Below, in pieces: positions 1 through 64,000 of a stretch of 64,000 bases of DNA. The notes under the pieces are model-generated. The model had not been told where the DNA came from. It ran no database searches and worked only from the letters and a program-made list of their open reading frames with translations. Every line of letters begins with the position of its first letter. The stretch's first letter is position 1. The translations under genes were made by a program, and so were the position numbers. The stretch comes from Nitrospirota bacterium (GTDB lineage Bacteria > JACPQY01): NCBI GenBank assembly GCA_016180645.1, contig JACPAV010000010.1, positions 1 through 64,000 of the forward strand, read 5' to 3'.

Positions 1-1
1 C

Positions 2-3000
2 GATCCTAATTCAAACGATTTCGGCGACCTCAACGTGGTGGAGTGGAGGGGTACCGTCTACACGACCCTCGCGGACTGGCAGGGGTCCGGCAACGGCTTT
101 GACGCGAATGCCACGGAGGGCGCCCCGCAGTTCATCAGCACGCAGGCTCCATTCGATTTTCACGAGCGGTCCAACTTTGGAACGTGGTGCCCCTGCGGGA
201 TGCAGGACGACCCCCTCGACGGCTATCCGGCCACTCCGATCTGCAACGGCTGCTCCGCGGGTGTGAACGCGGCCTGTGACCGGACCACCGCAGACCCCGA
301 TTGCTGGTTCACCTTCTCCAACCATTCCCTGGCCATCGATACCGGAGCGAACGCCGGTTCATACACCAGCTTCTCGAATGAAGTGAAGGACAACGGCGGA
401 CGGCGGAACGCCGGCCGCTACGGGGATACCACCGAGGCCTCCCTCTCCGGCTGTCTCACCTTCGACAACTCCTGGGTGGGGAAGACGAACACGTCGTGGA
501 GCACGGCGAGCAACTGGTCCACGGCGGGCGTACCCGGCGCGGGCCAGGCCGTCTGCATCGGCGACCCCGCCGGCTTCGCGAACAATCCGATCCTTAACGC
601 GGACAGCATCATCGGCTCGCTCACCGTCCGCTCCGCATTCGGGTCCGGGCTTCTCGCCGGGGTCCTCGTCATGGACAATGCGAGCGGCACGGGAGGCGGC
701 GTCTGCGGAGGCGCCACGCGGGATTGCATTCTCACCGCGACGGGTAGTGTCGATTTGCAGACCGGCGCGACGCTCACCTTCACGGCAGGCGACGCGGGAC
801 GCCTGCGTATCGGGCGCAACTTCACCCAAACCGGCGCCTTCGGCACGAACAGCGGAACGGTTGAACTCTGCGCGGGCGCCGATGACGCCGCCGTGCCTGG
901 AAATCCGGATTGCGGCACGGCCGCAACACAGTGCATCGACGCCTCGGGCGATTTCTGGACGCTCAAAGTGACGAACGCGCTCGGCGCCTCCGCCGCCTGC
1001 CCGGCGCCGTGCGCGGGGTCCGGGTTCGTCTGCACCGGATCGAACTTCGGCATCAAGAACTCTTTCGACTCGAACGGCAAGTTCCTCGCGTCCGGTGGCG
1101 CCGTCACACTGAACGGCGCGAGCGCCGAAACGATCACCGGCGCGGCGGGCGACGCCTTCGCCACGCTCACGATCAACGATGCGAGCGATCCCGGCACGAT
1201 CACGATGGACTTCAACGGGACCGTTCAGGTGAATACGGCGCTGAACGTGGCCGACGGCAAGCTCTCGATGACGGGTCCCGATGTCCTCGCGTTTGCGAAC
1301 GGCGCCGCGCTCTCGGTGACCATGCCCGACGGATACCTCACGACGAATCTGACCGGCGGCAAGCCGACGATTCGCGGTCCCGTGGACGGCGGCAACAACT
1401 GCACGGGCACGTATGGCTTCAACCTGGACGGCACGGCGTCCACCCTCGACGTCAACGGCGTCGTCCTCCGCTGCCTCAATGACACGGGCCTGAATTTCTC
1501 GGCGGCCGCCTTCGCCCGATTCCAGGATGCCGAGTTCCTTCGCCCCGGACTGGTGGTCACCAACACCTCTCGCCACATCAGCCTCCCGGCGGCAGCCGCT
1601 TTCACCCTCATCGGTCCCACCTTCGACGGCAACGCCAACTACAACATCTACGAGGCGGCCGCGTCGACGGCCACGGTGACCGTGGCGGGCGGGCTCGGCG
1701 CGAAAGGTGAAGAGACGGAGTCGGGAGCCGACGGAACGGGCGAATCGAACGATTGCGACAACGGCGACGATACCTACAGCTCGGGGCTGTTTGGTTTCGC
1801 CGCGAACAACGGTTGCGGCGACAACTCCACCGCCTCGGAAGGAAAGATTTCGTGGACGTATCCCCATTTCACGTGGACGGGCACGATCAACTCCGATTGG
1901 AACAACCCCGGCAACTGGAACCGCATCGACAAGGGGGACTCCTGCACCACCGCCACCGAGCTCTGGCCGGGGCAGAGCGCGGTCTCCCAATACTGCGACG
2001 TCCTCATCATGGACCAGGCCAACGACCCGGTCATGAACGTGGACGGCATCACGCGCGACCTGACCGTGGCCAACAGCGGCGTTCTGAATCCAAACGGCAA
2101 AATCCTGTCCGTCTACGGCAACCTCACCAAGGATTCCAGCTCGACCTTCTCGTCCAGCGTCGACCTTCGGGCCGTGGGCGGCAACAACCAAAACTTCGTT
2201 TTCTCGGGCGCCTCCACGCAGACGATCTCCCAGCTCACCACGAACAAGACCGTGGGCAAAGCGATGACGCTCAACACGAGCCTGATTGTGAGCGGGACGA
2301 CAACGGTGACCTCGGGAACCTTCCGATTGGGCGGCGGAATCACGTTCGAGCCGCAGGCCGCCCTTACGGTGAGTTCGAACGGGACGTGGGATCTCGGATC
2401 GAGCTCCACCACGAAGCGCGGCAACAACGTCACCCTCGACGGGACCTTCGCGTCGGCTGGAACCAGTGTCATCACGACCAACGCGCGCAACGCCGTGGAA
2501 GCCTCCGCCGATCCCTGCGGCGCGCGCAATGCCTTCAATGTCGGCGCCGGCGGCGCCGGAACCCTGAACGTCTCCGGGCTGACGTTCCTCTGCGCCGATG
2601 CAAACGGGTTCCAGATCCAGAACGGCGTGACGCTCACCGCGCTCAACAACGTCACGTTCCGCCATGCCCCGTCGGGTGGGACCCATCTTACGATCAACCG
2701 CGCGGCCGGCTCGGCAGCGAAGACATTCACCGGCATGGCCTTCGATCCGACCTTCAACGAAACCGGCTGCGCCGGGGCCTCGGGTCAAATCGTCCGCAGC
2801 ACGGGCGGCGCGGGATCGGGAGCGATCACGATTCAAGACTACGAGTACGGCGGCACGTGTACCGACCCGGATGCGATGGATACCGAAACGACCATCGACA
2901 ATGTCTGGCGCAGCAAGACCAACTGGTCGGGCAACTGGCGGAAACGTCTTCCCGTCACGATCAACAATACGACCGGCGCCGCCTTCGACGAAGGCCGAAG

Positions 3001-6000
3001 CGTACACTACAAAACCAGCGTCGCGGCCTCGCCGGGGAACGCCGTCTGCAATGGGAGCGAGGACGCCACCGGGCCGGACAAGCGCGAGGATTTCCGGCTG
3101 ATGGCTTCCGATGGCGCCCAAATGGACCACATTCCGGTCGAGATCAAGAACTTCAATTGCCCGGGGGCCGGCACTCACGACATCGAGTTCTGGTTCAAAC
3201 TCCCGCGCCGGGTCCCCGCCGGAGGGTCGGACACCGGAGTCTCCTTCATGTACGGCAACGACGGGAGCGCCACGACGTCGCCTTCCCAGCCGACCTACGA
3301 CGACAGCGAGCTCACGGCCTCGGCCGTCGATTGCGACGCCGTGGACGGCGCGCCCGACTACTGCGGAGAGGGCGCCGAGGTCACGATCACCGGCCTCTGG
3401 AACGAGACTCATAACTGGACGCCGTGCTTCCTCCCGGACGCCTACACGCAGGTCGTGATCGACGAAGGAGTCACTCCCTTCCGTTTTTCACCCACGGTGA
3501 ACGTGCCCGTGACGATTCGAAAACTCGACGTGATCGATTCCCGCGCCACGGCCGATACCACCGACGCCCTGGTCGTCACTACGAACAACCTCACGGCCAG
3601 CGGCAATATCGAAATCCTGACGAACGGGAAGATCGATGCATCCGCGTCCTCCGCCGCCATCACGCTCGCCGGTTCGTGGGGAAACTCCGGCTCGTTCCTG
3701 GCCGGGCAAACCACGGTCACTTTCAATGGAACGGCGAGTCAGTCCATCTCGGACACCAAGGGCACCCCGGACCCCTTCTACAACCTCACGATATCCGATC
3801 GCGTGAACGGCACGTGCGCCGATCGGAAGGTTTGCGCAAGCACGTCCTTTACCATCAAGAAGAACTTCGTTTCCTCCGGCGATTTCGAGTCCACGAGCGG
3901 AACGACCACCTTCGGCGGAACGACGACCCAGACGCTCACCGCCGCCGCGGGGGACATTTTCAACAACCTCACGATCAACAACTCCGGCGCAACGCAGGCC
4001 GACGAAACCGTGACGGCGACCAACTCAACGTTTTCCGTTACCGGTTCCGCGGGCGGCACGCTGGCGGTCTCGGATGGAACCCTGAAACTGGTCGGCGCCA
4101 CCATCGCGAAAGTCAAGACGGCGGTGGACGTCCAGTCCGCCGGCACGCTGCGAACGGAAACGTCCGGCGGCACCCCATGCTTCACCAATCCGCAGAGCAC
4201 GTCGTGCGGCGCCTCCTCGGCCGGGAACAACTTCGCGTTCACCGTATCGGGGACGTTCGACGTGAGCGGACTTGCCGTGGACCGCGCCGATGCGAGGGGA
4301 TTGGACGTTCAAAGCACGGCTACCGTGACCCAGGCGAGCGAACTGTTGTTCACGAACAGCCTGGGCGGGGGCGCCTCGGCCTACATCAATCTGCCCAATT
4401 CGGCGCTCGCCTATTCATTCCTCCTCCCCAGCTTCGACGCGGCGCCCACCTACAACATCCGCGCCACAACGGTGAACCCCACCGCCGGCGTGATTGGAGC
4501 GGGAGGAGCCAAGGGGCAGGAGGATTCCACGGGCGGGAACGGGATCGGCGGCGAGGAAAACGATTGCGACCCGAGCGACGCCGGCTACACGGGCGCCGGC
4601 GCCGGATGTGGAAGCACGGTGGACGGCAGCCAGGGCCAAATCACGTGGTCCTACCCGAACTTCATCTGGGAAGGGGATTGCAGCGCGGCGTGGGACGACG
4701 GCCGAAACTGGAAGACCCATTCAAACGCCGCCGACTATCCGGGGTGCACCGGCGGCGCGCCCTGCACGGCCGGGTCGCATGACGTGTTGATCCAGGCGCC
4801 GATTGCCGCCGGTCCCGATCAGGACGGCGACGGCTGCACGGCCTCCAACAACCCCACGCTGTCCGCCCCGGCCGCGATCACCCTCCGCGATCTTACCCTG
4901 GCCGGCGGCGCCAACCTCACGTTGAGCAACACCTCTCTCACGCTCTCCCGCACCTTCTACAAGTCCGGCGCGGCCGCGGTCTCCCACACGGCCGGCACGC
5001 TCATCCTGAACGGCGCGGATGTTGGGGGAGCGACACACGACGTATCGATCTACGGCGCCACGGAGCTCAAGAATTTCCAGATCAGTCACGCGAACATCAC
5101 CGCGCGGTTCATGGGCGGCCCGCTGACGATCGACAACAGGCTGAACGTCACCGTCGGAACGTTCGATCTCAACGGCAACCGCGTCATCGTGCAGGGAACG
5201 ACCACGCCGGCCTCGGCGCTGACCGTGACGGGCACGCTCTACATGCCGGGGTCTTCGAGACTGGAGCTGGAAGACGTGGCCGCCTCCCTCACCGCCTCCA
5301 TCACCACCGGCCGGCTCACCACGCTGAAAAATACACAAGGCACGCCCACGATCACCGCCAAGCCGCCGGGAAGCGCGCCGGTGTGCAACGCAGACCGCTC
5401 CAAGAGCTTCGCCTTCAACTTGACCGGGACGTCCATCCTCGACGTGGACGGCCTCAACTTCTCCTGCGCGAACATCGCGGGCTTCACCGTCGCCGCCGGG
5501 ACGAACATCTCCAAGTTCAACAACGTCAGCTTCACGAACGCCACGCCGTCCTCCGCCTACAACGGCGCCACCCACATGACCATCACCGGCCCGGTGACGG
5601 GCACCACCTCCTTCAGCTTGATCTCGTTCGACGACAGCTACGTGGAGCAGGGAGTCGTGTCCGTCGGCGCCGTCGTTCGCGCCCGAGGGGACAACGCTCC
5701 GGTACAGGGCTCCTGCAACTCCGATCCGCCGGGGGGGGGGTGCGAACTCTTCACGTTCACTCAGTACAGCTACGGAGGCCTCTCCGCCCCCCAGACGGTG
5801 GATGAAACGCTCAACGGAAGTTTCATCCGGTGGACCCGCACCGCGAACTGGGCCGCGCGGTGGGACAAGAAACGGCAGATCACGATCCGCGAGTGCCCGG
5901 CCGGCGCGTGCGACGCGAACGACGTGGCCCGGCTCTACTTCGACTCCACCACGGTTCCGACCGGCTCGGACCTGTGCGCGGCCAGCACGAGCGCCGTGAA

Positions 6001-9000
6001 GGGCAACGACATCCGGATCTACTACGCAGCCTCGCCTCCGCAGGAAGTCCCCCGCCAGATGGTCCAGATGAACTGCACGACCAATGTCGTGGAGATCAAG
6101 TACAAACTGGTCAATACGATCGGCGGCGTGCCCAACAACGACTACTTCCTCATGTACGGCAGCTCGAACGCGCCGGATCCCTGCACGCAGAACCCGACGA
6201 TGTGCGTCACGCTGGACGAAACCCTTTTTTCCGACGGCTTCGAACGGGGCAGCCTGACGACGAACTGCTCCGACAGCGGCGCGGGATCGTGCAACGGCGA
6301 TACCGGCATCGGCGCGGGCTGGATCGAGAACCAGTGCAACGCGACGCTCGATGACGAAGCCATCATCAGCGACGCCTCGGACAACCCGAACGTGGTCGGC
6401 GGCGGCCGCGGCCTGGAGGTCGGGGGCCTCAACAACGGTCCCGGCGTCGTCTGCGCCGACACGCCCCAAATCAACACCACCGGAAGACGGGATGTCCACG
6501 TCATCTACTACCGCCGGACGATGGACAACTTCGCCGGCGGCAACGACAACTACCGAGTCCAGTTCCTGGATGTCACCAGCACCGTCCGCGCCATTGAAGG
6601 TCCCACCGGCTCGGGCAGCCCGTGGACCAAGATGGACTTTCTAATCACCACGCCCGCCTGGATCGACAATGGCGCCTGCGCCCCCAACTGCAACGTTCGA
6701 GTGAGGTTCAAGGACGACGGCCGGAGCGATCCCCAACTGGGCGAGGACATGTGGGTGGACGATATCCAGGTCGTGGCGCTGCCACTCGATCTGGACGGAA
6801 ACGTCGCGTTCGGCGGCTCTTGCGGCCGGCGGATCTGCTTCAGCGCCGTAGAAACGGACGTCCGGGGCAAATGGTCCGAACCCTTCAACTGGTCGCCCAA
6901 GCAGGCCACGGATGCCAACACGGACGTGATGATCAACAACGCAACCACGGCGTTCCGGTGGGATCCGGACGTGGACGTGGCCAGTGCGGCTTTTTCCATC
7001 CAGGTGGTGGACAGCCGCTCCTCCGAGGCCTCGGATGCAAATCAACTCTCTCTCTCTCCCGCGGCGACCCTCACCGTCACCTCCGGTTTCACCGTCGGCG
7101 CGAACGGGAAGGTCGGCGGGCTCCGGGAGGACAACCTCACGCCCGGCATTGAGGCCAATCTCGATGTGAACGGGATGCTGAGCGTGGACGCCGGCGGCAC
7201 TCTCGATTTCACCGGATCGAGCAACACGTTGACCGTCGCCGGAGATTTCACCTCGAACGGAACGTTCTCCCCCGGGTCGAACACGATCACCCTCGACGGA
7301 AGCAGCGCGTCCAATCAGGTTCTTACGACGGCTCCGGCAACCGCATTCAATCATTTGACGATCTCGTACACCGGAACGGGCGATGTGACGACGGCGTCCA
7401 CCTTCAGCGTGGCGGGCAATTTCACCTCGAACGGCCAGCTCAATCAAAGCGCGGGAACGATCACAATGAACGGCACGGGTGCCCAAACGTTCGCCACCGC
7501 GGCAGGGGACATCCTCGGCGCCCTCACGGTGAACAACACGGCCGACCCGGCCATCAACCAGGTCGTGATGACCAATTCCACCGTCCGAATCAACGGGGCC
7601 GTAACGATTTCCCAAGGGGCGTTCAAGATCCAGGGATCCAGCGTGCTCAATGGAGGCACGGGGCTCACCGTCGGCGCGAACGGCCGGCTGATCGTGAACT
7701 CCACAGGGGCAGGAAAGCCGCTCATCGATTCAACGGGCGCCGGCACGAATATCAGCTTCGCGGTCACCGGCAAGCTGGACGTCAACGGCCTCACGCTCCG
7801 GCGCCTCAACAACTTCGGCCTCGTCGTCAACAGCGGCGCCCAGGTCCTGGCCTTGAACGAAGTCGGCTTCGAGACGGGGCAAAACGGCGCGGGATCCGTC
7901 TACATCGGCCTGCCGACGGATGGCGTCGACTATTTCTTCCTCCTTCCTACGTTCGACGCGAATGCGGCCTACAACATCAAGGTCGCCGCGGGCTATCCCG
8001 GCGTCAACACCGTTCGCGTCGAGGCGGCCGCCGGAGCGAAAGGCCAGGATGACTCCACCGGGGGCAACGGGATCGGCGGCGAAGAAAACGATTGCGATCC
8101 CGGTGATGCCGGGTACACGGGAAGCGGGGCAGGGTGTGGCAGCACCACCGATGCAAGCCAGGGACGCATCGCGTGGAGCTACCCCAATTACATCTGGGAC
8201 GGCGACAACGGCGTCGGCGGCGATTCGGATGGCCTCTGGACGACGGCGTCCAACTGGAAGAGCGGCCTCGCGCCGTCCACCGGGGACTGCCCGAGCACCG
8301 ACGACGTCCTGATCGCCACGCCGGCCGTGAACGATTGCAGCGGCGGCACCGCCCCGTGCTGGCCCGCCTTCGGCGCCGGATCGGTGTTCGTCAACAACCT
8401 CACCTTGGCCGCGGGAACGACCCTCACCGTGAGCACGGCCGGGACCTTCGGGATCTGCGGCGACTTTTTCAAGAGCGGCACGGCCGCGCTTTCCCACACG
8501 GCAGGAACGATCGAAGCCAGAGGAGCGAACAGCAAGGATTTTACCCTCCTCGGGAACGCGACGTTCAATGCCTTCCGCCTCAACAAGGGCGCCGCAGCGA
8601 CAACGCTCACGCTCAAATCGGGCGATCTCACGGTGAACACCGTCACGAATCTCGACGTCGGCACGCTCGACCTGGCCGGGCGGACGTTGACCTCGGTCGG
8701 AAACCTCACCGTCGCCGCCAATGGAGTCCTGAACCTGACCTCGGTTTCAGCGCTCAAGATGGGAAACACCGCCGCGGCTGCCGTCAACGGGAAACTGACG
8801 AGTCCCTCCGGCAGCAACCCGACCATTACCGGGAACGGCGCGCCTTGCACCGCGGGCCGCTATGGATTCACGGTGTCCGGCGCGGGCGCCATATTGGACC
8901 TCTACGCGCTGAACTTCTCGTGCGCCAACGCCAGCGGCTTCAACGTTCAATCGACTGTTCCGGTCGGCGGATTCGTGAGGATGGACAATGTCAACTTCAC

Positions 9001-12000
9001 CAACGCCTTGTCCGGGGGAACGCACTTCCGCGTCGATCGCTCCGCCGGGCCGGACGGCTTCACGTTCTCCCTCCAGAATCCGTCGTTCGACAACTCGTTC
9101 ACGGAAGGGTCGGGCTTCATCGTTCGGGCCGTGGGCAACGGCGCCCCGGCGCAGGCTTCGTGCAATCCCGATCCCCCCGCCGGCGGCTGCGAAATCATCA
9201 CGTTCAACAACTTCTCCTACGGCGGGAGCGGCAGCCCGCCCAACCTGGACGAGCAGACCAGCGGCATCCTTGCCCGCTGGACGCGCGCCCAGCGGTGGAA
9301 GGGCAACTGGCAGAAACGCCGGCAGATTACGATCAACAACACGGGCTCGGCCGCGGATACCGTCCGCCTGTACTTCGACGGGACAACCAATCCCACGGCG
9401 TCCTCGCTGGTCGGCCAGACGTTCTCGGCTCCAAATTGCGACGACCTCCGCGTGTACTACAACGGAGCGCCGAAACAGGACGTGGCGCGGTCCGTCCTCC
9501 AATGCACAAGCAGTGTCATCGAAATCAAGTTCAAGCTGGTGAATGCGATCACGAGCGCGCCGAACAACGAGTATTTCCTCTACTACGGCAACCCCGCGGC
9601 GGCGACCCCCCCGACCTACACGGCCGATACCGTGCTTTTCCAGGACGGCTTCGAGCGGCCTACGGGAGCCACCGTGGGCAATGGGTGGGTCGAACAGGTG
9701 GCCGATCCTGAACTCACCGGTATCTGCGCCGCGGGGGGATCGAGCGCAGGCGTCGCCGTGGGCCACACCAACAGCGACCCGAACGGCGGCGGCGCCGCCG
9801 GCGGTTCTCTGGCGAACTCCTTCCTCTACCGAACGTTGTCCACCTCCGGATCCAGGCGGATCGTCGTGACCTACACCCGGAAAACGACCGCGGATAACAA
9901 CTTCGACAACAACGATTTCTTCCGGATGGAGGCCTGCTCCGCGGCCGGCGCCTGCGCCCCCGTCACCGAAACCGCGGGATACCCGTGCACGGCGCTTTCC
10001 GGCTCGCTCTCCTGGGTCGGGGCGCGGACGAGCATCGACTACAACCAGCAGTTCGCCACGGTGGAGTGCGTTCTCGGGGCGGCCTACGAAAACAACGCCA
10101 ACTTCGCCCTCATGTTCGACATGGATCGGGACATCGCTTTCGACGAGGACCTGTGCGTCGACGACGTCAAGATCGAGTCCAAACCCCTGAACATCGACAT
10201 GAAGACGGGACAGGCCTCCGTGAGCGCCGTGGAGGAGCCGACAACGGGTGAATTCACCGATCCCTTCAATTGGACTCCGTTCGGCTCGCCGGACACCACC
10301 ACACTGGCCCGCATTGAATATGGTGAATTGATCTCGGGCGTGGCGAACAATTTCCGCCACGGGCCGGATGTGGATGCCGCGACAACCGTGTTCTCGCTGG
10401 ACGCCATCAACACCCAGTCGGCCGTGGATGGCGCAGGGGATGCCCTCAACATCACCACCGCCGCCCTAAGCACCATCGGGTACATGAACGTCGGGACGAA
10501 CGGGAAGGTGGATGCCTCAACGTCGTCCGTCACGCTCCAGGTGGGAGGCAATTGGACCGACGCCGGCGCGGTCGGCAAGGGGTATCTGGCCGGAACGACC
10601 ACGGTGCAGCTCAACGGCGCGGGCGCTCAAGTCGTAACCACTTCGAAGGACCTGTACAACCTGACCGTCTCCAATACGGCGGCCGCCGGAATCAATGTGA
10701 CGACGGCCTCCAGCTTCAAAGTAACCAATCTCTTCAGCTCGAACGGCAAGTTTGTCGCCTCCACCCCCAGCACGATCACGCTGGAGGCCGCCGCGAACAA
10801 GGCGTTCGCCGCCACGGGCGCCTGCACGGGACCGGGATACACGGATTGCGATGCCTTCTTCAATGTCACCTTCAACAACACCGGCGCCGCGGGGTCGGAT
10901 CGGTACAGCGCCTCCGACTCCCGATTCCGCGTGAACGGCGTGATGGCCCTCACGGACGGCGTCTTTGTCCTGAACGGCGATGGCGCGGATGCCGATGCCC
11001 TCAACGGCCAAATCATCTTCGGACCTTCGGCCCTCCTCGATCTCCAGGCCGGGGCGGAACTCGAAACACGCAAAACCAATGCCGCGAAGCACTGCGACGC
11101 CAACGATGCGGCGCCCTGGGCGATCGACGATCCGGCCAATACCTTCCCGAAACTGACCACCAGTTCGGCCGCGTCCTATTTCGCTTTCAACAGCGCCGGC
11201 ACCATGGACTTCGACGGCCTGATCGTCGAACGCCCGAACAACAACGGTCTGACGATCACCTCCACCGCGAGCGACCGACTCGTGGCCTTCCGCGATGTCT
11301 GTTTCGTGAGCGGGCAAAACAGCGGCGCCCATGCCCGCTACTTCGCCGCGCCGAACGCGAGCGTTTCCTACTTCCTCCTCCGGCCGTACTTCGACGCCGG
11401 CGCGATCTACAACGTCTACACGCCGAACGCCGTGCCCACGGTAACGATGGCCCAGGCCCAGGGTCCGACGGGGGAGGAGACCGAAAGCGGCGCCGACGGC
11501 ACCGGCGAGTCCAAAGATTGCGATGGCGGCGACGCCTCCTACGCGCCCACCCCCAGCGCCGCCGCGCCCACCAACGCCGGTTGCGGCGATGCGGGCGCCA
11601 CCTCGCAGGGTCGCGTCATCTGGGTCTACCCCGGCTTCATCTGGACCTCGGCCACCGGCGTGGCCAACAAATGGGACGACGCGGGCAACTGGTCGTGCGC
11701 CGTCACTCCGACTTGCACGGACGCCATGTGTGACACGGATGGCAACGGCGGCGGGGACGTGACCGGCGCCAAGTGGCCGGATGTCACCACGCCGGGATGC
11801 ACGATCCTCATCTTGGATCAGGACGACGACCCCGATCTCTCAGGCGCGCTGAATGCCGTGTCAAAAGACCTGGTCGTGGCGACCGGAACGCTGAACATCA
11901 CCACGTCTGGAAATCTCGACGTGACCGGCGATCTCTTCCGCGGCGCGGATTCGGACCCCGCCACCTTCAATACGGGGAACGGCGACGCCGAGATCAACCC

Positions 12001-15000
12001 GTCCGTCGCCGGCGGACCGATCCGCATGGGAACGGCGGCCGGAACGGATGCGGCGCTCCAGCGGATCACGCTCTCGGGCGGAGGCGCCCTCCGGAAACTG
12101 ACGATCCGCAATGGGAACAACGGCGCGGACACGACCCCCAACACGCCGGACGACGGAACGGTCCGCCTCGAAGACAACATCTCGATCCGCAATGTCGTGA
12201 ACGTGGATGACGGCATCCTCGACCTGAACGGCAAGACCGTCTCGATGGACGATGCGGCGAGTTTCAGCGTCAACCTGAACGGCCGGCTGAAAACGAGCGG
12301 GGTAAGCACGATCACCGCCATGGATTCGAACACGGCCACTCCGGAGATCGATTGCCAGGCCTCCCGCTTTGTATTCGACATCAACGGCAGCGCGGATATC
12401 GACGGGCTTGACGTGGCCTGCGCCAATTCGAACGGCATCCATGTCGCCTCGACCGCCACGTTGACCACCGCCGCCCCCCAACTGGAGAAGTTCCGCGATG
12501 TCCGTTTCCACCAGGGCGTGTCGGGCGGAACCCACTTCACCATCGAACGTCCAAGCGGCTGGAGCAACGATTCCGCCGGCACGCTCGACTGCCCGGACGC
12601 CGGACTTGTCCTGTTCCGCGACTTCAAGTTCGACGGCACGTTCAATGAAGCGACGGGCCATATCGCGCGCGGCAGCGGCGTGGCGGGAGGGGCCGAAGAG
12701 CGCATCCGGTTCTGCGACTACTTCTTCGGCGGCGTGAACGATCCGTCCGGTCTCGATCAGGAAACGAACATCACCCTCCTGTGGGGCCGCTCGCCCGTGT
12801 GGAACGGCAACTGGGACTACAAGCGCGCCGTCACCGTCTGCCCGCCGGGGATCTGTCCCGCGCCCCAGAGCACCGCGAAGAAGGGCCGCGCGCGCATCCA
12901 TCTGACGGGCGCCGACGCGGCGGACGTGTTCGGCAACAGCCGGGCCGACGCGAACGACGTGCGCATCGTCGGCTTCGTGGCGAACACCGGCAAGTTCGAG
13001 GTTCGCGAGGTGCAGCGCGTGATCGACACCTTCAACGCGACGGACGTCATCCTCCGATTCGACCTCATCCAGGACGCGAGCGTGGACAACCGCGACTACA
13101 CCCTCTACTTCGGGAACCCCGGCGCCGCCGCCCCCGCGGCGTGGACGCCGCCCTCGAATCCCCCCGTCACGCGCGATCAGGACAGCGGCCATGTGACCGT
13201 TGCCGCCCGCTCCACGATCGCCGGTCTTTGGTCCGAACCCTTCAACTGGACGCCGATGGGGGCGCCGGATGAAAACAGCACGGCCGTCATCGACGCGTCG
13301 ACTCAGTGCTTCCGGAATGCGCCGACGCTCGATGCCGCCGTGGATCTGGCGAAGGATTCCACCAACGATGACGACTACAAGGTGTTCTCGATCCTGGCGA
13401 GGGACACACGCACCGGTTGCCCCCCGGCGGCCGCCGCCGCGCTGACCCTCACGGCCGAACCGTTCCAGGTCCAACGCGACATGTGCATCGGCATCGGCGG
13501 TTCCACCTGCGCGGGCGCAACGGGACTCAGCGCCCAGGTGGATGCCGCCGGCCTGACGACGACTTTCAAAATCGGCCGCCACTGGCGCGACAAGGCCCCG
13601 GCGGCGCAGGGATTCCTGCCGGGCAATACGACCATCGAACTCAACGGGACCGGCCTCCAGGAAATCGATATCTCCAACAACAAGGATTTCTACAACCTTA
13701 CGGTGACGAATTCCTCCGCGGCCGTCAGTTGCGCCGGACCGACGAGCGGAGTGTGCACCGATGATTCGTTCGGCGTGCTCAAGAACCTGACCTCGAACGG
13801 ACGCATGGGCGTGGGGCCGGGCGTTCCGGGAACCGTCACCTTCAGGGGGAGCGCGAACCAATCGCTTTCCCTCAACGTGGACGGCGCCGCGCCGGACGAC
13901 AATCTCAACAGTGTGACCGTCGACAATTCGGGCGGGGTCCCCAACAACGTGGTCACTTTGACCGCCAACGGGCGCATGGACGGAGCTCTGGCCGTCAACG
14001 GCGGCGTTTTCTCCATCACGGGCCTCAAACAGATCAAGGTCGGCTCGGCCGTGAGCGTGGCCTTGGGCGGGACGTTCCGCGCGGCGCCCGACGGGGGAGG
14101 AAAGCCGATCCTGGTGGACACCAGCAGCTCGGATGGGGCGGCCGCCAATTGTTCGAGCGACTATTCTTTCGATCTGGACGGCGTGGCGGACGTGAGCGGG
14201 TTGGAAGTCCGGTGCGTCGACGCGGCCGGAGTGGACGTGAGCGTTTCGGGCACTCTGACGGCTTGGAATGAAGTCGAGTTCTCCAGGCCTTCCAGCCCCG
14301 GCGCCGGCTCGCGATACATGAACTTCGCCAACGTCGCGAGCATCTGCGCGGGGGCGACGTGCTCGATCCTCCTCAACAGTTTCGATGCCAACACGGACAA
14401 GAACGTTCGCATCGCCGCCGGCGCCGGCCTCGCCCTGGACATGGTCAATGCCCTCGGCGCGAAGGGCCAGCGGGAGGCCTGCCCGGGCGCCGGAGGCAAT
14501 AACCTGGGCGGGGAGGAGTACGACGACGACCCGGATGACGTGACGGGCGGCGGGAGCGTCGATTGCCCCTTGACCGAAGGCCGCATCACCTGGCGCTACG
14601 CGCACTACCTGTGGCTCGGAGGCGCGGGGGCCGGTTGCGCCACGGCCACCGCTCAGGCGATCTGCTGGGAGAACGCCAACAACTGGCAGGTGAACCCGAC
14701 CTCGGGCGGAACGTGCGATGCGCCGCCCTCCTATCCGAACAACGCGGCCGCAAGCAACGGGTGCGACATCCTCATCCTGGACCAACCCAACGATCCCACC
14801 TTGGTGACGGATATCGACATCCGTGACCTCCTGCTGGTCGGCGGCACGGTCCTGACCGTCAACGCCGGATCCACGACCCAGTCGCTACGCCGCGAATTCT
14901 TCAAGAGCGCCGCCGCCGACATCGCCCACAACAGCGGCACCTTCACACTCTCCCAGGCGGGCAACGCCAACCTGACCGTCTTCGGAGGGGAAACATTCCA

Positions 15001-18000
15001 GTCCCTCCGGTTGGACAAGGGAGTCCTGGCCGACACCATCACCCTGAACGGAGGCAATCTTGCCGTGCTGGGGAACACGACCCTTGACAGGGGCACGCTC
15101 AACCTGAACGGATACAGTCTGACGCAAGGGACGGCGGGCGGTGGGAACCTGACGGTGACGGACGGCAACGGCGGCCTCACACTCACCGGAGCGTCCCAAC
15201 TCGTCATGGCCGCGGGACGAACCGCCCTCGTGGCGGGCAGTTTCACGTCCACGCCTTCCGGGGGAATTTCCCCGACCGTCACGTCCACGGCGCCCGGCGG
15301 CAGCGGCGCGGACTGCGTCGACCGCTTCGGAGCGTTCGATGTCACGGGCGGAACGGTGAACGTGACGGGCATGAATGTCTCCTGCGGAAACAGCGGCGCC
15401 GAGGCGGACGGATGGAATATCGGCGCCGGCGCGACACTCGCCAATTTCAACAACGTGTCCTTCACCAAGACCCGTCCCAACACGACGCATTTCACGATCA
15501 ACCGCGCCGACACCGCCGCCGCGGCCACCCTCACGGGCCTCTCGTTCGATTGCTCCTACTATCAGAACTGGACGGGAACGCCCGCGTCCTGCACCACGCT
15601 CGGAAGCGGCCGTATCGCGCGCGGCGTGGGCGGCGGCACGCCGACACAGCCCACCTGCGATCCCGATCCGCCGGGGGCCAACTGCGAACAGGTTACCTTT
15701 GCGCAGTACACCGTCCCTGCCGGCGTGAACCCGAGCGCGCAGGATGAGGCCCTGAACGGCATGTTCATCCGATGGACCCGGATCCTGCGATGGGGGGGCG
15801 ACTACGCGTTCAAACGCGCGCTGACCGTCGCGAATCCCGGCCCGGGGAACTACGCCGCCGGTGACGTGGGCGAGGTGGAGCTGACCGGAGCAGCGGCCAC
15901 GCAGATCTACGGGGCGTCGCAAACGGACGGGGACGACTTCCGACTCTTCTACGCGGGTTCCGGCGCGCCCGTCGAGAGATCCATCGACCGGGTGAACTCC
16001 ACGTTCTCGCTCACCCTCGTCAAGTTCCGGTTCCAGATCAACCCCGCCGTGAACTCCACCGCTTCGGATCCCAACTACCTTCTCGTCTACGGCAATCCGA
16101 GCCTGGCCGCCGGTCCATCGGTCGATCTGGGTGACAAACTGCTCCAGGACAAATTCGAACGCGCGGCAAGCACCAACCTCGGCAATGCCGAATTCCCGGC
16201 GGGCGCACCGGGACCGTTCGCATGGTCCGAAACGGTGGGCGATTCGGACATCAAGGCCGGCGTTCTGGAAGGGGTGGGGACTCTCGTGGTCGGCGGGGCC
16301 GTGGCGGGTCTGAACGCGGACGTCCAGATCCCGAGGCCGACGACCACCTACGCGAGTATTTCCGTATCCTACAACCGGTCCTCCGGCACGAATTTCGGCG
16401 GAACGCTCGCCGATCAGTACATCGTCGAATGGACAACGGCGAACCCGCCCGTCGGCGCCTGCGGCACCTGGAACGTCGTCGAGTCCATCGGCAACTCCGT
16501 CGGCGGAACCGTTTCCTTCAACCTCGGCGGCGGGGCCAGCAACAGTCCCGATTTCCGTCTGAGATTCTGCCAGATCAAAGACAGCGGATTTGACGGCAAT
16601 CTGGCCATCGACAACCTCCTCCTCACCGCGGGAAGCGTCGATGCGCCGCCTTCGAGCATGTCGGCGGGAGCGGCCGTTTCCATCAAGGGCGACATGAGCG
16701 AGTACTTCAACTGGACCGTGAGCGGCGCGCGGGCGGGCAACGGCGCCATCGGATCGGATACCAATACCGAACTGGAAATCGACTCCGTCGCCCAGGCCTT
16801 CTACTACCGCCCGGAACTCAACGCGAACATCGGCGTTTTCGCGCTGCGGGCTCTCAGCACCACGTCGGGCGATCCCACCGATACCAACGCCCTATACCTC
16901 CACGATCCCGACTCGAATCCGGCCGCCAACAGCGTCACGCTGACCACGCAGGGGCAGGTCAAGATCGGCGACAACGCGGCGGGAAAAACCGCCCTCGTTC
17001 AGAACGCCCTGCAAGTCCTGGACGTGGGCGGGGAGTTCCTCGTGGATACGGGCAGCACCGTCAACGCCACGCTCCCGGCGGTCGGGACCGGCACGATCCG
17101 GACGGCCGGCAACTTTACGATCAGCGGCACGTTCACGCCGGGGAGCACGACCGTGGAGTTGGATGGGACCGGGACCTCCGATCAGACGATCAGCCATACG
17201 GGCGACTTCTACCATCTGACCGTCTCGCGGACGGGAACGGGAAAAGTGATCACGAGCAATTCGTTCGCCGTGAAACGCAACTTCACCTCCAACGGCAAGT
17301 TTGCCGCCTCGGCCGGAACCGTCACGCTCAATTCCTCCAGCGAAAACCAAACGCTCACGACGGCCTCGGGAGACGCCTTCTTCGGCCTCACCGTATCGAA
17401 CACCGGCGGCGGGACGACGGTCTCCACCGCCACCTCCTTCGCGGTAAAGAAGGACTTCACGTCCAACGGCCGCTTCGTCGCCTCCGCCGGAACGGTGGAC
17501 TTCAGCGGCACGACCAATCAATCCGTTTCGGCGGCGGCCGGAGATCAGTTCTTCGGTCTCACCGTATCGAACGGCGGCGGCGGCACAACGGTATCGACCT
17601 CCTCCTCTCTCGCCGTGAAGGGGAATTTCGCATCCAACGGCAAGTTCTCCGCTTCGGCCGGAACGATGGACTTCAATGGGACCGCCAACCAGACGATCAC
17701 CACGACAAGCGCGGATACCTTCAGCGGTCTCACCGTCTCCAACAGCGGGGTCGGGGCAACCGTGTCCACCGCAACGTCTTTGGGCGTCCTGGGCGGCTTT
17801 GCCTCCAACGGAAAGTTCAGGGCCACGGCCGGCACGATCACCCTGAAAGGGACCGCCAACGCGGGCCTGACCGTGGCGACGGGCGACGAGCTCTGGACGC
17901 TTGCGATGGACAAGACCGGTACGGCGGGGAACGACATCCTGACGGTCTCGGGAGGGTCCGCCAAGGCGCTGGGCGGGCTCACGCTGACCGACGGGATTTT

Positions 18001-21000
18001 CCGGATGACGGGTCCGGTATCGCTCACGGTCACGGGAGCGATCAGCCAAGCCTCTGCCGCAACGTTGCAAACGGACCAGACGGGTGGGAAACCGACGCTC
18101 TCGGGTCCGGCCGCCGGATATCTGGCCTACGCGCCTTCCGGGCCGCTCAATCTCGACGGCCTCGCGCTGAACCGACTCACCAACCCCGGGCTGGACCTCT
18201 CGGCGAACCCGACGCTGACGTTTTTCCGCGACGTGGATTTCACGAATGGGCAGAACGGCGCCTCTTCGCGCTACGTGACTCTGCCGGCGGCGGCCGTGAA
18301 CTGGACCTTCCGCCGCCCGGGCTTCGACGCAAGCGCCGTGTACAACGTCTACACCACCTCGGCATCGCCGATCGTGTTCGTAGCGGGTGCAACGGGGGCG
18401 AAAGGTCAGGACGACAGCACCGCGGGCAACGGCATCGGCGGCGAGGAAAATGACTGCGACCCGAGCGATACCGGCGGCTGCGGCGACACCTCGGACGCCC
18501 TCCAGGGCCAGATCTCCTGGGCGTACGGAACCTACATTTGGGAGGGCGACGTGAGCAGCAGTTGGGCAACGGGCGCGAACTGGCTCGGCAACCCGGCGGG
18601 TCCGCCCACCACCGCGGATGACGTCCTCATCATTGCGCCTCTTCCCGGCGGGTTTGACCCCGTCATTGGCGCGGCGGCGACGGCCAAGCGGCTCTGGATA
18701 GCCGGCACGGGGAACCTGACTGTGGGTGCAAACCTGGCCATCGAAGGGGATCTGATCAAGGCGGCTACTTCGACGTGGAGCCACACGGCCGGGACCGTGA
18801 CGTTCCAGGGCGGGGTGAACCAGACGATCAACGTGGGCGGCACGCCGAACTTCCTGAACCTGACGATCGCAAAGGGGGGCGGAACGGTCTCGACCGCAAG
18901 CAGTTTCAACGTGGCGGGGAACTGGAGTTCGGACGGCACGCTGAGGGCCTCGGCGGGAACCGTGACGTTCAATTCCGCCACCGCCGATCAAACGTTTGCG
19001 GCCGTTGGCACGGACGAGTTCTACAATCTTGCCGTCTCGAAAGCAGGCGCCTTCAAAGTCACCACCGTCTCCTCCTTCAAGGTCAAGAACAACCTCGCCT
19101 CCGACGGCCGGTTCGAAGCCACCGCGGGAACGGTCACCTTGGAAGGAACAGGGAACAAGACGTTCACGGCGGCGTGCCCGACGCCCTACACGACGTGCGA
19201 CGAGTTCTTCAACCTGAGCCTCAACAACAGCGGTGGGGCGGGATCCGACCAATACAATCTCGGAGCGTCGGACTTTGAAGTCAAAGGCGCGCTGACGCTC
19301 GTCGACGGCGTGATCAACCTCACCGGCACGGCCAACGTCTACTTCGGTCCGGGTGCGACGCTCAACGTGCAGGTCAACGCCGAACTGGAAGCGCGCAAGT
19401 CCACCGCAAGCGAGCACTGCGACGCGGATGACGCTTCCCCATGGAGCATCGGCGCCGCATCCTTCCCGAAGCTGACGACCTCCGCCGGAAACTTCGCGTT
19501 CAGCCCGAACCCGGCCGGCAAGCTCGACTTCGACGGCCTCATCATCGACAAACTCAACGACAACGGTTTGACGCTGGCGGCCGGGACCAATCTCGTGGCC
19601 TTCAACGATGTCTGCTTCACCGGCGGGCAGAACGGCGCCTCCTCCCGCTACATCGCCGCGCCCAGCGCCGCCGTGTCGTACCTCTTCACGAGGCCCTATT
19701 TCGACGGCAGCGCCGTCTACAACGTCTACACCCCGGACTCCACGCCGCTGGTCGTCATTTCGGGGGCGCAGGGCGTGAAGGGTCAAGAGGACGCCGTGGA
19801 TGGCGACGGCATCGGCGGCGAGGAGAACGACTGCGACGCGGTGGACTACGGCTACGCTCCGACGCCGAATGCCGCCGCGCCGACGAACGCGGGTTGCGGC
19901 TCGACCGGCAACTTCGCGCAGGGCCGCGTCATCTGGTCCTACCCGGCCTTCACGTGGACTTCAGCCACCGGTGTGGCCACGAAATGGGACGACGCAGGCA
20001 ACTGGTCCTGCGTCGTGACGGCGACCTGCTTCGACGCGGACTGCGACACGGATGGAGCCGGCGGGGCCGACACGACCGGCGCCCAGTGGCCGATTGCGAC
20101 CACGACGGGATGCACCGCCTTGATTGTCGATCGGGACGATGACCCGGATCTCTCGGGCGCGCTGAGCGCCGCCGTGAAGGATATGGTCGTCGCGTCGGGC
20201 ACGTTGAACGTTTCCACGAGCGGACTCCTGATGGTCTACGGCAACCTCTTCCGAGGGCAGGACAATACCCCCGCCACGTTCAACGCAGGAGACCGCGACG
20301 CCGAGATCAACCACACATCGGGAGAGGTTCAAATGATGGGGGCGAGCGCGTTGCAAAGCGTCATTCTCGTGGGGGGGGGGAGCCTGTGGAATTTCACCGC
20401 CGCCAACGCGAGCAACGGCGCCGACACGTTCAACAACACGGCGGACGACGGGACCGTTCGCCTGGAGGACAACGTTTCCATCCGAAACGCCATCACGGTC
20501 AACGACGGCATCCTCGACCTGAACGGAAAGACGGTCCACGTGGACAACGGCAAGACCTTCACGATCAACACGACCGGCCGGTTCAAGGCCGCCGGCACGT
20601 CCACCGTCACCGCGATCGATTCGAACACCGGAACCCCCTACGTGGTGGACTGCCAGGCCTCCGGATTCGTCTTCAACGCGAACGGAGCGCTGGACGTGAC
20701 GGGCCTGGACTTCTACTGCGCAAACGACAACGGCTTCAACATGGCCGCCACCGCCCTCACCGGGGCGTCGGAGAACTTCCGAAGCGTCGCCTTCCACGAC
20801 GTGGTGGACACGGCCGGCATCGCCGGGGCGCCCACTCACCTCACGGTGGCCCGTCCGGAAGGGTGGAACAACGACAACGGCGGCGCCTGGGATTGCAGCA
20901 ACCCGGGCCTCACCCTCTTCAAGAGCATGCAATTCGACGGAACGTTCGGGGAAGGCACGGGACAGATCGTCCGCTCTTCCAGCGCCGCGGGCGGCGCCCA

Positions 21001-24000
21001 GGAACGCATCCGCTTCTGCACCTACTTCGCGGGCGTCATCTCCAACCCCGACAAGGACGACTGCGACGTGGACACCAAAACGCCGGTCCCGCCGTGCAGC
21101 GCCGATGCGGACGAGATCGACAATGTCTGGGAGCGGTCCGTCTACTGGGCGGGCAACTGGGATTCCAGGAGGTCGGTGTTGATCCACCCGTCCACGCCCG
21201 CCAGGGGCGAGGTCATCATCCACCTGACGGACGGCTCGAACGGAAACCCGACCGCGGCCACCCTCTACAACGCTTCCTCCTCCGCCGTGAAGTGCGACGA
21301 TTTCCGCGTCCTCGCGTACGTGGCCAACGACAACAAGTTCGAGTATCGCGATGTCGGACGGATCATCGACAGTTGCACCAACCTCGACGTTCAAGTCCGC
21401 TTCTACGTCCTCAAGAACGCCGGAGACAGCAACCTCGACTACACCCTCTACTACGGGAACCCCAATGCGACTGCGCCGGGGCCGTTCACGCCTCCGAACC
21501 CCTCCGTAACGGTGAGCACGGACGCCAACTCGCCCGGTTCGCCATGCGGCAAGAAAGTGTGTGTCCAGGCCGAAGTCTCGACCGCCGGCCTGTGGTCGGA
21601 TCCGTACAACTGGGTCCCGGCGGGGAGGCCGGACGAAAATACGTACGTGACGCTCGACGACTCGACCGTCGGCTGCGCCAACGCGCCGCCCGGCGGCTGC
21701 TTCCGCCACGATCCCGAACTGGATGGTGAGCAGACAGGAACGGCCACGGGGGCGACCGCAACGACGCTCTCGGACACGGCCCAGGCCTGGGCGACCAACC
21801 AATGGGCGGGTGGGACCGTTGAGATCACGTCAGGCACGGGGGTAGGCCAGACGAGAAGCATCCTGAGCAGTACGAACACGACGGTCACAGTAGCTTCGGC
21901 GTGGGGCACCACGCCGGCATCGGGCTCCGGCTACAAGCTCGCCGTGCAAGGCTTGGCGCTGTATCTCGACGTGCTCGACACGACGTCCAGCGCGGCGGAT
22001 AACGACGCCCTCAACCTGCTGGGCGCCAATTCCATGAAAGTCGGCTGGCTCCAGCCGGGCAACGATGCTCTCTACTACACGTCCGATGACGTCTCCGTAG
22101 GCGGCAACGTCACGATCGGCGCAAACGGAAAGGTCAACGGCGCGGGGGCCACCGGCACGATCCGTGTGCGCGGCAACTTCACCAACAACGGGGTTGGAGC
22201 GGGAGCGTTCACGGCGGGGAGCACGCGGGTGATCTTCGACGGCACGGCCGCTCAGACGCTCGGGGGCGGCAACGCCACCACCTTCTACAATCTCTGGACC
22301 CTCCGCGCGAACGCCACGCCTCTCTACATCAGCGGCGCGACGACGACTCTCAACGTGACCAAAGGCTTCACCCTCGCCTCCGGTGGGATCTGGGACCACT
22401 GCGCCGGAACGGTCAAGATCGCCGGCGGCGAGACCGTCACCGTGAACGGCAACCTGCGGACAAACGATGCGACCAACTGCGCTTCGGCGGCCACGCCCAC
22501 CGTTACGTCAACGGACGAAGTGACCCCCACGCGGTACAACTTCAACCTGAACGGCATCGTGGAGGTCAACGCCCTCAACTTCAAGTTCGCCACCTGCGCG
22601 GGCATGAACATCACGGCGACGGGAATAATCCTGAAACTCGACAACGTCAACTTCACCAACGCCCAGTCCGCCGGAACCTGCGGCCACCTCACGATCAATA
22701 TACCGGGGCCGGCAAGGGAAACGCTCTTCAACGCGACCTTCGACTCAAGCTTCAATATCGCCTCGGCGGGCTACTCCGGCGAAACGGCCAGCGTGGGCTA
22801 CAATGTGAAAGTGTGCGATACGAACGCGACAAACCATATCAGCGGAACGGGCAACGACGTGGTCGTCACCGTCGGCGCGCCGTCCGCGGGCGGCGGCGCC
22901 GGGTTCGGCGAGAACTTCGACCGCGAAGACCCCCCGGATGACGGCACGGGCGCCACGAGCAACGACTGCGCCGCAGCCAACGACGCCCGGATCGATTGGT
23001 CGAGCAACATCTCCACGACCCCCGGGCTGACCGTGGGTAAGGTCCGCGGCAAACCGGCGGTTGCGCTGGACGTGTTCAGCGTGTTCAAAGGCAACTACCT
23101 CGCCACGGGGAACGCAGCGGGCACCCAGGGCATCTATCTCATGGGCAACAACGCGGGCCTGAAATACGGATCGAACGCCGGCTACACGTGGGACCCGGTG
23201 GCCACGGGCGACGGCGAAATCGTCGGCGAACCCGTCTACGTGAGCGAACGGTGGTGCCCGGACAATCGGGACACCGTCTACATGGGCACCACCACCGGGC
23301 GCGTCCTCAAGCTCATCGACACCGGAACCCCCACCGGCGGGACGTGCCCTGCCGATGGCTCCGGCCTCTGCGCCATCGATTTCAACGGCGGGGCGGCGGG
23401 CATCGGTTTGTCCCTGGGCGATGAGGTCACCGGCCCCATGGCGGCTGACGGCGAATTCCTATATGTCCCCGTGCTCCAAGGAGGAGTGCCGAAGCTGAAA
23501 TCCCTGGAACTGGGCGACAGCTACGATTGCAACCTGGCGACGTGCGATGTAGCCACGGATCCGCCCGGCGGCGGCTGCGCGGGCTTCGCGGGGAATTGCG
23601 CCTCGGATCCGATAGCGGCCGGCTGCCACGAGCTGTTCACCCTCTGCAACAATCTTGGCTTCCAGGACTGCGCCGCGGTGGGAACCGGAACGGGTCGCGT
23701 CGAATCGCGCCCCGCGGTCATTACGGACACCGACGCGGATTGCGGCGTACAGTTCACCTACATCACGCTCGCGGGCCTTAATGGCTCCCCGGGAGGCGTC
23801 CTCCAGCGCGGCAAGGTGAGCAAGTTCGCCGCCTCGCCGGGCTGCGGCTTCCAGGCCACTCCCACGTACTCGATGGGGACGGCCTACGCCACGGCAGGCG
23901 ACGTGACGGCCAACATCACCTTCGACACCTATCTCCTCGCGGGCAGCGTTCTCGAAGGAGCCGCCAACCCGGTCTTCTATGCCCTCAACCCCACCGGGAT

Positions 24001-24565
24001 CAATCTGGCGGGCACGGACCTGGACAACGACGGCGTGGCGCCCGGCGGCGGCGAACTCACGGCCGATTTCCCGTATCCCACCGTGTATCTGGATGGGGCC
24101 AACACCACCGGAAACCGAGGCGCCGGCGGAATGCCCGGCGCCATCACCCTCGGCAACGTGACCACTCAACCGCTGCTCCATCCCACGGAAGCATTCGTTC
24201 TCTTCGGCGACTCGAACGGCAGGCTGCATTGCATCATCACGGACAACAAAGTCCCGATCGCCGCGGGTCAGCCGGGCGGCGGGGAGCCGTGCGGCCCCTC
24301 CTGGCCCGTTCAGCCGCAAGCGGGCCAAGCCATTGCGGCAGGGCCCCTCGCCTACGACGGCGCGGTGTACTTCGGATACCCAAACGGCCGGGTCTACTCC
24401 TATGTGATCGACAGCGACATCACAACGAATGGCGCCCAACCGCTGGAATCGTATGTCTACAATCTCGGCGTCAACCTGAGCGGCGATATTTCTCTCTCGG
24501 AGGAAACCCCGCGGCGGATCCTCGTCGGGGCCTCGGACGGCCGGCTCTTCTGGCTGCCGAAATGA
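2..24565 (+). CDS. Giant modular Cys/Gly/Thr-rich surface protein/adhesin (>8,180 aa, 5'-truncated): beta-solenoid repeats, six DUF2341-like domains, lectin-like inserts, C-terminal PQQ-like beta-propeller
   Basis: Frame is open from base 2 (DPNSNDFGDLNVVEW...) to TGA 24563-24565, so the true start lies upstream of the window. Recurrent motifs: WxG...WxxxxNW, WxGxWxxKRxITI...YxLYYGN and GAKGQ...GGEENDCD. C-terminal repeats such as GPLAYDGAVYFG and ILVGASDGRLF. Confidence 0.9.
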   Translation, partial: DPNSNDFGDLNVVEWRGTVYTTLADWQGSGNGFDANATEGAPQFISTQAPFDFHERSNFGTWCPCGMQDDPLDGYPATPICNGCSAGVNAACDRTTADPDCWFTFSNHSLAIDTGANAGSYTSFSNEVKDNGGRRNAGRYGDTTEASLSGCLTFDNSWVGKTNTSWSTASNWSTAGVPGAGQAVCIGDPAGFANNPILNADSIIGSLTVRSAFGSGLLAGVLVMDNASGTGGGVCGGATRDCILTATGSVDLQTGATLTFTAGDAGRLRIGRNFTQTGAFGTNSGTVELCAGADDAAVPGNPDCGTAATQCIDASGDFWTLKVTNALGASAACPAPCAGSGFVCTGSNFGIKNSFDSNGKFLASGGAVTLNGASAETITGAAGDAFATLTINDASDPGTITMDFNGTVQVNTALNVADGKLSMTGPDVLAFANGAALSVTMPDGYLTTNLTGGKPTIRGPVDGGNNCTGTYGFNLDGTASTLDVNGVVLRCLNDTGLNFSAAAFARFQDAEFLRPGLVVTNTSRHISLPAAAAFTLIGPTFDGNANYNIYEAAASTATVTVAGGLGAKGEETESGADGTGESNDCDNGDDTYSSGLFGFAANNGCGDNSTASEGKISWTYPHFTWTGTINSDWNNPGNWNRIDKGDSCTTATELWPGQSAVSQYCDVLIMDQANDPVMNVDGITRDLTVANSGVLNPNGKILSVYGNLTKDSSSTFSSSVDLRAVGGNNQNFVFSGASTQTISQLTTNKTVGKAMTLNTSLIVSGTTTVTSGTFRLGGGITFEPQAALTVSSNGTWDLGSSSTTKRGNNVTLDGTFASAGTSVITTNARNAVEASADPCGARNAFNVGAGGAGTLNVSGLTFLCADANGFQIQNGVTLTALNNVTFRHAPSGGTHLTINRAAGSAAKTFTGMAFDPTFNETGCAGASGQIVRSTGGAGSGAITIQDYEYGGTCTDPDAMDTETTIDNVWRSKTNWSGNWRKRLPVTINNTTGAAFDEGRSVHYKTSVAASPGNAVCNGSEDATGPDKREDFRLMASDGAQMDHIPVEIKNFNCPGAGTHDIEFWFKLPRRVPAGGSDTGVSFMYGNDGSATTSPSQPTYDDSELTASAVDCDAVDGAPDYCGEGAEVTITGLWNETHNWTPCFLPDAYTQVVIDEGVTPFRFSPTVNVPVTIRKLDVIDSRATADTTDALVVTTNNLTASGNIEILTNGKIDASASSAAITLAGSWGNSGSFLAGQTTVTFNGTASQSISDTKGTPDPFYNLTISDRVNGTCADRKVCASTSFTIKKNFVSSGDFESTSGTTTFGGTTTQTLTAAAGDIFNNLTINNSGATQADETVTATNSTFSVTGSAGGTLAVSDGTLKLVGATIAKVKTAVDVQSAGTLRTETSGGTPCFTNPQSTSCGASSAGNNFAFTVSGTFDVSGLAVDRADARGLDVQSTATVTQASELLFTNSLGGGASAYINLPNSALAYSFLLPSFDAAPTYNIRATTVNPTAGVIGAGGAKGQEDSTGGNGIGGEENDCDPSDAGYTGAGAGCGSTVDGSQGQITWSYPNFIWEGDCSAAWDDGRNWKTHSNAADYPGCTGGAPCTAGSHDVLIQAPIAAGPDQDGDGCTASNNPTLSAPAAITLRDLTLAGGANLTLSNTSLTLSRTFYKSGAAAVSHTAGTLILNGADVGGATHDVSIYGATELKNFQISHANITARFMGGPLTIDNRLNVTVGTFDLNGNRVIVQGTTTPASALTVTGTLYMPGSSRLELEDVAASLTASITTGRLTTLKNTQGTPTITAKPPGSAPVCNADRSKSFAFNLTGTSILDVDGLNFSCANIAGFTVAAGTNISKFNNVSFTNATPSSAYNGATHMTITGPVTGTTSFSLISFDDSYVEQGVVSVGAVVRARGDNAPVQGSCNSDPPGGGCELFTFTQYSYGGLSAPQTVDETLNGSFIRWTRTANWAARWDKKRQITIRECPAGACDANDVARLYFDSTTVPTGSDLCAASTSAVKGNDIRIYYAASPPQEVPRQMVQMNCTTNVVEIKYKLVNTIGGVPNNDYFLMYGSSNAPDPCTQNPTMCVTLDETLFSDGFERGSLTTNCSDSGAGSCNGDTGIGAGWIENQCNATLDDEAIISDASDNPNVVGGGRGLEVGGLNNGPGVVCADTPQINTTGRRDVHVIYYRRTMDNFAGGNDNYRVQFLDVTSTVRAIEGPTGSGSPWTKMDFLITTPAWIDNGACAPNCNVRVRFKDDGRSDPQLGEDMWVDDIQVVALPLDLDGNVAFGGSCGRRICFSAVETDVRGKWSEPFNWSPKQATDANTDVMINNATTAFRWDPDVDVASAAFSIQVVDSRSSEASDANQLSLSPAATLTVTSGFTVGANGKVGGLREDNLTPGIEANLDVNGMLSVDAGGTLDFTGSSNTLTVAGDFTSNGTFSPGSNTITLDGSSASNQVLTTAPATAFNHLTISYTGTGDVTTASTFSVAGNFTSNGQLNQSAGTITMNGTGAQTFATAAGDILGALTVNNTADPAINQVVMTNSTVRINGAVTISQGAFKIQGSSVLNGGTGLTVGANGRLIVNSTGAGKPLIDSTGAGTNISFAVTGKLDVNGLTLRRLNNFGLVVNSGAQVLALNEVGFETGQNGAGSVYIGLPTDGVDYFFLLPTFDANAAYNIKVAAGYPGVNTVRVEAAAGAKGQDDSTGGNGIGGEENDCDPGDAGYTGSGAGCGSTTDASQGRIAWSYPNYIWDGDNGVGGDSDGLWTTASNWKSGLAPSTGDCPSTDDVLIATPAVNDCSGGTAPCWPAFGAGSVFVNNLTLAAGTTLTVSTAGTFGICGDFFKSGTAALSHTAGTIEARGANSKDFTLLGNATFNAFRLNKGAAATTLTLKSGDLTVNTVTNLDVGTLDLAGRTLTSVGNLTVAANGVLNLTSVSALKMGNTAAAAVNGKLTSPSGSNPTITGNGAPCTAGRYGFTVSGAGAILDLYALNFSCANASGFNVQSTVPVGGFVRMDNVNFTNALSGGTHFRVDRSAGPDGFTFSLQNPSFDNSFTEGSGFIVRAVGNGAPAQASCNPDPPAGGCEIITFNNFSYGGSGSPPNLDEQTSGILARWTRAQRWKGNWQKRRQITINNTGSAADTVRLYFDGTTNPTASSLVGQTFSAPNCDDLRVYYNGAPKQDVARSVLQCTSSVIEIKFKLVNAITSAPNNEYFLYYGNPAAATPPTYTADTVLFQDGFERPTGATVGNGWVEQVADPELTGICAAGGSSAGVAVGHTNSDPNGGGAAGGSLANSFLYRTLSTSGSRRIVVTYTRKTTADNNFDNNDFFRMEACSAAGACAPVTETAGYPCTALSGSLSWVGARTSIDYNQQFATVECVLGAAYENNANFALMFDMDRDIAFDEDLCVDDVKIESKPLNIDMKTGQASVSAVEEPTTGEFTDPFNWTPFGSPDTTTLARIEYGELISGVANNFRHGPDVDAATTVFSLDAINTQSAVDGAGDALNITTAALSTIGYMNVGTNGKVDASTSSVTLQVGGNWTDAGAVGKGYLAGTTTVQLNGAGAQVVTTSKDLYNLTVSNTAAAGINVTTASSFKVTNLFSSNGKFVASTPSTITLEAAANKAFAATGACTGPGYTDCDAFFNVTFNNTGAAGSDRYSASDSRFRVNGVMALTDGVFVLNGDGADADALNGQIIFGPSALLDLQAGAELETRKTNAAKHCDANDAAPWAIDDPANTFPKLTTSSAASYFAFNSAGTMDFDGLIVERPNNNGLTITSTASDRLVAFRDVCFVSGQNSGAHARYFAAPNASVSYFLLRPYFDAGAIYNVYTPNAVPTVTMAQAQGPTGEETESGADGTGESKDCDGGDASYAPTPSAAAPTNAGCGDAGATSQGRVIWVYPGFIWTSATGVANKWDDAGNWSCAVTPTCTDAMCDTDGNGGGDVTGAKWPDVTTPGCTILILDQDDDPDLSGALNAVSKDLVVATGTLNITTSGNLDVTGDLFRGADSDPATFNTGNGDAEINPSVAGGPIRMGTAAGTDAALQRITLSGGGALRKLTIRNGNNGADTTPNTPDDGTVRLEDNISIRNVVNVDDGILDLNGKTVSMDDAASFSVNLNGRLKTSGVSTITAMDSNTATPEIDCQASRFVFDINGSADIDGLDVACANSNGIHVASTATLTTAAPQLEKFRDVRFHQGVSGGTHFTIERPSGWSNDSAGTLDCPDAGLVLFRDFKFDGTFNEATGHIARGSGVAGGAEERIRFCDYFFGGVNDPSGLDQETNITLLWGRSPVWNGNWDYKRAVTVCPPGICPAPQSTAKKGRARIHLTGADAADVFGNSRADANDVRIVGFVANTGKFEVREVQRVIDTFNATDVILRFDLIQDASVDNRDYTLYFGNPGAAAPAAWTPPSNPPVTRDQDSGHVTVAARSTIAGLWSEPFNWTPMGAPDENSTAVIDASTQCFRNAPTLDAAVDLAKDSTNDDDYKVFSILARDTRTGCPPAAAAALTLTAEPFQVQRDMCIGIGGSTCAGATGLSAQVDAAGLTTTFKIGRHWRDKAPAAQGFLPGNTTIELNGTGLQEIDISNNKDFYNLTVTNSSAAVSCAGPTSGVCTDDSFGVLKNLTSNGRMGVGPGVPGTVTFRGSANQSLSLNVDGAAPDDNLNSVTVDNSGGVPNNVVTLTANGRMDGALAVNGGVFSITGLKQIKVGSAVSVALGGTFRAAPDGGGKPILVDTSSSDGAAANCSSDYSFDLDGVADVSGLEVRCVDAAGVDVSVSGTLTAWNEVEFSRPSSPGAGSRYMNFANVASICAGATCSILLNSFDANTDKNVRIAAGAGLALDMVNALGAKGQREACPGAGGNNLGGEEYDDDPDDVTGGGSVDCPLTEGRITWRYAHYLWLGGAGAGCATATAQAICWENANNWQVNPTSGGTCDAPPSYPNNAAASNGCDILILDQPNDPTLVTDIDIRDLLLVGGTVLTVNAGSTTQSLRREFFKSAAADIAHNSGTFTLSQAGNANLTVFGGETFQSLRLDKGVLADTITLNGGNLAVLGNTTLDRGTLNLNGYSLTQGTAGGGNLTVTDGNGGLTLTGASQLVMAAGRTALVAGSFTSTPSGGISPTVTSTAPGGSGADCVDRFGAFDVTGGTVNVTGMNVSCGNSGAEADGWNIGAGATLANFNNVSFTKTRPNTTHFTINRADTAAAATLTGLSFDCSYYQNWTGTPASCTTLGSGRIARGVGGGTPTQPTCDPDPPGANCEQVTFAQYTVPAGVNPSAQDEALNGMFIRWTRILRWGGDYAFKRALTVANPGPGNYAAGDVGEVELTGAAATQIYGASQTDGDDFRLFYAGSGAPVERSIDRVNSTFSLTLVKFRFQINPAVNSTASDPNYLLVYGNPSLAAGPSVDLGDKLLQDKFERAASTNLGNAEFPAGAPGPFAWSETVGDSDIKAGVLEGVGTLVVGGAVAGLNADVQIPRPTTTYASISVSYNRSSGTNFGGTLADQYIVEWTTANPPVGACGTWNVVESIGNSVGGTVSFNLGGGASNSPDFRLRFCQIKDSGFDGNLAIDNLLLTAGSVDAPPSSMSAGAAVSIKGDMSEYFNWTVSGARAGNGAIGSDTNTELEIDSVAQAFYYRPELNANIGVFALRALSTTSGDPTDTNALYLHDPDSNPAANSVTLTTQGQVKIGDNAAGKTALVQNALQVLDVGGEFLVDTGSTVNATLPAVGTGTIRTAGNFTISGTFTPGSTTVELDGTGTSDQTISHTGDFYHLTVSRTGTGKVITSNSFAVKRNFTSNGKFAASAGTVTLNSSSENQTLTTASGDAFFGLTVSNTGGGTTVSTATSFAVKKDFTSNGRFVASAGTVDFSGTTNQSVSAAAGDQFFGLTVSNGGGGTTVSTSSSLAVKGNFASNGKFSASAGTMDFNGTANQTITTTSADTFSGLTVSNSGVGATVSTATSLGVLGGFASNGKFRATAGTITLKGTANAGLTVATGDELWTLAMDKTGTAGNDILTVSGGSAKALGGLTLTDGIFRMTGPVSLTVTGAISQASAATLQTDQTGGKPTLSGPAAGYLAYAPSGPLNLDGLALNRLTNPGLDLSANPTLTFFRDVDFTNGQNGASSRYVTLPAAAVNWTFRRPGFDASAVYNVYTTSASPIVFVAGATGAKGQDDSTAGNGIGGEENDCDPSDTGGCGDTSDALQGQISWAYGTYIWEGDVSSSWATGANWLGNPAGPPTTADDVLIIAPLPGGFDPVIGAAATAKRLWIAGTGNLTVGANLAIEGDLIKAATSTWSHTAGTVTFQGGVNQTINVGGTPNFLNLTIAKGGGTVSTASSFNVAGNWSSDGTLRASAGTVTFNSATADQTFAAVGTDEFYNLAVSKAGAFKVTTVSSFKVKNNLASDGRFEATAGTVTLEGTGNKTFTAACPTPYTTCDEFFNLSLNNSGGAGSDQYNLGASDFEVKGALTLVDGVINLTGTANVYFGPGATLNVQVNAELEARKSTASEHCDADDASPWSIGAASFPKLTTSAGNFAFSPNPAGKLDFDGLIIDKLNDNGLTLAAGTNLVAFNDVCFTGGQNGASSRYIAAPSAAVSYLFTRPYFDGSAVYNVYTPDSTPLVVISGAQGVKGQEDAVDGDGIGGEENDCDAVDYGYAPTPNAAAPTNAGCGSTGNFAQGRVIWSYPAFTWTSATGVATKWDDAGNWSCVVTATCFDADCDTDGAGGADTTGAQWPIATTTGCTALIVDRDDDPDLSGALSAAVKDMVVASGTLNVSTSGLLMVYGNLFRGQDNTPATFNAGDRDAEINHTSGEVQMMGASALQSVILVGGGSLWNFTAANASNGADTFNNTADDGTVRLEDNVSIRNAITVNDGILDLNGKTVHVDNGKTFTINTTGRFKAAGTSTVTAIDSNTGTPYVVDCQASGFVFNANGALDVTGLDFYCANDNGFNMAATALTGASENFRSVAFHDVVDTAGIAGAPTHLTVARPEGWNNDNGGAWDCSNPGLTLFKSMQFDGTFGEGTGQIVRSSSAAGGAQERIRFCTYFAGVISNPDKDDCDVDTKTPVPPCSADADEIDNVWERSVYWAGNWDSRRSVLIHPSTPARGEVIIHLTDGSNGNPTAATLYNASSSAVKCDDFRVLAYVANDNKFEYRDVGRIIDSCTNLDVQVRFYVLKNAGDSNLDYTLYYGNPNATAPGPFTPPNPSVTVSTDANSPGSPCGKKVCVQAEVSTAGLWSDPYNWVPAGRPDENTYVTLDDSTVGCANAPPGGCFRHDPELDGEQTGTATGATATTLSDTAQAWATNQWAGGTVEITSGTGVGQTRSILSSTNTTVTVASAWGTTPASGSGYKLAVQGLALYLDVLDTTSSAADNDALNLLGANSMKVGWLQPGNDALYYTSDDVSVGGNVTIGANGKVNGAGATGTIRVRGNFTNNGVGAGAFTAGSTRVIFDGTAAQTLGGGNATTFYNLWTLRANATPLYISGATTTLNVTKGFTLASGGIWDHCAGTVKIAGGETVTVNGNLRTNDATNCASAATPTVTSTDEVTPTRYNFNLNGIVEVNALNFKFATCAGMNITATGIILKLDNVNFTNAQSAGTCGHLTINIPGPARETLFNATFDSSFNIASAGYSGETASVGYNVKVCDTNATNHISGTGNDVVVTVGAPSAGGGAGFGENFDREDPPDDGTGATSNDCAAANDARIDWSSNISTTPGLTVGKVRGKPAVALDVFSVFKGNYLATGNAAGTQGIYLMGNNAGLKYGSNAGYTWDPVATGDGEIVGEPVYVSERWCPDNRDTVYMGTTTGRVLKLIDTGTPTGGTCPADGSGLCAIDFNGGAAGIGLSLGDEVTGPMAADGEFLYVPVLQGGVPKLKSLELGDSYDCNLATCDVATDPPGGGCAGFAGNCASDPIAAGCHELFTLCNNLGFQDCAAVGTGTGRVESRPAVITDTDADCGVQFTYITLAGLNGSPGGVLQRGKVSKFAASPGCGFQATPTYSMGTAYATAGDVTANITFDTYLLAGSVLEGAANPVFYALNPTGINLAGTDLDNDGVAPGGGELTADFPYPTVYLDGANTTGNRGAGGMPGAITLGNVTTQPLLHPTEAFVLFGDSNGRLHCIITDNKVPIAAGQPGGGEPCGPSWPVQPQAGQAIAAGPLAYDGAVYFGYPNGRVYSYVIDSDITTNGAQPLESYVYNLGVNLSGDISLSEETPRRILVGASDGRLFWLPK
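17201..17885 (+). repeat. Four tandem ~171-bp (57-aa) beta-solenoid repeats inside the giant gene
   Basis: Unit GDxFFGLTVSNxGGGTTVSTxxSxAVKxxFxSNGxFxASAGT...; DNA copies begin at 17369 and 17540 (171 bp apart). Confidence 0.85.
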
Positions 24566-25128
24566 GACTTCTTGTTGCCTTCCTCATGGGACTGTGGCTT
24601 GCAGTACCGGTCTGGGCCGAGAGCCGCCCTGTTCGGGCGGTAGACAGCAAGGCCCTCAAGGAAAAGTTCTCCTTCACCACAAGGGCATCGGTGCCCGGAA
24701 TCGAACGGGCAGGGGCGACGTTCGAAACAGCCTTCCAGTACCTCGGCGGCCTCAAAGGCGTGGAAAAGATCGCCCTCCGGACATGGGACCCCATCTACGA
24801 GATCGTTTCCGGCTCGGGGCCGTCCGCCTGGGCGGGAGAAACCGTGATGGATCGCGCGAAAACCAATCTCGTGAAAGGCCGTTCATTCCGGATTCCGGCC
24901 GGCTCGGTCGGCGCGGGGGAGTTCCGCTTCCGTCTCAAGCGGCGTGTGCCTGAAGCGGACGAACCATGGATGACGCTCGAAAAGGAGCGCCGGATCAAGA
25001 CGCTGTCGGTCGATGAAGTCGAGTTGAAGGGGAAGGAACTGGGACTCTACGACGTCGAATTCGAGGTGGAGGTGAAATACTCGGACGGCCGGGCGGAGAA
25101 GACCGCTCTGAATATTGAAGTCCGCTGA
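24562..25128 (+). CDS. Secreted hypothetical protein (188 aa)
   Basis: ATGA overlap with the giant gene stop; signal peptide MRLLVAFLMGLWLAVPVWA. Confidence 0.8.
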   Translation: MRLLVAFLMGLWLAVPVWAESRPVRAVDSKALKEKFSFTTRASVPGIERAGATFETAFQYLGGLKGVEKIALRTWDPIYEIVSGSGPSAWAGETVMDRAKTNLVKGRSFRIPAGSVGAGEFRFRLKRRVPEADEPWMTLEKERRIKTLSVDEVELKGKELGLYDVEFEVEVKYSDGRAEKTALNIEVR

Positions 25129-28100
25129 AGTGCTCCGCTCTGCGTCATTCCTCGCCCTGCTGTTCACCGTTCACTGTTTTCTCCTCGCTCGCTCCGCCTG
25201 GGCCGTGTGCCCGGACGGCGCGGCAACGACGTGCTACTACGTAAACGATTGCTGTACGAGGAATGATGTCTATACGTACGCAGCGGATGCGGACATGGCT
25301 ACCGGGGATGACACACTGGCGTGCGCCTCTTACGAGAGTACGGCGACCCCGGCCCGAAGTATTCGCGAGATCATCACGAGTTGTCCTCTGGCGGCCAACA
25401 CTCGTATTTTTGTCGACACAGGATTCTATCTCAGCCGCCAATACACCGTGGACTGTTCGGTCGTGGATACGGCCAACGCCTGCGAGCTGGGCGGCGCCGA
25501 TCCCGCCGGCGTGGCGCCCTTCAATGATGCAGGAGCCGCGGGAAACATCCTCATTCAAGTGCCGAATATCGCCATCATCGGCGTCCCTTTCCCCGGCGGA
25601 ACCGTGGTGGACGGTCACGGCGCCACCGGCGGCGGCTCGGCTCAAACCAATGTTTTCTACATCGATGGTCCCGGCGGCGCGGACAGCGTGCGAATCCAGA
25701 ACATCGACATACCCCACGGCCAGCGAGGGATCTTCATCGACGATGCCGACAATAACATGATCGAAGGCGTCCTTTCACGGGACCATACAGGGGGGCCGCA
25801 GACCGGCATCGAGGAGCAACTCGGAAGCAACAACTACTTCCGAAACGTCGTCACGGCGAACAACGGGAAAAGGGGTCTCGTTCTCCTGGGGGCCGCAACC
25901 GCGGTTGTGGAGAACGGCACGTTCTACATGGATGGGTCCGCCGGTGGCGACATGAACGTTCTCGTGGGCAGCCAGGGTGGCACGGACTCCAGCAATGTGT
26001 CGATCCGGAACAGCATCTTCTTCATCGAAACCGGAAACAGGAGAGGACTCGTTGTGAACGACGGCAGCCAGGCCGGCTTCCGCAGTAACTTCAACAATTT
26101 CATCCGCGACACGGCAAGTGCGGACTGCGGTCGTTGGAGGGGGACGAACGCGACCACGTTGGCCGACTGGCAGGCTTGCACGGACAACAACAACTGCGGC
26201 GACGGTGCCACCTGCACCGCCGCCACCACCGAGTGCCTGGACGGCGGCGGCGGCGCCGACTCCTGCGATTGCGAAAGCGGCTCCGAACTTCTGGTTGCAA
26301 CCACCCACCCCGTTGACAGCGCGGACCGCGATTTTCACATGAAGGGCCGATTCGGCCATTTCGACGTCGGCGAACCGACGTGGTTCAACACCGCCGATTC
26401 CGACGGGGACGGGATCATCGATGAGGGACCGTTCGAGATCTTCACGTGGGGGGACGAGATCACGTACACCGTCTCGCCCCTCGATACGGGGTGCAACGTG
26501 GCCACCGGAGCCTGCGCCGCGCGAGGGATCGCTCCCACGGGTAATTCGAGCAATTTGGAGCACGAAGGCAACAGCGACCGCCCAAACGCCGAGGGATACG
26601 CCCAGAACTACGGCGCCTCCCGCGGCAGCTTCACGCTTCCACTGACGGCCGCGGTCGTCCAGGGCACGCTGGGCGACCCGGACCTCATCGGGGGAACGCC
26701 GCCCACGCGCACCATGGGGGTGGGGGAGCCCGCGCTCATAGTAACGCTCACCCACACCGGGGGGGCCGCGAACAGCGATACGTTCATCCTCGGCGACATG
26801 GATCCGGCAGACGTGTGCACGGCGCCGGGGACACTGGCCGGCCCCGGGTCCTCTTATCTCCAGATTACGGACGGCGTGGACACGATGGTCGCCTACCTAT
26901 CCGACATGAAAATCGGCGTCCCCACCGACTGGTGCATCGATCCGGGCGAAGCGGCCACGCTCTACTTCCAAGCCTACCGGCCGATGCCGGAGGGTTTCTA
27001 CAGCGGCGACTACTTCGCCACGCTCGTCCTGAGAGGCTGGATGTACATCAAGGACCACTTCAGCATGGCGGGAATCAACACCCTGTCCTTCTTCCGCGAT
27101 TTCATCCAGAACAAGCCCCGGCAGATGCGCGGCACGATCGGAGGGGTCAACAATTTCGGCGCGTTCGTGGACGGCCTCGTCCCCTTTCCGGACCAGGCGG
27201 TTACGACGACCAACAAATGGACCGTTCGCGGAGGCGGCGTGGCCACGGCGGACGTGGCGCGCCCGATCTACGTGCCCGGCTGTTTCGACGCCACCAACGC
27301 CGGCGCCAACGCGAACAACTCGGCCTTCACCATCCGCGCCGTGGACGGAACGGCGGACAACATCGTCCTCAGCGTATGCGAGAATGGGACCGGCGCGTAC
27401 AGCCTCAGCGCGTCCGTCGGAGGGTGCGACGGCGCGAGCGACAGCTACGTCCTCATTCAAGACATGAACGGCGGCACGTATCGCACCTGTTCGGCCACGG
27501 CGGGCGTTGTGACACCGTGCGCGCTGGCCACGACCTGCGCGGCCGGCAGCACCGCGGTGACCTTCAACACGGGCGGAGATATGGGGGCGCTGTGCAACGG
27601 CCCGGCCACCGTCGAACTGGGACTCTACGATGGCGCGGCCGTTACCGTGCGCACGATCCCCGAGCCGGTTTACATTGTGGACAGCGCCACGGCCAACTGC
27701 CGCACCTCCCGCATCCAGTACGTCCAGGGCACCCGGGATATGATTCCGGGGGGGGCGATCCAGGATACCCGTGCGGTGGGCGCCTCATTCGACCCGGAGC
27801 TGTCCATCCGGACGGTCTGGAACGATCGGGGGACGATTCAGGATGATCCGGCCAACACGTTTTCGGGCCTCACGATCATGGATGCCGAGGCCCAGAGCGT
27901 TACCGATGCCTCGCCGCGCACGGTGAGCTCCTACTGCGATCCGACGGGCGACAGTTGCGACGGCGGCGGCGCGAACCCCCTCCAAGTCGGGGAGAGCATG
28001 TACATCACGTTCGACGATGCAACCAACAACGGAGTGGACGACGCAGCGCCCAACATCCCGGCCGGCATGTGCAACGGCACCGCTGAACTGCGGCTCAACG

Positions 28101-28732
28101 TGCGCGGAACGGAAGGGGCGGACGGCGTGGCCCTCAATGAAAATCCCACGGTGGTGGACGGCGTAACCATTTCCGGCGGATACGACTGCATGACCTGCAT
28201 GGCCCAGACCCTCGAAATTTCCGGCGGTGACTCCTCGGCCGGCGACAATCGCGTCACCACCACGGCGGGTACATCCACCACATTGCGCGCTCAACTCTAC
28301 AACACCGGAACGGCCGCCTTCACGATTGCCGCGGGGACCTGTCAGGGGCCTCCTTGCGTGGGCGTGGGTACGGCTTGCTGTACGGCGGGCACATGCCTCA
28401 CGTTCACCGATGGCACGGCCGCCGGCACGTTCTGTGCCCCGGCGAGCAATGCTCGCACGTGTGGAGCCGACGTCTTCGCGTGCGCGGGGGCCGACAACTG
28501 CGCCTTGGGCTGCGCCGTCGGCGCCGGGACGCAGGCGCGGGTGACCTTCGCGGCCACCGTCGTCCCTGCCGTGATCCTGACAACCGAGCCGCCCAGCCCC
28601 TACACGCCGACGATCGTCATGACCGGGAGCCTGAACGAGACCTGCGACCCGGACGACATCGATGTGGATCCGGCATCCACGGGCATCGGCGACAAAGTCA
28701 CCGAATCCGGCTGGATCGAAATCGAACGGTAG
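25115..28732 (+). CDS. Secreted Cys-rich protein with right-handed parallel beta-helix domain (1,205 aa)
   Basis: Signal peptide ending SAWA; beta-helix-type repeats (VRIQNIDI, GIFIDDADNNMIEG, VSIRNSIF); C-terminus VTESGWIEIER. Confidence 0.85.
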   Translation: MKSAEVLRSASFLALLFTVHCFLLARSAWAVCPDGAATTCYYVNDCCTRNDVYTYAADADMATGDDTLACASYESTATPARSIREIITSCPLAANTRIFVDTGFYLSRQYTVDCSVVDTANACELGGADPAGVAPFNDAGAAGNILIQVPNIAIIGVPFPGGTVVDGHGATGGGSAQTNVFYIDGPGGADSVRIQNIDIPHGQRGIFIDDADNNMIEGVLSRDHTGGPQTGIEEQLGSNNYFRNVVTANNGKRGLVLLGAATAVVENGTFYMDGSAGGDMNVLVGSQGGTDSSNVSIRNSIFFIETGNRRGLVVNDGSQAGFRSNFNNFIRDTASADCGRWRGTNATTLADWQACTDNNNCGDGATCTAATTECLDGGGGADSCDCESGSELLVATTHPVDSADRDFHMKGRFGHFDVGEPTWFNTADSDGDGIIDEGPFEIFTWGDEITYTVSPLDTGCNVATGACAARGIAPTGNSSNLEHEGNSDRPNAEGYAQNYGASRGSFTLPLTAAVVQGTLGDPDLIGGTPPTRTMGVGEPALIVTLTHTGGAANSDTFILGDMDPADVCTAPGTLAGPGSSYLQITDGVDTMVAYLSDMKIGVPTDWCIDPGEAATLYFQAYRPMPEGFYSGDYFATLVLRGWMYIKDHFSMAGINTLSFFRDFIQNKPRQMRGTIGGVNNFGAFVDGLVPFPDQAVTTTNKWTVRGGGVATADVARPIYVPGCFDATNAGANANNSAFTIRAVDGTADNIVLSVCENGTGAYSLSASVGGCDGASDSYVLIQDMNGGTYRTCSATAGVVTPCALATTCAAGSTAVTFNTGGDMGALCNGPATVELGLYDGAAVTVRTIPEPVYIVDSATANCRTSRIQYVQGTRDMIPGGAIQDTRAVGASFDPELSIRTVWNDRGTIQDDPANTFSGLTIMDAEAQSVTDASPRTVSSYCDPTGDSCDGGGANPLQVGESMYITFDDATNNGVDDAAPNIPAGMCNGTAELRLNVRGTEGADGVALNENPTVVDGVTISGGYDCMTCMAQTLEISGGDSSAGDNRVTTTAGTSTTLRAQLYNTGTAAFTIAAGTCQGPPCVGVGTACCTAGTCLTFTDGTAAGTFCAPASNARTCGADVFACAGADNCALGCAVGAGTQARVTFAATVVPAVILTTEPPSPYTPTIVMTGSLNETCDPDDIDVDPASTGIGDKVTESGWIEIER

Positions 28733-28824
28733 CGCCAAGCGCCGCGAATCGTGGCTCGCCATATGCGAAGGGGGCGCATCTCATCTTGAGATCCAGGCTG
28801 AAGCTGAGTTCTGATAGCCGGTAG

Positions 28825-28854
28825 TTGACACATGACTATACACGTGTCTATACT
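28825..28854 (+). promoter_or_regulatory. Sigma70-type promoter of TA operon with CTATAC direct repeats (putative operator)
   Basis: TTGACA(28825)-N18-TATACT(28849); ATG follows 6 nt later; CTATAC at 28836 and 28848. Confidence 0.7.
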
Positions 28855-28860
28855 TGTATC

Positions 28861-29163
28861 ATGCAAAAGGTAAACGCCCTTCAACTCAGGCAGTCTCTAG
28901 GCAAGATTTTGAGAAAGCTGGAGAAGACCGGCGAGCCCATCCTGGTCGAGAAGAATCGCGAGCCCAAGGCGGTGCTCGTGACGGTGAAGGATTTCAAAGA
29001 ACGCTATCTGGACTTGCCCAGGCCCTCGCTCGAAGAGCGAACTCGAATCGTGGAGCGAATTGATGAACTGGCCAAAAGGGTGGCCCCGGAAATCGAGCCG
29101 ACCATACCCGGCGTGAACGATATCGTGACGCTTATCCGGCAAATGCGGGGTCCCCTTCGCTGA
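28861..29163 (+). CDS. Phd/YefM-family antitoxin
   Basis: MQKVNALQLRQSLGKILRKLEKTGEPILVEKNREPKAVLV is a typical Phd fold N-terminus; lies upstream of a PIN gene. Confidence 0.85.
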   Translation: MQKVNALQLRQSLGKILRKLEKTGEPILVEKNREPKAVLVTVKDFKERYLDLPRPSLEERTRIVERIDELAKRVAPEIEPTIPGVNDIVTLIRQMRGPLR

Positions 29164-29576
29164 GAATCGTTCTGGATTCCTCGGTGGCTGTCGCTTGGTT
29201 CGTGAGGACCGGGGAGCCTTGGGTGGAACCGGCTCTGAAATGCAGGGAGCGGATACGATTGGGGACGGACACCGCCATCGTCCCGGAGCTCTTCTTCTTT
29301 GAGATGGTGGCCGTCTTGTGTCGCAAACTGAAAGCGCCGGAACCTGTCGCGGGCGCGCTTCGAGAATTGGATAGCTTCGTGCGGCTAAGATTCGCGCTGG
29401 ATACGGCCTTGGGCGATCTGGCCGTGGGGCTGTCCATCGCCCACGGGCTGAGCGGATATGATGCCGCCTATGTGGCTCTTGCAAGGCTGACTGAGAGTCT
29501 GTGGATCACGGCGGACCGGAAAGCGCATGAGCGTGTGGCGGCGCTAGGGCTGTCGCGGCTGGTCGGGCCGCCGTGA
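29160..29576 (+). CDS. VapC/PIN-domain toxin (probable CTG start)
   Basis: LRIVLDSSVAVAWF...PELFFFE...LSGYDAAYVALA...WITADRK; CTGA overlap with the antitoxin stop. Confidence 0.85.
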   Translation: MRIVLDSSVAVAWFVRTGEPWVEPALKCRERIRLGTDTAIVPELFFFEMVAVLCRKLKAPEPVAGALRELDSFVRLRFALDTALGDLAVGLSIAHGLSGYDAAYVALARLTESLWITADRKAHERVAALGLSRLVGPP

Positions 29577-29613
29577 TGAGGGAGCATCCAAAAGATGCTC
29601 CCCTACGAGTCAC

Positions 29614-30162
29614 TCAGTCCACCGTCGTGCGAATCCGGCGCTCGGCGAGGATTCGCCCTGAATTTCCAAGTCGCCGGCCCACCGAATCGATCGTGCGCTT
29701 GGTGCAGGATTCTGAATCTCCGCCATCCGCATCGACAAATTCGGTGTCGGTGACGCTGATGTAGGCCGTCCCGTTCGGAAGCTGCACTTGGCAAAGGGTC
29801 GGCTTGGCGGTAAGGGAGGACCCCGCGGCCTCGTGACAATCCGGAGTCTCGCCGGGTTGGCCCCAATCGCAGTCCGATTCGAGATTGTGCACGGCCCATG
29901 CCACCCCGGCCTCGGCGATGTAGAGCGCCTCCCCCGAATAGAGCTGCCTCAGGCTGGCCTCCTGCTCGGTCGTCGTGACGCGATAGAGCAGAAGCCCGAT
30001 CGCCGAAATGGCGATGAGGATGAAGAGGGTGGTGATGAGGTTGATGCCTCTGCTGCCAAGAGTTCCTGGTTCCTGGTTCCTGGTTCCTGGTTGCGGAGAG
30101 AGTGTCTCCTTCTTGTTCCTTCCAGGAACGAGGAACTTGCCACCAGGAACTTCTTGAATCAT
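29614..30162 (-). CDS. Minor pilin, PilX/MshP/GspK-like
   Basis: G/INLITTLFILIAISAIGL without Glu5, then EALYIAEAGVAWA; ATGA overlap with the upstream gene; repeat-derived leader. Confidence 0.8.
   Translation of the reverse strand: MIQEVPGGKFLVPGRNKKETLSPQPGTRNQEPGTLGSRGINLITTLFILIAISAIGLLLYRVTTTEQEASLRQLYSGEALYIAEAGVAWAVHNLESDCDWGQPGETPDCHEAAGSSLTAKPTLCQVQLPNGTAYISVTDTEFVDADGGDSESCTKRTIDSVGRRLGNSGRILAERRIRTTVD
30062..30152. repeat. 91-bp palindromic element, copy 1 (GTTCCTG arm / spacer / CAGGAAC arm)
   Basis: 88/91 identical to 30772-30862. Confidence 0.95.
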
Positions 30163-30869
30163 CGCTCCGCCAAATCCCTCGGAAAGACGCTCGTTCGGAG
30201 CGTGACGTTGCGCAGGGGGTCCGTGGTGCTCGTCCCGCGGCGAAGCTGGAGCTCGATCTGGACCCGCCAGATGAAACACATGTCGGCGGCGGCCAGCGCC
30301 CCGTCTGGAATCTGGGTCCCATTGTAGCGATAGTATTCGAATAGGTCCGAGTTGACCACGTTCCGGGCAAGGGCTTCCCACGAGGTGCAGGCGTCGCAGG
30401 CGACGGCGCCGACCGCCGCGGCGGTGCCCCGCTCGAGGGTCGTGCCGTTCTTGCGGTAACACACGCGGGGAGTGTCGGGGAGGTTTGAGCGGAACTCGAA
30501 CTGGTCGTCCTTTGCGCAGAGAACGTCGGTCTCGGGCGCGCTGGTGGCACAGCCCGCGGGAACGGGGAGGGTGTTGTCGGAGTCCGAAAGCATCCGGATA
30601 TCCCGCGTCATCTTCTCCAATGCCTCCATCCCCTCCTTCACCATGTCGCGCCGCTCGGCCTGCGCGAGCCCGCCGCGGATGCCTTGGGAAACGATCAGTC
30701 CGAGCACGCCGGAGAGGGCGATCGCGAGGACGATGACGAGCACGAGTTCCAGCAAGGTGAAACCGGAAAAGGTTCCTGGTTCCGGGTTCCTGGTTCCGGG
30801 TTGAGGAGAGAGTGTCTCCTTCTTGTTCCTTCCAGGAACGAGGAACTTGCCACCAGGAACTTTCTTCAC
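30159..30869 (-). CDS. Minor pilin, PilW/MshO/GspJ-like
   Basis: G/FTLLELVLVIVL...ALEKMTRDIR; GTG start in a GTGA overlap. Confidence 0.85.
   Translation of the reverse strand: MKKVPGGKFLVPGRNKKETLSPQPGTRNPEPGTFSGFTLLELVLVIVLAIALSGVLGLIVSQGIRGGLAQAERRDMVKEGMEALEKMTRDIRMLSDSDNTLPVPAGCATSAPETDVLCAKDDQFEFRSNLPDTPRVCYRKNGTTLERGTAAAVGAVACDACTSWEALARNVVNSDLFEYYRYNGTQIPDGALAAADMCFIWRVQIELQLRRGTSTTDPLRNVTLRTSVFPRDLAER
30772..30862. repeat. 91-bp palindromic element, copy 2
   Basis: Near-identical to 30062-30152; encodes the prepilin leader. Confidence 0.95.
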
Positions 30870-31621
30870 CGGTTGACCACCATCGTCGTCAGATCGATGT
30901 AGGCCTGGTCCTTGGTCGTCCCGCCCCACGAGATCCGGACCGAGATGTACTTGAGATCGGCGTTGCCGGTGCCGGGGAAAGTGGACGACGAGTAGGTGGT
31001 GCCGTCGGAGGCGGGATAGCAGGTGCCGAAACATTGCCCGCTGCATGTCCCGTATCCTTTTCCGGACGTGTAGCAGACGGTGACGCGCTCGCGGAAATCG
31101 GAATAGTAGGAAATCGTCGTGCACGTGTTGTCGGCGATCAGGCCGACCCGATCCGTCCCCCCTCCCCCAAGGGGTGGGCAGCCGTCGATTTCGCTGTCCA
31201 TGCCGTCGTAGTCATCGATATCGGTAAAGGGGAGGGACAGGGCGCCGCCGCCGTCGCGCGACTTGTTTGTTTCAGGACCGAGTCCCATCGCATCCGTCAC
31301 CGGACTCGTGCACGTGCAGTAGGTCCCGACGGCCGGGCAGGTGTCCGGCGGCGGACAGTCCACTTGCGCCGACGTTGCCGAGATGTAGTTGTCCCACTTG
31401 TGCGAGAGGATTTCCTCCATGAGGTCTTGGCCCAGGGCGTAGGCTCGATTGTAGCTCTCCACCTGAACGCTGAGTTTCTTGCTCTGCCATATCGGGCGGA
31501 GGGCGACCACGAGGCCGACGGTGAGGAGGACGATCACCACGACCAATTCGATTAGAGTGACCCCTGAAAAGGTTCCTGGTTCCTGGTTCCTGGTTTCGGG
31601 TCCCTGGGCTTTTGACGACAT
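30866..31621 (-). CDS. Minor pilin, PilV/MshD/GspI-like
   Basis: G/VTLIELVVVIVL; LGQDLMEEILS and FTDIDDYDG resemble MshD-type motifs. Confidence 0.85.
   Translation of the reverse strand: MSSKAQGPETRNQEPGTFSGVTLIELVVVIVLLTVGLVVALRPIWQSKKLSVQVESYNRAYALGQDLMEEILSHKWDNYISATSAQVDCPPPDTCPAVGTYCTCTSPVTDAMGLGPETNKSRDGGGALSLPFTDIDDYDGMDSEIDGCPPLGGGGTDRVGLIADNTCTTISYYSDFRERVTVCYTSGKGYGTCSGQCFGTCYPASDGTTYSSSTFPGTGNADLKYISVRISWGGTTKDQAYIDLTTMVVNR
31571..31607. repeat. (GGTTCCT)n heptamer array in prepilin leader
   Basis: ggttcct x3 plus degenerate units; reads RNQEPGT on the minus strand. Confidence 0.9.
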
Positions 31622-31680
31622 CTCGATGACATTGTAGCATGGTGTGTGCCATAGAAAACTTACTGGAGGGATCGGGGAGC

Positions 31681-32658
31681 ATGAAAGACATCGAAGAATC
31701 GGAAGTTTTCAAGCGGGCTCACACGCTCGTCCTTGAAGTGTACCGACTGACCGAGCGGTTCCCAAACCGGGAAATGTTCGGCATCTCCTCTCAACTGCGG
31801 AGGGCCGCCCTCTCCGTGACTTCCAATCTGGTTGAGGGATCACAACGGATGAACCAAGCGGAGTACCGCCACTTTGTGAGCCTCAGCAAGGGATCGGCCG
31901 CGGAGGCCCGATACCAAACGCGTGTGGCCTACGAACTTGGGTATCTTTTGGAAAAGGATTTCAGAGAACTGTCCGCTTCCTACGAAAGAGTCATCCGCAT
32001 GCTCAGGGGTCTCTACGCGTCGCTCGATGGAAAGCGGCCTTCCAGGAACCAGGAACCAGGGCCTCTCTTGCCCACTAGGAACCAGGAACTAGGAACTAGG
32101 AACTCCGGAGCGTTTACGCTCTTGGAAGTCATCGTCGCCCTCGTCCTCATGGCGGTGCTGGCGGGTATTGCCATCAGCCGGATGTCGGGGTCGAGCCGGG
32201 TGAAACTGGAGCAGGCGGCGCGAATGATGTCGCACGACCTGAACTTCGCGCGCGACTGGGCCATGACGCACGCGACATCCGTGCGGGTGATCTTCGACCG
32301 GTCGACGGAAATCTACGGCGCGTCGTACTGGAGCGTGGATGCCGGCGCGGGAGCCGGCGCCTGGGAATGGATCTCGTCCTACAGCCTCGGGAGCGCCTTG
32401 ACGGTGGATATGGACGAACAGTTCGAAGGGGTGGACATCGCGGACTTCTTCATCGACGGCGCTTCGGTTCCGACGGCCAATCCTCCGGACGGCGTGGGCT
32501 ACACCAGCTTTGCGCTCAGCAGCCTCGGAACGCCGCGGCATGCGTACAACGGGACGCCCCTGACGTCCATGAATCGAGTTACGCTTTCCTTTGGAAGCTA
32601 CACCGAGTACGTGTCGATCCAGCCGTACTCCGGCTACATCTACGTCTGCTCGCAATAG
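31681..32658 (+). CDS. Fusion: four-helix-bundle (IVP/Avd-like) domain + prepilin (FimU/MshC/GspH-like)
   Basis: SD GGGGAG before ATG 31681. FPNREMFGISSQLRRAALSVTSNLVEG...GSAAEARYQ...ELGYL matches four-helix-bundle motifs. The frame continues without a stop through a repeat linker into GA/FTLLEVIVALVLMAVLAGIA. Confidence 0.9.
   Translation: MKDIEESEVFKRAHTLVLEVYRLTERFPNREMFGISSQLRRAALSVTSNLVEGSQRMNQAEYRHFVSLSKGSAAEARYQTRVAYELGYLLEKDFRELSASYERVIRMLRGLYASLDGKRPSRNQEPGPLLPTRNQELGTRNSGAFTLLEVIVALVLMAVLAGIAISRMSGSSRVKLEQAARMMSHDLNFARDWAMTHATSVRVIFDRSTEIYGASYWSVDAGAGAGAWEWISSYSLGSALTVDMDEQFEGVDIADFFIDGASVPTANPPDGVGYTSFALSSLGTPRHAYNGTPLTSMNRVTLSFGSYTEYVSIQPYSGYIYVCSQ
32042..32103. repeat. (CCAGGAA/CTAGGAA)n heptamer arrays linking the four-helix bundle and pilin domains
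   Basis: Units start at 32042, 32049, 32056 and 32075, 32082, 32089, 32096. Confidence 0.9.
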
Positions 32659-32663
32659 AATCG

Positions 32664-32698
32664 TCGAACGTCGCGCGGCGAACGTCGAACGCCAAGAA
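32664..32698. repeat. Degenerate (TCGAACG)n heptamer array between the fusion gene and truD
   Basis: tcgaacg tcgcgcg gcgaacg tcgaacg ccaagaa. Confidence 0.7.
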
Positions 32699-32700
32699 CC

Positions 32701-33876
32701 ATGAAGATCAAAGTCAAGAGCGATGATTTCGTTGTCGAAGAAGTCCTGTCTGCGCATCCCTTGTCCGATCGGGGCGACCACGTTTGGTACAAGTTGAGAA
32801 AGAAGGGCCTGACCACGCCGGAAGCGGTGGGAATCCTGGCGCGGCGATGGAGTGTCCCGCCTTCGAAGTTCCACTACGCGGGACTCAAGGACAAGTATGC
32901 GATCACGACTCAGACCCTCTCGGTTGAAGGTCCTTCGGGCGATGGTCGGCGCGAGAAAGGTGACGACCTATCCGCCGAACCGCTGGGCCGGTCGGACCGT
33001 CCGGTCGGACCCGACCTGCTCGAATCGAATCGGTTCACGGTGGTGGTGCGGGATATCCCGCCTCTGGAGACTGAAAAGATCGCCGCGGCCTTCATGGAGG
33101 TCCTCAATTTCGGGTTTGTAAACTATTTCGGCGAGCAGCGGTTCGGATCGGCGCGCCACGGTCACGGCTTCCTCGCCCGTGAACTGCTGAAAGGGGAACC
33201 TGAAAAAGCCCTGAAACTGTACCTGGCGACGTGGGATCGAAAAGACCGCTCGCGTCTCAAAGCGTTCAAGAAGCATGTGAATGAGAACTGGGGGGACTGG
33301 TCGGCCTGCCTCAAATCCTCCCAGCGATCGACCGAACGAAGCATCATCCATTACTTGAAGGATCACCCACAAGACTTCATGGGCGCGGTAAATCGCATTC
33401 CACGATCACTCCTTTCGATCTTCCTTTCCGCCTATCAAAGCTATCTGTGGAATGAGACCGTGCGGCGCCATCTTTCGGAAGCCTTCGGGGGCGAGGTCCG
33501 CCTGTTCCCCTTCCGAAACGAGCATGTCCACTGGGCCTTCTATCGGATCATGCCGGACGCGGTTTTCGCGCGGCTGGAGGACCTCAACATTCCGCTGATC
33601 GACAAGCGGGTGGTGTACCCCGACGAGTTCATGGAGAAGACTATTTCCGCGCTTCTGGCGGAAGAGGGAGTGGAGCGGAGTCAGTTTGGGCTGAAAGGTA
33701 TTCGGAACGCTTTTTTCAAGTCATCTCCCCGGAAGATTGTGGTTGTCCCGGAAGATTTTGAGATCGACCCCACGGCGACGGACGAAGTCCATGCCGGGAA
33801 AAAGAAAGTCGTCCTACGCTTCTCGCTCCCTCCGGGCAGCTACGCGACAGTGCTTCTTAGACGGCTGGGGGCGTGA
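32701..33876 (+). CDS. truD: tRNA pseudouridine(13) synthase
   Basis: DFVVEE, YAGLKDKYAITTQ, NRFTVVVR, NYFGEQRFG, FSLPPGSYATVLLR. Confidence 0.95.
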   Translation: MKIKVKSDDFVVEEVLSAHPLSDRGDHVWYKLRKKGLTTPEAVGILARRWSVPPSKFHYAGLKDKYAITTQTLSVEGPSGDGRREKGDDLSAEPLGRSDRPVGPDLLESNRFTVVVRDIPPLETEKIAAAFMEVLNFGFVNYFGEQRFGSARHGHGFLARELLKGEPEKALKLYLATWDRKDRSRLKAFKKHVNENWGDWSACLKSSQRSTERSIIHYLKDHPQDFMGAVNRIPRSLLSIFLSAYQSYLWNETVRRHLSEAFGGEVRLFPFRNEHVHWAFYRIMPDAVFARLEDLNIPLIDKRVVYPDEFMEKTISALLAEEGVERSQFGLKGIRNAFFKSSPRKIVVVPEDFEIDPTATDEVHAGKKKVVLRFSLPPGSYATVLLRRLGA

Positions 33877-33970
33877 GGCGTGAAGGGTGATGAGTGATGT
33901 GAAAGACACGGTCGATGGATTTCCGCGGGGTTTCTCCTCACCTTTCACCCTTCACGTTTCACGACTCAGA
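33872..33970. repeat. Inverted pair of heptamer arrays (GTGA-type / TCAC-type) between convergent truD and lysA
   Basis: TGA at 33874, 33881, 33888, 33895; TCA at 33938, 33945, 33952, 33959, 33966. Confidence 0.85.
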
Positions 33971-35210
33971 GCAGCGCCTCAAACGTCTGCCTGGGTCGGA
34001 TGATCTCCACCCGGTCCTCCTCCACCATCACCTCGGCGGGCCTCAGCCGGCCGTTGTAGTTGGACGACATGGCATACCCGTAGGCGCCTGCCGAAAGGAC
34101 CGCCAGGAGGTCGTTCGCCTCCACTCGGGGCAACCGCCGGTCGCGCGCGATGAAATCGCCCGATTCGCAGACCGGACCCACCACGTCAACCTTTTCCGTT
34201 CCCCTGGCCTGCTTGCGTACGGGGAGGATCTCATGGTGGGCATCGTACAGCGTGGGGCGGATCAGATCGGTCATCGCGGCGTCCACAATCACGAACCGCT
34301 TGCCTTCGTTTTCCTTGCGGTAGAGAGCCCGCGTGAGGAGAACACCCGAGTTGCCCACAAGGCTCCTGCCCGGCTCGACAATCAACTTAAGGTCTTTACT
34401 TATAAGTCCCTGAAGTAGCGTCTGAATGTATAGAGCCGGGGAGGGGGGAGCCTCCTTCCGGTAGCGGATCCCGAGACCCCCGCCGGCGTCCACGTATTGA
34501 ATGCGGATGCCGCCCTTTCCGAGTTCATGGACGAGATCGAGCACACGGCGGAGGGCGTCCTGAACGGGGGCGAGGGTCACCATCTGCGACCCGATGTGGC
34601 AGGAGATTCCTACTACCTGGACATGGGGCATTCCTTGGGCCTTGCGATAGAGGGGAAGGGCCCGTTTCCACGGAACACCGAACTTGTGTTTCTTGAGCCC
34701 CGTGGCGATGTAGGGGTGCGTCTTGGGATCGACATTGGGATTGACGCGGAACGATATCGGCGCGCGGCGCCCGATGGCCGCGGCGGTTTGTTCGATCACG
34801 TCAAGTTCCGCCTCGGATTCCGCATTGATCATGAGAATGTCGTTCCGCAGGGCGAATTCGATCTCCGATCTCGTCTTGCCCGCCCCGGAAAAAACGAGCG
34901 GACATCGGGCGCCCCCGGCCTCGGTCTGGGCCGTCTTGAGCGCCAGGAAAAGCTCGCCGGCGGAAGTCACATCGAAACCGGCTCCCAGTTCGCGGAAGGT
35001 CCGGAGAATGGCCAGGTTCGAATTGGCCTTCACGGAGTAACACACGATCGCTCGATCCTTCGCATCCGCCTCCTTGAGGCCCTGGTAGCGGTCGATCAAC
35101 TCGCTCCGGCTGTACACGTAGAGAGGCGTGCCGAACCGCGCGGCCAAGACGGCCAGGGAGACGCCCTCGAGGTGTAGATCGGCCTTCCTGTAGGTGAGAT
35201 ACGGGGTCAC
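33966..35210 (-). CDS. lysA: Diaminopimelate decarboxylase
   Basis: YSVKANSN (PLP lysine), HIGSQ, GGGLG, EPGR, GPVCESGD, GAYGYAMSSNYN. Confidence 0.97.
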   Translation of the reverse strand: MTPYLTYRKADLHLEGVSLAVLAARFGTPLYVYSRSELIDRYQGLKEADAKDRAIVCYSVKANSNLAILRTFRELGAGFDVTSAGELFLALKTAQTEAGGARCPLVFSGAGKTRSEIEFALRNDILMINAESEAELDVIEQTAAAIGRRAPISFRVNPNVDPKTHPYIATGLKKHKFGVPWKRALPLYRKAQGMPHVQVVGISCHIGSQMVTLAPVQDALRRVLDLVHELGKGGIRIQYVDAGGGLGIRYRKEAPPSPALYIQTLLQGLISKDLKLIVEPGRSLVGNSGVLLTRALYRKENEGKRFVIVDAAMTDLIRPTLYDAHHEILPVRKQARGTEKVDVVGPVCESGDFIARDRRLPRVEANDLLAVLSAGAYGYAMSSNYNGRLRPAEVMVEEDRVEIIRPRQTFEALL

Positions 35211-35231
35211 GCCGTATCCCCTCCGACAACA

Positions 35232-35262
35232 TTTGAAATCTCAAATCTCAAATTTGAAATCC
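35232..35262. repeat. (TTTGAAA/TCTCAAA) heptamer array upstream of lysA
   Basis: tttgaaa tctcaaa tctcaaa tttgaaa. Confidence 0.85.
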
Positions 35263-35277
35263 CGGAGGGTGGTGGGA

Positions 35278-35892
35278 TCACTTCATCCCCTCTTCCGCGG
35301 GCGGTAACACGAAGCTGACTTCGTTGGAATCATCGCTGAGACGGCCCGACTCGTTGGCGGATACCACCACATAGAACGCCTTGTTTCGCGCCTTTTCCAA
35401 TTCCGAGGGCTTCTTCTTGAAGATTCGGCTCCCGGCGGCCGCTTCCGCGGCCTCCTTCCGAGCGGCCTCCTCGGCTTCCCGGATCTTGGCCACTTCTTCC
35501 GCCAAGGTGCGCGCTTCATCGGTGGGGATGTCGGCCCGGGTTGGGCGGCGTTCGCGGTAGCGGACGCGCTTGACCGTTTCACGTTCGGTTCTCTCGTCGA
35601 ACTTGACTTCCCCCACCGCATGATACGGCGCAAACTCGATCTTCCGAAGCACCTTGAACCCGGCCAGATCTTTCAAGGTCCAGCCGTTGGCGTTGCGCCG
35701 GGGAATACTCCAAGTCAGGACGATGTCTTCGCCTTCCTCGAACAGGGTCAGGTCGATGATCCTCTGGGGAACCACGTCCTCCGGTGCGTAGGGTTTCTCC
35801 TTCCTTCCGCAGGCGGCCACCCAGGCTCCGCAGACCAACATCGCAGCCACGGAGATTCCACGTTTCATGGACGGAGCGTTCGTTCGCGTCAT
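35278..35892 (-). CDS. Lipoprotein (LppL/YifL-like N-terminus, FN3-like body); start may be 35868
   Basis: Lipobox VAA/CGRKEKPYAP; position upstream of lysA is typical for this family. Confidence 0.7.
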   Translation of the reverse strand: MTRTNAPSMKRGISVAAMLVCGAWVAACGRKEKPYAPEDVVPQRIIDLTLFEEGEDIVLTWSIPRRNANGWTLKDLAGFKVLRKIEFAPYHAVGEVKFDERTERETVKRVRYRERRPTRADIPTDEARTLAEEVAKIREAEEAARKEAAEAAAGSRIFKKKPSELEKARNKAFYVVVSANESGRLSDDSNEVSFVLPPAEEGMK

Positions 35893-36054
35893 CGGCGCTT
35901 TGTCATAAGGTCCGGGCGGGGTAATGTCAACCCCGAGTGAGAATCTTGGCGTCTTCTTGACCGATCGCGCCGGCGATGTCCAAGCTGCCATTCACGAGTG
36001 GATACACCTTATGGTATTGACCTTGCCATGCATACCAAAGATTGGGCTTTTGTG

Positions 36055-36083
36055 TTGACATTCTCGGTATTTAGCCTTAAACT
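36055..36083 (+). promoter_or_regulatory. Sigma70-type promoter for pilM operon
   Basis: TTGACA-N17-TAAACT, 37 nt upstream of the pilM ATG. Confidence 0.6.
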
Positions 36084-36120
36084 CACATGATGGGATGGAA
36101 AAGACAGGACTAGACTATAC

Positions 36121-37200
36121 ATGAGGTTTCTCGGGGGCAGCCAAGGAATGGTAGGTCTCGACATCGGATCGTCGGCCATCAAGCTCGTTCAGGTTACTTC
36201 GAAGCGCGACGGTTACGATCTCCAGAACCTGTCCACGGTTTCGGTCCCTTCCAAAGCGATTGTCGACGAGGCGCTGATGAACTTCTCCGCCTTGGGCGAG
36301 GCCGTGGGAACCTTGGTGAAAGACAAGGCGGTGAAGGCCAGGAAGGCCGCCTGTTCCATTTCGGGGAACGCCGTGATCGCCAAGGTGGTGACCATGCCGG
36401 CCATGGGAAAGGCCGAAATGGACGAGCAGATCCAGTGGGAGGCCGAGCAGCACATTCCGTTCAGCATACAGGATGTCAATCTTGACTATCAGATCCTGGC
36501 GCGCCGGGAGGGTGAGATGTCCATCCTTCTCGTGGCCGCGAAGAAGGAGATCCTGGCCGACTATGAGAAAGTCGTCGCCGAGGCGGGATTGGAGCTGAGC
36601 GTGGTGGATATCGACGCGCTGGCCATGTTCAATTGCTTCTACGCCAATCACTACCTGGCGAACAAGGCGGAGTTCGCCCACGGACTGGTGGCCCTCGTGA
36701 ACGTGGGGGCGTCGATGACGAACATCCTGATGGTGCGGGACGGCGTACCGACGTTTCTTCGGGACGTGCCCACCGGCGGCAACATCGTGACGACGGAAAT
36801 TCAGAAGGGCCTCCAGCTCAGTTTCGAGGAGGCGGAAGCGGTGAAGACGGGGCAGACGCCCGTCCAGGCGGCCCAGCAGAGCCGGCTCGATCAGGTTTTG
36901 TCCTCGGCGCTTTCGGGCATCGTGGGCGAAATTCAGCGGACGGCCGATTTCTACCTTGGCACGGCCGGGGAGGAAACCATCGGGCGCTACCTCGTGACCG
37001 GCGGAACCACCCGCGCGCCGGGGATGTTCGATCTTCTCCGTGAAAAGCTGGGGGTTGAGGTCGAGCCCCTCAATCCCTTCCAACGGGTCCACGCGGACAA
37101 CGCGAGATTTTCCCACGAGGTGCTGGATGGGCTTGCCGCGGTCAGTTCCATCGGCCTCGGTCTGGCCCTCCGCCAGTCCCAGGACGCATTCAAGAAGTAA
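36121..37200 (+). CDS. pilM: Type IV pilus assembly protein PilM
   Basis: VGLDIGSSAIKLV, IQWEAEQHIPF, LVNVGASMTN; first gene of the MNOPQ operon. Confidence 0.95.
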   Translation: MRFLGGSQGMVGLDIGSSAIKLVQVTSKRDGYDLQNLSTVSVPSKAIVDEALMNFSALGEAVGTLVKDKAVKARKAACSISGNAVIAKVVTMPAMGKAEMDEQIQWEAEQHIPFSIQDVNLDYQILARREGEMSILLVAAKKEILADYEKVVAEAGLELSVVDIDALAMFNCFYANHYLANKAEFAHGLVALVNVGASMTNILMVRDGVPTFLRDVPTGGNIVTTEIQKGLQLSFEEAEAVKTGQTPVQAAQQSRLDQVLSSALSGIVGEIQRTADFYLGTAGEETIGRYLVTGGTTRAPGMFDLLREKLGVEVEPLNPFQRVHADNARFSHEVLDGLAAVSSIGLGLALRQSQDAFKK

Positions 37201-37204
37201 CGCC

Positions 37205-37849
37205 ATGATGATCAAGATCAACCTTCTTCCCTACCGCGTGATCAAGCGGAAGACGGAGGTCCGCTATGTGGTCCTTGTCCTGCTCGTTTCCTTGATGGCG
37301 GCGGGTGGACTCATGGTCATGTTGGAGTCGTGGGTGGTGGTCCGCGCCCGGGGCCTCCAGAAGGAGATCGTTCTTGCGGAGGCGGAAGAGGCCCGGCTGG
37401 CGAAAATCCGGGTGGAGGTCGATGAATTCAAACGCGTGGAGGCGGATCTCCAGCAAAGACTGAACGTACTGACTCAATTGCGGCAGAGCCGCACCGGCCC
37501 CGCCCGCTTCCTCGACGATCTGGCCGCCAGCACGCCGGAGCGACTTTGGGTGGAGCAATTCTCGGAGTCGGAAATCGCGCCGCCCCCTCCGCCGGCACCC
37601 CCTCCAGGACAAGCGGAGGGTCAGGCCCAGCAAGCACCACCGCCCCCGCCGCCTCAACGGATTTTCCACGTGCAGGGCAAAACGATCGATTACAAGTCCA
37701 TCGCGGAATTCATGATCAACTTGAAGAACAGCGAATCGTTCGAGGAAGTGGAGTTGGAGGAGGTCCAGGAGGAGCAGCAGGACAAGGGCGGGAAGTATCT
37801 CAAGTTCTCTCTCCGGGGCGTGATCGTGAAAGTGAGCGCGGAGCTGTAG
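37205..37849 (+). CDS. pilN: Type IV pilus assembly protein PilN
   Basis: MMIKINLLP motif, TM helix, coiled coil, PERLW. Confidence 0.93.
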   Translation: MMIKINLLPYRVIKRKTEVRYVVLVLLVSLMAAGGLMVMLESWVVVRARGLQKEIVLAEAEEARLAKIRVEVDEFKRVEADLQQRLNVLTQLRQSRTGPARFLDDLAASTPERLWVEQFSESEIAPPPPPAPPPGQAEGQAQQAPPPPPPQRIFHVQGKTIDYKSIAEFMINLKNSESFEEVELEEVQEEQQDKGGKYLKFSLRGVIVKVSAEL

Positions 37850-38523
37850 TGGCGGCCAAGGTCGATCTTCGGGTGCAGTTTTTTCGCCTGCCCGGTCCGG
37901 CTCGGTATGGTTTGGCGGCTTCGGTATCGGTGATCGCCTTCGCCATTTTCTACTTTTCCGTTTTCATGGGTCAGCAGGGGAAGATACGCAACCTCCAGGC
38001 GGTGCTCGCTCAGAAGCAGCAGGCGAATCTCATGAACCGGCATGTCGAGCAGGAGCTTCCCCGGCTCAAACAGGTGGTCAAGGATCTGGAGGCGCAGATC
38101 AATGCAGGGCTGGCCGAGCTTCCCAACGAGAAGGAAGTTCCTCAATTGATTAAGGACCTCGAGAATCTGGCGCTCAAGCTCCGCATGAAGGTCTTTTACA
38201 TGAAACTTCAGAATGAAGTGGCGAAAGGATTCTATGCGGAGGTCCCCGTGGAGGTGAAGATCCGCGGCGCCTATCACAACACGGCAATCTTCTTCGACGA
38301 GATCAGCCGGTTTGCCAGAATCATCAGCATGACGAACATTCAGATCGGGCAGGTGACGAAGGACAAGGAAGGGAGTCCGCTCGTCACGACGTCTTGCCAG
38401 GCCACGACGTTTCGGTATCTGCCAAGCACCTTGCCCCAGGCGCCGGGTACGCCTTCAGGCGCGGGAGGGGGCGACCCAACTCCGAGTGCAGGGAAGCACG
38501 ACAGTGGCTCACAAGAGTTATAG
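37849..38523 (+). CDS. pilO: Type IV pilus assembly protein PilO
   Basis: LPNEKEVPQLI, FYAEVPV, GAYHNTAIFFDEI, ATTFRY. Confidence 0.93.
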   Translation: MAAKVDLRVQFFRLPGPARYGLAASVSVIAFAIFYFSVFMGQQGKIRNLQAVLAQKQQANLMNRHVEQELPRLKQVVKDLEAQINAGLAELPNEKEVPQLIKDLENLALKLRMKVFYMKLQNEVAKGFYAEVPVEVKIRGAYHNTAIFFDEISRFARIISMTNIQIGQVTKDKEGSPLVTTSCQATTFRYLPSTLPQAPGTPSGAGGGDPTPSAGKHDSGSQEL

Positions 38524-38989
38524 CCCGGCGCTCCCCATCCTGGTCCTTCTCGGCCTCGTGCTGGGTTCGTGCAAGGGGAAACAGCCGCCCGCGCCGGTCA
38601 TGGCTCCCTCTCAGGCCGCCCGACCGCCCGAACTGCGCGAGGAAACTCCGAATGCGGTGAAACGGAGATACCGGTATGTTCCTGAAAATAAGCGTGATCC
38701 ATTCCGGACGTACGTCGAGGCGGCTGAAGTGGTGGGGGCGCGGGATTGCGGCCTGAAGTATCCACGCGAGAATTTCAAGTTGGTCGGCATCATGTGGGGC
38801 GATGTCGCTATAGCGGCGTTTGAAGATGAAGCCGGCGAGGGCTGCTTTCTAAGGGTGGGAGACCGACTGGGAAAGGAGAAAACAGTCATCAGAGAAATCC
38901 TGTTCGATCACGTCGTCGTGGTCGAAAAGCCTCTGGGAATTGGACCGGAAATCTCTCATGAGATGTGGCTCAATGAAGCGGCGAAGTAG
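38504..38989 (+). CDS. pilP: Type IV pilus lipoprotein PilP
   Basis: Lipobox LGS/C, YxPxxKRDPF, KLVGIMWG. Confidence 0.9.
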   Translation: MAHKSYSPALPILVLLGLVLGSCKGKQPPAPVMAPSQAARPPELREETPNAVKRRYRYVPENKRDPFRTYVEAAEVVGARDCGLKYPRENFKLVGIMWGDVAIAAFEDEAGEGCFLRVGDRLGKEKTVIREILFDHVVVVEKPLGIGPEISHEMWLNEAAK

Positions 38990-41168
38990 CTTCGTGGCGC
39001 GAGGCGCGTGGCGCGTGGCGCGGGTCCTGGGGTCTTTTCTTTTTACATTCTTATTCACGATTCACGATTCACGACTCACGACTTACGACCCCCACGATGG
39101 GGGAAGTGCCGCGAGAGGGCAGGAGCCCGGAGCGGCCGGCTCACGACTTGCGACTTACGACTTCCGACTCACGACCCCCCCCGCCTGGGCCCAGGACGAA
39201 GATGAGGAGGAACTGGAGGAATTGGACGAGGTGGAAGAGCCTTCCGAACCTGCTCCATCGGCCCCTTCGCCCAAAGCGGAGCCCTCGCCTGGCGGCAAAG
39301 ACAAGACGACGGAGGCCGGTGAAACTCCGGGCGGCGGTGATGAGGAGGCCGATGAGGACGAGGAGTTGGAGGAAGTCGAGGAGGATGCCTCCGGTCGGGC
39401 GAAAACGCCCGCTCCGGTCGGATTGAACGTGGACAGGATTGACTTCAAGAAAGAAGAGGGGTGGGCGCGCATCGTGGTGACCTGCTCGGCCCCCGTCACG
39501 TACCAGACGTCCCAGATCGAGGCGAAGGCGGTGGCTCTCGATATCCAGGGAGCGATGCTTAAGCCGGACCTCCAAAGGATTCTTGACGTCACCGCGTTTC
39601 AGAGCGTGGTGCATGCCATCGTACCGACTCAATTGCAGGGCGCGCCGAATCCAGTGGTTAGGGTCTTGGCCTCTCTGATGCAGCCGGCGGCGTTTCAAGT
39701 CGATGCGAAGGGAAGAACGCTCCTGTTCTCCTTCAAGGAGCCACCGGGAGGGGTCGCGCCCGGGCCGGCCCAACTGGCCGGGGAGATCAACATCACCGAG
39801 GAGTCGTCGGATCGCCGGAAAGTTTTTACGGGTCCCCGGATTTCCCTCGATTTCAAGGAGATCGATATCGACAACGTTCTCCGGCTCCTGGCGGATGTCA
39901 CCGGGATCAACATTGTGGCCGACGATGACGTGCAGGGGAAAATTACCATCAAGCTGAGCGACGTTCCGGCGGACCAGGCGCTGGATGTGGTGCTCGAGAC
40001 GAAGGGGCTTGGGCGCGTGGAGATCGGCGATCGAATCTTCCGGATCGCGCTAAAGACGCGTCTCGCGGAGGAGATGTCGAAGAAGGTGGAGGCCAAGAAA
40101 GCGGAAGAGAAGGCGGAGCCGTTGGTGACGAAAGTAGTGGCGGTGAATTATGCTTCGGCAGCTGAATTCGAAGGATTGATCAAGGACTCCATCCTGACGG
40201 AACGCGGCAAGATCAAGGTCGACACTCGTTCCAACACGATTGTCGTCAAGGATGTGAACAAGGCCGTCGCCGAGGCGATCACCCTTGTTCGTCGGCTGGA
40301 CATCCAGACCCCCCAAGTGCTGATCGACACCAAGATTGTCGAGGCGACCACCAATTTCCTTCGCACCGTCGGCGCCCAACTGGGCGCCACTTTGAATCTG
40401 GATCAGGCGCGGGGGGTGGCGATGGGTCCGGTAACGGCGGCTCAAGTGGGAGGCGCGGGGGTGACTGGGACGACGGTCCCTTCCCTGAACAACAACTTTC
40501 TGGTGGACTTTCCGGCTGGAGAAATCGGCGCCGGTCGGGGCAGTGGGATAGGGCTTTCGCTGGGCACACTGGGAAACTTTGCCACGGTCAACTTCATTCT
40601 GTCGGCACTGAAGGAATCGGGTGAAGGCAGGGTCGTGGCCAGCCCTCGCGTGACCAGCCTGGACAACAAGGAGGCCATGATTCTTCAGGGCGAAGCGATC
40701 CATATCTTGACCGTGACGGCCCAAGGCTCCGCCGTGCAGGAAATCGAGGCGGTGCTCCGTCTTAGGGTCACACCCCACATCACAACGGATGGAAGTGTTT
40801 ATCTCAAGATCAAGCTGGAACGGAACGAAGCCGATTTCAGTCGACTGGTGGCGGGAATCCCCAACATCATCAGGCGTGAGGCCGAAGCGGAGCTTCTCGT
40901 CCGGAACGGCGAAACGGTGGTCATAGGGGGTGTACATACGCGGATCGCGCGGAAGGCGAAATCCGGCGTCCCCATCTTGTCCGACATTCCAATCATCGGT
41001 ATGCTGTTTAGAAACAGTCAGAGAAGGGAGTCGTCGGATGAACTGGTGATGTTCCTGACTCCGCGAGTGCTCAATTTGCAGAATATCGAAGCTGTCGAGA
41101 CCATCGCCGAGCAGTCGGAAGAGGAGGCACTGAAGGAAATGAAGAAAGACGTCAGCATGGCCAGATAG
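38973..41168 (+). CDS. pilQ: Type IV pilus secretin PilQ (acidic linker, AMIN-like domain, secretin core)
   Basis: [66 protein letters not shown]. Confidence 0.95.
38993..39175. repeat. Composite heptamer arrays (CGTGGCG)x4 and (TCACGAY)n in the pilQ signal sequence
   Basis: Left arm 38993-39020; right arms 39055-39088 and 39141-39175. Confidence 0.9.
39085..39146. repeat. 62-bp REP/MITE-like double-hairpin element, copy 1
   Basis: 58/62 identical to 49431-49492; hairpins CCCCC-N5-GGGGG and GGGC-AGGA-GCCC. Confidence 0.9.
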
Positions 41169-41169
41169 C

Positions 41170-42336
41170 ATGTTGCGATATCTGACCGCCGGCGAATCCC
41201 ACGGCCCTCAGGTGACGGCCATTCTGGAGGGGCTCCCCGCGGGACTGCGCCTTTCGCGGGAGGATATCGATGCGCAGTTGACTCGGAGGCAGGGAGGGTA
41301 CGGTCGGGGGGGCAGGATGAAAATCGAAACCGATCGCGTCGACATGGTTTCCGGCCTCCGGTTCGGAGAAACCCTCGGCGGCCCGCTCACCATGGTCGTA
41401 CGCAATAAGGATTGGGAGAACTGGAAAAGGGAGATGGACCCCTTCGAGGGCCCGCCTGAGAGTCACAAGCCGTTCACCCGGCCAAGGCCGGGGCACGCGG
41501 ATCTGGTCGGCGGCCTCAAGTATGCTCATGAAGACCTTCGAAACGTGCTGGAGAGGGCCTCGGCCAGGGAGACAACCGCTCGCGTGGCCGTGGGCGCGGT
41601 ATGCCGGCGGCTGCTTCACGAATTCGGCATCCGGTTCCTGAGCTATGTACGCGAAATCGGCGGGATAACCGTTGAGACCGGCGACCTGCCCTTTGATGAA
41701 AAGTCCGATCTGTCCGATCGATCGGATCTCCGTGTCTTCGACCCCGATGCCGAGGCGCGCATGAAAAAGAAAATCGACGAGGCACGAAAACGAGGTGAAA
41801 CGCTCGGAGGGGTTTTCGAAGTTGTCGGCTTGGGAATCCCGCCGGGGCTGGGGAGTTTCGTCCAATGGGACCGGAAGCTGGACGGCCGGTTGGCCCGGGC
41901 ACTCATGAGCATCCAGGCCATCAAGGGTGTGGAAGTGGGAATAGGATTCGAGGCGGCTCGCTTGCCGGGTTCGGAAGCCCACGACGAAATCTTCTATGAG
42001 AAGGCTTCGACATGGGGATTCTATCGGAAGACGAACCGAGCGGGTGGTCTTGAAGGGGGCATGACCACCGGCGATGCGCTGGTTGTCCGAGCAGCCATGA
42101 AACCTCTATCAACCCTGATGAAGCCGCTTCAGAGTGTGGACATTCGAACGAAGGAGCCGTTCATCGCTCAAGTCGAGCGGTCGGATGTGTGTGCGGTCCC
42201 GGCTGCCGGTGTGGTGGGCGAGGCGGTGGTTGCTTTCGAAATTTGCGAAGTATTCTTGGAGAAATTTGGGGGCGACAGCCTGGAAGAGACCCGGCGCAAC
42301 TATGAGGGGTACGTTCGCCAGGTGAAAGAGAGGTGA
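41170..42336 (+). CDS. aroC: Chorismate synthase
   Basis: [41 protein letters not shown]. Confidence 0.98.
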
Positions 42337-43091
42337 CCGCGGTGGACAAGACAATCTCACGATTCTGTTTCGGCTTGACCGCGCTTGCGGCGGGTGCTTG
42401 TACGGAAGTGATGGGTCCGCCGGACATGGTGCTGGAGGCTGATTCGGTGCAGGTGTCCGATGCGGAAGGGGATCAAGTTTCCTCCGGGGGCTTTGCGTTC
42501 TATGATGGCTGGAGCTACGTCGTAAACGTTCTGGCCTATAGGATCGTGGAGGAGCAGGATGCTCGAAAAGAGCCGGTTCCGACCATTAATCGTGACGGCG
42601 CTCGCATCCAAGTCCTTCCGGGTGTGCTCGTGGATCTCCACATGGACTATTTTTTCGTTTCGGATTGCACGCTTTTCCCCGCCGCGTCCTCCCTTCGCCA
42701 AGACGAGGAATACTGGCAGCTCTCTCAGGTCGGGGTCCAGAGCAAGGACTGCGCCATCCTGCTCCCCGCCGATCAGCTCGAGGCTCAGAAGAAGGGGGGC
42801 GCGTTGCCGGAATGCCTCCTGATGGGCATCGGGCCGGAGGACAACGGCAAGGTGGTCCTCGCGCGCACGGGACCCAACGGTCGGTTGATCCTGAAAATGC
42901 GATTTACAGACCCCGACCCGGACACCGATATTCAGGCGTTCTTTATGAAACTTCTCGCCATCTCCGGAGGCGCCTCGATGGCCTTCCAAATCCCCACGGA
43001 GGCCGGCAACGTCTGCGGTCAGACCGGCGGCGGGCTCGCACCGCCGCGGCTGCCTAGCTTCTTCCGGCGGCCTCCACCCCGGCTGAGATAG
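42333..43091 (+). CDS. Hypothetical lipoprotein
   Basis: GTGA overlap with aroC; LAAGA/C lipobox-like signal. Confidence 0.7.
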
Positions 43092-43123
43092 CGTAAACAA
43101 GTCGAACAGCGTAGGCTGGCGCC

Positions 43124-43795
43124 GTGGAAATCCGCGCTGTATCTTTGTGCAAGTCTTTCCGTCACAAGACAGGTGTAATCGAGGTCCTCAAGGGTCTCGA
43201 TCTGTCGGTGGGCCAGGCGCAGGCCGTGGCCATCATGGGAGCCTCAGGGGCGGGGAAGAGCACGCTCCTTCATATTCTCGGTACGCTGGATCACCCCACC
43301 TCCGGAACGGTGACCTACGATGGCTTGGAGCTGAATGGCCGAAATGGCCAGGATCTGACCCGGTTCCGCAACGAAAATATCGGATTCGTATTCCAAGCCT
43401 TCTTCCTCCTCCCCGAATTTACGGCCCGGGAAAACGTGATGATGCCGGCATTGATCCGGGGCATGACTCCCGCGGAGGCGCAATCCACGGCGGAGGAGAT
43501 CCTGCGGGCGGTCGGTCTCGAAAACAGGTCTCGACACAGGCCGGGCGAGCTTTCAGGCGGCGAGCAACAACGGGTGGCCATCGCGCGTGCGCTGATCCTG
43601 AAACCGCGGATTCTCCTGGCCGATGAACCGACGGGGAATCTCGATCAGAACACGGGGGCTGAAATCTTCGAGCTGCTGCGGAAACTCCAGCACGACGGCG
43701 GGATGACGCTCATCATGGCCACTCACAATCTCCACCTTTCGGCCAGGATGGACGTGGCTTACCGGCTGGAGGGCGGCAAGCTTCAGCCCGCCTGA
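43124..43795 (+). CDS. lolD: ABC transporter ATP-binding protein, LolD-type
   Basis: GASGAGKST, FRNENIGFVFQ, LSGGEQQRVAIARAL, LADEPTGNLD; no permease gene adjacent. Confidence 0.8.
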   Translation: MEIRAVSLCKSFRHKTGVIEVLKGLDLSVGQAQAVAIMGASGAGKSTLLHILGTLDHPTSGTVTYDGLELNGRNGQDLTRFRNENIGFVFQAFFLLPEFTARENVMMPALIRGMTPAEAQSTAEEILRAVGLENRSRHRPGELSGGEQQRVAIARALILKPRILLADEPTGNLDQNTGAEIFELLRKLQHDGGMTLIMATHNLHLSARMDVAYRLEGGKLQPA

Positions 43796-43893
43796 TCAGC
43801 GGTCGGGGGTCGGCGTTCAGAGGTCCGGAACCAGGAACCAGGAACCAGGAACCAGGAACCAGGAACCAGGAACCAGGAACTAGGAACTAGGAA
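43796..43893. repeat. 14-unit phase-continuous heptamer array (TCRGNGG-like units switching to CCAGGAA)
   Basis: Units start every 7 nt from 43796; 7x CCAGGAA and 2x CTAGGAA at the 3' end. Confidence 0.95.
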
Positions 43894-43917
43894 CCTTCCC
43901 ACGTATACTTTCCAGCC

Positions 43918-45012
43918 ATGCTGAAGGAACGTATCGCCGTGCTCATGAGCGGCGGAGTCGACAGCTCCGTCGCCGCCGCCCTGCTCAAGGAACAGGGACA
44001 TGACCCTATCGGCCTCACCTACAACATCGGTCCCTCGCGAGTTCACGGAATCGCGGGTTCACGGGATCACGGTTCACGCTGCTGCGGCATGGACGACATG
44101 ACCGATGCCGCGACCATCGCATCCCAACTTGGAATTCCCCACTATGTCCTCAATGTCCGGGATTCGTTCGCGCGCGGGGTCATCGGAGATTTCGTCGAGA
44201 GCTACCTGAAGGGCGAAACTCCGCTGCCCTGCGCCCACTGCAACACGCGGGTGAAGTGGGGAGAAATGGCCGATCGGGCCAGGGAGATGGGGGCGAGCCG
44301 CATGGCCACGGGGCACTATGCAAAAGTCGATTGGGATGCGTCGCGAGGCCGGCACGTATTGAAGCGGGCCATGGATCTTGAGAAGGATCAGTCCTACTTT
44401 CTTTTCGGCCTCAGCCAGGAGCAACTTGCGTCCGCGATCTTTCCGCTTGGGGACCTCACCAAGCCCGAAGTTCGTGAGCGCGCCGAGGCGTTGGGGTTGG
44501 TCGTCTCCGACAAGAAGGACAGCCAGGAGCTTTGCTTCGTTTCCTCCGGCCACTACTCCGAAGTCATTGCGCCTCACGCCTCACGCCTCACGCCTCACGC
44601 CGCCGGAGAGATTGTGGATGTCTCCGGCGCCGTCCTCGGCACTCACGACGGCTTCTTCAAATTCACCGTGGGGCAGCGGCGGGGTCTCGGACTGAACGGC
44701 GGACCTTACTACGTGAAATCCATCGATTCCGCCACGAGGAAGGTCGTGGTCGGCAACGCGGATTCCACATTGACCGACAGCCTGACGGCTCGTGATCCCA
44801 ATCTGATCGGCTACGAGTCTTGGGAGTCAGTGGGGAGGGTTCGCGCCCGAGTTCGATACCGGCACAAAGGCGAATGGGGTTCGGTGCGATGGGACGGCCA
44901 AAGACTGAAGGTGGAGTTTGAAAATCCGGTTCGAGCCGTTGCGCCGGGGCAAGCCGTGGTCTTCTACCGCGAGGATGAAATCGTGGGCGGAGCGTGGATC
45001 ACACCGGGATGA
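43918..45012 (+). CDS. mnmA: tRNA 2-thiouridylase
   Basis: MSGGVDSS, TPLPCAHCN, ATGHYA, KDQSYFL, DSQELCF, GQRRGLG, APGQAVVFY. Confidence 0.97.
   Translation: MLKERIAVLMSGGVDSSVAAALLKEQGHDPIGLTYNIGPSRVHGIAGSRDHGSRCCGMDDMTDAATIASQLGIPHYVLNVRDSFARGVIGDFVESYLKGETPLPCAHCNTRVKWGEMADRAREMGASRMATGHYAKVDWDASRGRHVLKRAMDLEKDQSYFLFGLSQEQLASAIFPLGDLTKPEVRERAEALGLVVSDKKDSQELCFVSSGHYSEVIAPHASRLTPHAAGEIVDVSGAVLGTHDGFFKFTVGQRRGLGLNGGPYYVKSIDSATRKVVVGNADSTLTDSLTARDPNLIGYESWESVGRVRARVRYRHKGEWGSVRWDGQRLKVEFENPVRAVAPGQAVVFYREDEIVGGAWITPG
44571..44601. repeat. (TCACGCC)x4 in frame within mnmA
   Basis: Encodes APHASRLTPHA just before GEIVD. Confidence 0.9.
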
Positions 45013-45114
45013 GCGTTCAGCAGTCAGCGGTCAGCCTTCAGCCCGAAGTCATCTGGAATAGCCACGTGACTATAGTCCTAGAGCTGAAAGCTGATTGCTG
45101 ATGGCTGAAAGCTC
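45010..45114. repeat. Inverted heptamer arrays (TCAGC-type / GCTGA-type) at the mnmA-mtaB junction
   Basis: TCA at 45017, 45024, 45031, 45038; CTG at 45084, 45091, 45098, 45105. Confidence 0.88.
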
Positions 45115-46507
45115 AAACACAACGTTCACCGTCATCTCCATGGGCTGCCGCACGAATTATTCCGATTCCCAGGCGCTCAAGCAGAAACTGGCGGCCGAAG
45201 GGTTGCGATACGTTCCCTTCGCGCCGGGGATCCCTGCCGATCTGTATGTAATCAATACCTGCACCGTGACCTCCCGCGCAGACTTCGATTCGCGGTCATG
45301 GGTTCGCAAGGCGAAGCAGTGGAATCCCGACTCAACTGTTGTGGCCACGGGATGCTATGCGCAAATTCAGAGCGCCAAGCTTCTTGGGGCAGGTGCGGAC
45401 TTGGTGCTCGGCAATCTGGAGAAGGATAGGATTGGAGAGGTTCTGCGCCTCGCTCTGGAGGACAGGCGCCCGGTCGTGAGCGAGAAAATCAGGCGAAAGG
45501 GTATTCCCTTCGCAACGGGGACGTCCGACGACCAGGATCGAACCCGGCCCGTCCTCAAACTCCAGGATGGCTGCGATCAGTGTTGCAGTTTCTGCATCAT
45601 TCCCACCACGCGCGGGCACTCCCGAAGCCTCCCTCCGGACGCGGCGGTCGAGCAGTACAGGAGACTCGTCGGACTGGGCGCCCGGGAAGTGGTTCTCTCG
45701 GGTATCAATCTCTCTTCATATGGAGAGGACCTCGTGCCCCGAACAACGCTCGCGGACCTCCTGAACCGCTTCGAGGGGGAAAAAGATGGCGCCTGGATCC
45801 GCATCAGTTCGATCGAGCCGAGCGGATTGACCGAAGACCTTCTGGCGGTCATCCGGTCGAGCCGAAAAATTTGCCCCCATTTCCACGTGCCGCTTCAGAG
45901 CGGCGATTCGGAAGTGCTCGAGCGAATGAATCGGCCATATTCGATTGAAAAATATGAGGAGAAGATCCGCGCCCTGGCCAATGTCCGGATTGCGGCCCGG
46001 CGGGATGCCGGCCGTACTCTCGACGTTTCCGGTGGACAGGAAGTCCATGATAGCGGTGAGAGTGAAATGTGCATCGGCACGGATGTGATGGTGGGCTTTC
46101 CTGGGGAGTCGGAGGCGCAATTCGAAAACACCCTGCGCGCGGTCGAGGGCCTGCCTTTCGCCTACCTGCACGTGTTTCCCTATTCCGTACGTTCGGGTAC
46201 CAAGGCAGCGAAAATGAAGGGCCTCGTCGACCGGAAAACGCGCCAACGCCGGTCCACAACGATGTCCCGTCTCGGAGATCGGAAGAGAACGGAATTCCTC
46301 CAACGGCAAGTGGGTTTCGTCCATGAAGCATTGGTCGAATCTCGCGGGAAACGGCCAGCAGAGTGGCGGGCCACGACGCGGAACTATATCCGGATGTCCT
46401 TCTCCGGTTCGGGCGATCTGCGAAATCGGATTGTGAAACTTCGGGGGTTGTCCGTTGAGGGCGTGCGTTTGCATGCAGCTATGGTTCATGAGGAATCTGG
46501 CCACTGA
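45101..46507 (+). CDS. mtaB: t6A methylthiotransferase (radical SAM)
   Basis: MGCRTNYSDS, INTCTVT, TGCYAQ, QDGCDQCCSFCIIP, GTDVMVGFPGE, HVFPYS. Confidence 0.92.
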   Translation: MAESSNTTFTVISMGCRTNYSDSQALKQKLAAEGLRYVPFAPGIPADLYVINTCTVTSRADFDSRSWVRKAKQWNPDSTVVATGCYAQIQSAKLLGAGADLVLGNLEKDRIGEVLRLALEDRRPVVSEKIRRKGIPFATGTSDDQDRTRPVLKLQDGCDQCCSFCIIPTTRGHSRSLPPDAAVEQYRRLVGLGAREVVLSGINLSSYGEDLVPRTTLADLLNRFEGEKDGAWIRISSIEPSGLTEDLLAVIRSSRKICPHFHVPLQSGDSEVLERMNRPYSIEKYEEKIRALANVRIAARRDAGRTLDVSGGQEVHDSGESEMCIGTDVMVGFPGESEAQFENTLRAVEGLPFAYLHVFPYSVRSGTKAAKMKGLVDRKTRQRRSTTMSRLGDRKRTEFLQRQVGFVHEALVESRGKRPAEWRATTRNYIRMSFSGSGDLRNRIVKLRGLSVEGVRLHAAMVHEESGH

Positions 46508-47321
46508 AGCGATTGTCCTCAAAGCGACTCCTTTCGGCGAGTCGGACCGTCTGGTCACTCTATTCACGCGCGAGGCCGGTCTTCTTTCGGCCATGGCCAA
46601 GGGTGCGCAACGGAGCCGGAAGCGTTTCGGTGGTACGCTGGACTCTCTCTCGAAAGTGCAGGCGATGGTCCAGTGGCGGAAATCGAATGCGATGCCGCTC
46701 CTCGCGGCGGCATCCCTCGTCGATTTTGGATTGGGCATTCGATCGGATCTGCGGCGTGTGGCCCAGGCTTCCTATATGGGCGAGCTCATTTGGCGTGGTT
46801 CGAAGCCGGGCGTGAGGATGATGGACCTCTACGATGCCTGTTGCCTCGTCCTCGGCCGACTGGCGGCGGAGGGACCGGAGCCGGATACTCTCGCGTGGTT
46901 TCTGCTGAAACTTCAGACCGCCCACGGCTATCGGCCCAAACTCGATGTCTGCTCGATCTGTCAGGGTCCCATCGGGGCGCCCAACGGAAATCGAGGGCCA
47001 CGAACCACGAGCCACGATGAAGTGCCCATGAGCTACAAAAGCGGCGGCGTCGTTTGCTCCCGCTGTGCGGATCGTGCGGAAATCAATATGCAACTCCCCG
47101 TTGGCGCTCTCTCCTGGCTCCAGTCTCTTTCCAATCCCGCCGTCGCTGCTTGTCTCCCGTCGCCTCACGCCTCACCCTTCACGGCTAACGACTTGCGACT
47201 CACGGCTCACGAGCAGCGTGCTGCTCAGCAATTCCTCCACCGTTTCATTCTCTTTCATCTTGAGTTCCAACCCGCCTCATGGCGCTGGTGGCATCGGATC
47301 GTTGAAAGAACCGAGGCCTGA
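46488..47321 (+). CDS. recO: DNA repair protein RecO
   Basis: EAIVLK...GESDRLVTLFTREAG...AKGA; CxxC...CxxC zinc finger. Confidence 0.93.
   Translation: MRNLATEAIVLKATPFGESDRLVTLFTREAGLLSAMAKGAQRSRKRFGGTLDSLSKVQAMVQWRKSNAMPLLAAASLVDFGLGIRSDLRRVAQASYMGELIWRGSKPGVRMMDLYDACCLVLGRLAAEGPEPDTLAWFLLKLQTAHGYRPKLDVCSICQGPIGAPNGNRGPRTTSHDEVPMSYKSGGVVCSRCADRAEINMQLPVGALSWLQSLSNPAVAACLPSPHASPFTANDLRLTAHEQRAAQQFLHRFILFHLEFQPASWRWWHRIVERTEA
46991..47213. repeat. Two in-frame heptamer arrays in recO (CCACGAN at 46991-47018; TCACG-type x7 at 47165-47213)
   Basis: 7-nt phase conserved; encode GPRTTSHD and PHASPFTANDLRLTAHE. Confidence 0.85.
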
Positions 47322-47378
47322 GGTATGAGGGCCGATGTGGATTCCTGCACTCAGTCCTCAGTCCTCGGTCCTGGGGGC
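47312..47378. repeat. Inverted heptamer arrays (TGAGG-type / TCAGTCC) at the recO-argS junction
   Basis: CGA/TGA at 47312, 47319, 47326, 47333; TCA/TCG at 47351, 47358, 47365. Confidence 0.8.
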
Positions 47379-47383
47379 TGGAT

Positions 47384-49081
<1,698 letters not shown>

Positions 49082-49094
49082 CCCCCCGAATGAA

Positions 49095-49121
49095 GTCATC
49101 CTGAGCGAAGCGAAGGATCTC
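49095..49121. repeat. REP-type palindrome arm GTCATCCTGAGCGAAGCGAAGGATCTC (partial complementary arm at 49402-49411)
   Basis: Resembles a widespread REP arm; GAGATCCTTC at 49402 is the reverse complement of its last 10 nt. Confidence 0.7.
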
Positions 49122-49178
49122 TCGGATGAACCGAAAATGCGGTTTTCTATCGGGATAGCTTGTGATAAGATCATACCC

Positions 49179-49403
49179 GTGGGTATTAATATCGACGAAG
49201 TGATCGAGAAGGCATTGGAGTCGGCCTTCTCCCGTGCCCTCCAGCAGACCATTGAAGGCAAGGCGGAAATCCTCTTCAAGCGGGCATTCGAGAATGGTTC
49301 TCCTGTAGCCAGGAAGCTCGAACAGAAGATCGAAGAAGGATTTCAGAAGTTCTTCGAGAAAGGTATTCAGTGGGAGAAGAAGAAAACCGGTTTCAAGAAA
49401 TGA
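49179..49403 (+). CDS. Small helical hypothetical protein (~74 aa)
   Basis: Protein-like ORF (GINIDEVIEKALESAF...) filling the argS-SPOR gap; start uncertain. Confidence 0.65.
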   Translation: MGINIDEVIEKALESAFSRALQQTIEGKAEILFKRAFENGSPVARKLEQKIEEGFQKFFEKGIQWEKKKTGFKK

Positions 49404-49412
49404 GATCCTTCA

Positions 49413-49496
49413 ATTCACGATTGACGATTCACGACCCCCAGGAAGGGGGAAGTGCCGCGGGAGGGCAGGAGCCCGGAGCGGCCGGTTCACGATTCA
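49413..49496. repeat. TCACGA heptamer array containing copy 2 of the 62-bp element (49431-49492)
   Basis: Matches 39085-39146; ends just before the SPOR gene ATG. Confidence 0.9.
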
Positions 49497-50216
49497 ATGG
49501 CTGACAACATCGGTCGAACCAGTTCGCGTTACGAATTCAGCGCCGATCCGAAGCAATTCGCGCTCCTGCTTGGAGTCGCGGGCCTTTTCGTGGTCGTTGT
49601 TTTCTTTTCCGGAGTTCTTGTCGGGAACATCGTGGCGAAACGACAGGCCAGGCCAACGCTGGCATCGGCGACCGTGCCGGGTGAGGCGGGCGACAAGAAA
49701 AGCGGGGCGATCGACGAAGAGCGGATTTTGAAGGAGTTGGATGCCTCCGCGGCTCCGGAGCCGGGAATGGCGACTCCTCCCGTTGAGTCCGCGCCGCTCC
49801 CCATGGCCGAGCCTGAGCCACCCACCCGGGAGGCAGCTCCACCGCAGATCAAACGGGAGGTTGTGGAACTCACGCCTCCGCCGCCGGTCCGGAAACCGAA
49901 ACCAACATTCGTCCCCTCCGTGAAACCCAAACCAGCTCCCTCACTTGCCACTCGCCACTCGCCACTCGCCACCGGCTCAAGCTACTACTCCGTCCAAGTC
50001 GCCGCCTTCCGGGAGCGGCCGCTGGCGGACCGATTCGCGAACAATTTGAAATCGAAAGCCTACGAAGCGTACGTTGTAAAGGCCAACCTGCCGAGCGGAT
50101 TGTGGTACCGTGTTCGCGTCGGCAAGGTTACTTCCGAGGCGCAAGCCCAGTCCCTCCACTCCAAGCTCGTCAACCGCGAAAAACTCGCCGGCATCATCGT
50201 CCACGAAGGCCGGTAG
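49497..50216 (+). CDS. SPOR-domain cell-division protein (FtsN/DedD-like)
   Basis: TM helix, Pro-rich linker, YSVQVAAF...WYRVRVG; downstream of argS as usual. Confidence 0.9.
   Translation: MADNIGRTSSRYEFSADPKQFALLLGVAGLFVVVVFFSGVLVGNIVAKRQARPTLASATVPGEAGDKKSGAIDEERILKELDASAAPEPGMATPPVESAPLPMAEPEPPTREAAPPQIKREVVELTPPPPVRKPKPTFVPSVKPKPAPSLATRHSPLATGSSYYSVQVAAFRERPLADRFANNLKSKAYEAYVVKANLPSGLWYRVRVGKVTSEAQAQSLHSKLVNREKLAGIIVHEGR
49941..49975. repeat. (CCACTCG)n in-frame heptamer array in the SPOR linker
   Basis: tcacttg, ccactcg x3, ccaccgg; encodes SLATRHSPLAT. Confidence 0.88.
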
Positions 50217-50288
50217 CCCGCCTGCGGCCTTCACCAGGCTTGCTCGTGCCTGTTTGAAGCGTCCGGGTCTTCATGTCAGGATGAAAGG

Positions 50289-50810
50289 GTGAGCCGTCAA
50301 GATCCGAACCGGAGAGAACACAGCGCAAGACTGGAGGAACTGGCGCGGGCGTTCGCTGAAGCCTTGGTTCGGGACTGGAAAGATCGCCTCCTGTCCGTTG
50401 TGCTCTACGGCTCGGTCGCGCGTGGCGAAGCCGAGAAGCACTCGGACATCGATGTCTTGGTCACGGGTGATCCCATTCCGACGCCGTATGACCAGAGACT
50501 CCACCTGATCCGTTCCGCTGAAGCTTCCGTCGAGCCTCTGAAGTCCCGCCTCGTGGGCCAAGGTTACTTCGCCGAATTGGCCGTGCTGATCAAGCGAAAG
50601 GAGGACATCGACTGGCACACGCCGATCCTTCTTGACATCACGGAGGACGGCAGGATCCTCTACGACCGTGGTGACTACATGAAAATGACACTGGACGTGA
50701 TCCGGTCCCGGCTGAAAGCACTCGGCTCGAAGCGAATTCACCTTCCGGACGGGACATGGTTCTGGGATCTGAAACCTGACTACAAGCCGGGCGACATCAT
50801 CGAGATATGA
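50289..50810 (+). CDS. Minimal nucleotidyltransferase (MNT) antitoxin
   Basis: VLYGSVARGEAEKHSDIDVLV. Confidence 0.9.
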   Translation: MSRQDPNRREHSARLEELARAFAEALVRDWKDRLLSVVLYGSVARGEAEKHSDIDVLVTGDPIPTPYDQRLHLIRSAEASVEPLKSRLVGQGYFAELAVLIKRKEDIDWHTPILLDITEDGRILYDRGDYMKMTLDVIRSRLKALGSKRIHLPDGTWFWDLKPDYKPGDIIEI

Positions 50811-51232
50811 CCAATCACGAGATCTGGCGAAATCTCTTCTCACACGGCGAAGACATGATCCGAACGGTGGAGACGGCGCATGCGGACGCAAAATGGGCTC
50901 TTGCCGTCCGCTGGGCGCAGGAATCTTTGGAGTTGCTATTGAAGGGCGTCCTGCGATTCCTGGGGATCGAGACACCGAAAACGCATGATCCGGGCAAGGT
51001 CATTCGGTCGTGTCCCGCGCGGTTCTCCGGGTGGAGCCGGGAAGAGATGGACTTTGTGTGCGATCTGTCGGCGTTCCTGCGAGAGTATCGCGAACTGAGT
51101 TTCTGTGGTGACGAAGACAGGCATCTTCCACCCCAGGAGATCATCACCAGGGAAATGGCGAGGCGGGCCGTGGACGGGCTGAAGCGCGCCCATGCCCTTT
51201 GCCTTCGCATCCTGCCCTCCCGACCGGCGTGA
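50807..51232 (+). CDS. HEPN-domain protein
   Basis: AQESLELLLKGVL...PKTHD; ATGA overlap with MNT. Confidence 0.85.
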   Translation: MTNHEIWRNLFSHGEDMIRTVETAHADAKWALAVRWAQESLELLLKGVLRFLGIETPKTHDPGKVIRSCPARFSGWSREEMDFVCDLSAFLREYRELSFCGDEDRHLPPQEIITREMARRAVDGLKRAHALCLRILPSRPA

Positions 51233-51387
51233 TCGCCGCGTCCGCGTGAACTGAAGCGCGAGGGCCGGCATCCGGTGGGGAACGCAGCCTCCTTGAGCCG
51301 GAGACGGACGGGAGCGAGGCGCAGAGGATCGACAAGATGGCCCGCGCTTTCCATTTGAGCCGTGACCGCACCGGGGAACGAAGCCGC

Positions 51388-51417
51388 TTGACCAATCAGA
51401 CTAGACCTGTAGACTAG
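51388..51417 (+). promoter_or_regulatory. Putative promoter/operator of the second Phd-VapC pair
   Basis: TTGACC-N16-TAGACT; AGACTAG repeated at 51398 and 51411; ATG 7 nt after the -10 box. Confidence 0.6.
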
Positions 51418-51422
51418 TAGGT

Positions 51423-51656
51423 ATGAAAGCAAGAGAGATCGGAGCCTTTGAAGCCAAGACGCATCTCTCGGAGGTCTTGGAGGAGGTCCGAAAAGGCCGC
51501 GCGTACGTGATTACGAAACGAGGACGTCCCGTGGCCGAATTGCGCCCACCCACGCTGCCCGACCGCCGGCTCCGGTTCGGTTGCGACAAGGGACGGGTGG
51601 TTCTCGGCTCGGACTTCGATGCGCCCCTTGACGACATGAAGGAGTATTCAAAGTGA
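51423..51656 (+). CDS. Phd/YefM-family antitoxin
   Basis: IGAFEAKTHLSEVLEEVRKG...ITKRGRPVAEL...DFDAPL. Confidence 0.92.
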   Translation: MKAREIGAFEAKTHLSEVLEEVRKGRAYVITKRGRPVAELRPPTLPDRRLRFGCDKGRVVLGSDFDAPLDDMKEYSK

Positions 51657-52036
51657 GAGTGCTCTTGGACACGCATGCCTTTCTATGGTTTGTAACCGGG
51701 GACAGGCGATTGAGCCGTCCGGCGCTCCGCGCCTTGGAGAAGAAGGGGGACGAGATCTTTCTCAGCGCGGCGAGCGTGTGGGAAATTGCCATCAAAGCGA
51801 GCTTGGCTCGGCTCGTGCTGCCGGCGCCCGTCCGAGAGTATGTCGCCGAGAAGATGGAGCAGGGTCTCCGTCTCCTGCCGGTGGAGTGGTCCCATGCTGC
51901 CGCCGTGGAGAAACTGCCGTTCCATCACCGCGACCCGTTCGACCGATTGTTGGTGGCGCAGGCCTTGGCCGAAAGCATGCCGATGGTGACGGGCGACCGG
52001 ACCTTCCGCGCGTACGGTGTCGAAGTGATCTGGTGA
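51653..52036 (+). CDS. VapC/PIN-domain toxin
   Basis: VLLDTHAFLW, SAASVWEIAIK, HRDPFDRLLVAQA. Confidence 0.95.
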   Translation: MRVLLDTHAFLWFVTGDRRLSRPALRALEKKGDEIFLSAASVWEIAIKASLARLVLPAPVREYVAEKMEQGLRLLPVEWSHAAAVEKLPFHHRDPFDRLLVAQALAESMPMVTGDRTFRAYGVEVIW

Positions 52037-52198
52037 GAGAGCCGCATCCCAAGCTGCTGGATTTCGCTTCCCACCGGTCATCCGCCGTCCCGATGGCGGC
52101 CTCCGATTGGCGCTTGACACACATGTGGGTTTTTGCCAGTATTGCCCTGAATGGGAGGAAATTCTATGGTGAGATCGCGAATGAGCCGCAATTCAATC

Positions 52199-52708
52199 AT
52201 GACCGGTGTTAGTATTTCCAAAGGGAGCCGAAGTGGTTTCACCCTGATCGAGCTCCTCGTCGTCATCGCCATCATGGGAGTCCTCTCCGCAATCGCCATT
52301 CCGCAGTACCTCGGATATCGCGAAAGAGCGAAATCCGGTTCGCTGTTGCTGTCTGGGAATCAGGCGCAAAAGTGGGTTCAGGGCTGCATGGATGCTTTTG
52401 CGGCAGGTCAGGTTCCAAAGACGCAGACGGGGGCAGCCGCCGGAATTCTGAATGCGGCGGCGTGCTGTGCCGCCTATGGCACGGCGACGTACTGGGATAG
52501 TGGCGCTCCACTACCTCTTTCGCCCTTCTCGGGCAGTTCGGTTTCCGGCGCTTGCCCGGCAGTAGCCGCAAACACAGCGCTGTTTGGAGTGGCCGCGGCT
52601 CAAGGCAAAGTTGCACTGATTCCCGCGCCACCCGCATGCGCGGTCACGGTCACGAACTGTGTGAATGGTGTGGTTGCGGTCCAGACTTTTATCGCCTCCA
52701 GCGATTGA
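52199..52708 (+). CDS. Type IV pilin (candidate major pilin; start could be 52181)
   Basis: G/FTLIELLVVIAIMGVLSAIAIPQY. Confidence 0.9.
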   Translation: MTGVSISKGSRSGFTLIELLVVIAIMGVLSAIAIPQYLGYRERAKSGSLLLSGNQAQKWVQGCMDAFAAGQVPKTQTGAAAGILNAAACCAAYGTATYWDSGAPLPLSPFSGSSVSGACPAVAANTALFGVAAAQGKVALIPAPPACAVTVTNCVNGVVAVQTFIASSD

Positions 52709-52742
52709 TCCGAACATCAGGTAAGTTCCATCCAATCGGTCA

Positions 52743-53264
52743 ATGATTGGCTGGGTCGAGGGATTCCGGCTGATTCCAAGTCGTAGTTTCAGTTCGTTTC
52801 TCCCGCTGCCTGGGTTTCTCATCGCTCTCACGATCCTCGCCTCATGCATGTTGCTCGGTTTCCCAAGCTATCGGGCGTATGCGGTCCGCAGCCGCGATGC
52901 AAGCGCCCAAGTCGATGCTCGGGAACTCAGGGTGGCAGAGGAACGGTTCTTCGTCGATCACGGCGTCTACACGAGCGACTGTGCCGCGCTTTGCGATAAT
53001 TCCTTTGGATTATCAAAAGCGGGTACTCAGTGGTTGAGTCTTGAAATCGAGCCTTCAGAGACGGGTAGGCCTACTTACACTGCGAAGATTTCTCATCCTC
53101 GCGGCACCCGGATCTACACGGCCACCCCGGAAGGAATTTCAGAACAGCCCTGCGGGCCGGATGCCGCGCCGGGCTGTCTGTCGGGTCCCGGAAAATGCGT
53201 GCCGGTGAACGCCCCCTGCTCATGTGGCTCCTCCCTCCCAGACCGGCCCGCTTGCAAGTTCTAG
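52743..53264 (+). CDS. Pilin-like protein with degenerate N-terminal cleavage motif
   Basis: Hydrophobic helix + PSYRAYAVRSR...EERFF...Y, but no GFxxxE motif; body resembles 53288-53773. Confidence 0.65.
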   Translation: MIGWVEGFRLIPSRSFSSFLPLPGFLIALTILASCMLLGFPSYRAYAVRSRDASAQVDARELRVAEERFFVDHGVYTSDCAALCDNSFGLSKAGTQWLSLEIEPSETGRPTYTAKISHPRGTRIYTATPEGISEQPCGPDAAPGCLSGPGKCVPVNAPCSCGSSLPDRPACKF

Positions 53265-53287
53265 AGGCATGGAGTAAGGTGGGCAAG

Positions 53288-53773
53288 ATGAAGCGGCTCC
53301 TGCTTGGGTTCACTCTCATCGAGCTCCTCGTCGTCATTGCGATCATCGGGGTGCTGTCTGCCATCGCCACTTCCTCGTATGTAGGCTATCGTGCGCAGTC
53401 CAGAAATGTTGGTTGCAATGCCGATGCCATCAAGTTCGGCGTGGCGAATGAACAGTACTTCAGCTTGAACATGAAGTACATCCCTACTGTGGGTCAGTGC
53501 AATCTTCTGTGCACAAACTCATTCCTGGCCTCCAAGATCCAGGGCACGAGCTGCGCAATAACCTACGTTCCCGCCCCGGCGGCCAACCCCGCCACGTACA
53601 CGGCAACCCTCTGGCATCCCAACGGAAATACAAAATACGGGATTTCATCAGGCTCCTCCAACATAACGGCAACGGCGTGTGGAGGCGCGAATTGCGGCGG
53701 AGCGGGCATATGTCCGAACCTCGCAGGGTGCTGCTGCCCAGGCCAACCCCCGGGCTGCCCCGCCTGCTATTAG
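53288..53773 (+). CDS. Type IV pilin (PilE-like) with Cys-rich tail
   Basis: MKRLLLG/FTLIELLVVIAIIGVLSAIA. Confidence 0.9.
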   Translation: MKRLLLGFTLIELLVVIAIIGVLSAIATSSYVGYRAQSRNVGCNADAIKFGVANEQYFSLNMKYIPTVGQCNLLCTNSFLASKIQGTSCAITYVPAPAANPATYTATLWHPNGNTKYGISSGSSNITATACGGANCGGAGICPNLAGCCCPGQPPGCPACY

Positions 53774-53882
53774 TCCAAGATCCGTCTTTTTTTTCAATAC
53801 CACGGTTCCAAGCAACGAATGCTGTCCTCTGCCATCGTAACCTACTGTAATTCCATAAGTTCCTGGACCTTGCGAGACGGGC

Positions 53883-53897
53883 TGGCACGGTTCTTGT
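53883..53897 (+). promoter_or_regulatory. Possible sigma54 -24/-12 element
   Basis: TGGCACG-GTTC-TTGT (GT instead of GC at -12); very close to the GTG start. Confidence 0.35.
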
Positions 53898-53913
53898 TAT
53901 CTCTCATGGCATT

Positions 53914-54618
53914 GTGAAGGTTGAGACTGTTCCTAATATCGGACCCAAGGGCGGTTTTTCGCTCGTCGAACTCCTCGTTTCCATGGTGATCCTTGCCGTG
54001 GGCCTCACCGCCACGGCAACGGCGCTCCTTCGTATCCAGCAGAGCGTGCAGATTGCGTTCCATCAGTCTCAGGGCCTGCACATCCTCAATGAATTGCTCA
54101 TGCAGGTCTCTACCGTCAACTCTGCCAATAACCCCGGTATCGGTTTCTCGGTGACTCAGAACGTGCCGCTGGTGGACAATTTCTTCAATAGGGCCGGTGC
54201 CGGTACGTTCACAACCAATCCCCGGATGGATGCAGGGAGCGGTGGCCTGACATGCACAAGCGCCAACACGACCGTCCAGAATTGCCTGTTCAAGTTCTTC
54301 AATACACAAACGAACCAGTCGGAGAATATCATCAATGGCAACAACGCACTCGGAACCTGCCCGGTCGGTGGGCCTATCAATACAACCTGTTATGACCCTG
54401 ACCGGCTGGACCAAGACACCACCCGCTATAGGATTTCCTGGGCGATTACCAACAGGGCCGATAGCGCCGGCATCGGCGGCAATGTGCAGACCTATAACGC
54501 TTGCGAAGGGGCTACTCCGGGGCAGAATATTCTCGCCCGGCAAGTGACGCTAACGGTGCAGTGGCAAGAGCGGGGGCAAACCTACACCAAGTCTCAACCG
54601 CTTTTCCTGGGCTGCTGA
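53914..54618 (+). CDS. Minor pilin, PilV-like
   Basis: G/FSLVELLVSMVILAVGL; C-terminal RQVTLTVQW. Confidence 0.88.
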   Translation: MKVETVPNIGPKGGFSLVELLVSMVILAVGLTATATALLRIQQSVQIAFHQSQGLHILNELLMQVSTVNSANNPGIGFSVTQNVPLVDNFFNRAGAGTFTTNPRMDAGSGGLTCTSANTTVQNCLFKFFNTQTNQSENIINGNNALGTCPVGGPINTTCYDPDRLDQDTTRYRISWAITNRADSAGIGGNVQTYNACEGATPGQNILARQVTLTVQWQERGQTYTKSQPLFLGC

Positions 54619-55430
54619 TGGGAAACAACTTGAAGCAGGACCGCGAGCCACGGATGGGATTCACGCTCTTGGAACTCCTGGTGGTGATGGCCATTACGGG
54701 AATCATAGCGGCCGCCAGCATGGCCATGTTTGCCGCCTTCAACCGCACCTACCGGATGCAGGCCAACATTCGCCGCGCCCAGCAAACCATGGCCATCGTG
54801 GGAAACCAGGTCATCGAGACCATCGCCAAGGCCAGTGGGGGGTTTCAGGGGTCGATGACGGTCGTAAATACGTCGAACTGTGGCGGCAACCCCTGCAGGC
54901 GGATGGGATTCGAATACTCGGTCAGCAAGACGGCGGGGGAGATGGGGGTGGCCAACACCACTGCCCATGTGGTCCAAGCGAAGGGAACCGTGAACTTCGG
55001 CGCGCTGACGACTGGAACAGGCTATTGGTGCCTCGCAAGGACGGCGACCGGGAATTGGGCGGGAAATTGCAACATGGATGGGAATGGCAGTTGTCAGACG
55101 TCCGATCCCGCCGCAGATTACTTCTGCCGCGGCAACGGCAGGGTGGGAGGGGCGCCGCTCCCCTCCGGAACACTCCAGTTCCGGAATATCCAATTCAATT
55201 GCTACACGAACGACAACCTTCCCGTCGCTTGCAATGCCGGCACGCCCAAGCGAATTGAGCTGGTCGTCCAGGCGAGGGTCTGCGTGGAAACCGGCTGCGC
55301 CTCCGCTTTCGTCGCGCTTCCCACCCCATCCCCGGCCGGGAGCGGCTGGCTGGATCAAACGTGGGCGTCCTCGCAGGTTATCCTCAATGATTTCCAAACC
55401 CCTGGCGGCGGGAACCGGAGGCCCTTCTGA
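54618..55430 (+). CDS. Minor pilin, PilW-like
   Basis: G/FTLLELLVVMAITGII; TGATG overlap. Confidence 0.88.
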   Translation: MGNNLKQDREPRMGFTLLELLVVMAITGIIAAASMAMFAAFNRTYRMQANIRRAQQTMAIVGNQVIETIAKASGGFQGSMTVVNTSNCGGNPCRRMGFEYSVSKTAGEMGVANTTAHVVQAKGTVNFGALTTGTGYWCLARTATGNWAGNCNMDGNGSCQTSDPAADYFCRGNGRVGGAPLPSGTLQFRNIQFNCYTNDNLPVACNAGTPKRIELVVQARVCVETGCASAFVALPTPSPAGSGWLDQTWASSQVILNDFQTPGGGNRRPF

Positions 55431-58400
55431 TGTCGGCGAGAGACACCCTCGGGAATCAGAAAGGCTTTGTACTCATCCTTGTGCTCATGATGCTGGCCGT
55501 GACCACCGTCATGATGACCGCCGCCGGAGGGGAAGCCGTTCACTGGCACAAAACCATTAATGCAGAGCAGGACAAGATGTTCGGCAAGAGCAACCGGCTC
55601 TCCAAGATGGCCGCGATTTCCATGATCTATAGTCGCCTGATGGGGTCCCACAAGTATGCGAGTGGGGAAACGCAGACCGGATTTCAATCGGCGGTCAATT
55701 ACATCCAAGGCAAGCCCAAGAGCGAGTATGCAAGTAACCTCGTTGCCAGCGGAAACGGTCAGACGTTCACCGATCTTACAGTCGGTGTCAATCTGAGCGG
55801 GACGACCAAGAACTTGGGGAATGGATTCCTGATCAAGTGCGACCAAGACGTCGAGAATTGGAGGAACTCGGAGGGGGGGAACGTGAGCGCATCCTACCGG
55901 GTCCGAAATTCAGTCGATATCCGGAAACCGGCCGACCCGACGCTTAATCCGGATCCGGATGCCGGGACCATCATGCGTACGCTGCTGGGAATAGGTCTCA
56001 CCGTGGAGATCTGCCGCCAGGACGGGTGCAGCGAATCCTTGACCGCTCAATCCTGCGACGTCGTGTTCACCATGGCTTTCCTTTCCCCTTTCGATTACCC
56101 GATCTTTATCGAAGAAACATTGACATGGGGGTCGCCGGCGGGCGCCACGATCAGTTGGGGTGATTTCACGGTGGACCGCGGGATGGCCTACTTCGGCGCA
56201 GGCGCCGAGGATCCGAACGATCTGATTGCTCTCGGGGAAGTGTTCCACACTCCCAAAGAAAAGGACAGAATCGCTTGCGATCCTGATACAACTTCCAACT
56301 GCGTGTTCGACAACAACAGCGCCACCGTCCACGGCGGGGACTGGCCCCGTGTTCTCAACGGGTCTCAGGAGCACGACATCGACAACCACGTGATGAAGAT
56401 TCCCTTCCCGGAAGCCTGCAAGAAACCGCCCGACAGCGTCGGCTCCATCGGTAAGGAATGCTACAAGCCTTTTACCGACCTGATGAATTGCATCGATAAC
56501 TGCAAGAACCCTCCCGGTTGCGGGACCCGGTTCGACAACGGCGGAATCGACGGGATGATTTCCTGCAAATGGGACGACAACAGTAACGGGACGATCGAAT
56601 ACAGCGAGCCTTACACGGACGATACGACGGTGGCTTCCATCGGCGCCGGCTGGGCGTGGACCGCCGCCCTTCCCACCTTCAATGGCAACGTCTCCGACTC
56701 CAATGCGGGCTCCGTGCCCAACATCAGTCTCGGGTGCTCGTCCAACACGACTTGGGCGACGATTTTCGATCCGCTCTGCCTGACGGGCGACGGCGTTATC
56801 AGCGGGAGCAACACGATCCAAAACTTGATCATCAACGGCAACTTGGACGTGACGGGCAGCGCGAACCCCTGCACCTGCCCGATCCTCGGGACCACCACGT
56901 GCAACGGTCAGTGCAAGTGCAACCCCTGCTCAAGCTGCAACGGTTCGTGCGGCCTCGCCGACCTCTTCGGAACCGGCTGCAACCTGACCAATCCGACGTG
57001 TTGTATCCCGTGCATCCCCGGCTGCATCCGGGATGTCCACTGTGGTTACAATGTAGGGGGCACCGTGGTGGTGAAGGGCAACGCGCGGTTCCGGAACCAT
57101 TTCAAGTTGAACCCGGGCAGCCGGCTCTACGTTTTGGGAAATCTCGAAGTGTACGACGCGAACCTTTCAGATGAGATCCGCCTCTGCACGATTCTGCCAT
57201 GCTTGGAAGGGCAGCTCATGTCCCTGGGCGTGGGGAAATACGACTTCCATGTTTGGACCAAGGAAAATAGCATGATCTATGTGCGGGGGGATGCCTTCAT
57301 CAAGGGCGCCGATGTTGGCCCGCTGACGGAAGCGACCCTCATGGGCTATCAACTGATCTGCTCGATCCTCAATCCGATCCTCGGCCTGTTCGGGATTTCG
57401 TGTCCGACCTCGTCGCCCTATATGCTCCTCGGCCCGAGGCCCAATTTCGGGGGAGAAACCAACCTGGCGAACACGATCAAGGATGATTCGCTCATCTTGG
57501 TGCGCGGGCTAACCCCCACCGTGCGCGACACCAACGCCAATGGCAACCTGGCGGATGAGAACCCCCAGACTCCGGAGGGGAATAATCTTGGAGATCCGGG
57601 TATCTGGGCCCCCAACAACTTCACACCGGCCAACTCCGCCTGGCACTCCGTCGGCCATTACAAGTGGAAGACACGGGACCTGCATGATCTGGTCCTCAAG
57701 GCCGGCGGGCGGACCAGGATGGACCTTCACCCCGGAAGAGTCTCCGATGCATCCGTGGCCTACAACAATAACACCCTGGCCGCACGGGGAGACCTCTGTT
57801 GCCACGCCCCATGCAGCAAAGGGTCGGGGACCACCGATCCCATCGATTTTGCGCTGGACATCAGCGAATCGAGGAAGCAGGCGATTCAAATGACTCCCAT
57901 CGGATCGCACGTGCACCGGCACGCCTTTGACAGCAATGCGGCCAACACCAGTGACAACGATTCCAACATGTGCGCGGCTTTGTCGTTCCCCGCGGCCCCC
58001 AACAACTGCCTGGCCTGGCAGCAGGACCACGAAGCCGAACAGTATTTCGGCCAACCGAATAACAACAACTTCACGTACTGGAACGGTGGTGGCTGGGCCG
58101 CCTCGGCGCCGATCGGAGGCGGTTGCTCAACGAATACGCTTAACGCCAATTACTGGGGTTACTCCCAGCCGGTGTTCAAAGGTCACGCCGATCTCGAACT
58201 GTGGTCCTACGGAAGCCCCTGCATCATCGGTCTCCCATACCAGAACATGGCCGTGTACGGCACGATTTTCTCCATGGGAAGCATCGCCACCAACCAGACC
58301 TTGGTGGGGCTGGGAAACATGGTGTCCATGGGCCCGCAAGTTTACCCGGAGCACATGAGCTCCATGCTGGTGAATGACAACAATGTGTGCGACGACGGTT

Positions 58401-58891
58401 ACAGTTTTGCGAAAGACAAGGACCACAGCCTGATCGTGGTGGCCGGCGGCGACCTGTTTACCGCCCAAGGGTTGGGCATGGAGAGCTTCGTGTGCAGTGG
58501 AGTTGATTTCAACTCCATTTGCGCCTTCCTCCTGAACATCGGTTGCTTCAACACCGGCATGTTCGACGGCAAGGCCAACTACGGCGTGATCTATTCCAAC
58601 GGGAAGGCCGGGTACGAAGAATCTTCGATCTTCAACGCCAATGCGATCCGGTCGAACGGAAACCTGATGGTTCGGCATATGGTCTCTCCCACCGACGTGT
58701 TCGACAGCCTTGAGGGATTCTGCAATTTCTTCGGGTTCAGTTGCACCGTCTACAACGAGCCGTGCATCAAGATCAACGAACAGCTCTGCGGCGGCGCGGA
58801 CTGCCGGTACGACGAGAAGCTCCAGCAGTTGGGATTCCCGATCCAACAACTCGTTCAACTCGTTCAAGTCATCTCGAATTCGCCCCTATAG
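55430..58891 (+). CDS. Large PilX-like minor pilin with Cys-rich extracellular extension (1,153 aa)
   Basis: NQKG/FVLILVLMMLAV without Glu5; TGATG overlap; beta-solenoid-like GNL/GD repeats and Cys clusters. Confidence 0.85.
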   Translation: MSARDTLGNQKGFVLILVLMMLAVTTVMMTAAGGEAVHWHKTINAEQDKMFGKSNRLSKMAAISMIYSRLMGSHKYASGETQTGFQSAVNYIQGKPKSEYASNLVASGNGQTFTDLTVGVNLSGTTKNLGNGFLIKCDQDVENWRNSEGGNVSASYRVRNSVDIRKPADPTLNPDPDAGTIMRTLLGIGLTVEICRQDGCSESLTAQSCDVVFTMAFLSPFDYPIFIEETLTWGSPAGATISWGDFTVDRGMAYFGAGAEDPNDLIALGEVFHTPKEKDRIACDPDTTSNCVFDNNSATVHGGDWPRVLNGSQEHDIDNHVMKIPFPEACKKPPDSVGSIGKECYKPFTDLMNCIDNCKNPPGCGTRFDNGGIDGMISCKWDDNSNGTIEYSEPYTDDTTVASIGAGWAWTAALPTFNGNVSDSNAGSVPNISLGCSSNTTWATIFDPLCLTGDGVISGSNTIQNLIINGNLDVTGSANPCTCPILGTTTCNGQCKCNPCSSCNGSCGLADLFGTGCNLTNPTCCIPCIPGCIRDVHCGYNVGGTVVVKGNARFRNHFKLNPGSRLYVLGNLEVYDANLSDEIRLCTILPCLEGQLMSLGVGKYDFHVWTKENSMIYVRGDAFIKGADVGPLTEATLMGYQLICSILNPILGLFGISCPTSSPYMLLGPRPNFGGETNLANTIKDDSLILVRGLTPTVRDTNANGNLADENPQTPEGNNLGDPGIWAPNNFTPANSAWHSVGHYKWKTRDLHDLVLKAGGRTRMDLHPGRVSDASVAYNNNTLAARGDLCCHAPCSKGSGTTDPIDFALDISESRKQAIQMTPIGSHVHRHAFDSNAANTSDNDSNMCAALSFPAAPNNCLAWQQDHEAEQYFGQPNNNNFTYWNGGGWAASAPIGGGCSTNTLNANYWGYSQPVFKGHADLELWSYGSPCIIGLPYQNMAVYGTIFSMGSIATNQTLVGLGNMVSMGPQVYPEHMSSMLVNDNNVCDDGYSFAKDKDHSLIVVAGGDLFTAQGLGMESFVCSGVDFNSICAFLLNIGCFNTGMFDGKANYGVIYSNGKAGYEESSIFNANAIRSNGNLMVRHMVSPTDVFDSLEGFCNFFGFSCTVYNEPCIKINEQLCGGADCRYDEKLQQLGFPIQQLVQLVQVISNSPL

Positions 58892-58895
58892 AAGT

Positions 58896-59459
58896 TTGAA
58901 ACGCAGCCGTCTGATTCTGGGGGTGGTCGCGGCCGCGGTGGTGGTCGCCATCGGCATCTATCTCGCCCAGCGGGCCGTTCGCGAAAGGGGGGAAGCGCCG
59001 CCGGTGGCCCAAGCTCCCGCGAAGCCGGCAGGGGAGCCGTCGGCCGTCCCGCCGATGACCCCCATCCCGACGCCGCCTAGACTCCCCGCGGGCGGAGGAG
59101 AGGCAGTGAAAAAACTCATGGAGCGCCCCTTCCCGGAGAATCTGGATCAGGCGTCTCGGGACGTGGAGAGAGACATCCGGGAGGCGTACAAGCAGACGAC
59201 CGGAATGCTGCCGCAGCAGGTGGCCGCCTCCATGGGCGAGAGGGACCCGGAATCACGCCGAAAGATGCTGGAGACATGCAAAGAACTGGAACGGCAAAAT
59301 CGGGAAGTCCCACAGCGATACGCCGATTCCCTGGCAGAGTGGAAGCGGATGGAGAAGACTGCGCCGGAGGAAGCCCAGAAGGCCAAGGGCGGACTCTACA
59401 TGAGTCTCTATCTGAATCGGCTGAACCATGAATACTGCAAGGGGATTCTCAGGCAATAG
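58896..59459 (+). CDS. Membrane-anchored hypothetical protein
   Basis: TTG start, KRSR + hydrophobic helix, Pro-rich linker, helical domain. Confidence 0.7.
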   Translation: MKRSRLILGVVAAAVVVAIGIYLAQRAVRERGEAPPVAQAPAKPAGEPSAVPPMTPIPTPPRLPAGGGEAVKKLMERPFPENLDQASRDVERDIREAYKQTTGMLPQQVAASMGERDPESRRKMLETCKELERQNREVPQRYADSLAEWKRMEKTAPEEAQKAKGGLYMSLYLNRLNHEYCKGILRQ

Positions 59460-61296
59460 AGCCGTTGGAGGTTTCTGCGCGGCTGCCTACGGGGTGTACT
59501 TGGTCCTGCTGCACCCCGATGTGGATTGGGGCGATTCGGGTGAGTTGATATCCGCCGCGCATCTCCTGGCGCCGGCGCACTTCCTGGGCTATCCCCTCTA
59601 TGTGATCCCCGCCAAGTTCTTTGCGCTCATGCCCCTGGGCTCCGCGGCCCTCCGTGTCAGCTGGTTTTCGGCACTCCTGGGAACCGCCACCTTGGGGGTG
59701 CTGATGATGGCGCTGATGCGATCGATCGGAAATCGAGAGTCCGGCTTGGCCGGGCGGATGAAACCGATGGTGCTCTGGGCGGTGGTCGGCCTGCTGGCGG
59801 CCGTGGGTCTCTCCCATGCCTTCATGGGCCAATCAATCCAGGCGGAGAACACACTGCCTGCCTTGCTCCTCTTGGCCTTGGGCCTCTGGTGCCTGCATGG
59901 GTCTGCCGGCGCCCACAGAGTGGGTTACGCCGTTTTCTCGTTCCTGGCCGCGTACCACCCGGCGCTCCTCCCCATTTCGCTCCTGGGCGGAGGCGTTCTG
60001 GCGTCCGGTTTCCCCAATGGCCGGCGACTCAGGGAGTTCGGCTTGTACATGGCCGTTCAAGCGGCCGCCATGAGCGTGAATCTGTTCCTCCTCGTCCGGT
60101 CCCAAGCCTCCGTGCCGCTCTCCTATGCCTTCGCGCGAACTCCCGCCGATTGGCTCTCTACTCTCCAGACCGGTTTTCGGAAATACTACGGCTCGGACCT
60201 TGTCCCCGTCCTGGCGGTCGATCGCGCCTCGGACTCCATCCAGGTCTTCCTCCCGCAGTTCGCCGCTGTGGTCACACCGCTGGCGCTCTACGGACTCTAT
60301 CGATTGATTCGTCGCTATTTTCGACTCTCCGCCCTGATGATTCCCATGCTCATTCTTTTTTCCGCGTTGGCGCTTCTCAATCCTTCCCAAGAACGCGAGG
60401 GGTACTCGCTGCTGATCGTCGTGGCGCTCCTGTGGCTGACGGGAGCGGGGCTGGTGGGAATCGCCTCCCTCCGGTGGAGACGTCCGGCCCTCGCCGCCGT
60501 ACTGCTCATCGGGGCGGGCGGCTGGCTCGCAGCCGCCTTCAACGTGTACGATCTTGCGAGAAAGGGAGTCTCCCAGAGTGAGATCGCCCGGCGGCTGGGG
60601 GAGGAGATTCTTGCGGAACTGGAAGGACGCGCCCTGTATGTCGCCGCAAATGAAAGGCTCGCCCTCGTGACGGAGTACATCCAGTTTGTCGAATTGCGCC
60701 GGCCGGACGTGGTGCTGGCCTATCTCCCGATGTTTTTCACCGAGGGCGGGGCCCGACGGGTGGAGGAGCGGCACCCGGATCTCCTGCCGCCTTTGGTCCG
60801 CCTTCCGGCGGGCCAGTTCTCCTGCGCCCTTCCCCTGTGGGACGTATACGTCTCGCAGCTCGTCGCCCGAAATATCGCTCGATTTCCCATTTACACGGAG
60901 ACCCATGCCGCATGGAGCTTCCCATCGCAGGTGGACGCACGGACGATGTCTGCATTCGTGAGGACGGGGGTTCGTGATTTCCGGGAGTACATCTACCTGG
61001 CGGCGGACGGTCTGACGGAGCAAAACCTTCCTTATCGATTCCTCCCCTCCAACCCAGTCGGAGGAAAGGAGTTTTCCAGGCGCGGGTTCCTGTACGCTTT
61101 TGGCGGGCCGGTGGCGCCGATTACGAAACGGAAGCTGCTTCGGATTTGGGAGACCGACCGCACCACACCCATCGACGAAGAGGTCTTGACTCAGACGCTC
61201 TACCAGTGGGCCGCCTATGACTTTGCCAAGGGGCGTTTGAGGGAGGCGGTGGACGGCTATCGCCTGGCGGGCTCCTCCTATCGAAGGACCACTTGA
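59428..61296 (+). CDS. DUF2723/TMEM260-like GT-C glycosyltransferase
   Basis: DWGDSGELISAA...AHFLGYPLY; many TM helices; late RRPDV motif. Confidence 0.85.
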   Translation: MNTARGFSGNRAVGGFCAAAYGVYLVLLHPDVDWGDSGELISAAHLLAPAHFLGYPLYVIPAKFFALMPLGSAALRVSWFSALLGTATLGVLMMALMRSIGNRESGLAGRMKPMVLWAVVGLLAAVGLSHAFMGQSIQAENTLPALLLLALGLWCLHGSAGAHRVGYAVFSFLAAYHPALLPISLLGGGVLASGFPNGRRLREFGLYMAVQAAAMSVNLFLLVRSQASVPLSYAFARTPADWLSTLQTGFRKYYGSDLVPVLAVDRASDSIQVFLPQFAAVVTPLALYGLYRLIRRYFRLSALMIPMLILFSALALLNPSQEREGYSLLIVVALLWLTGAGLVGIASLRWRRPALAAVLLIGAGGWLAAAFNVYDLARKGVSQSEIARRLGEEILAELEGRALYVAANERLALVTEYIQFVELRRPDVVLAYLPMFFTEGGARRVEERHPDLLPPLVRLPAGQFSCALPLWDVYVSQLVARNIARFPIYTETHAAWSFPSQVDARTMSAFVRTGVRDFREYIYLAADGLTEQNLPYRFLPSNPVGGKEFSRRGFLYAFGGPVAPITKRKLLRIWETDRTTPIDEEVLTQTLYQWAAYDFAKGRLREAVDGYRLAGSSYRRTT

Positions 61297-62048
61297 AAGG
61301 CTACCGTACCCTCGTCCTGCTCATAGTGCTCACCACCGTGGTCCTCATCGCGGCGGTGGCCCTCGGCATCCGGTCCCGAAGGGCGCTGCAGTCACTTCTC
61401 CCGGCAGCCACCCCTTCAATTCCGGCGGAAGCCCCCCGTCTGCCCAGTGCGCGGGCGCCCTCGGCTTCAACCCCTCAGGCGGATTCGACCCGGCGGACCT
61501 GGCCCGTGAGTGAGCCGGAGCCCGAGGGGCGAACGCAGGCGCCCGTCCCCGCGGAAGGCCCGGCCCCGGGGTCGGCCCCTCGCTGGGTCGTTCCGGGCCC
61601 CCCGGCCCCCTTCAGTCTCCCCACGGTGGACTGGGAGGCGCTCATGAACTTTATCGAACGCAGGATCGGCGAAACGGACCTGCGCTCCATGCCGCCGCCC
61701 GAACCCACGGATGCGGCACTGACGCAGCTCGGGGGACGCCTTGAAGCCGTGGCCAAGAAGGTGGTGGATTCGGACACGGGTCGGGACTTGGTTGAGTATT
61801 ACAAGAGCCTGGTCACCCTCGGCAGCATGCCGAGGGCATCCAATTTCACGGCCACCTTGAAAAAATCTCATGAAAAGTTCTTGGAGGAGGAGGCGGGTAA
61901 CTACATCAATGTCTCCCAGTACTACAAGCAGATCGGCAAGAACATCGGGCCGGATTGGGAAAGACTCAAAGAGGCCAAGCTGAAGCTCTGGGTGAACGCC
62001 TACGTCCATCTGCTGGCCGCGGACCTCGCGGCTTCACAAGGACAGTAA
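61293..62048 (+). CDS. Membrane-anchored hypothetical protein
   Basis: TTGA overlap; N-terminal TM, Pro-rich linker, helical C-domain. Confidence 0.7.
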   Translation: MKGYRTLVLLIVLTTVVLIAAVALGIRSRRALQSLLPAATPSIPAEAPRLPSARAPSASTPQADSTRRTWPVSEPEPEGRTQAPVPAEGPAPGSAPRWVVPGPPAPFSLPTVDWEALMNFIERRIGETDLRSMPPPEPTDAALTQLGGRLEAVAKKVVDSDTGRDLVEYYKSLVTLGSMPRASNFTATLKKSHEKFLEEEAGNYINVSQYYKQIGKNIGPDWERLKEAKLKLWVNAYVHLLAADLAASQGQ

Positions 62049-62064
62049 TCCTCTCCCGGGTACC

Positions 62065-63606
62065 TTGATCCTTCCGTTCTGGATCGTGCTGGGCGTGGTC
62101 TTGCGCCTCCTCGTCGTGCCTCCTGAACCCGGCTTCGATGAGGTGTGGAGGCTTCTTTCGGCCGAAGCACCATGGCCGGATCTCTGGAAACGATCGTTGC
62201 TCCTGCTCGGAGGCAACCCGGCCTACCCGGCCTTCTTGAAACTGTTTGGAATTGTCGACGAGGTCTCCCCCTGGAGTCGCTGGCCTGGAATCCTCGCCTT
62301 CATGATGGGCATGTGGATGGCTTGGAGGATTTTTCGCCGTTGGTTCGGAAGTCGCATCGCCCAATGGACACTGGTGGCCCTCGCGCTAAGTCCCTTCCAA
62401 GTGTTCCACGGTGTTTCGTTGAAGGAGTATTCGATCCTTCTGCCGGTCACTCTCTTGGGGACCTGGCTGGGATGGGAAGCCGCGCAGCCCGGCGGCAGGC
62501 GAGGGTGGACGTGGTGCGCGCTTGCCGCGACGGAGGTGCTTGGAGTCCTTCTCGCGTTGCCCACGGCGTGGTTCTGGCTGGCCCTCGGAATCGCTCAGGT
62601 GATCGTGCATGGCGTGCGCGGATTCCGATGGAGAAGCTGGATGGCGGCCCATGCCCCGGCCGCCCTGCTGGCGGGATGGACCATTGCTACGTGGAGCCAG
62701 GGCTACCTGCCAGGTTTCCTCCATTTCGGCGGAACCGTCCGAAACGACGTCCTCAAATGGGCGACAGACCTCGTGGTGTACGTGCAGGTGTGGGTGTGGG
62801 ATCCGCCGGCCCGCGTTCAACTGGGGCTCAGGGGAACCCCGCTCCCCGGAGGAGTGTTCACGGCCTATCACCTCCTTTGGTTCCTCAAACACATCCTGCC
62901 ATGGCTGCTCGGACTTCCCATCCTTCTCCTCGGCTTCTTCGGCTGGCGGCGCGGCGCGCCCGTGCAACGGAGCAGCGGAGTTCTTGGATGGTGCTTCATG
63001 CTTGCCGTGGGCCCCGTTCTCGCCTACGGGATCTTTTTCGCGATCCTCGGACATCCCCATCTCATGTACGCTCGGGTATTTTACGGCTCATCCCCTTGCT
63101 TGTATGTGCTTCTTTCAATCGGCGCTGCCCGGTTGAGTGGAGGCGCGAGGTGGGTGATGGCGCCCATCTTGGGCGCCGCCGGAATATCTCTGATTCTGAT
63201 GAGCTTGGGGAGACATCCGGACCAGGAAAGGCCGCTCGGACCGACTCTTCGAAAGTGGGCGTCGGAGCTCGGGAATGGCGAGGTCGCCGCCGTTTTCCCC
63301 TCGGAGGCCTTTCCGTATGTGCGAAAACTCCTCCCGGAACCGGCTCGAGACAGGATCCGTCCGACGGAGATGAGGGCCGCGCGAGCGGACCTCTCCTGGG
63401 GGCCGACGTTGGTCGACCCCCGATACATCGAGGACTTGTCCTCCTGGAGGGATCCGGATGTTCGTTGGCTCCTGGTTGTCCCGTGGGCGCTCCATTGGAA
63501 GGATCCGGAATTGTCGAGCCTGCAAGACGGGCCGGTCGAATGGGATCTCACCGTCGAGAGACCCAACCTTCGCATCTACCGCCGTCGACAGCTGGGGATG
63601 CCATGA
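62065..63606 (+). CDS. PMT/ArnT-like GT-C glycosyltransferase
   Basis: FDE motif after the first TM, NPAYPAFLK, ALSPFQVFHG..LKEYS; multi-TM. Confidence 0.82.
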   Translation: MILPFWIVLGVVLRLLVVPPEPGFDEVWRLLSAEAPWPDLWKRSLLLLGGNPAYPAFLKLFGIVDEVSPWSRWPGILAFMMGMWMAWRIFRRWFGSRIAQWTLVALALSPFQVFHGVSLKEYSILLPVTLLGTWLGWEAAQPGGRRGWTWCALAATEVLGVLLALPTAWFWLALGIAQVIVHGVRGFRWRSWMAAHAPAALLAGWTIATWSQGYLPGFLHFGGTVRNDVLKWATDLVVYVQVWVWDPPARVQLGLRGTPLPGGVFTAYHLLWFLKHILPWLLGLPILLLGFFGWRRGAPVQRSSGVLGWCFMLAVGPVLAYGIFFAILGHPHLMYARVFYGSSPCLYVLLSIGAARLSGGARWVMAPILGAAGISLILMSLGRHPDQERPLGPTLRKWASELGNGEVAAVFPSEAFPYVRKLLPEPARDRIRPTEMRAARADLSWGPTLVDPRYIEDLSSWRDPDVRWLLVVPWALHWKDPELSSLQDGPVEWDLTVERPNLRIYRRRQLGMP

Positions 63607-64000
63607 AGCGCGCGGCCCTGCTCGTGGTTCTCTTCATGTTGGGAGCCGGCGCGCGCGCGTTGTGGCTCCGGAGGGAGCCGACATTCGATGAGGTGTGGCG
63701 GCTTGAGGCGGCGAAAGCAAATGGGAGCGCCCTGTGGGGCGCCTCGGAGAAGCTGTTGGGTGGGAACGTCTTGTACCCGGCGGCCCTGAAGCTGTTTGGG
63801 ATCAGGTCCAAGGAAGGAGTGCGCCCCACACTCGTCATGCTGGCCGCCTTGAGCGCATCGATGGTCATGAGCTACCTCGTCTTCCAATCCATGTTCGGAC
63901 GGAGGGTGGCCACGGGGACGACGGCGCTGGTGGCCCTAAGCCCATTCCAGGTTGTCCATGGCGGTGAGCTGAAGGAGTATTCCCTCTTGCTCCCCTTCGC
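63603..64000 (+). CDS. Second PMT-like GT-C glycosyltransferase (3'-truncated, paralogue of 62065-63606)
   Basis: ATGA overlap; TFDEVWRL...LLGGNVLYPAALKLFGI...ALSPFQVVHGGELKEYS; open to the window end and absent from the ORF track. Confidence 0.85.
   Translation, partial: MKRAALLVVLFMLGAGARALWLRREPTFDEVWRLEAAKANGSALWGASEKLLGGNVLYPAALKLFGIRSKEGVRPTLVMLAALSASMVMSYLVFQSMFGRRVATGTTALVALSPFQVVHGGELKEYSLLLPF

Follow-up and report, generated by a model that had tools for sequence, protein, structure and literature searches.

The 64,000 nt of Nitrospirota DNA analysed here (the window) include an IVP gene enclosed by inverted arrays of a 7-nt unit that fold into a stem, and these arrays belong to a genome-wide population that is specific in period and includes recent gains. 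IVP genes in 41 genomes are flanked by arrays in the same manner, and arrays and IVP genes co-occur across a set of 300 genomes. The pairing of inverted arrays around IVP recurs in many unrelated bacteria and joins two bacterial genome features that have long been unexplained. That the IVS-type cassette and the dispersed solo arrays together make up one mobile-repeat system is a proposal which, in our judgement, is evenly balanced.

The period-7 arrays noted in a preliminary description of the window are real, and this observation is confirmed, while its interpretation as a whole is partly supported. TRF applied to the whole window found 24 period-7 rows at 30062–49972 and a single weak row elsewhere (393–407, 2.1 copies), which is the one exception to the earlier statement that there are no arrays in the giant ORF or past 50.2 kb. 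Using TRF rows with a score of at least 30, 21 of the 24 coordinates originally listed lay within about 35 nt of a period-7 row. The remaining three (25161, 33872 and 47312) had no TRF call, and 2–3 degenerate units are visible by eye at each. Every motif named was found, and one array, with a period of 8/16 and located at 44035–44078 within mnmA, had been missed. The arrays were, however, thought to constitute a local system of about 19, and the window is instead the densest patch of a genome-wide population, containing the 20-kb segment with the most strict arrays (19 vs a mean of 1.2). Two further hot spots in the genome are both without an IVP gene. The features of the window are:

25161–25185 (+), weak TGTTCAC-like array of 2–3 units in the signal-peptide region of ORF 25115–28732 (by eye)
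30062–30092 (−), (CCAGGAA)x4.4 at the 5′ end of pilin-like ORF 29603–30160 (−) (TRF and sequence)
30771–30802 (−), (CCAGGAA/CCCGGAA)x4.6 in the leader of prepilin-like ORF 30159–30869 (−), directly ahead of ...GTFSG/FTLLELV (TRF)
31571–31607 (−), (CCAGGAA)x5.3 in prepilin-like ORF 30866–31621 (−), coding for part of its 20-aa leader peptide MSSKAQGPETRNQEPGTFSG and doubling as the upstream stem arm around the IVP gene (TRF)
31681–32040 (+), IVP/S23p/Avd-like four-helix-bundle gene, PF05635 domain at 31693–32007 (Pfam, PDB, translation)
32042–32104 (+), (CCAGGAA)x2.7 and (CTAGGAA)x4.4, downstream stem arm and also pseudopilin leader region (TRF rows 32042 and 32074)
32098–32658 (+), pseudopilin part of ORF 31639–32658, N-terminal methylation motif at aa 154–179 and an in-frame TTG 14 codons ahead of SG/AFTLLE
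32662–32691 (+), (TCGAACG)x4.3 in the spacer ahead of truD (TRF)
33872–33962 (unstranded), inverted array pair with no gene between, located between convergent truD and lysA; GTGA-type units at 33872–33905 (by eye), TCAC-type at 33938–33962 (TRF)
35236–35261 (unstranded), TCTCAAA-family array in the spacer between ORF 35278–35991 (−) and lysA (−), flanked by CCACC/GGTGG-type complementary stretches (TRF)
38993–39022 (+), (CGTGGCG)x4.3 at the 5′ end of the secretin ORF (TRF)
39053–39089 (+), (TCACGAY)x5 (TRF rows 39053 and 39055)
39099–39139 (+), lying within the TCACGAY array, the core of a 51-nt element dispersed over the genome in 20 copies
39136–39175 (+), (TCACGAC-like)x4.7, continuing the TCACGAY array after the interruption (TRF row 39143)
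43796–43895 (+), degenerate TCRGNGG units that merge gradually into (CCAGGAA)x9.9, spacer ahead of mnmA, the longest array of the window (TRF row 43827)
44035–44078 (+), period-8/16 array in frame within mnmA; the sister genome carries a different, period-7 array at this site (TRF)
44570–44601 (+), (TCACGCC)x4.6 in frame within mnmA (TRF)
45012–45117 (unstranded), inverted pair in the mnmA–mtaB spacer, TCAGC-type at 45012–45043 and GCTGA-type at 45082–45117 (TRF rows 45012, 45017 and 45082)
46998–47017 (+), (CCACGAR)x2.9 within recO, in frame, inserting 11 aa compared with genome G001 (TRF)
47161–47211 (+), (TCACGNC)x7.3 within recO, in frame, with a net insertion of 5 aa compared with G001 (TRF)
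47350–47372 (+), (TCAGTCC)x3.3 in the recO–argS spacer (TRF)
48743–48798 (+), composite (GGGGTCA)x4 and (CCAGGAA)x4 in frame in argS (TRF rows 48743 and 48770)
49413–49496 (+), (TCACGAT)x3 array at the 5′ end of the SPOR-domain ORF, split by a second copy of the 51-nt element (49445–49485)
49942–49972 (+), (CCACTCG)x4.4 within the SPOR-domain gene, in frame, inserting 11 aa compared with G001 (TRF)

The product of the IVP gene matches Pfam PF05635 at 111.7 bits (cut-off 33.8) and PDB 2GSC with an E value of 2.6e-19. The cassette is located between divergent pseudopilin genes, and translation revealed that the IVP gene is without a stop codon of its own, the frame continuing through the arrays into the pseudopilin gene. 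The inverted CCAGGAA-type arrays at 31571–31607 and 32074–32104 pair over 27 bp without a break, giving a stem that is present in the MFE as well as the centroid fold (z −3.65; none of 100 shuffles folds as well), and an RNase III gene is found in the same genome. The genome contains 5–7 IVP genes, which the arrays outnumber by about 50 to 1. All four of the strong ones have period-7 arrays within 25–90 nt, the arms being clearly reverse complements at two of the four, and a decayed IVP remnant lies between inverted arrays on another contig (C43:9726–10034).

Over the whole genome, 233 strict arrays have a period of 7, with 49 at period 8, five at period 6, four at period 10, three at period 9 and none at periods 5 or 11, and second-order Markov simulation yields 0–1 strict period-7 arrays per 2 Mb. 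Lenient TRF rows arise by chance at about 50 per 2 Mb and hence about one-quarter of the 473 lenient rows may be noise. The earlier view that the period is specific while the unit sequence varies was borne out, as there are 193 canonical units and other periods are far rarer. So was the recurrence of a triplet at a fixed phase: the commonest phased triplet is TCA/TGA, and TCA phased four times in succession occurs at 126 loci with period 7 vs 2, 29 and 3 loci with periods 6, 8 and 9. Four phased TCA are typical, and array size has a sharp mode at 30–31 nt. The three commonest unit families consist of 35, 22 and 13 arrays, and each is also present at or near an IVP gene. The composite array in argS recurs at a second locus (C47:5460–5518), which we count as support for copy-paste.

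The flanks of IVP genes from other genomes were examined in two independent sets. In the first, period-7 arrays occur on one or both sides of 17 of 25 full-length IVP loci (20 when periods 7, 8 and 9 are included), and the upstream and downstream flanks are complementary over at least 18 nt at 13 (none in the reversed control). The second, with 24 loci, one per genome, gave 18 with period 7, 23 with period 7/8/9 and 15 complementary (control 0). Together, period-7/8/9 arrays flank 43 of the 49 IVP genes, which come from 41 genomes, against a background of 0.12 arrays per flank zone, and complementary flanks were found at 28 of 49 vs 0 of 49 controls. When 300 genomes were split using a TCA/ACT proxy, IVP was present in 74 of the 86 array-rich (T≥10) but in only 39 of the 214 array-poor genomes (12 and 175, respectively, being IVP-negative; odds ratio 28). 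With one genome per family, the array-rich comprised 42 with and seven without IVP and the array-poor 24 and 100. Counts in both tables were transcribed by hand from per-genome tallies and the co-occurrence statistics are inflated by kinship; a period-10 control pattern remains near chance. In regions away from IVP genes, there were 29 strict arrays in 809 kb from 12 IVP-positive genomes vs none in 796 kb from 11 IVP-negative genomes. The association of the arrays with the four-helix-bundle family, as originally suggested, is hence both physical and evident across genomes, and the co-occurrence on which the preliminary description had itself staked its case was found.

The system we propose would have two parts. 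The first is an IVS-type cassette: inverted arrays, each about 30 nt long and built from a 7-nt unit, bracket a PF05635 gene, and a transcript passing through would enclose the ORF in a stem of about 27 bp. This matches the 23S rRNA intervening sequence, in which the stem is cut by RNase III; by likeness to the latter, the stem may be processed by RNase III in this genome. The second would be the hundreds of dispersed solo or paired arrays of the same period, with about four units each, which would behave as selfish or neutral DNA subject to lineage-specific gain and copying between loci. They would persist only where approximately 30 nt can be tolerated, namely in spacers, cleaved leader or signal peptides and surface loops, and, inside genes, only in the strand orientation that is free of stop codons. 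The IVP pentamer would bind nucleic acid in a 7-nt register and may be to the arrays what a RAYT is to REPs, a partner in trans. Solo arrays may derive from, or spread with the help of, IVP cassettes.

It is also possible, though we think it rather unlikely, that the arrays arise without IVP via replication slippage that favours 7-nt units (a polymerase-footprint idea reportedly due to Mrazek 2007) and that the protein is unrelated to them, IVP cassettes being mobile genes in their own right that insert into, take up or are kept at arrays because these offer ready-made complementary arms. The 12 array-rich genomes, two of them complete single-contig genomes, in which no IVP was found even using TIGR02436 at E≤0.01 fit this explanation and indicate that arrays can persist in the absence of this gene. 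So do the excess of arrays over IVP genes, the two hot spots without IVP and the lack of a dose relation: the richest genomes have one IVP hit, while G018 (T=1) and G157 (T=76) have 15 hits each. Also counting against the proposed system, the TCA/ACT proxy classes 39 of the 113 genomes with IVP as array-poor. None of 13 arrays sampled in G027 has a unit in common with the two IVP flanks studied there; in G036, in favour of the proposed system, four of four arrays sampled elsewhere carry the units of the IVP flanks. Cassette units of 499–568 bp that are 97–99 % identical are present at two loci each in G299, G157 and G131, which supports the mobility of cassettes in the proposed system. In G157 the arrays of the cassette lie inside terminal inverted repeats and an 8-bp target duplication, so that the cassette has ends of its own and moved in the manner of a MITE with the help of some transposase. 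An excess of heptamers among bacterial repeats is also on record in the published text available. However, free slippage predicts falling lengths rather than a sharp mode, and mostly unique units rather than families of 13–35 and a composite shared by two loci. It also leaves unexplained why nearly every cassette in the 41 genomes has tandem short-period arms and not just any inverted repeat, and why none of the 11 IVP-negative genomes has a strict array in the 796 kb.

Placement of the arrays bears on the suggestion that they are cis-acting mRNA sites read as triplet+N4 by a pentameric IVP ring to control translation, processing or termination. Here, 26 % of arrays are intergenic vs 9.6 % expected, 71 of 185 intragenic arrays are no more than 120 nt from an ORF start, and nine of 297 arrays (vs 0.2 % of random sites), concentrated in the TCTCAAA family, lie between CCACC and GGTGG, which could mask a Shine–Dalgarno site. 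These enrichments, the phased TCA and the co-occurrence with IVP are consistent with such a role, for which TRAP, a ring protein reading regularly spaced triplets (2–3 nt apart, 11 sites), is a precedent. However, where a spacer separates genes on the same strand, the TCA strand shows no preference for either orientation relative to transcription (22 sense, 31 antisense), and the 50:2 sense bias inside genes is as expected from avoidance of TGA stops. Most arrays are missing from the corresponding sites in the sister genome, the only close relative, and are therefore not conserved regulatory sites. Many are in coding loops of housekeeping genes, the phased triplets are typically four rather than five, and 193 different units face 5–7 IVP genes. 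The TRAP fold is unrelated to IVP and its sites are strand-specific and conserved, and the ring reading, poorly supported as it is, appears improbable.

The sites include spacers, leader and signal peptides, and in-frame loops of argS, recO, mnmA and the SPOR-domain gene. As they also include the leaders of four consecutive pilin-like genes and lipoprotein signal peptides, the arrays might be contingency loci. Since 7 is not divisible by 3, adding or dropping a unit in arrays at 5′ ends would switch surface-protein genes, namely the four pseudopilins, lipoproteins and the secretin, on or off by frameshift, and the arrays would be retained for that effect. Unit number does differ between the two G157 cassette copies and, according to the available text, between Coxiella strains, but a frameshift in argS, mnmA or recO would destroy the gene and many arrays are in spacers, making this quite improbable. 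The enzyme that writes heptamers, also suggested earlier, would be a telomerase-like or reverse-transcriptase-like polymerase with a short template and IVP as its Avd-type partner, and though the arrays are uniform in length and IVP is homologous, in the available account, to the partner of the DGR reverse transcriptase, this is most improbable, as no RVT_1 match was found in the 97 %-complete genome and 193 units would require equally many templates.

The closest known counterpart of the cassette is the rRNA IVS with an S23p/IVP ORF (Coxiella, Leptospira, Xanthomonas), in which a PF05635 ORF likewise lies within stem-forming terminal inverted repeats, with a stem of about 28 bp compared to the 27 bp, made of heptamers, in the window. 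The statement that no established mechanism links heptamers to this protein family was almost right, the exception being the Coxiella 23S rRNA IVS paper, the available text of which describes tandem GACAGAT heptamers in a 28-bp stem beside the S23p ORF, cleavage by RNase III in the stem, and heptamer numbers that vary between strains. Unlike the rRNA IVS, the window cassette is between pseudopilin genes, its ORF is stopless and in frame into a pseudopilin, and its processing is a prediction.

The comparison originally made with cyanobacterial STRR is apt. These, the GGGAATC repeats of Xanthomonas and Nostoc, the heptamer/octamer sets of Geobacter metallireducens and TAACTGA in Beggiatoaceae also form hundreds of short period-7 arrays, mostly in spacers with some in genes, and often as inverted pairs. 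The available descriptions report 70–75 inverted pairs in Xanthomonas, paired sites of four octamers or five heptamers together with 49 (GGACCGG)x4 elements in Geobacter, and stop-codon limits on the orientation of TAACTGA, and in the text available they draw no connection to IVP genes. In those genomes one or a few units dominate, whereas the present genome has 193 canonical units with a TCA phase.

Avd of diversity-generating retroelements is, from the accounts available, a four-helix bundle homologous to IVP, but no reverse transcriptase was found in this 97 %-complete genome, and template or variable repeats are not found beside the IVP gene. Avd is a pentamer and binds nucleic acid. In the REP/REPIN and RAYT system, one or a few protein genes are flanked by inverted short repeats that have hundreds of copies elsewhere, with no dose relation between repeat and gene copies. 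RAYT is an HUH nuclease of known chemistry and we know of no catalytic activity for IVP; here the repeat is a tandem array, not a palindrome, and the units differ between cassettes. As with RAYT, however, the IVP genes are flanked by inverted repeats that are dispersed genome-wide without a dose relation.

Tandem Repeats Finder returned 25 period-7 rows in the window, 24 of them within 30062–49972 and one of 2.1 copies at 393–407, and two period-14 rows, both on arrays already called at period 7; other periods contributed only 11 rows between 30 and 50 kb. The 2.1-copy row is the only period-7 row in a single open frame (2–24565, + strand, at least 8187 codons) that extends past the 5' edge of the window. 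The preliminary description had placed arrays at 24 positions, of which 21 are matched by period-7 rows and three (25161, 33872 and 47312) are runs of two to three degenerate units seen by eye only, and every motif that it named is found in the window.

The assembly of the genome of the window (G000; 4.72 Mb, 65 contigs with the window at C54:1–64000, 97 % complete) contains 233 strict arrays (exact period, at least 3.5 copies, score of at least 35, low-complexity sequence excluded) at period 7, 49 at period 8, five at period 6, four at period 10, three at period 9 and none at periods 5 and 11. Simulated sequence of matched trinucleotide content gave 0–1 strict period-7 arrays and approximately 50 lenient rows per 2 Mb and, hence, the lenient total of 473 rows is in part noise, unlike the strict set. 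The specificity for period 7 proposed earlier therefore holds across the genome. The 20-kb stretch at 30001–50000 is the densest in G000: it holds 19 strict arrays, compared to a mean of 1.2 and a value of 9 at the 99th percentile. Canonical units number 193, the largest families being TCTCAAA (35 arrays), TCATCAC (22) and CCAGGAA (13), and the commonest phased triplet is TCA, found four times in 7-nt phase at 126 loci versus 2, 29 and 3 loci for periods 6, 8 and 9. Array length is narrow, with a mode of 30–31 nt, and, of the 159 arrays that have three or more phased TCA, 108 have TCA triplets spanning 24 nt, equivalent to four phased TCA. Avd, a relative of the four-helix-bundle protein (IVP; PF05635) encoded in the window, is a pentamer. 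A scheme with one triplet for each ring subunit, five per array, was rejected, as five phased TCA were found in only 14 of 297 arrays and four is typical.

A dispersed element of approximately 51 nt (GACCYCCAsGAw and a core, with two small hairpins) is present in 20 copies in G000 at six or fewer mismatches, two in the window (39099–39139 and 49445–49485) and 18 elsewhere, e.g. on contigs C3, C23, C30, C32, C47 and C60. It is frequently nested in TCACGxx-type heptamer arrays, at times in frame in genes, and resembles the small dispersed repeats of Nostoc, which insert in heptamer arrays.

The features of the window in and around the IVP cassette, namely the IVP gene and its flanking inverted arrays, are as follows.

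28825–29576 (+), pair of Phd/YefM antitoxin and PIN-domain toxin genes, adjoining the pilin-like cluster on its upstream side
30093–30158 and 30803–30869, near-identical stretches of approximately 65 nt (GAGAGAGTGTCTCCTTCTTGTTCCTTCCAGGAACGAGGAACTTGCCACCAGGAAC), after CCAGGAA arrays, each ahead of one of two successive pilin-like genes; a common 5' leader containing small palindromes
30866–31621 (−), pilin-like ORF
31571–31597, (GGTTCCT) array
31681–32040 (+), IVP gene
32078–32104, (CTAGGAA/CCAGGAA) array
32098–32658 (+), pilin-like ORF

Profile, motif and structural homology all place the window gene in PF05635/TIGR02436. The PF05635 match, in ORF 31639–32658, scores 111.7 bits (cut-off 33.8), covers profile positions 1–105 of 106 and is followed by a prepilin methylation motif. 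The published family motif is GxxRxxxSxxxNxxE, and R-x3-S-x3-N-x2-E is present as RAALSVTSNLVE, with the leading G off the published spacing. By sequence comparison, the domain matches the solved pentameric four-helix bundles 2GSC (E 2.6e-19) and 2RLD (E 0.0096). The IVP gene likely starts at the ATG at 31681 and, as there is no stop before the arrays, its frame continues into the pseudopilin, for which an in-frame TTG 14 codons before SG/AFTLLE could serve as a separate start. The RNA from 31555 to 32125 is predicted to fold (z −3.65) with the two arrays paired in an unbroken 27-bp stem that encloses the ORF. No known RNA family was detected in 24500–51000 (Rfam, E≤0.1).

G000 includes seven PF05635 matches, five of them above the cut-off, and period-7 arrays lie within 25–90 nt of all four of the strongest IVP genes, an arrangement expected for approximately 2 % from array density. 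Upstream of the gene on C40, a (GATTTGA) array is the reverse complement of the downstream (AAATCTC) array, and the IVP ORF itself contains a third array, in frame. The gene at C42:680–979 is placed between hsdS and hsdR. A decayed IVP remnant at C43:9726–10034 has a GTGA-type array on one side and, on the other, a TCAC-type array that codes for the hydrophobic core in the signal peptide of a lipoprotein. This lipoprotein belongs to a paralogous family with signal-peptide cores encoded by TCATCAC/TCACCCT arrays (C37:138, 2592, 5032, 7342 and 12535, and C43:10007), and the same remnant of an IVP C-terminus precedes the genes at C43:10007 and C37:138. The units at the strong IVP genes are those of the three commonest families in the genome. 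At 0.5–10 kb around the five strong genes there are 16 arrays against 4.9 expected, or 8 against 3.7 if the window gene is excluded, which is only suggestive of local spread from IVP genes.

The flanks of IVP genes in other bacteria were then compared. As a related-locus search with a single IVP protein gave one locus, loci were drawn from a wider genome search.

Flanking arrays at IVP loci of other bacteria. First set, 25 full-length loci from 17 genomes; second set, 24 loci, one per genome, from 24 other families. Background, 0.12 arrays per flank zone.
Period-7-family arrays on both sides: first set 13/25; second set 11/24
Period-7-family arrays on at least one side: first set 17/25; second set 18/24
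Period 7, 8 or 9 arrays on at least one side: first set 20/25; second set 23/24
Upstream and downstream flanks complementary over at least 18 nt (two or fewer mismatches): first set 13/25; second set 15/24
Complementarity in reversed control: first set 0; second set 0

Overall, 43 of 49 IVP loci from 41 genomes are flanked by arrays of period 7, 8 or 9, and a further locus of the first set, L026, escaped detection solely because the start of its array is beyond the flank zone. The unit differs from cassette to cassette, e.g. (GAACTGA)7 with (AGTTCAC)7 and (CCAGTCG)21 with (GAGACTG)17. The physical tie between arrays and a four-helix-bundle gene that had been suggested for the window thus extends to other bacteria, with complementary arms at 28 of 49 loci and none in the controls. 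Genome G018 (loci L018 and L029) contains 19 half-length PF05635 matches in divergent pairs, with period-8 arrays close by and hardly any of period 7 genome-wide; here, the family has a different architecture. In G299, two IVP genes (L116 and L117) lie beside 36–37 nt repeats, approximately 70 nt apart, that look like CRISPR arrays. IVP genes have been reported inside cas operons, and the defence contexts seen here (hsdS/hsdR in G000, CRISPR-like in G299) agree with this.

Regions not centred on IVP genes included no strict period-7 array in 796 kb from 11 IVP-negative genomes and 29 in 809 kb from 12 IVP-positive genomes, seven of which had at least one. Whole genomes were surveyed using a proxy, namely matches to four TCA-N4 units and the reversed form.

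Period-7 proxy and IVP (PF05635, E≤1e-5) in 300 genomes from 235 families.
Proxy at least 10: IVP-positive 74; IVP-negative 12
Proxy below 10: IVP-positive 39; IVP-negative 175
Proxy at least 50: IVP-positive 37; IVP-negative 5
Proxy below 50: IVP-positive 76; IVP-negative 182

The co-occurrence across genomes that the preliminary description had proposed as a check was found, with an odds ratio of 28 at the cut-off of 10 (Fisher's p 1.6e-28; Spearman's rho 0.66) for 300 genomes that include non-independent kin. When a single genome per family was used, array-rich genomes comprised 42 IVP-positive and 7 IVP-negative, and array-poor genomes 24 and 100. The counts were copied by hand, the proxy sees TCA/ACT-type units only, and IVP-flanking arrays add slightly to it. 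A period-10 control pattern was near chance in the same genomes (7 versus 2159 in G220, 2 versus 1882 in G078). Two results oppose a strict dependence of arrays on IVP. The 12 array-rich IVP-negative genomes, two of them complete single contigs, still yielded no IVP using TIGR02436 at E≤0.01. There is no dose relation, as the richest genomes have one IVP hit, and G018 and G157 have 15 hits and few arrays.

Copies at more than one site were also found. The composite (GGGGTCA)n(CCAGGAA)n of argS recurs at C47:5460–5518, and near-identical (97–99 %) IVP cassettes of 499–568 bp occur at two places each in G299, G157 and G131. The 511-bp unit in G157 has short terminal inverted repeats and 8-bp target duplications (TTTAATTC and AATTGAAA), and its copies differ in that one has one heptamer fewer. 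In G036, all four arrays sampled elsewhere in the genome carry units that flank its IVP genes, compared to none of 13 in G027.

Anatomy and statistics alike show that IVP cassettes go with short-period arrays. The protein may be a passenger that merely rides on the arrays, a role favoured by arrays in genomes that lack IVP, the absence of a dose relation and the ends of the G157 cassette, which resemble those of a MITE. The reading preferred here is that the protein may act on the arrays, in a partnership resembling that of REP and RAYT, which is favoured by the small spread of array lengths, the recurrence of unit families and the universal presence of tandem arrays as cassette arms. A fuller version of the partnership, which is tentative and on the whole rather doubtful, is that PF05635 proteins would be dedicated trans partners of heptanucleotide arrays in many bacterial phyla. 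The pentameric four-helix-bundle ring would grip single strands in a 7-nt register (8 or 9 in some clades), and this grip would set the repeat period and maintain the complementary arms of the ring's own cassette; the ring would also seed or spread the solo arrays. If the protein does act on the arrays, this would represent a new class of repeat–protein partnership and would supply a mechanism for a repeat period on which there have been only guesses.

The arrays in G000 were also classed by gene context.

Gene context of 297 arrays in G000. Percentages are approximate, as the crude ORF caller used miscalls two short pilin genes.
Intergenic: 78 (26 % observed, 9.6 % expected at random)
Across an ORF end: 34 (11 % observed, 3.2 % expected at random)
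Inside ORFs: 185 (62 % observed, 87 % expected at random)

Of those inside ORFs, 71 of the 185 lie 120 nt or less from the ORF start. Sites in the window are spacers, prepilin-like leader peptides (e.g. MSSKAQGPETRNQEPGTFSG/VTLIELV), signal peptides and conserved genes in frame, and lipoprotein signal peptides provide examples elsewhere in G000. The organism comes from a deep lineage that has been sampled very sparsely; its sister, G001, is the only genome compared that is from the same family, and all other relatives share the domain only. The window sequence was found in four groundwater metagenome DNA runs of one study, three of which may be its source. G001 retains the gene order from truD to the SPOR-domain gene, with a single period-7 array in that 17-kb block, and in protein alignments the G000 arrays are variable-loop insertions (recO 11 aa and 5 aa, argS 8 aa, SPOR protein 11 aa, mnmA 2 aa); at one mnmA site the two genomes have different arrays. 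Hence, the arrays are recent gains that survive where tolerated, and those in frame in argS, recO, mnmA and cleaved leader peptides are a clean natural example of selection filtering a selfish repeat. Perfect flanking stems of at least 7 nt were found at 8.8 % of solo arrays and 4.4 % of random sites, too weak for a general rule, and, among 68 pairs of neighbouring arrays, no more than 8 are inverted relatives. The sole long-gap candidate for other cargo between inverted arrays (C10:46247–46657) is part of a single long ORF rather than a cassette.

For arrays deep within ORFs, the TCA strand is sense in 50 cases and antisense in two, a bias required if TGA stops are to be avoided. In spacers that separate genes on the same strand, it is sense in 22 and antisense in 31, and a replication-strand bias of intergenic TCA arrays was unsupported using local GC skew (G-rich strand 27, C-rich strand 21, p=0.47). 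The TRAP-like reading of mRNA suggested earlier, which calls for a strand-specific, conserved triplet array, is the least compatible with these data, given the mixed orientation in spacers and the absence of arrays at orthologous sites in G001.

Several arrays of this kind are in print. An excess of heptamers in bacteria has been reported, with the guess that 7 nt is a polymerase footprint, as have 70–75 inverted pairs of GGGAATC arrays per Xanthomonas genome, TAACTGA repeats and, in Geobacter metallireducens, sites of four octamers or five heptamers that occur as pairs, as well as 49 (GGACCGG)4 elements within and between genes, proposed as regulator sites. PF05635 has been described as the Avd family. 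In the Coxiella 23S intervening sequence (IVS), a 28-bp stem holds tandem GACAGAT heptamers beside the S23p ORF, with strain-variable unit number and RNase III cleavage. In the literature covered, this paper, which handles the heptamers as a local detail, is the only one found that bears on a general link between the protein family and heptamers; supplementary tables, notably of genes neighbouring the Geobacter sites, may also bear on it. The heptanucleotide excess and the small, widespread proteins of the IVP/S23p type, initially recognised in rRNA IVSs, have been two orphan features with no connection drawn between them. The flanking rule (43/49) and the co-occurrence (odds ratio approximately 28) turn a vague analogy into a concrete, testable hypothesis. 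Were the pairing true, it would explain the bacterial heptamer excess (STRR, GGGAATC, TAACTGA and the Geobacter sets), the rRNA IVSs and the function of Avd relatives outside diversity-generating retroelements (DGRs).

Compared to known systems, G000, with many period-7 arrays genome-wide above other periods and chance, conforms to the heptanucleotide LSSR or STRR type. The terminal inverted repeats and target-site duplication of a MITE-like unit are present in the G157 IVP cassette; the window cassette is single-copy. A DGR Avd lies next to a reverse transcriptase and template and variable repeats, and no RVT_1 match was found in G000. In rRNA IVSs, terminal inverted repeats form a long stem around an ORF, as does the 27-bp stem of the window cassette, but those elements are inserted in helix 25 or 45 of the 23S rRNA gene and the cassette instead lies between pilin-like ORFs. 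In design, then, the cassette is an rRNA IVS placed in ordinary operons, and excision by RNase III, whose gene rnc is encoded in G000, is predicted from the likeness.

Follow-up and report, generated by a model that had tools for sequence, protein, structure and literature searches.

A proposed 23S rRNA intervening-sequence-type cassette with a four-helix-bundle ORF in the predicted leader of a minor prepilin from a Nitrospirota bacterium

Why does a complete four-helix-bundle (4HB) domain stand where the leader peptide of a minor pilin is expected, and is the combined reading frame a real gene? This question is raised by a plus-strand ORF in a 64,000-nucleotide stretch of a Nitrospirota genome (contig JACPAV010000010.1, positions 1 to 64,000), hereafter the window. 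The initial annotation had described a complete 4HB domain that passes in frame through heptamer arrays into the pilin sequence FTLLE, and this description was borne out. The ORF (31639..32658, plus strand, 339 aa) is free of stops throughout, and its protein-database form starts at ATG 31681 (325 aa). The Pfam profile PF05635 (23S_rRNA_IVP) matched residues 19-123 over profile positions 1-105 of 106 (E 2.5e-32; 111.7 bits, cut-off 33.8), indicating a full-length member of the S23p family, and TIGR02436 scored 105.2 bits against a cut-off of 24. On the DNA, the domain lies at 31693..32007 (plus strand; G000:C54:31693-32007, 114.8 bits). The AF2 model of the fusion placed helices at residues 8-24, 35-54, 59-85 and 91-115, with a pLDDT of 78-93 per 10-residue block over residues 1-110. 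The closest PDB relative of this part is 2gsc_A (XCC0516, E 3.3e-19), and the four modelled helices together with this match identify the fold as a four-helix bundle. The linker (residues 119-145) was modelled with pLDDT below 50, and a further helix follows at 147-166.

Downstream of the linker, PF07963 (N_methyl) matched residues 154-179 (27.2 bits, cut-off 21.2), and TIGR02532 scored 20 bits against 16.3. The features of a class III signal are present: an N_methyl match above cut-off, Glu at +5, Ala at -1 (gcg, 32110-32112, with Phe+1 at 32113), and then a hydrophobic helix. The Ala at -1 had been listed as a caveat; the residue is confirmed, and excerpts of a review (PMC10191384) give either Gly or Ala as the last leader residue of prepilins and place the cut on the cytoplasmic side. 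These excerpts also agree with the cleavage side that the initial annotation had assumed, and the same genome encodes a prepilin peptidase (Peptidase_A24, G000:C3:304696-305025, 75.8 bits). The N-terminal leader is not short. The motif begins at residue 154 of 339, and the leader from ATG 31681 comprises 144 residues, unless a TTG at 32068 is used. As delimited by the profiles, the AF2 model and 2gsc_A, this leader (31681..32112, plus strand, 144 codons) consists of the 4HB/S23p domain and an array-encoded linker ending in Ala -1.

The mature minor pilin, beginning FTLLE and identified by N_methyl, occupies 32113..32658 (plus strand, stop codon included). Its first 60-70 residues were matched by the profiles GspH, ComGD and Verru_Chthon cassette protein D, all below their cut-offs. 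TIGR01708 reached 31.9 bits against 80 and covered only the N-terminal 63 residues, and GspH-type pilin clusters in the atlas (score 0.84) served as a lead only. Since TIGR01708 stayed below its cut-off, the atlas gave no more than a lead, and the pilin head lies outside the AF2 model, we call this pilin GspH/FimU-like rather than a member of that family.

A frame that crosses a repeat may be an artefact of assembly or gene calling, and the initial annotation had proposed checking the reads for a stop or indel between the domains. Each of the runs X1, X2 and X3 has Logan contigs across 31400-32700 that show neither a gap nor a differing letter, and so reproduce the ORF without differences. The contigs of X4 stop at the array (32074-32105). 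All four runs come from a single study and are a possible source of the DNA itself; minor length variants, moreover, stay hidden in contigs. X4 also yielded a low-support joint from 31595 to 32077 (two contigs, side 25, 13 other letters between), which most likely stems from other array loci. This break and this joint are what could speak for an artefact. Against it stand the three runs whose contigs cross the whole stretch and the same architecture in other organisms, and we hold that the frame is almost certainly not artefactual. The 4HB-pilin fusion ORF is real.

We then considered the origin of the linker, and found that it is the 3' arm of an inverted pair of heptamer arrays around the 4HB gene. 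Tandem Repeats Finder reported a 5' arm at 31571..31607 (plus strand, GGTTCCT, 5.3 copies) and a 3' arm at 32042..32104 (plus strand), composed of CCAGGAA x2.7 (32042-32060) and ACTAGGA x4.4 (32074-32104), which is translated as the linker. The second array of the 3' arm is interrupted by variant units. Two inverted repeats join the arms, one of 24 nt with 92% identity (31572-31595 / 32080-32103) and one of 19 nt with 100% identity (31575-31593 / 32042-32060). Both the MFE and the centroid fold of 31560-32115 pair the arms as a stem of ~27 bp, so that the cassette carries the terminal inverted repeats and long stem of an intervening sequence (IVS). We had entertained the idea that the arrays are open in every frame, so that a heptamer-encoded linker is open by construction and the fusion trivial. 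This idea was dropped, since array 2 (32074-32104) contains TAG in two of its three frames, leaving the pilin frame as the sole open one.

The same layout was found at other 4HB genes. Reverse-complementary heptamer arrays flank the 4HB gene on both sides at 36 of 80 unrelated loci from many phyla; none of 140 control positions taken from these loci shows such a pair. Within 200 nt of a 4HB gene, the density of perfect arrays with three or more copies is raised about 15-fold (21 in 60.5 kb vs 7 in 333 kb). A period of 7 dominates near 4HB genes; period 8 occurred 3 times vs 1, and periods 5, 6, 9 and 10 were absent. The inverted-array layout recurs at C40 of the same genome and at three loci of its relative G001, and inverted repeats around the 4HB ORF were also found at the loci L096 (65 nt) and L100 (75 nt). 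As such arms go with 4HB genes across many phyla, those flanking the 4HB of the window are explained in cis. The S23p/4HB family is very large, and to our knowledge its function is not known.

The closest known counterpart of this cassette is the IVS of 23S rRNA. In excerpts of PMC4990558, the Coxiella burnetii IVS, which RNase III excises, is described as an S23p ORF with terminal inverted repeats that form a 28-bp stem, and as having tandem heptameric repeats of variable copy number upstream of the ORF; S23p-bearing IVS are also named there for Leptospira and Brucella. The window shares with these elements a PF05635 ORF, enclosing inverted repeats with a long stem, adjoining heptamers, and, on the reading proposed below, a host product that would be freed of the insert after its synthesis. 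It differs in its host, which is protein-coding instead of rRNA, in its arms, which are translated heptamer arrays, and in the proposed mode of removal, by prepilin peptidase instead of RNase III acting on RNA. The cassette does not lie in an rRNA gene: it sits between pilin genes, and the region 29500-33000 gave no credible Rfam match (two matches only, both far under their gathering scores). A PADLOC search gave no match for the 4HB. The closest solved relative, XCC0516 of Xanthomonas campestris (PDB 2GSC), is a free-standing protein of 128 residues with no pilin part, and the Xanthomonas S23p is a homopentameric toroid according to the same excerpts (PMC4990558).

The cassette is located between two divergent minor-pilin genes, and its arms encode both of their leaders. 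The divergent pilin (a) (30866..31621, minus strand) starts at ATG 31621 inside the cassette, and part of its 20-residue leader is encoded by the minus strand of the 5' arm. Pilin (b) (30159..30869, minus strand) starts at a GTG that overlaps the stop of (a), and its 36-residue leader holds an ORF-less inverted array pair whose hairpin (30768-30866, minus strand) folds at -39.6 kcal/mol (z -3.4). The PilX-like pilin (c) (29614..30162, minus strand; PilX_N E 8.6e-4, below cut-off) starts at an ATG overlapping the stop of (b), and its leader holds a second ORF-less inverted array pair (hairpin 30058-30160, minus strand, -45.9 kcal/mol, z -5.4). The same array type occurs within the leader-coding sequence of all four pilins of the cluster. 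Candidate leaders of the other prepilins of this genome comprise ~5-14 residues, and 20-36 residues when array-bearing.

We propose that an IVS-type cassette, namely an S23p/4HB ORF within inverted heptamer arrays, sits in the 5' region that two divergent minor-pilin genes have in common, and is tolerated there as part of a leader to be removed by prepilin peptidase. From ATG 31681, ribosomes would cross the 3' arm into the GspH/FimU-like pilin, since this arm is free of stops in the 4HB frame, which happens to be the pilin frame, and would yield a prepilin with a 144-residue leader. Judging from prepilin topology, the hydrophobic pilin helix would insert into the membrane with the 4HB left in the cytoplasm, and the prepilin peptidase of this genome would cut after Ala144, giving a normal pilin and a free 4HB with the linker. 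The cleaved leader would serve as a safe cassette site at the protein level, like the RNase III-excised helix in 23S rRNA, and the pilin may additionally start at TTG 32068. We read the arrangement as one that is probably tolerated, not purpose-built. That the fusion is made and processed in this way is the reading that we moderately favor.

Long-leader type IV prepilins offer a partial precedent. In excerpts of PMC10191384, leaders of T4b and Streptococcus sanguinis pilins are called 'variable in length' or 'very long', with no domain mentioned. These prepilins share with the window a hydrophilic leader up to Gly or Ala and a hydrophobic helix carrying Glu5, and they are cleaved on the cytoplasmic side, as the fusion would be (PMC10191384, excerpts). 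The leader in the window differs in its 144 residues and in its content, a folded domain as predicted by the model. Across literature listings and excerpts (of PMC2700814, PMC4692102, PMC10191384 and PMC4990558), nothing linked S23p/PF05635 to pilins or described a domain-sized prepilin leader. The same sources contained no case in which a prepilin peptidase cut off a leader longer than 100 residues.

Two genes may instead be read as one by accident, with the pilin made only from TTG 32068 and the 4HB either untranslated or part of a minor, inconsequential run-on product. Between codon 96 (counted from ATG 31681) and the cleavage site, the only in-frame ATG, GTG or TTG codons are ATG 31999, which falls within the last 4HB helix, and TTG 32068, which the initial annotation had pointed out. 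This TTG (32068..32070, plus strand) is a possible separate start, from which an ordinary prepilin with a 15-residue leader would be made. That leader resembles the leader of pilin (a) and shares its array-encoded residues. The 18 nt preceding the TTG hold only a weak Shine-Dalgarno-like stretch (AGGG/AGGA), which counts against an accident. So does the upstream start: GGAGG sits 11 nt 5' of ATG 31681, the 4HB domain is intact from end to end, and a ribosome from this ATG meets no stop before 32658. A promoter-like site is also present, a sigma-70-like match TTGACG-17-TAGCAT (31612..31640, plus strand) within the cassette and 5' of the 4HB start, and it is weak (1 seen vs 0.4 expected from shuffles). 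On the other side, the S23p of Coxiella appears not to be synthesized in vivo (PMC4990558, excerpts), so the 4HB of the window may also go untranslated.

Other lineages bear on the same alternative. A single-sequence word search returned only the protein itself and P0002, which had suggested a fusion unique to the window; this was overturned by an exhaustive HMMER search. As the initial annotation had advised, we searched for the same architecture elsewhere, and 4HB-pilin fusions were found in at least nine further lineages, including Flexistipes, Ca. Peregrinibacteria and Deltaproteobacteria MAGs. The HMMER search, among others, gave the fusion proteins P0031, P0047, P0065, P0087, P0090, P0126 and P0066, and PF05635 and PF07963 occur together in P0152, P0153 (Flexistipes sp.), P0154 and P0155 (Ca. 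Peregrinibacteria). The P0047 cluster takes in the Deltaproteobacteria MAG records, and one member, P0181, is present on 22 contigs. The operon at L096 contains two pilin genes with a near-identical 4HB each, and the stretch from the last helix to the cleavage site is devoid of in-frame ATG, GTG and TTG codons. The same lack of a separate start holds for the downstream protein at L098. G001 offers a second case involving a cleavable signal, a 4HB joined to a lipobox-bearing protein with no in-frame start between. Since the downstream proteins in L096, L098 and G001 lack such starts, true fusions exist elsewhere, which argues against an accident.

Unfused neighbors were also found. L100, from a sister strain of L096, has the same operon (~82-92% nucleotide identity over the aligned flanks) with a different 4HB that has its own stop ahead of both pilins, and homology to L096 restarts at the mature pilin N-terminus. 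The fusion is thus not needed for the pilin, since L100 has the same two pilins beside an unfused 4HB. L061 is another unfused 4HB-pilin neighbor. The 4HB-pilin fusion is rare overall. Run-on 4HB ORFs numbered 0 of 80 in an unselected sample, where the longest had 134 codons, and the known fused examples come from protein searches that favor fused forms. In Omnitrophota, 4HB matches occurred in 167 of 301 genomes (437 in total), and the 150 matches listed all end short of the pilin portion of the profile. Among 40 genomes of relatives (41 with that of the window, G000), only G001 belongs to the same family, and this query gave neither a match across both halves nor a pilin orthologue. Given adjacency, the chance of an in-frame join is ~1/3. 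Two candidates were rejected: the L071 'match to residue 210' as a pilin, its downstream sequence being mutL-like, and the 301-residue open frame of G190, an upstream extension through arrays. The unfused neighbors and the rarity of the fusion favor an accident; weighing both sides, we regard it as rather unlikely.

The initial annotation had proposed that a membrane-tethered, putatively nucleic-acid-binding 4HB is freed by prepilin peptidase and acts on array-bearing mRNAs of the pilins and pilQ, coupling biogenesis to regulation. In favor of such regulated release, heptamer arrays show a tight association with the 4HB family in many phyla, all four pilins of the cluster share the array type, and the same 4HB stands on two pilins at L096. 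Avd proteins, which work with nucleic acids in retroelements, are of the same fold superfamily. The matches to them are weak, at 19.4 bits vs 40 for PF22296 bAvd (E 0.0016) and 22.8 bits vs 80 for NF033474 DivGenRetAVD, which does not place the 4HB among Avd proteins; no reverse transcriptase was found among the 30 neighboring ORFs scanned. Several observations speak against this proposal. The cassette arms account in cis for the association with arrays. Arrays of the AGGAAC type are not specific to pilins: they lie outside the pilin cluster at 12 of 18 places. The pilQ ORF begins with arrays of its own (~38993-39175), whose units differ from this type. Moreover, L100 manages without the fusion, and most 4HB genes are free-standing. 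We consider regulated release quite improbable, and the earlier interpretation as a whole is partly supported.

Repeat-driven phase variation inside leader-coding sequence is known from Neisseria opa. The resemblance lies in short tandem repeats, with a unit that is not a multiple of three, in the region encoding a cleaved N-terminal peptide. By analogy, slippage of heptamers, each shifting the frame by 7 nt, might switch the pilin on and off or between fused and unfused states, the fused form being one phase. Arrays within the leader-coding sequences of all four pilins are consistent with this, as are the differing linker lengths among relatives and the differing heptamer number among Coxiella strains (PMC4990558, excerpts). 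However, and in contrast to opa, the window contigs show no length heterogeneity (three per-run assemblies gave one length, in contigs that hide minor variants), and the window arrays form inverted pairs around a gene. Array 2 is broken by variant units. The indel seen elsewhere, a linker indel of 7 residues (21 nt) in the P0047 cluster, keeps the frame. For P0181, no near-identical unfused or out-of-frame form was found, its best short 4HB relative being 67% identical. We therefore judge phase variation to be very improbable.

A bolder extension of the tolerated cassette can be drawn. S23p/heptamer cassettes would form a widespread IVS-like class that also colonizes cleaved N-terminal signals, such as the prepilin leaders of the window and of at least nine other lineages, and the lipobox signal of G001. 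The 4HB would be made one-for-one with the pilin and released by prepilin peptidase, and its oligomer would bind nucleic acids and act on its own array stem and on the neighboring ORF-less ones. Pilin maturation would then feed back on expression or on array propagation, and at L096 the 4HB could unite two minor pilins before assembly. As a whole, we think this extension improbable.

The arrangement of the ORF between inverted heptamer arrays, seen at 36 of 80 loci but at none of the 140 controls, links rRNA intervening sequences, thousands of free-standing 4HB copies and the unexplained heptamer arrays of many bacteria. This suggests that such cassettes persist where the host strips them after synthesis, whether in RNase III-cut rRNA helices or in cleaved signal peptides. 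A folded 13-kDa domain as a prepilin leader would far exceed the leaders known from class III signal peptides, and its recurrence in several phyla, twice in one operon, offers a natural test of the cargo limit of prepilin peptidase. If the 4HB has no role, the locus would be a clean neutral gene fusion rendered harmless by leader cleavage.

We found an ORF open from 31639 to 32658 (+; 339 codons) in the genome of this Nitrospirota bacterium (4.7 Mb, 60.8% G+C, 65 contigs), and its database form starts at ATG 31681 (325 aa). A full-length PF05635 (23S rRNA-intervening sequence protein) match covers residues 19-123 (E 2.5e-32; 111.7 bits, cut-off 33.8), TIGR02436 "four helix bundle protein" matches the same residues, and a prepilin N-methylation motif lies at residues 154-179, above cut-offs. 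The linker is encoded by tandem heptamer arrays at 32042-32060 and 32074-32104 (+), and the cleavage motif has Ala at -1, followed by FTLLE. Hence a complete four-helix-bundle (4HB) domain runs in frame through a heptamer-encoded linker into a pilin, as the initial annotation had described; the Ala at -1 and an in-frame TTG at 32068 were also confirmed. AF2, run on a shallow alignment for the 4HB, linker and pilin helix without the pilin head, predicted four helices with confidence, then a linker lacking structure (119-145, pLDDT <50) and the pilin helix. The contigs assembled from each of three sequencing runs (X1, X2, X3) cover 31400-32700 with zero differences, and no stop or indel separates the domains. 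The contigs of a fourth run (X4) break at the heptamer array; all four runs come from one study, possibly the source of this DNA, and contigs hide minor variants. This confirmed that the fusion is a real feature, and we consider an artefact extremely improbable.

Profile scores place the protein in PF05635/TIGR02436, and its class III signal motif is bona fide. However, prepilins have a short N-terminal leader, which this protein lacks. Its pilin part falls outside GspH/FimU, with a likeness that is N-terminal only. Identity with Avd, the DGR accessory protein, was rejected, since scores were below cut-offs and no RT lies among the 30 neighbouring ORFs scanned. In the parts of the literature searched, we found neither S23p proteins linked to pilins nor a domain-sized prepilin leader. 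Measured against those sources, the fusion appears new, while its parts (4HB, class III signal, cassette of the intervening sequence (IVS) type) are of known kinds.

The same heptamer flanks the 4HB gene in opposite orientations (GGTTCCT x5.3 at 31571-31607 versus AGGAACC-type arrays at 32042-32104). If co-transcribed, these arms are predicted to pair in a ~27 bp stem with the ORF in the loop. We surveyed 80 4HB loci (L016-L095) from GTDB genomes of many phyla, picked by similarity to the 4HB part alone. Perfect heptamer arrays were ~15-fold denser within 200 nt of the 4HB gene (21 in 60.5 kb versus 7 in 333 kb of remaining flanks), with period 7 dominant among the arrays near 4HB genes. Reverse-complementary heptamer arrays stood on both sides in 36 of the 80 loci, versus none of 140 control positions taken from these loci at a distance of 1.5 kb; in the 36, the 4HB stop lay just ahead of the 3' arm (21) or within it (15). 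The layout also occurs on another contig of this genome (C40:63301-63860) and at three loci of the sole same-family genome, G001, where contig C79 carries it. A study of the Coxiella 23S rRNA IVS (PMC4990558) describes an element with an S23p ORF, preceded by tandem heptameric repeats whose number varies, and with terminal inverted repeats that make up a 28-bp stem; RNase III excises it. Its anatomy, as given there, matches that of the 4HB cassette. Because of this match and the array layout around 4HB genes, we assign the linker as the 3' arm of an IVS-type cassette. By analogy the cassette may work like an IVS, although an IVS is located in rRNA and this cassette sits between pilin genes.

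The two minor-pilin genes beside the cassette are divergent. Translation of pilin (a) (30866-31621, -) begins at an ATG within the cassette and proceeds outward across the 5' arm, which gives this pilin a 20-residue leader; the fused pilin is read outward across the 3' arm. Downstream of (a), pilins (b) (30159-30869, -) and (c) (29614-30162, -) begin with GTG and ATG, respectively, overlapping the preceding stops, and are translationally coupled. Their leaders of 36 and ~47 residues each contain an inverted pair of the same heptamer with a 27-nt loop, so that hairpins lie within leader-coding sequence: 30768-30866 (-) for (b) (-39.6 kcal/mol, z -3.4) and 30058-30160 (-) for (c) (-45.9 kcal/mol, z -5.4). 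These hairpins look like ORF-less versions of the cassette. Their loops contain AAGGAG, with no in-frame start codon after it. Candidate leaders of the other prepilins in this genome are ~5-14 residues long, except for two of ~31 on contig C25. The latter, at 36190 and 36876 (+), are Ser/Arg/Thr-rich and may be array-encoded too. A PhdYeFM antitoxin and PIN-domain toxin pair (28825-29573, +) directly adjoins the pilin cluster. One ORF of 8176 codons (35-24565, +) occupies the first 24.5 kb of the window, followed by a 1205-aa protein with a beta-helix match (25115-28732).

Translation from ATG 31681, which has GGAGG 11 nt upstream and a weak promoter match at 31612-31640, would give a prepilin whose cytoplasmic leader is 144 residues long. 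This precursor would be anchored by the hydrophobic pilin helix, and prepilin peptidase, whose gene is present in the genome, would cut after Ala144, releasing the 4HB with its linker from a normal pilin. According to a review (PMC10191384), Gly or Ala is the last residue of prepilin leaders and cleavage takes place at the cytoplasmic face; in the literature searched, no evidence appeared for the processing of so long a leader. The initial annotation had proposed that such cleavage frees a putative RNA-binding protein to act on array-bearing pilin and pilQ mRNAs. AGGAAC-type arrays are not pilin-specific, with 12 of 18 places outside the pilin cluster, and we regard this regulated release as improbable. 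In the whole genome there are ~407 tandem arrays of heptamers; their units are diverse, AAATCTC and ACTCATC types being commonest, and many arrays are intergenic. Those in the window include 38993-39175, 43827-43895, 44570-44601 and 47161-47211, and a GGAACCA array of 9.9 copies lies just upstream of an mnmA-like gene (ORF 43918-45009, tRNA methyltransferase domains). Peptide repeats derived from arrays run seemingly in frame within long surface-protein-like ORFs at C65:2300-4000 and C47:5400-7330, with inverted heptamer arrays on either side. A further 4HB gene (C42:680-979) directly follows another ORF, which, going by its C-terminal peptide, may be a type I restriction specificity subunit.

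The initial annotation had also raised the concern that the fusion might be unique to this assembly, and searches identified such fusions in other genomes. When 1.84 billion representatives were searched exhaustively with HMMER, at least seven further proteins among the best 150 matched from the 4HB into a prepilin helix (P0031, P0047, P0065, P0087, P0090, P0126 and P0066, which is truncated). Four more, all with PF05635 and PF07963, came from a profile search: P0152, P0153 ("four helix bundle protein [Flexistipes sp.]"), P0154 and P0155 (Ca. Peregrinibacteria). NCBI annotates one fused protein just as "four helix bundle protein". The pilin parts are unrelated past the N-terminal helix, indicating that the fusions are separate joins. 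Deltaproteobacteria MAG records belong to the P0047 cluster, one member of which lies on 22 contigs. The cluster shows a linker indel of 7 residues (21 nt, three heptamers) that keeps the frame; phase variation seems to us quite improbable. Among 8000 scored candidates, no near-identical short unfused form of this cluster's 4HB was found, the best being 67% identical.

Fusion of a 4HB to a pilin is rare: among 80 unselected 4HB ORFs, none ran on (median 118 codons, maximum 134), and just one had a pilin directly downstream, unfused. 4HB matches occur in 167 of 301 Omnitrophota genomes, and none of 150 examined of 437 such matches reached the pilin part of the profile. Chance would join ~1/3 of 4HB-to-pilin neighbours in frame; the observed fraction cannot be derived from the fused examples, because they come from protein searches that rewarded the pilin helix.

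In the fusion ORF, the only in-frame ATG, GTG or TTG codons between codon 96 (from ATG 31681) and the cleavage site are ATG 31999, within the last 4HB helix, and TTG 32068. Production of the pilin from TTG 32068 only, as a separate gene, is an unlikely but serious alternative. A metagenomic pilus operon, L096 (1345-4182), contains two pilin genes, both fused to 4HB domains that are nearly identical, followed by an ATPase-like and a repeat-rich ORF; L098 and L099 show the same double fusion. Its linker, formed by the 3' arm of an inverted repeat of 65 nt, has no in-frame ATG, GTG or TTG past the last 4HB helix, so these pilins could be made only as fusions or from within the helix. The same operon in L100 (1506-4226; ~82-92% nucleotide identity over aligned flanks) has an unrelated 4HB (type B, versus type A in L096) of 120 aa with its own stop before both pilins. 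There each pilin ATG overlaps the end of the 4HB, and the 3' arm forms a leader of up to ~41-49 residues; L096 and L100 become homologous again where the mature pilin N-terminus is encoded. This comparison indicated that the 4HB and its arms are exchanged as a unit, that this module supplies the pilin leader, and that the pilin works with a fused or an unfused 4HB. The two 4HB copies are near-identical within each strain, which from sequence points to copying between the two sites combined with whole-module exchange between strains. One more unfused 4HB-pilin neighbour was found in an Omnitrophota MAG (L061).

In a 576-aa ORF of G001 (C79:32277-34007 = L124:3278-5008, -), a 4HB continues in frame into a protein bearing a lipobox-like signal. 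The hydrophobic core of this signal is read from the 3' array of the cassette, and the stretch between the two parts contains no in-frame ATG, GTG or TTG. This ORF adjoins a second 4HB gene and lies within an F-type conjugation cluster (TrbI-like, TraV, TraC).

Taken together, we think it somewhat probable that the fusion is made and cleaved, with the cassette tolerated in a removable leader. Such a leader would offer the cassette a safe site, much like an rRNA helix that RNase III excises, and the G001 lipobox case would fit the same rule. Against this reading we count the leader's length, with no case of such processing found in the literature searched, and the abstract of PMC4990558, according to which S23p seems not to be produced in vivo in Coxiella. 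The association of 4HB genes with inverted arrays may partly account for the unexplained heptamer repeats of Xanthomonas, Nostoc and Geobacter.

Follow-up and report, generated by a model that had tools for sequence, protein, structure and literature searches.

The window analysed here, the whole stretch of 64,000 nucleotides, carries pilQ, the gene for a type IV pilus secretin (Table 1). The deduced protein contains AMIN, GspD N0/STN, Secretin_N and C-terminal Secretin domains, all of which scored above the Pfam cut-offs, and some 90 residues of acidic, low-complexity sequence precede the AMIN domain. The gene closes a pilM-to-pilQ row, with four ORFs upstream and aroC downstream, that matches the arrangement in a sister genome (G001, a Nitrospirae MAG) and places the protein among the type IV pilus secretins. 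pilM, aroC and the ORFs at the pilN-pilP positions are all open. The ORF that overlaps the pilQ start is called pilP by position only, because Pfam assigned it no family; it resembles the G001 ORF placed likewise upstream of pilQ. The closest orthologue is the G001 protein named type IV pilus secretin PilQ (62–65% identity). Among 5.8 billion proteins, none exceeded 65% identity to the PilQ of this genome, and the protein, species-genome and metagenome collections yielded no second strain. A search for sequencing runs found four DNA runs from one groundwater study, three of which may be the source of the window, and no RNA run.

Table 1. Features of the pilQ region and the second element copy (positions are those of the window).
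Feature	Position	Strand	Basis	Remarks
ORF in pilP position	38486..38989	+	ORF list	17-nt overlap with pilQ start
pilQ, type IV pilus secretin gene	38973..41168	+	Pfam domains and similarity to G001 PilQ	731 aa
CGTGGCG array	38993..39022	+	Tandem Repeats Finder	about 4.3 units, in n-region; encodes ten residues
PilQ h-region	39024..39062	+	translation	residues 18–30 (13 residues); last codons inside first 7-nt unit
Left array	39054..39088	+	sequence, Tandem Repeats Finder, CGA-spacing pattern	TTCACGA three times, CTCACGA, CTTACGA
51-nt two-hairpin dispersed element	39089..39139	+	blastn, nhmmer, covariance model	encodes 18 residues in pilQ frame
Right array	39140..39174	+	sequence, Tandem Repeats Finder, CGA-spacing pattern, flank phasing	CTCACGA, CTTGCGA, CTTACGA, CTTCCGA, CTCACGA
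Remnant of ancestral c-region	39175..39191	+	translation and G001 alignment	ends in AWA (39183-39191)
Second copy of the 51-nt element	49435..49485	+		TTCACGA-type flanking units; just 5′ of a 255-aa ORF

Translation from the ATG at 38973 reproduced exactly the N-terminal reading put forward in the original prediction, which had been made from the sequence alone. The protein starts with a normal n-region, with positive charges at K2, R3, R4, R10, R14 and R17, and a hydrophobic h-region within the range of about 7–15 residues expected for canonical Sec signal peptides processed by signal peptidase I. These are followed by about 40 extra residues and then by a ten-residue segment. The AWA tripeptide (residues 71–73) consequently lies 43 residues beyond the h-region instead of in the short c-region of a canonical signal, which ends in small residues at −3 and −1. 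When residues 29–66 are left out, a canonical n-h-c signal ending in AWA is obtained, as had been predicted. The signal peptide of G001 PilQ has 29 residues and its h-region leads, without any insert, directly into PRA/QEEELEE (the slash marks the cleavage site). Since that signal peptide is continuous, the extra residues represent an insertion that is peculiar to this genome. The mature G001 protein starts with QEEELEE, which aligns with a ten-residue segment of the PilQ described here, and the ancestral signal-peptidase site is presumed to lie after 39191, before QDEDEEE. Translation, repeat calls and the comparison with G001 thus support the view that the signal peptide was split by repeat-derived DNA. 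An alternative pilQ start 3′ of the insert was considered and rejected: the translation has no hydrophobic segment between the insert and the AMIN domain, and the resulting secretin would have no export signal.

The insert is made of five 7-nt units, a 51-nt element with two hairpins and five more 7-nt units. Its attribution to repeat arrays holds for both flanks but not for the middle part, which is a copy of the dispersed element. The ten flanking units fit the pattern YTNNCGA, and the left and right arrays share one phase. Tandem Repeats Finder reported period-7 arrays beside the element at 39053-39089 and 39143-39175, as well as the CGTGGCG array in the n-region (period 7, 91% matches, score 53), which belongs to direct-repeat family D3. 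A pattern of five CGA trinucleotides at 7-nt spacing matched the 64-kb window solely at 39058-39088 and 39144-39174; the expectation from shuffled sequences was 0.01 and none of 100 shuffles had two or more matches. At most three adjacent units are identical (the TTCACGA run), and the others differ from their neighbours. The ten units and the element add up to 121 nt. With one unit counted as ancestral, the in-frame gain between the h-region and the AWA site is 114 nt, or 38 codons. It had also been suggested that CGTG and CACG arms pair in this region. This was not upheld, as the minimum-energy fold of 38960-39200 leaves the arms unpaired and no such inverted repeat was reported. The fold is no more stable than those of shuffled sequences (z = +1.14; 175 of 200 shuffles folded at least as well).

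Arrays of this type are common in the genome, where 349 period-7 arrays with 127 unit types were found, 110 of them outside the gene calls made in the analysis. They crowd at the 5′ ends of genes: 70 of the 199 arrays located within gene calls occupy the first tenth of the call. In a genome-wide screen for genes put out of frame by an array, frames open over 100 codons or more adjoined the array on both sides in 127 in-frame cases and in 60 solely out-of-frame cases among the 349. Neighbouring tandem genes and units with stop codons give the same picture, and no conclusion was drawn from these numbers.

A covariance model built for the element matched exactly at 39089..39139 with 77.7 bits. 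The genome contains 32 copies on 21 contigs according to nhmmer, and the covariance model gave the same count; the length variants are 51, 52, 60 and 90 nt. The stems comprise 14 base pairs, and 97.1% of 349 cells were paired as compared with at most 55% when the partners were slid. Changes on both sides of a pair were found in 22 cells, while shuffles produced 6.0 ± 2.0 and in none of 500 was the observed value reached. Compensatory changes occur in five of the 14 pairs. The copy in pilQ departs from the family consensus solely at positions in the loop of hairpin 1, and since its stems are intact the insertion may be recent. G001 has a single copy of the element, and among 185,579 species genomes there was one further exact match, in a groundwater Nitrospirae MAG. 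Two different patterns yielded no element match in JGI metagenome contigs, and a search of 38950-39250 against Rfam 15 identified no family, the best match reaching 15.2 bits (E = 7.5) where the gathering score was 97.

Thirteen sense copies are located in 12 genes, including murD, sucD and dnaG, and all of them are in frame. Copies were assigned to genes because Pfam domains span or flank them or because they lie deep in very long ORFs. Eight of these copies are of 51 nt and five of 90 nt, and all 13 are open in the frame of the host gene. The G001 orthologues have clean gaps at the element sites in murD (17 aa), sucD (30 aa) and dnaG (32 aa), and the solved structures of MurD and SucD also lack the element-encoded residues. 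Two 52-nt copies are non-coding, one of them 17 nt after a tRNA-Cys gene and the other amid terminator-like hairpins. Copies whose length is not a multiple of three are therefore absent among the 13 in genes and make up 2 of the 8 at clearly intergenic positions, a statistically modest difference (Fisher p about 0.13). One reading frame is used by nine of the 13 in-gene copies and specifies a hydrophilic peptide rich in Gly, Ser, Ala and Pro. Mean Kyte-Doolittle values were −1.6, −0.8 and −1.7 for the sense frames and +0.2, −0.6 and −0.2 for the antisense frames. The frame bias could alternatively mirror the use of in-frame GAC codons as the preferred target.

A paralogous empty site in G001 shows that exactly 51 nt were inserted after CCGA. 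The 3′ end of the element is usually CGA and the left flank is GA. We infer that the element enters after a GA dinucleotide, mostly within CGA. Heptamer arrays whose units end in CGA are many such targets placed in a row. About one copy in three lies within a 7-nt array, and the units on either side of these copies keep one 7-nt phase. Copies occur singly or in direct tandem, not as inverted doublets. The element is co-oriented with the local gene in 28 of 32 cases, and the intergenic copies show the same bias. Targeting of one replication strand was rejected as its cause, since 17 copies had a positive and 15 a negative GC skew within ±25 kb. The orientation bias goes beyond what peptide tolerance alone would produce, so an RNA-level or transcription-linked property may be involved. 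Seven matches to PF01797, the Y1 transposase family, were found on contigs C25, C36, C46, C48 and C52; these enzymes are candidate mobilisers of the element, but the contigs that encode them have no copy of it.

Multi-copy dispersed hairpins that lie in frame in unrelated conserved genes and are missing from the orthologues resemble the palindromic elements of Rickettsia. Those repeats are described as inserting in frame into many unrelated genes, housekeeping genes included, at positions compatible with folding, where they are read as an extra peptide (PMC10969869). The likeness extends to the palindromic structure and to the in-frame location, here in 13 copies and 12 genes. There are also differences. 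The Rickettsia elements measure about 100–150 bp and the one described here 51 nt (60 or 90 nt in variants); each of the former specifies one conserved peptide, whereas all three sense frames are used in the latter; and about one third of the copies in this genome are embedded in 7-nt arrays. The host is also distinct: it is a groundwater bacterium that has not been cultivated, and its closest relative bears the name Nitrospirae. A relationship in sequence between the two kinds of element is not expected. We consider it probable (roughly 0.7) that the 51-nt element is selfish DNA akin to the Rickettsia palindromic elements and is transcribed and translated together with its host gene. The presence of the same repeat in at least 12 other genes makes the pilQ copy look like tolerated selfish DNA and not like an intervening sequence that is spliced out.

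Other groups of short repeats have some of these traits. REP elements are described as short dispersed repeats that form hairpins and have a conserved flank (PMC3116915). As in the REP/REPIN systems, which RAYT (Y1/HUH) transposases mobilise, the repeats of this genome are short, dispersed and hairpin-forming, and PF01797 proteins are encoded in it. REPs, however, are extragenic and flank their RAYT gene or cluster with it, at least 13 copies of the present element are in genes, the contigs with PF01797 matches have no copy, and REPINs are inverted doublets in contrast to the single or directly repeated copies found here. Regarding the arrays, Elhai et al. (2008) reportedly described in cyanobacteria both STRR, which are arrays of heptamers, and mobile repeats of very small size. 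In Geobacter metallireducens, heptanucleotides repeated four or five times in tandem form families with dozens of genic and intergenic sites, for which the authors of that study suggested regulatory roles (PMC2700814). The arrays described here belong to another taxon and consist of other units, and they differ in that the 51-nt hairpin element is found inside them and in phase.

The 5′ end of pilQ would accordingly carry a composite selfish insertion, a run of YTNNCGA heptamers split by a mobile 51-nt element. This insert is most likely transcribed and translated with pilQ, as the same element would be in murD, sucD, dnaG and nine or more further genes. We propose that it is tolerated because the peptide is hydrophilic and flexible and falls in a segment of the preprotein that is either removed or disordered. 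The n- and h-regions of PilQ are intact and would still direct export. The c-regions of signal peptides usually have 3–7 residues, and in one case that was tested processing was lost at 13 residues (PMC12190922). A 43-residue c-region is far outside known working signal peptides, and with AWA at that distance from the h-region the old site is probably no longer processed. Two of the options named in the original prediction may still apply, a long gap that is tolerated and the use of another cleavage site. For PilQ itself, two outcomes can be envisaged. Cleavage may take place at a cryptic site of low quality, such as the position after LTT (residues 35–37), seven residues past the h-region. 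Otherwise, the signal may act as an uncleaved anchor that leaves PilQ tethered to the inner membrane, in which case the tether would consist of the insert and the acidic low-complexity stretch ahead of the AMIN domain.

The same distance could have a harsher consequence, namely that the insertion disabled the export of PilQ and the gene is becoming a pseudogene, with the insert translated and the protein mislocalised or non-functional. Processing stopped in the tested case at a length well short of that found here, Arg34 is located four residues past the h-region, and the element copy, with intact stems and departures from the consensus solely in the loop of hairpin 1, may be recent. Against this, the other 658 codons of PilQ are intact and every domain is present, the reading frame has been kept through 121 nt of repeat DNA, the genes and ORFs around pilQ are open and essential genes tolerate the same element. 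Loss of export is therefore rather unlikely.

The heptamer arrays could also be thought of as a contingency locus, in which slipped-strand events alter the number of units, so that pilQ moves in and out of frame and the secretin is turned on or off. The model for such a mechanism is E. coli neuO, where 7-nt units in the 5′ coding region make translation dependent on a unit number that keeps the frame. The neuO tracts have 3–53 units, with 20 the commonest number, and their variation has been measured; the gene is read through solely when the number of units is divisible by three (PMC13001214). The pilQ arrays have in common with neuO a unit length that is not a multiple of three and a location in the 5′ coding region of a gene for a surface organelle, and the concentration of arrays at gene 5′ ends fits the same idea. 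Nevertheless, they have four or five imperfect units instead of a long tract of identical ones, with no more than three identical units in a row. Arrays of this kind are present at 349 places, 110 of them outside gene calls, and also adjoin the element in dnaG and comparable housekeeping genes, for which an on-off switch would make no sense. A role as a switch is hence improbable.

The original prediction had favoured the idea that arrays are excised like intervening sequences, so that the mRNA would lose the insert, or the ribosome would hop over it, and PilQ, MurD, SucD, DnaG and others would be made without it. Phage T4 gene 60 and the byp elements of yeast mitochondria are examples of programmed translational bypassing. 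Like the pilQ insert, they have a hairpin-containing insertion of about 50 nt within a coding sequence, and the length of the element is close to that of the gene 60 coding gap. The length of those gaps need not be divisible by three, and stop codons stand at their start or inside them, whereas the in-gene copies of the present element are multiples of three and open and the pilQ ORF is continuous. The only hints of excision or bypassing are the conserved two-hairpin structure with its compensatory changes and the co-orientation with transcription, which includes intergenic copies and is independent of GC skew; the GA at the left flank and the usual CGA at the 3′ end also look like matched boundary motifs. 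On the other side, the sole 52-nt copies are non-coding, the added heptamers of pilQ likewise total whole codons if one unit is ancestral, the hydrophilic frame is favoured, Rfam has no ribozyme or intron family in the region, and its folding is at the level of shuffled sequences. No mechanism is known by which bacteria would cut a 50-nt hairpin out of an mRNA and rejoin the ends. A length divisible by three, an open frame and a choice of frame would all be unneeded if the insert were removed or skipped, which makes excision or bypassing highly improbable. If it did take place, bacterial chromosomes would have their own equivalent of T4 gene 60 or of the byp elements of mitochondria.

If instead the element is translated selfish DNA, palindromic elements within genes are not confined to Rickettsia, and a much smaller, 51-nt form is present in a free-living groundwater lineage. 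Its targets there include the essential genes murD, dnaG and sucD and even a Sec signal peptide. The copy in pilQ would then be a natural experiment on the length of c-region that can be tolerated and on the function of a secretin while tethered to the inner membrane. The in-phase tie between the element and CGA-ending heptamers offers a handle on the origin of bacterial heptamer arrays and on their clustering at 5′ ends. The bias toward the orientation of transcription, which peptide tolerance alone does not explain, is of interest in itself. The second copy in the window is likewise associated with heptamers, as it is adjoined by an array that Tandem Repeats Finder located at 49413-49434.

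The translation of pilQ from the ATG at 38973 on the forward strand ([80 protein letters not shown]...) is identical to the reading on which the original prediction was based, namely that the signal peptide of PilQ is split by repeats and an insertion of ~40 amino acids, and that a normal Sec signal ending in AWA is left once the repeat-derived part is removed. Four ORFs in pilM-to-pilP positions precede the gene and chorismate synthase follows it. The genome that holds the window as its contig C54 (4.7 Mb, 65 contigs, 97% complete) was compared with 30 related genomes, among which the sister genome, G001, is the only member of the same family. The G001 PilQ, labelled by its source as PilQ of a Nitrospirae MAG, shares 62-65% identity with the protein studied here and has a signal peptide of 29 residues in which the h-region is followed directly by PRA/QEEELEE. 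Other PilQ homologues also start with short Sec or lipoprotein signals. Since the mature N-terminus ([10 protein letters not shown]) agrees with that of G001, whose signal lacks the insert, the ~40-residue stretch is an insertion peculiar to this genome. The extra residues fall between FLF and TTPPAWA, and residues 1-28 joined to residues 67-73 would form a textbook n-h-c signal. Both claims were thus borne out.

Tandem Repeats Finder located period-7 arrays at 38993-39022, 39053-39089, and 39143-39175. A pattern of five CGA triplets at 7-nt spacing has just two matches in the window, 39058-39088 and 39144-39174, against a shuffled expectation of 0.01. The insert had been taken to derive from such arrays, which holds for its two flanks but not for its middle, a copy of a dispersed 51-nt element. 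Ten 7-nt units plus 51 nt add up to an insert of 121 nt, of which 114 nt (38 codons) would be new if the ancestral gene already had one unit. The array in the n-region has about four units, again one plus three. Variation among the pilQ units is confined to positions 1, 3, and 4, while T2 and CGA are invariant, a pattern that suggests constraint or biased generation. The observation was confirmed and made more precise, and the interpretation first offered was supported in part. The proposed pairing of the two arrays through CGTG and CACG arms was rejected.

Coordinates of pilQ, its insert, and related repeats (positions are those of the window unless a contig is named)
Feature	Coordinates	Strand	Remarks
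pilQ	38973-41168	+	731 aa; type IV pilus secretin; Pfam AMIN, N0/STN, Secretin_N, Secretin
Left array, five 7-nt units	39054-39088	+	sequence
51-nt element copy	39089-39139	+	blastn, nhmmer, covariance model
Right array, five 7-nt units	39140-39174	+	same 7-nt phase as the left five
Element copy	49435-49485		
Period-7 arrays, examples	30062-30092, 30771-30802, 31571-31607, 44570-44601, 48770-48798		
Element, 90-nt forms	C6:13402-13491, C8:74464-74553, C11:33195-33284, C11:44217-44306, C10:56714-56803		39 extra nt within the second hairpin
Region with the single element copy of G001	G001 C40 (locus L081), 1484-1630		inside one of two nearby ~25-nt sequence copies; the other is the 'empty site'

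The same 32 copies of the element, distributed over 21 contigs, were recovered by blastn, nhmmer, and a covariance model alike. They comprise 24 copies of 51 nt, two of 52 nt, one of 60 nt, and five of 90 nt, and the element folds into two hairpins; the additional nucleotides of the longest form have their own stem potential. In 25 aligned short copies, standard pairs filled 97.1% of 349 cells, compared with at most 55% when the partners were slid, and both sides had changed in 22 cells versus 6.0 ± 2.0 after shuffling (none of 500 shuffles was as high). Compensatory changes were present at 5 of the 14 base pairs. No Rfam family matched the element. The sequence at its left flank ends in GA in 28 of the 32 copies, the exceptions being three GC and one AA. 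In G001, comparison of the filled site with the uninterrupted paralogous copy ~100 nt away revealed a clean 51-nt insertion after CCGA. Exact matches across 185,579 species genomes were limited to one, in a groundwater Nitrospirae MAG, and searches of JGI metagenome contigs with two different patterns found none. Two pairs of copies stand in direct tandem, offset by exactly one unit, at C40:58442-58543 (51+51 nt) and at C6:13351-13491 (51+90 nt), the second pair inside the gene for a Wza-like exporter, between the signal peptide and the first domain. The Y1/HUH transposase family PF01797, a candidate mobilizer of hairpin repeats, had seven matches on contigs C48, C46, C36, C25, and C52 (L071-L076), including a pair on C48 separated by 1.4 kb; none of the seven was near an element copy.

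A copy was considered to be in a gene when a Pfam domain spanned or flanked it or when it lay deep in a very long ORF. Thirteen sense copies, eight of 51 nt and five of 90 nt, are located within 12 genes: pilQ, murD, sucD, dnaG, and those for a DUF1329 protein, an alpha/beta hydrolase, ribonucleotide reductase, a C25-peptidase protein (2327 aa), an RCC1-repeat protein (1662 aa), the Wza-like exporter (two copies), an FG-GAP protein (1324 aa), and a thiolase-like protein. The host frame is open in all 13. The G001 orthologues have clean gaps at the element sites of MurD (17 aa), SucD (30 aa), and DnaG (32 aa), and these residues are also absent from the structures solved for MurD and SucD. One further copy, the fourteenth, lies antisense to its 346-aa ORF, which has no Pfam family. 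Flanking sequence and our own gene calls placed eight copies in intergenic DNA, including both 52-nt copies, one of which follows a tRNA-Cys gene at a distance of 17 nt while the other lies amid terminator-like hairpins; the ten other copies occupy either the ends of genes or ORFs that are unassigned. A look that was not systematic found no gene with its frame broken by a copy. At the N-terminus of the FG-GAP protein (C10:56448-60422, L031), GVRA repeat runs lie on either side of the copy and therefore represent a second, different short coding repeat associated with the element. Upstream of the tubulin domain, the ftsZ frame at C60:58332-60254 (L102) stays open for ~220 codons, and an element copy lies directly downstream of the TGA that ends the preceding gene.

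Tandem repeats in the genome most often have a period of seven, with 349 such arrays of at least three units and 127 unit types. Arrays are rarer in gene interiors than random sites (36% vs 57% lie where the frame is open for 100 codons or more to either side) and crowd at gene 5′ ends (70 of the 199 arrays inside rough gene calls are in the first tenth of the call); they are likewise concentrated in non-coding DNA. About 10 of the 32 element copies are embedded in arrays of units ending in CGA or CGC, and the units to the left and right of the copy keep the same phase. Such arrays also occur without the element, and they may serve as its repeated targets, a reading that does not explain the arrays' own origin. 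Excerpts of two papers describe tandem heptanucleotides within genes of Geobacter metallireducens (PMC2700814) and phase variation driven by heptanucleotide repeats in the 5′ coding region of E. coli neuO (PMC13001214). The latter precedent keeps alive the explanation that the pilQ arrays act as a phase switch, but it is the weaker one because the pilQ units are few and imperfect.

We favor the explanation that the insert would be translated with its host gene and that only harmless versions survive, the same behavior that an excerpt of PMC10969869 describes for the palindromic elements of Rickettsia. On this view, the feature adds a new and very small form to the palindromic selfish DNA that lives within genes, here coupled to heptamer arrays and carried by an uncultivated lineage. 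All size classes within genes are multiples of three and the only copies of other lengths are non-coding, a contrast of modest statistics (Fisher p ~0.13). One of the sense frames of the 90-nt form contains a TGA, and all five in-gene copies of this form are in one of the other two frames. The frame giving peptides of the D-P-Q/H-D-G-G-S-A-A type is used by 9 of the 13 in-gene copies, and the three sense frames are far more hydrophilic than the antisense ones, although GAC codons acting as targets could also cause the frame bias. These sizes, the whole-codon sum of the pilQ units, and the preference for a hydrophilic frame are indirect evidence, expected of a translated insert and not required if it were removed from the RNA or bypassed by the ribosome, an alternative that on this evidence is highly improbable in spite of one result on its side: 28 of the 32 copies, intergenic ones included, run in the direction of the gene that overlaps them or lies nearest (binomial p ~2e-5), a bias that bears no relation to GC skew, which is positive for 17 copies and negative for 15. 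Tolerance of the peptide does not account for the orientation of the intergenic copies; insertion linked to transcription, or some property at the RNA level, may lie behind it.

With both its n-region and its h-region undamaged, PilQ should still be targeted to Sec. The insert puts the AWA site 43 residues beyond the h-region; c-regions normally have 3-7 residues, and processing was lost at 13 in the case tested (PMC12190922). No start codon downstream of the insert could provide another signal. Three outcomes appear likely. Cleavage may occur at a weak nearby site, for which L-T-T at residues 35-37 is a candidate that fits the -3/-1 rule 7 residues past the h-region. Export may instead be impaired, or the signal-anchor may stay uncleaved, in which case the secretin would be tethered to the inner membrane by the insert and the ~90-residue acidic stretch preceding the AMIN domain, which starts at about residue 156.
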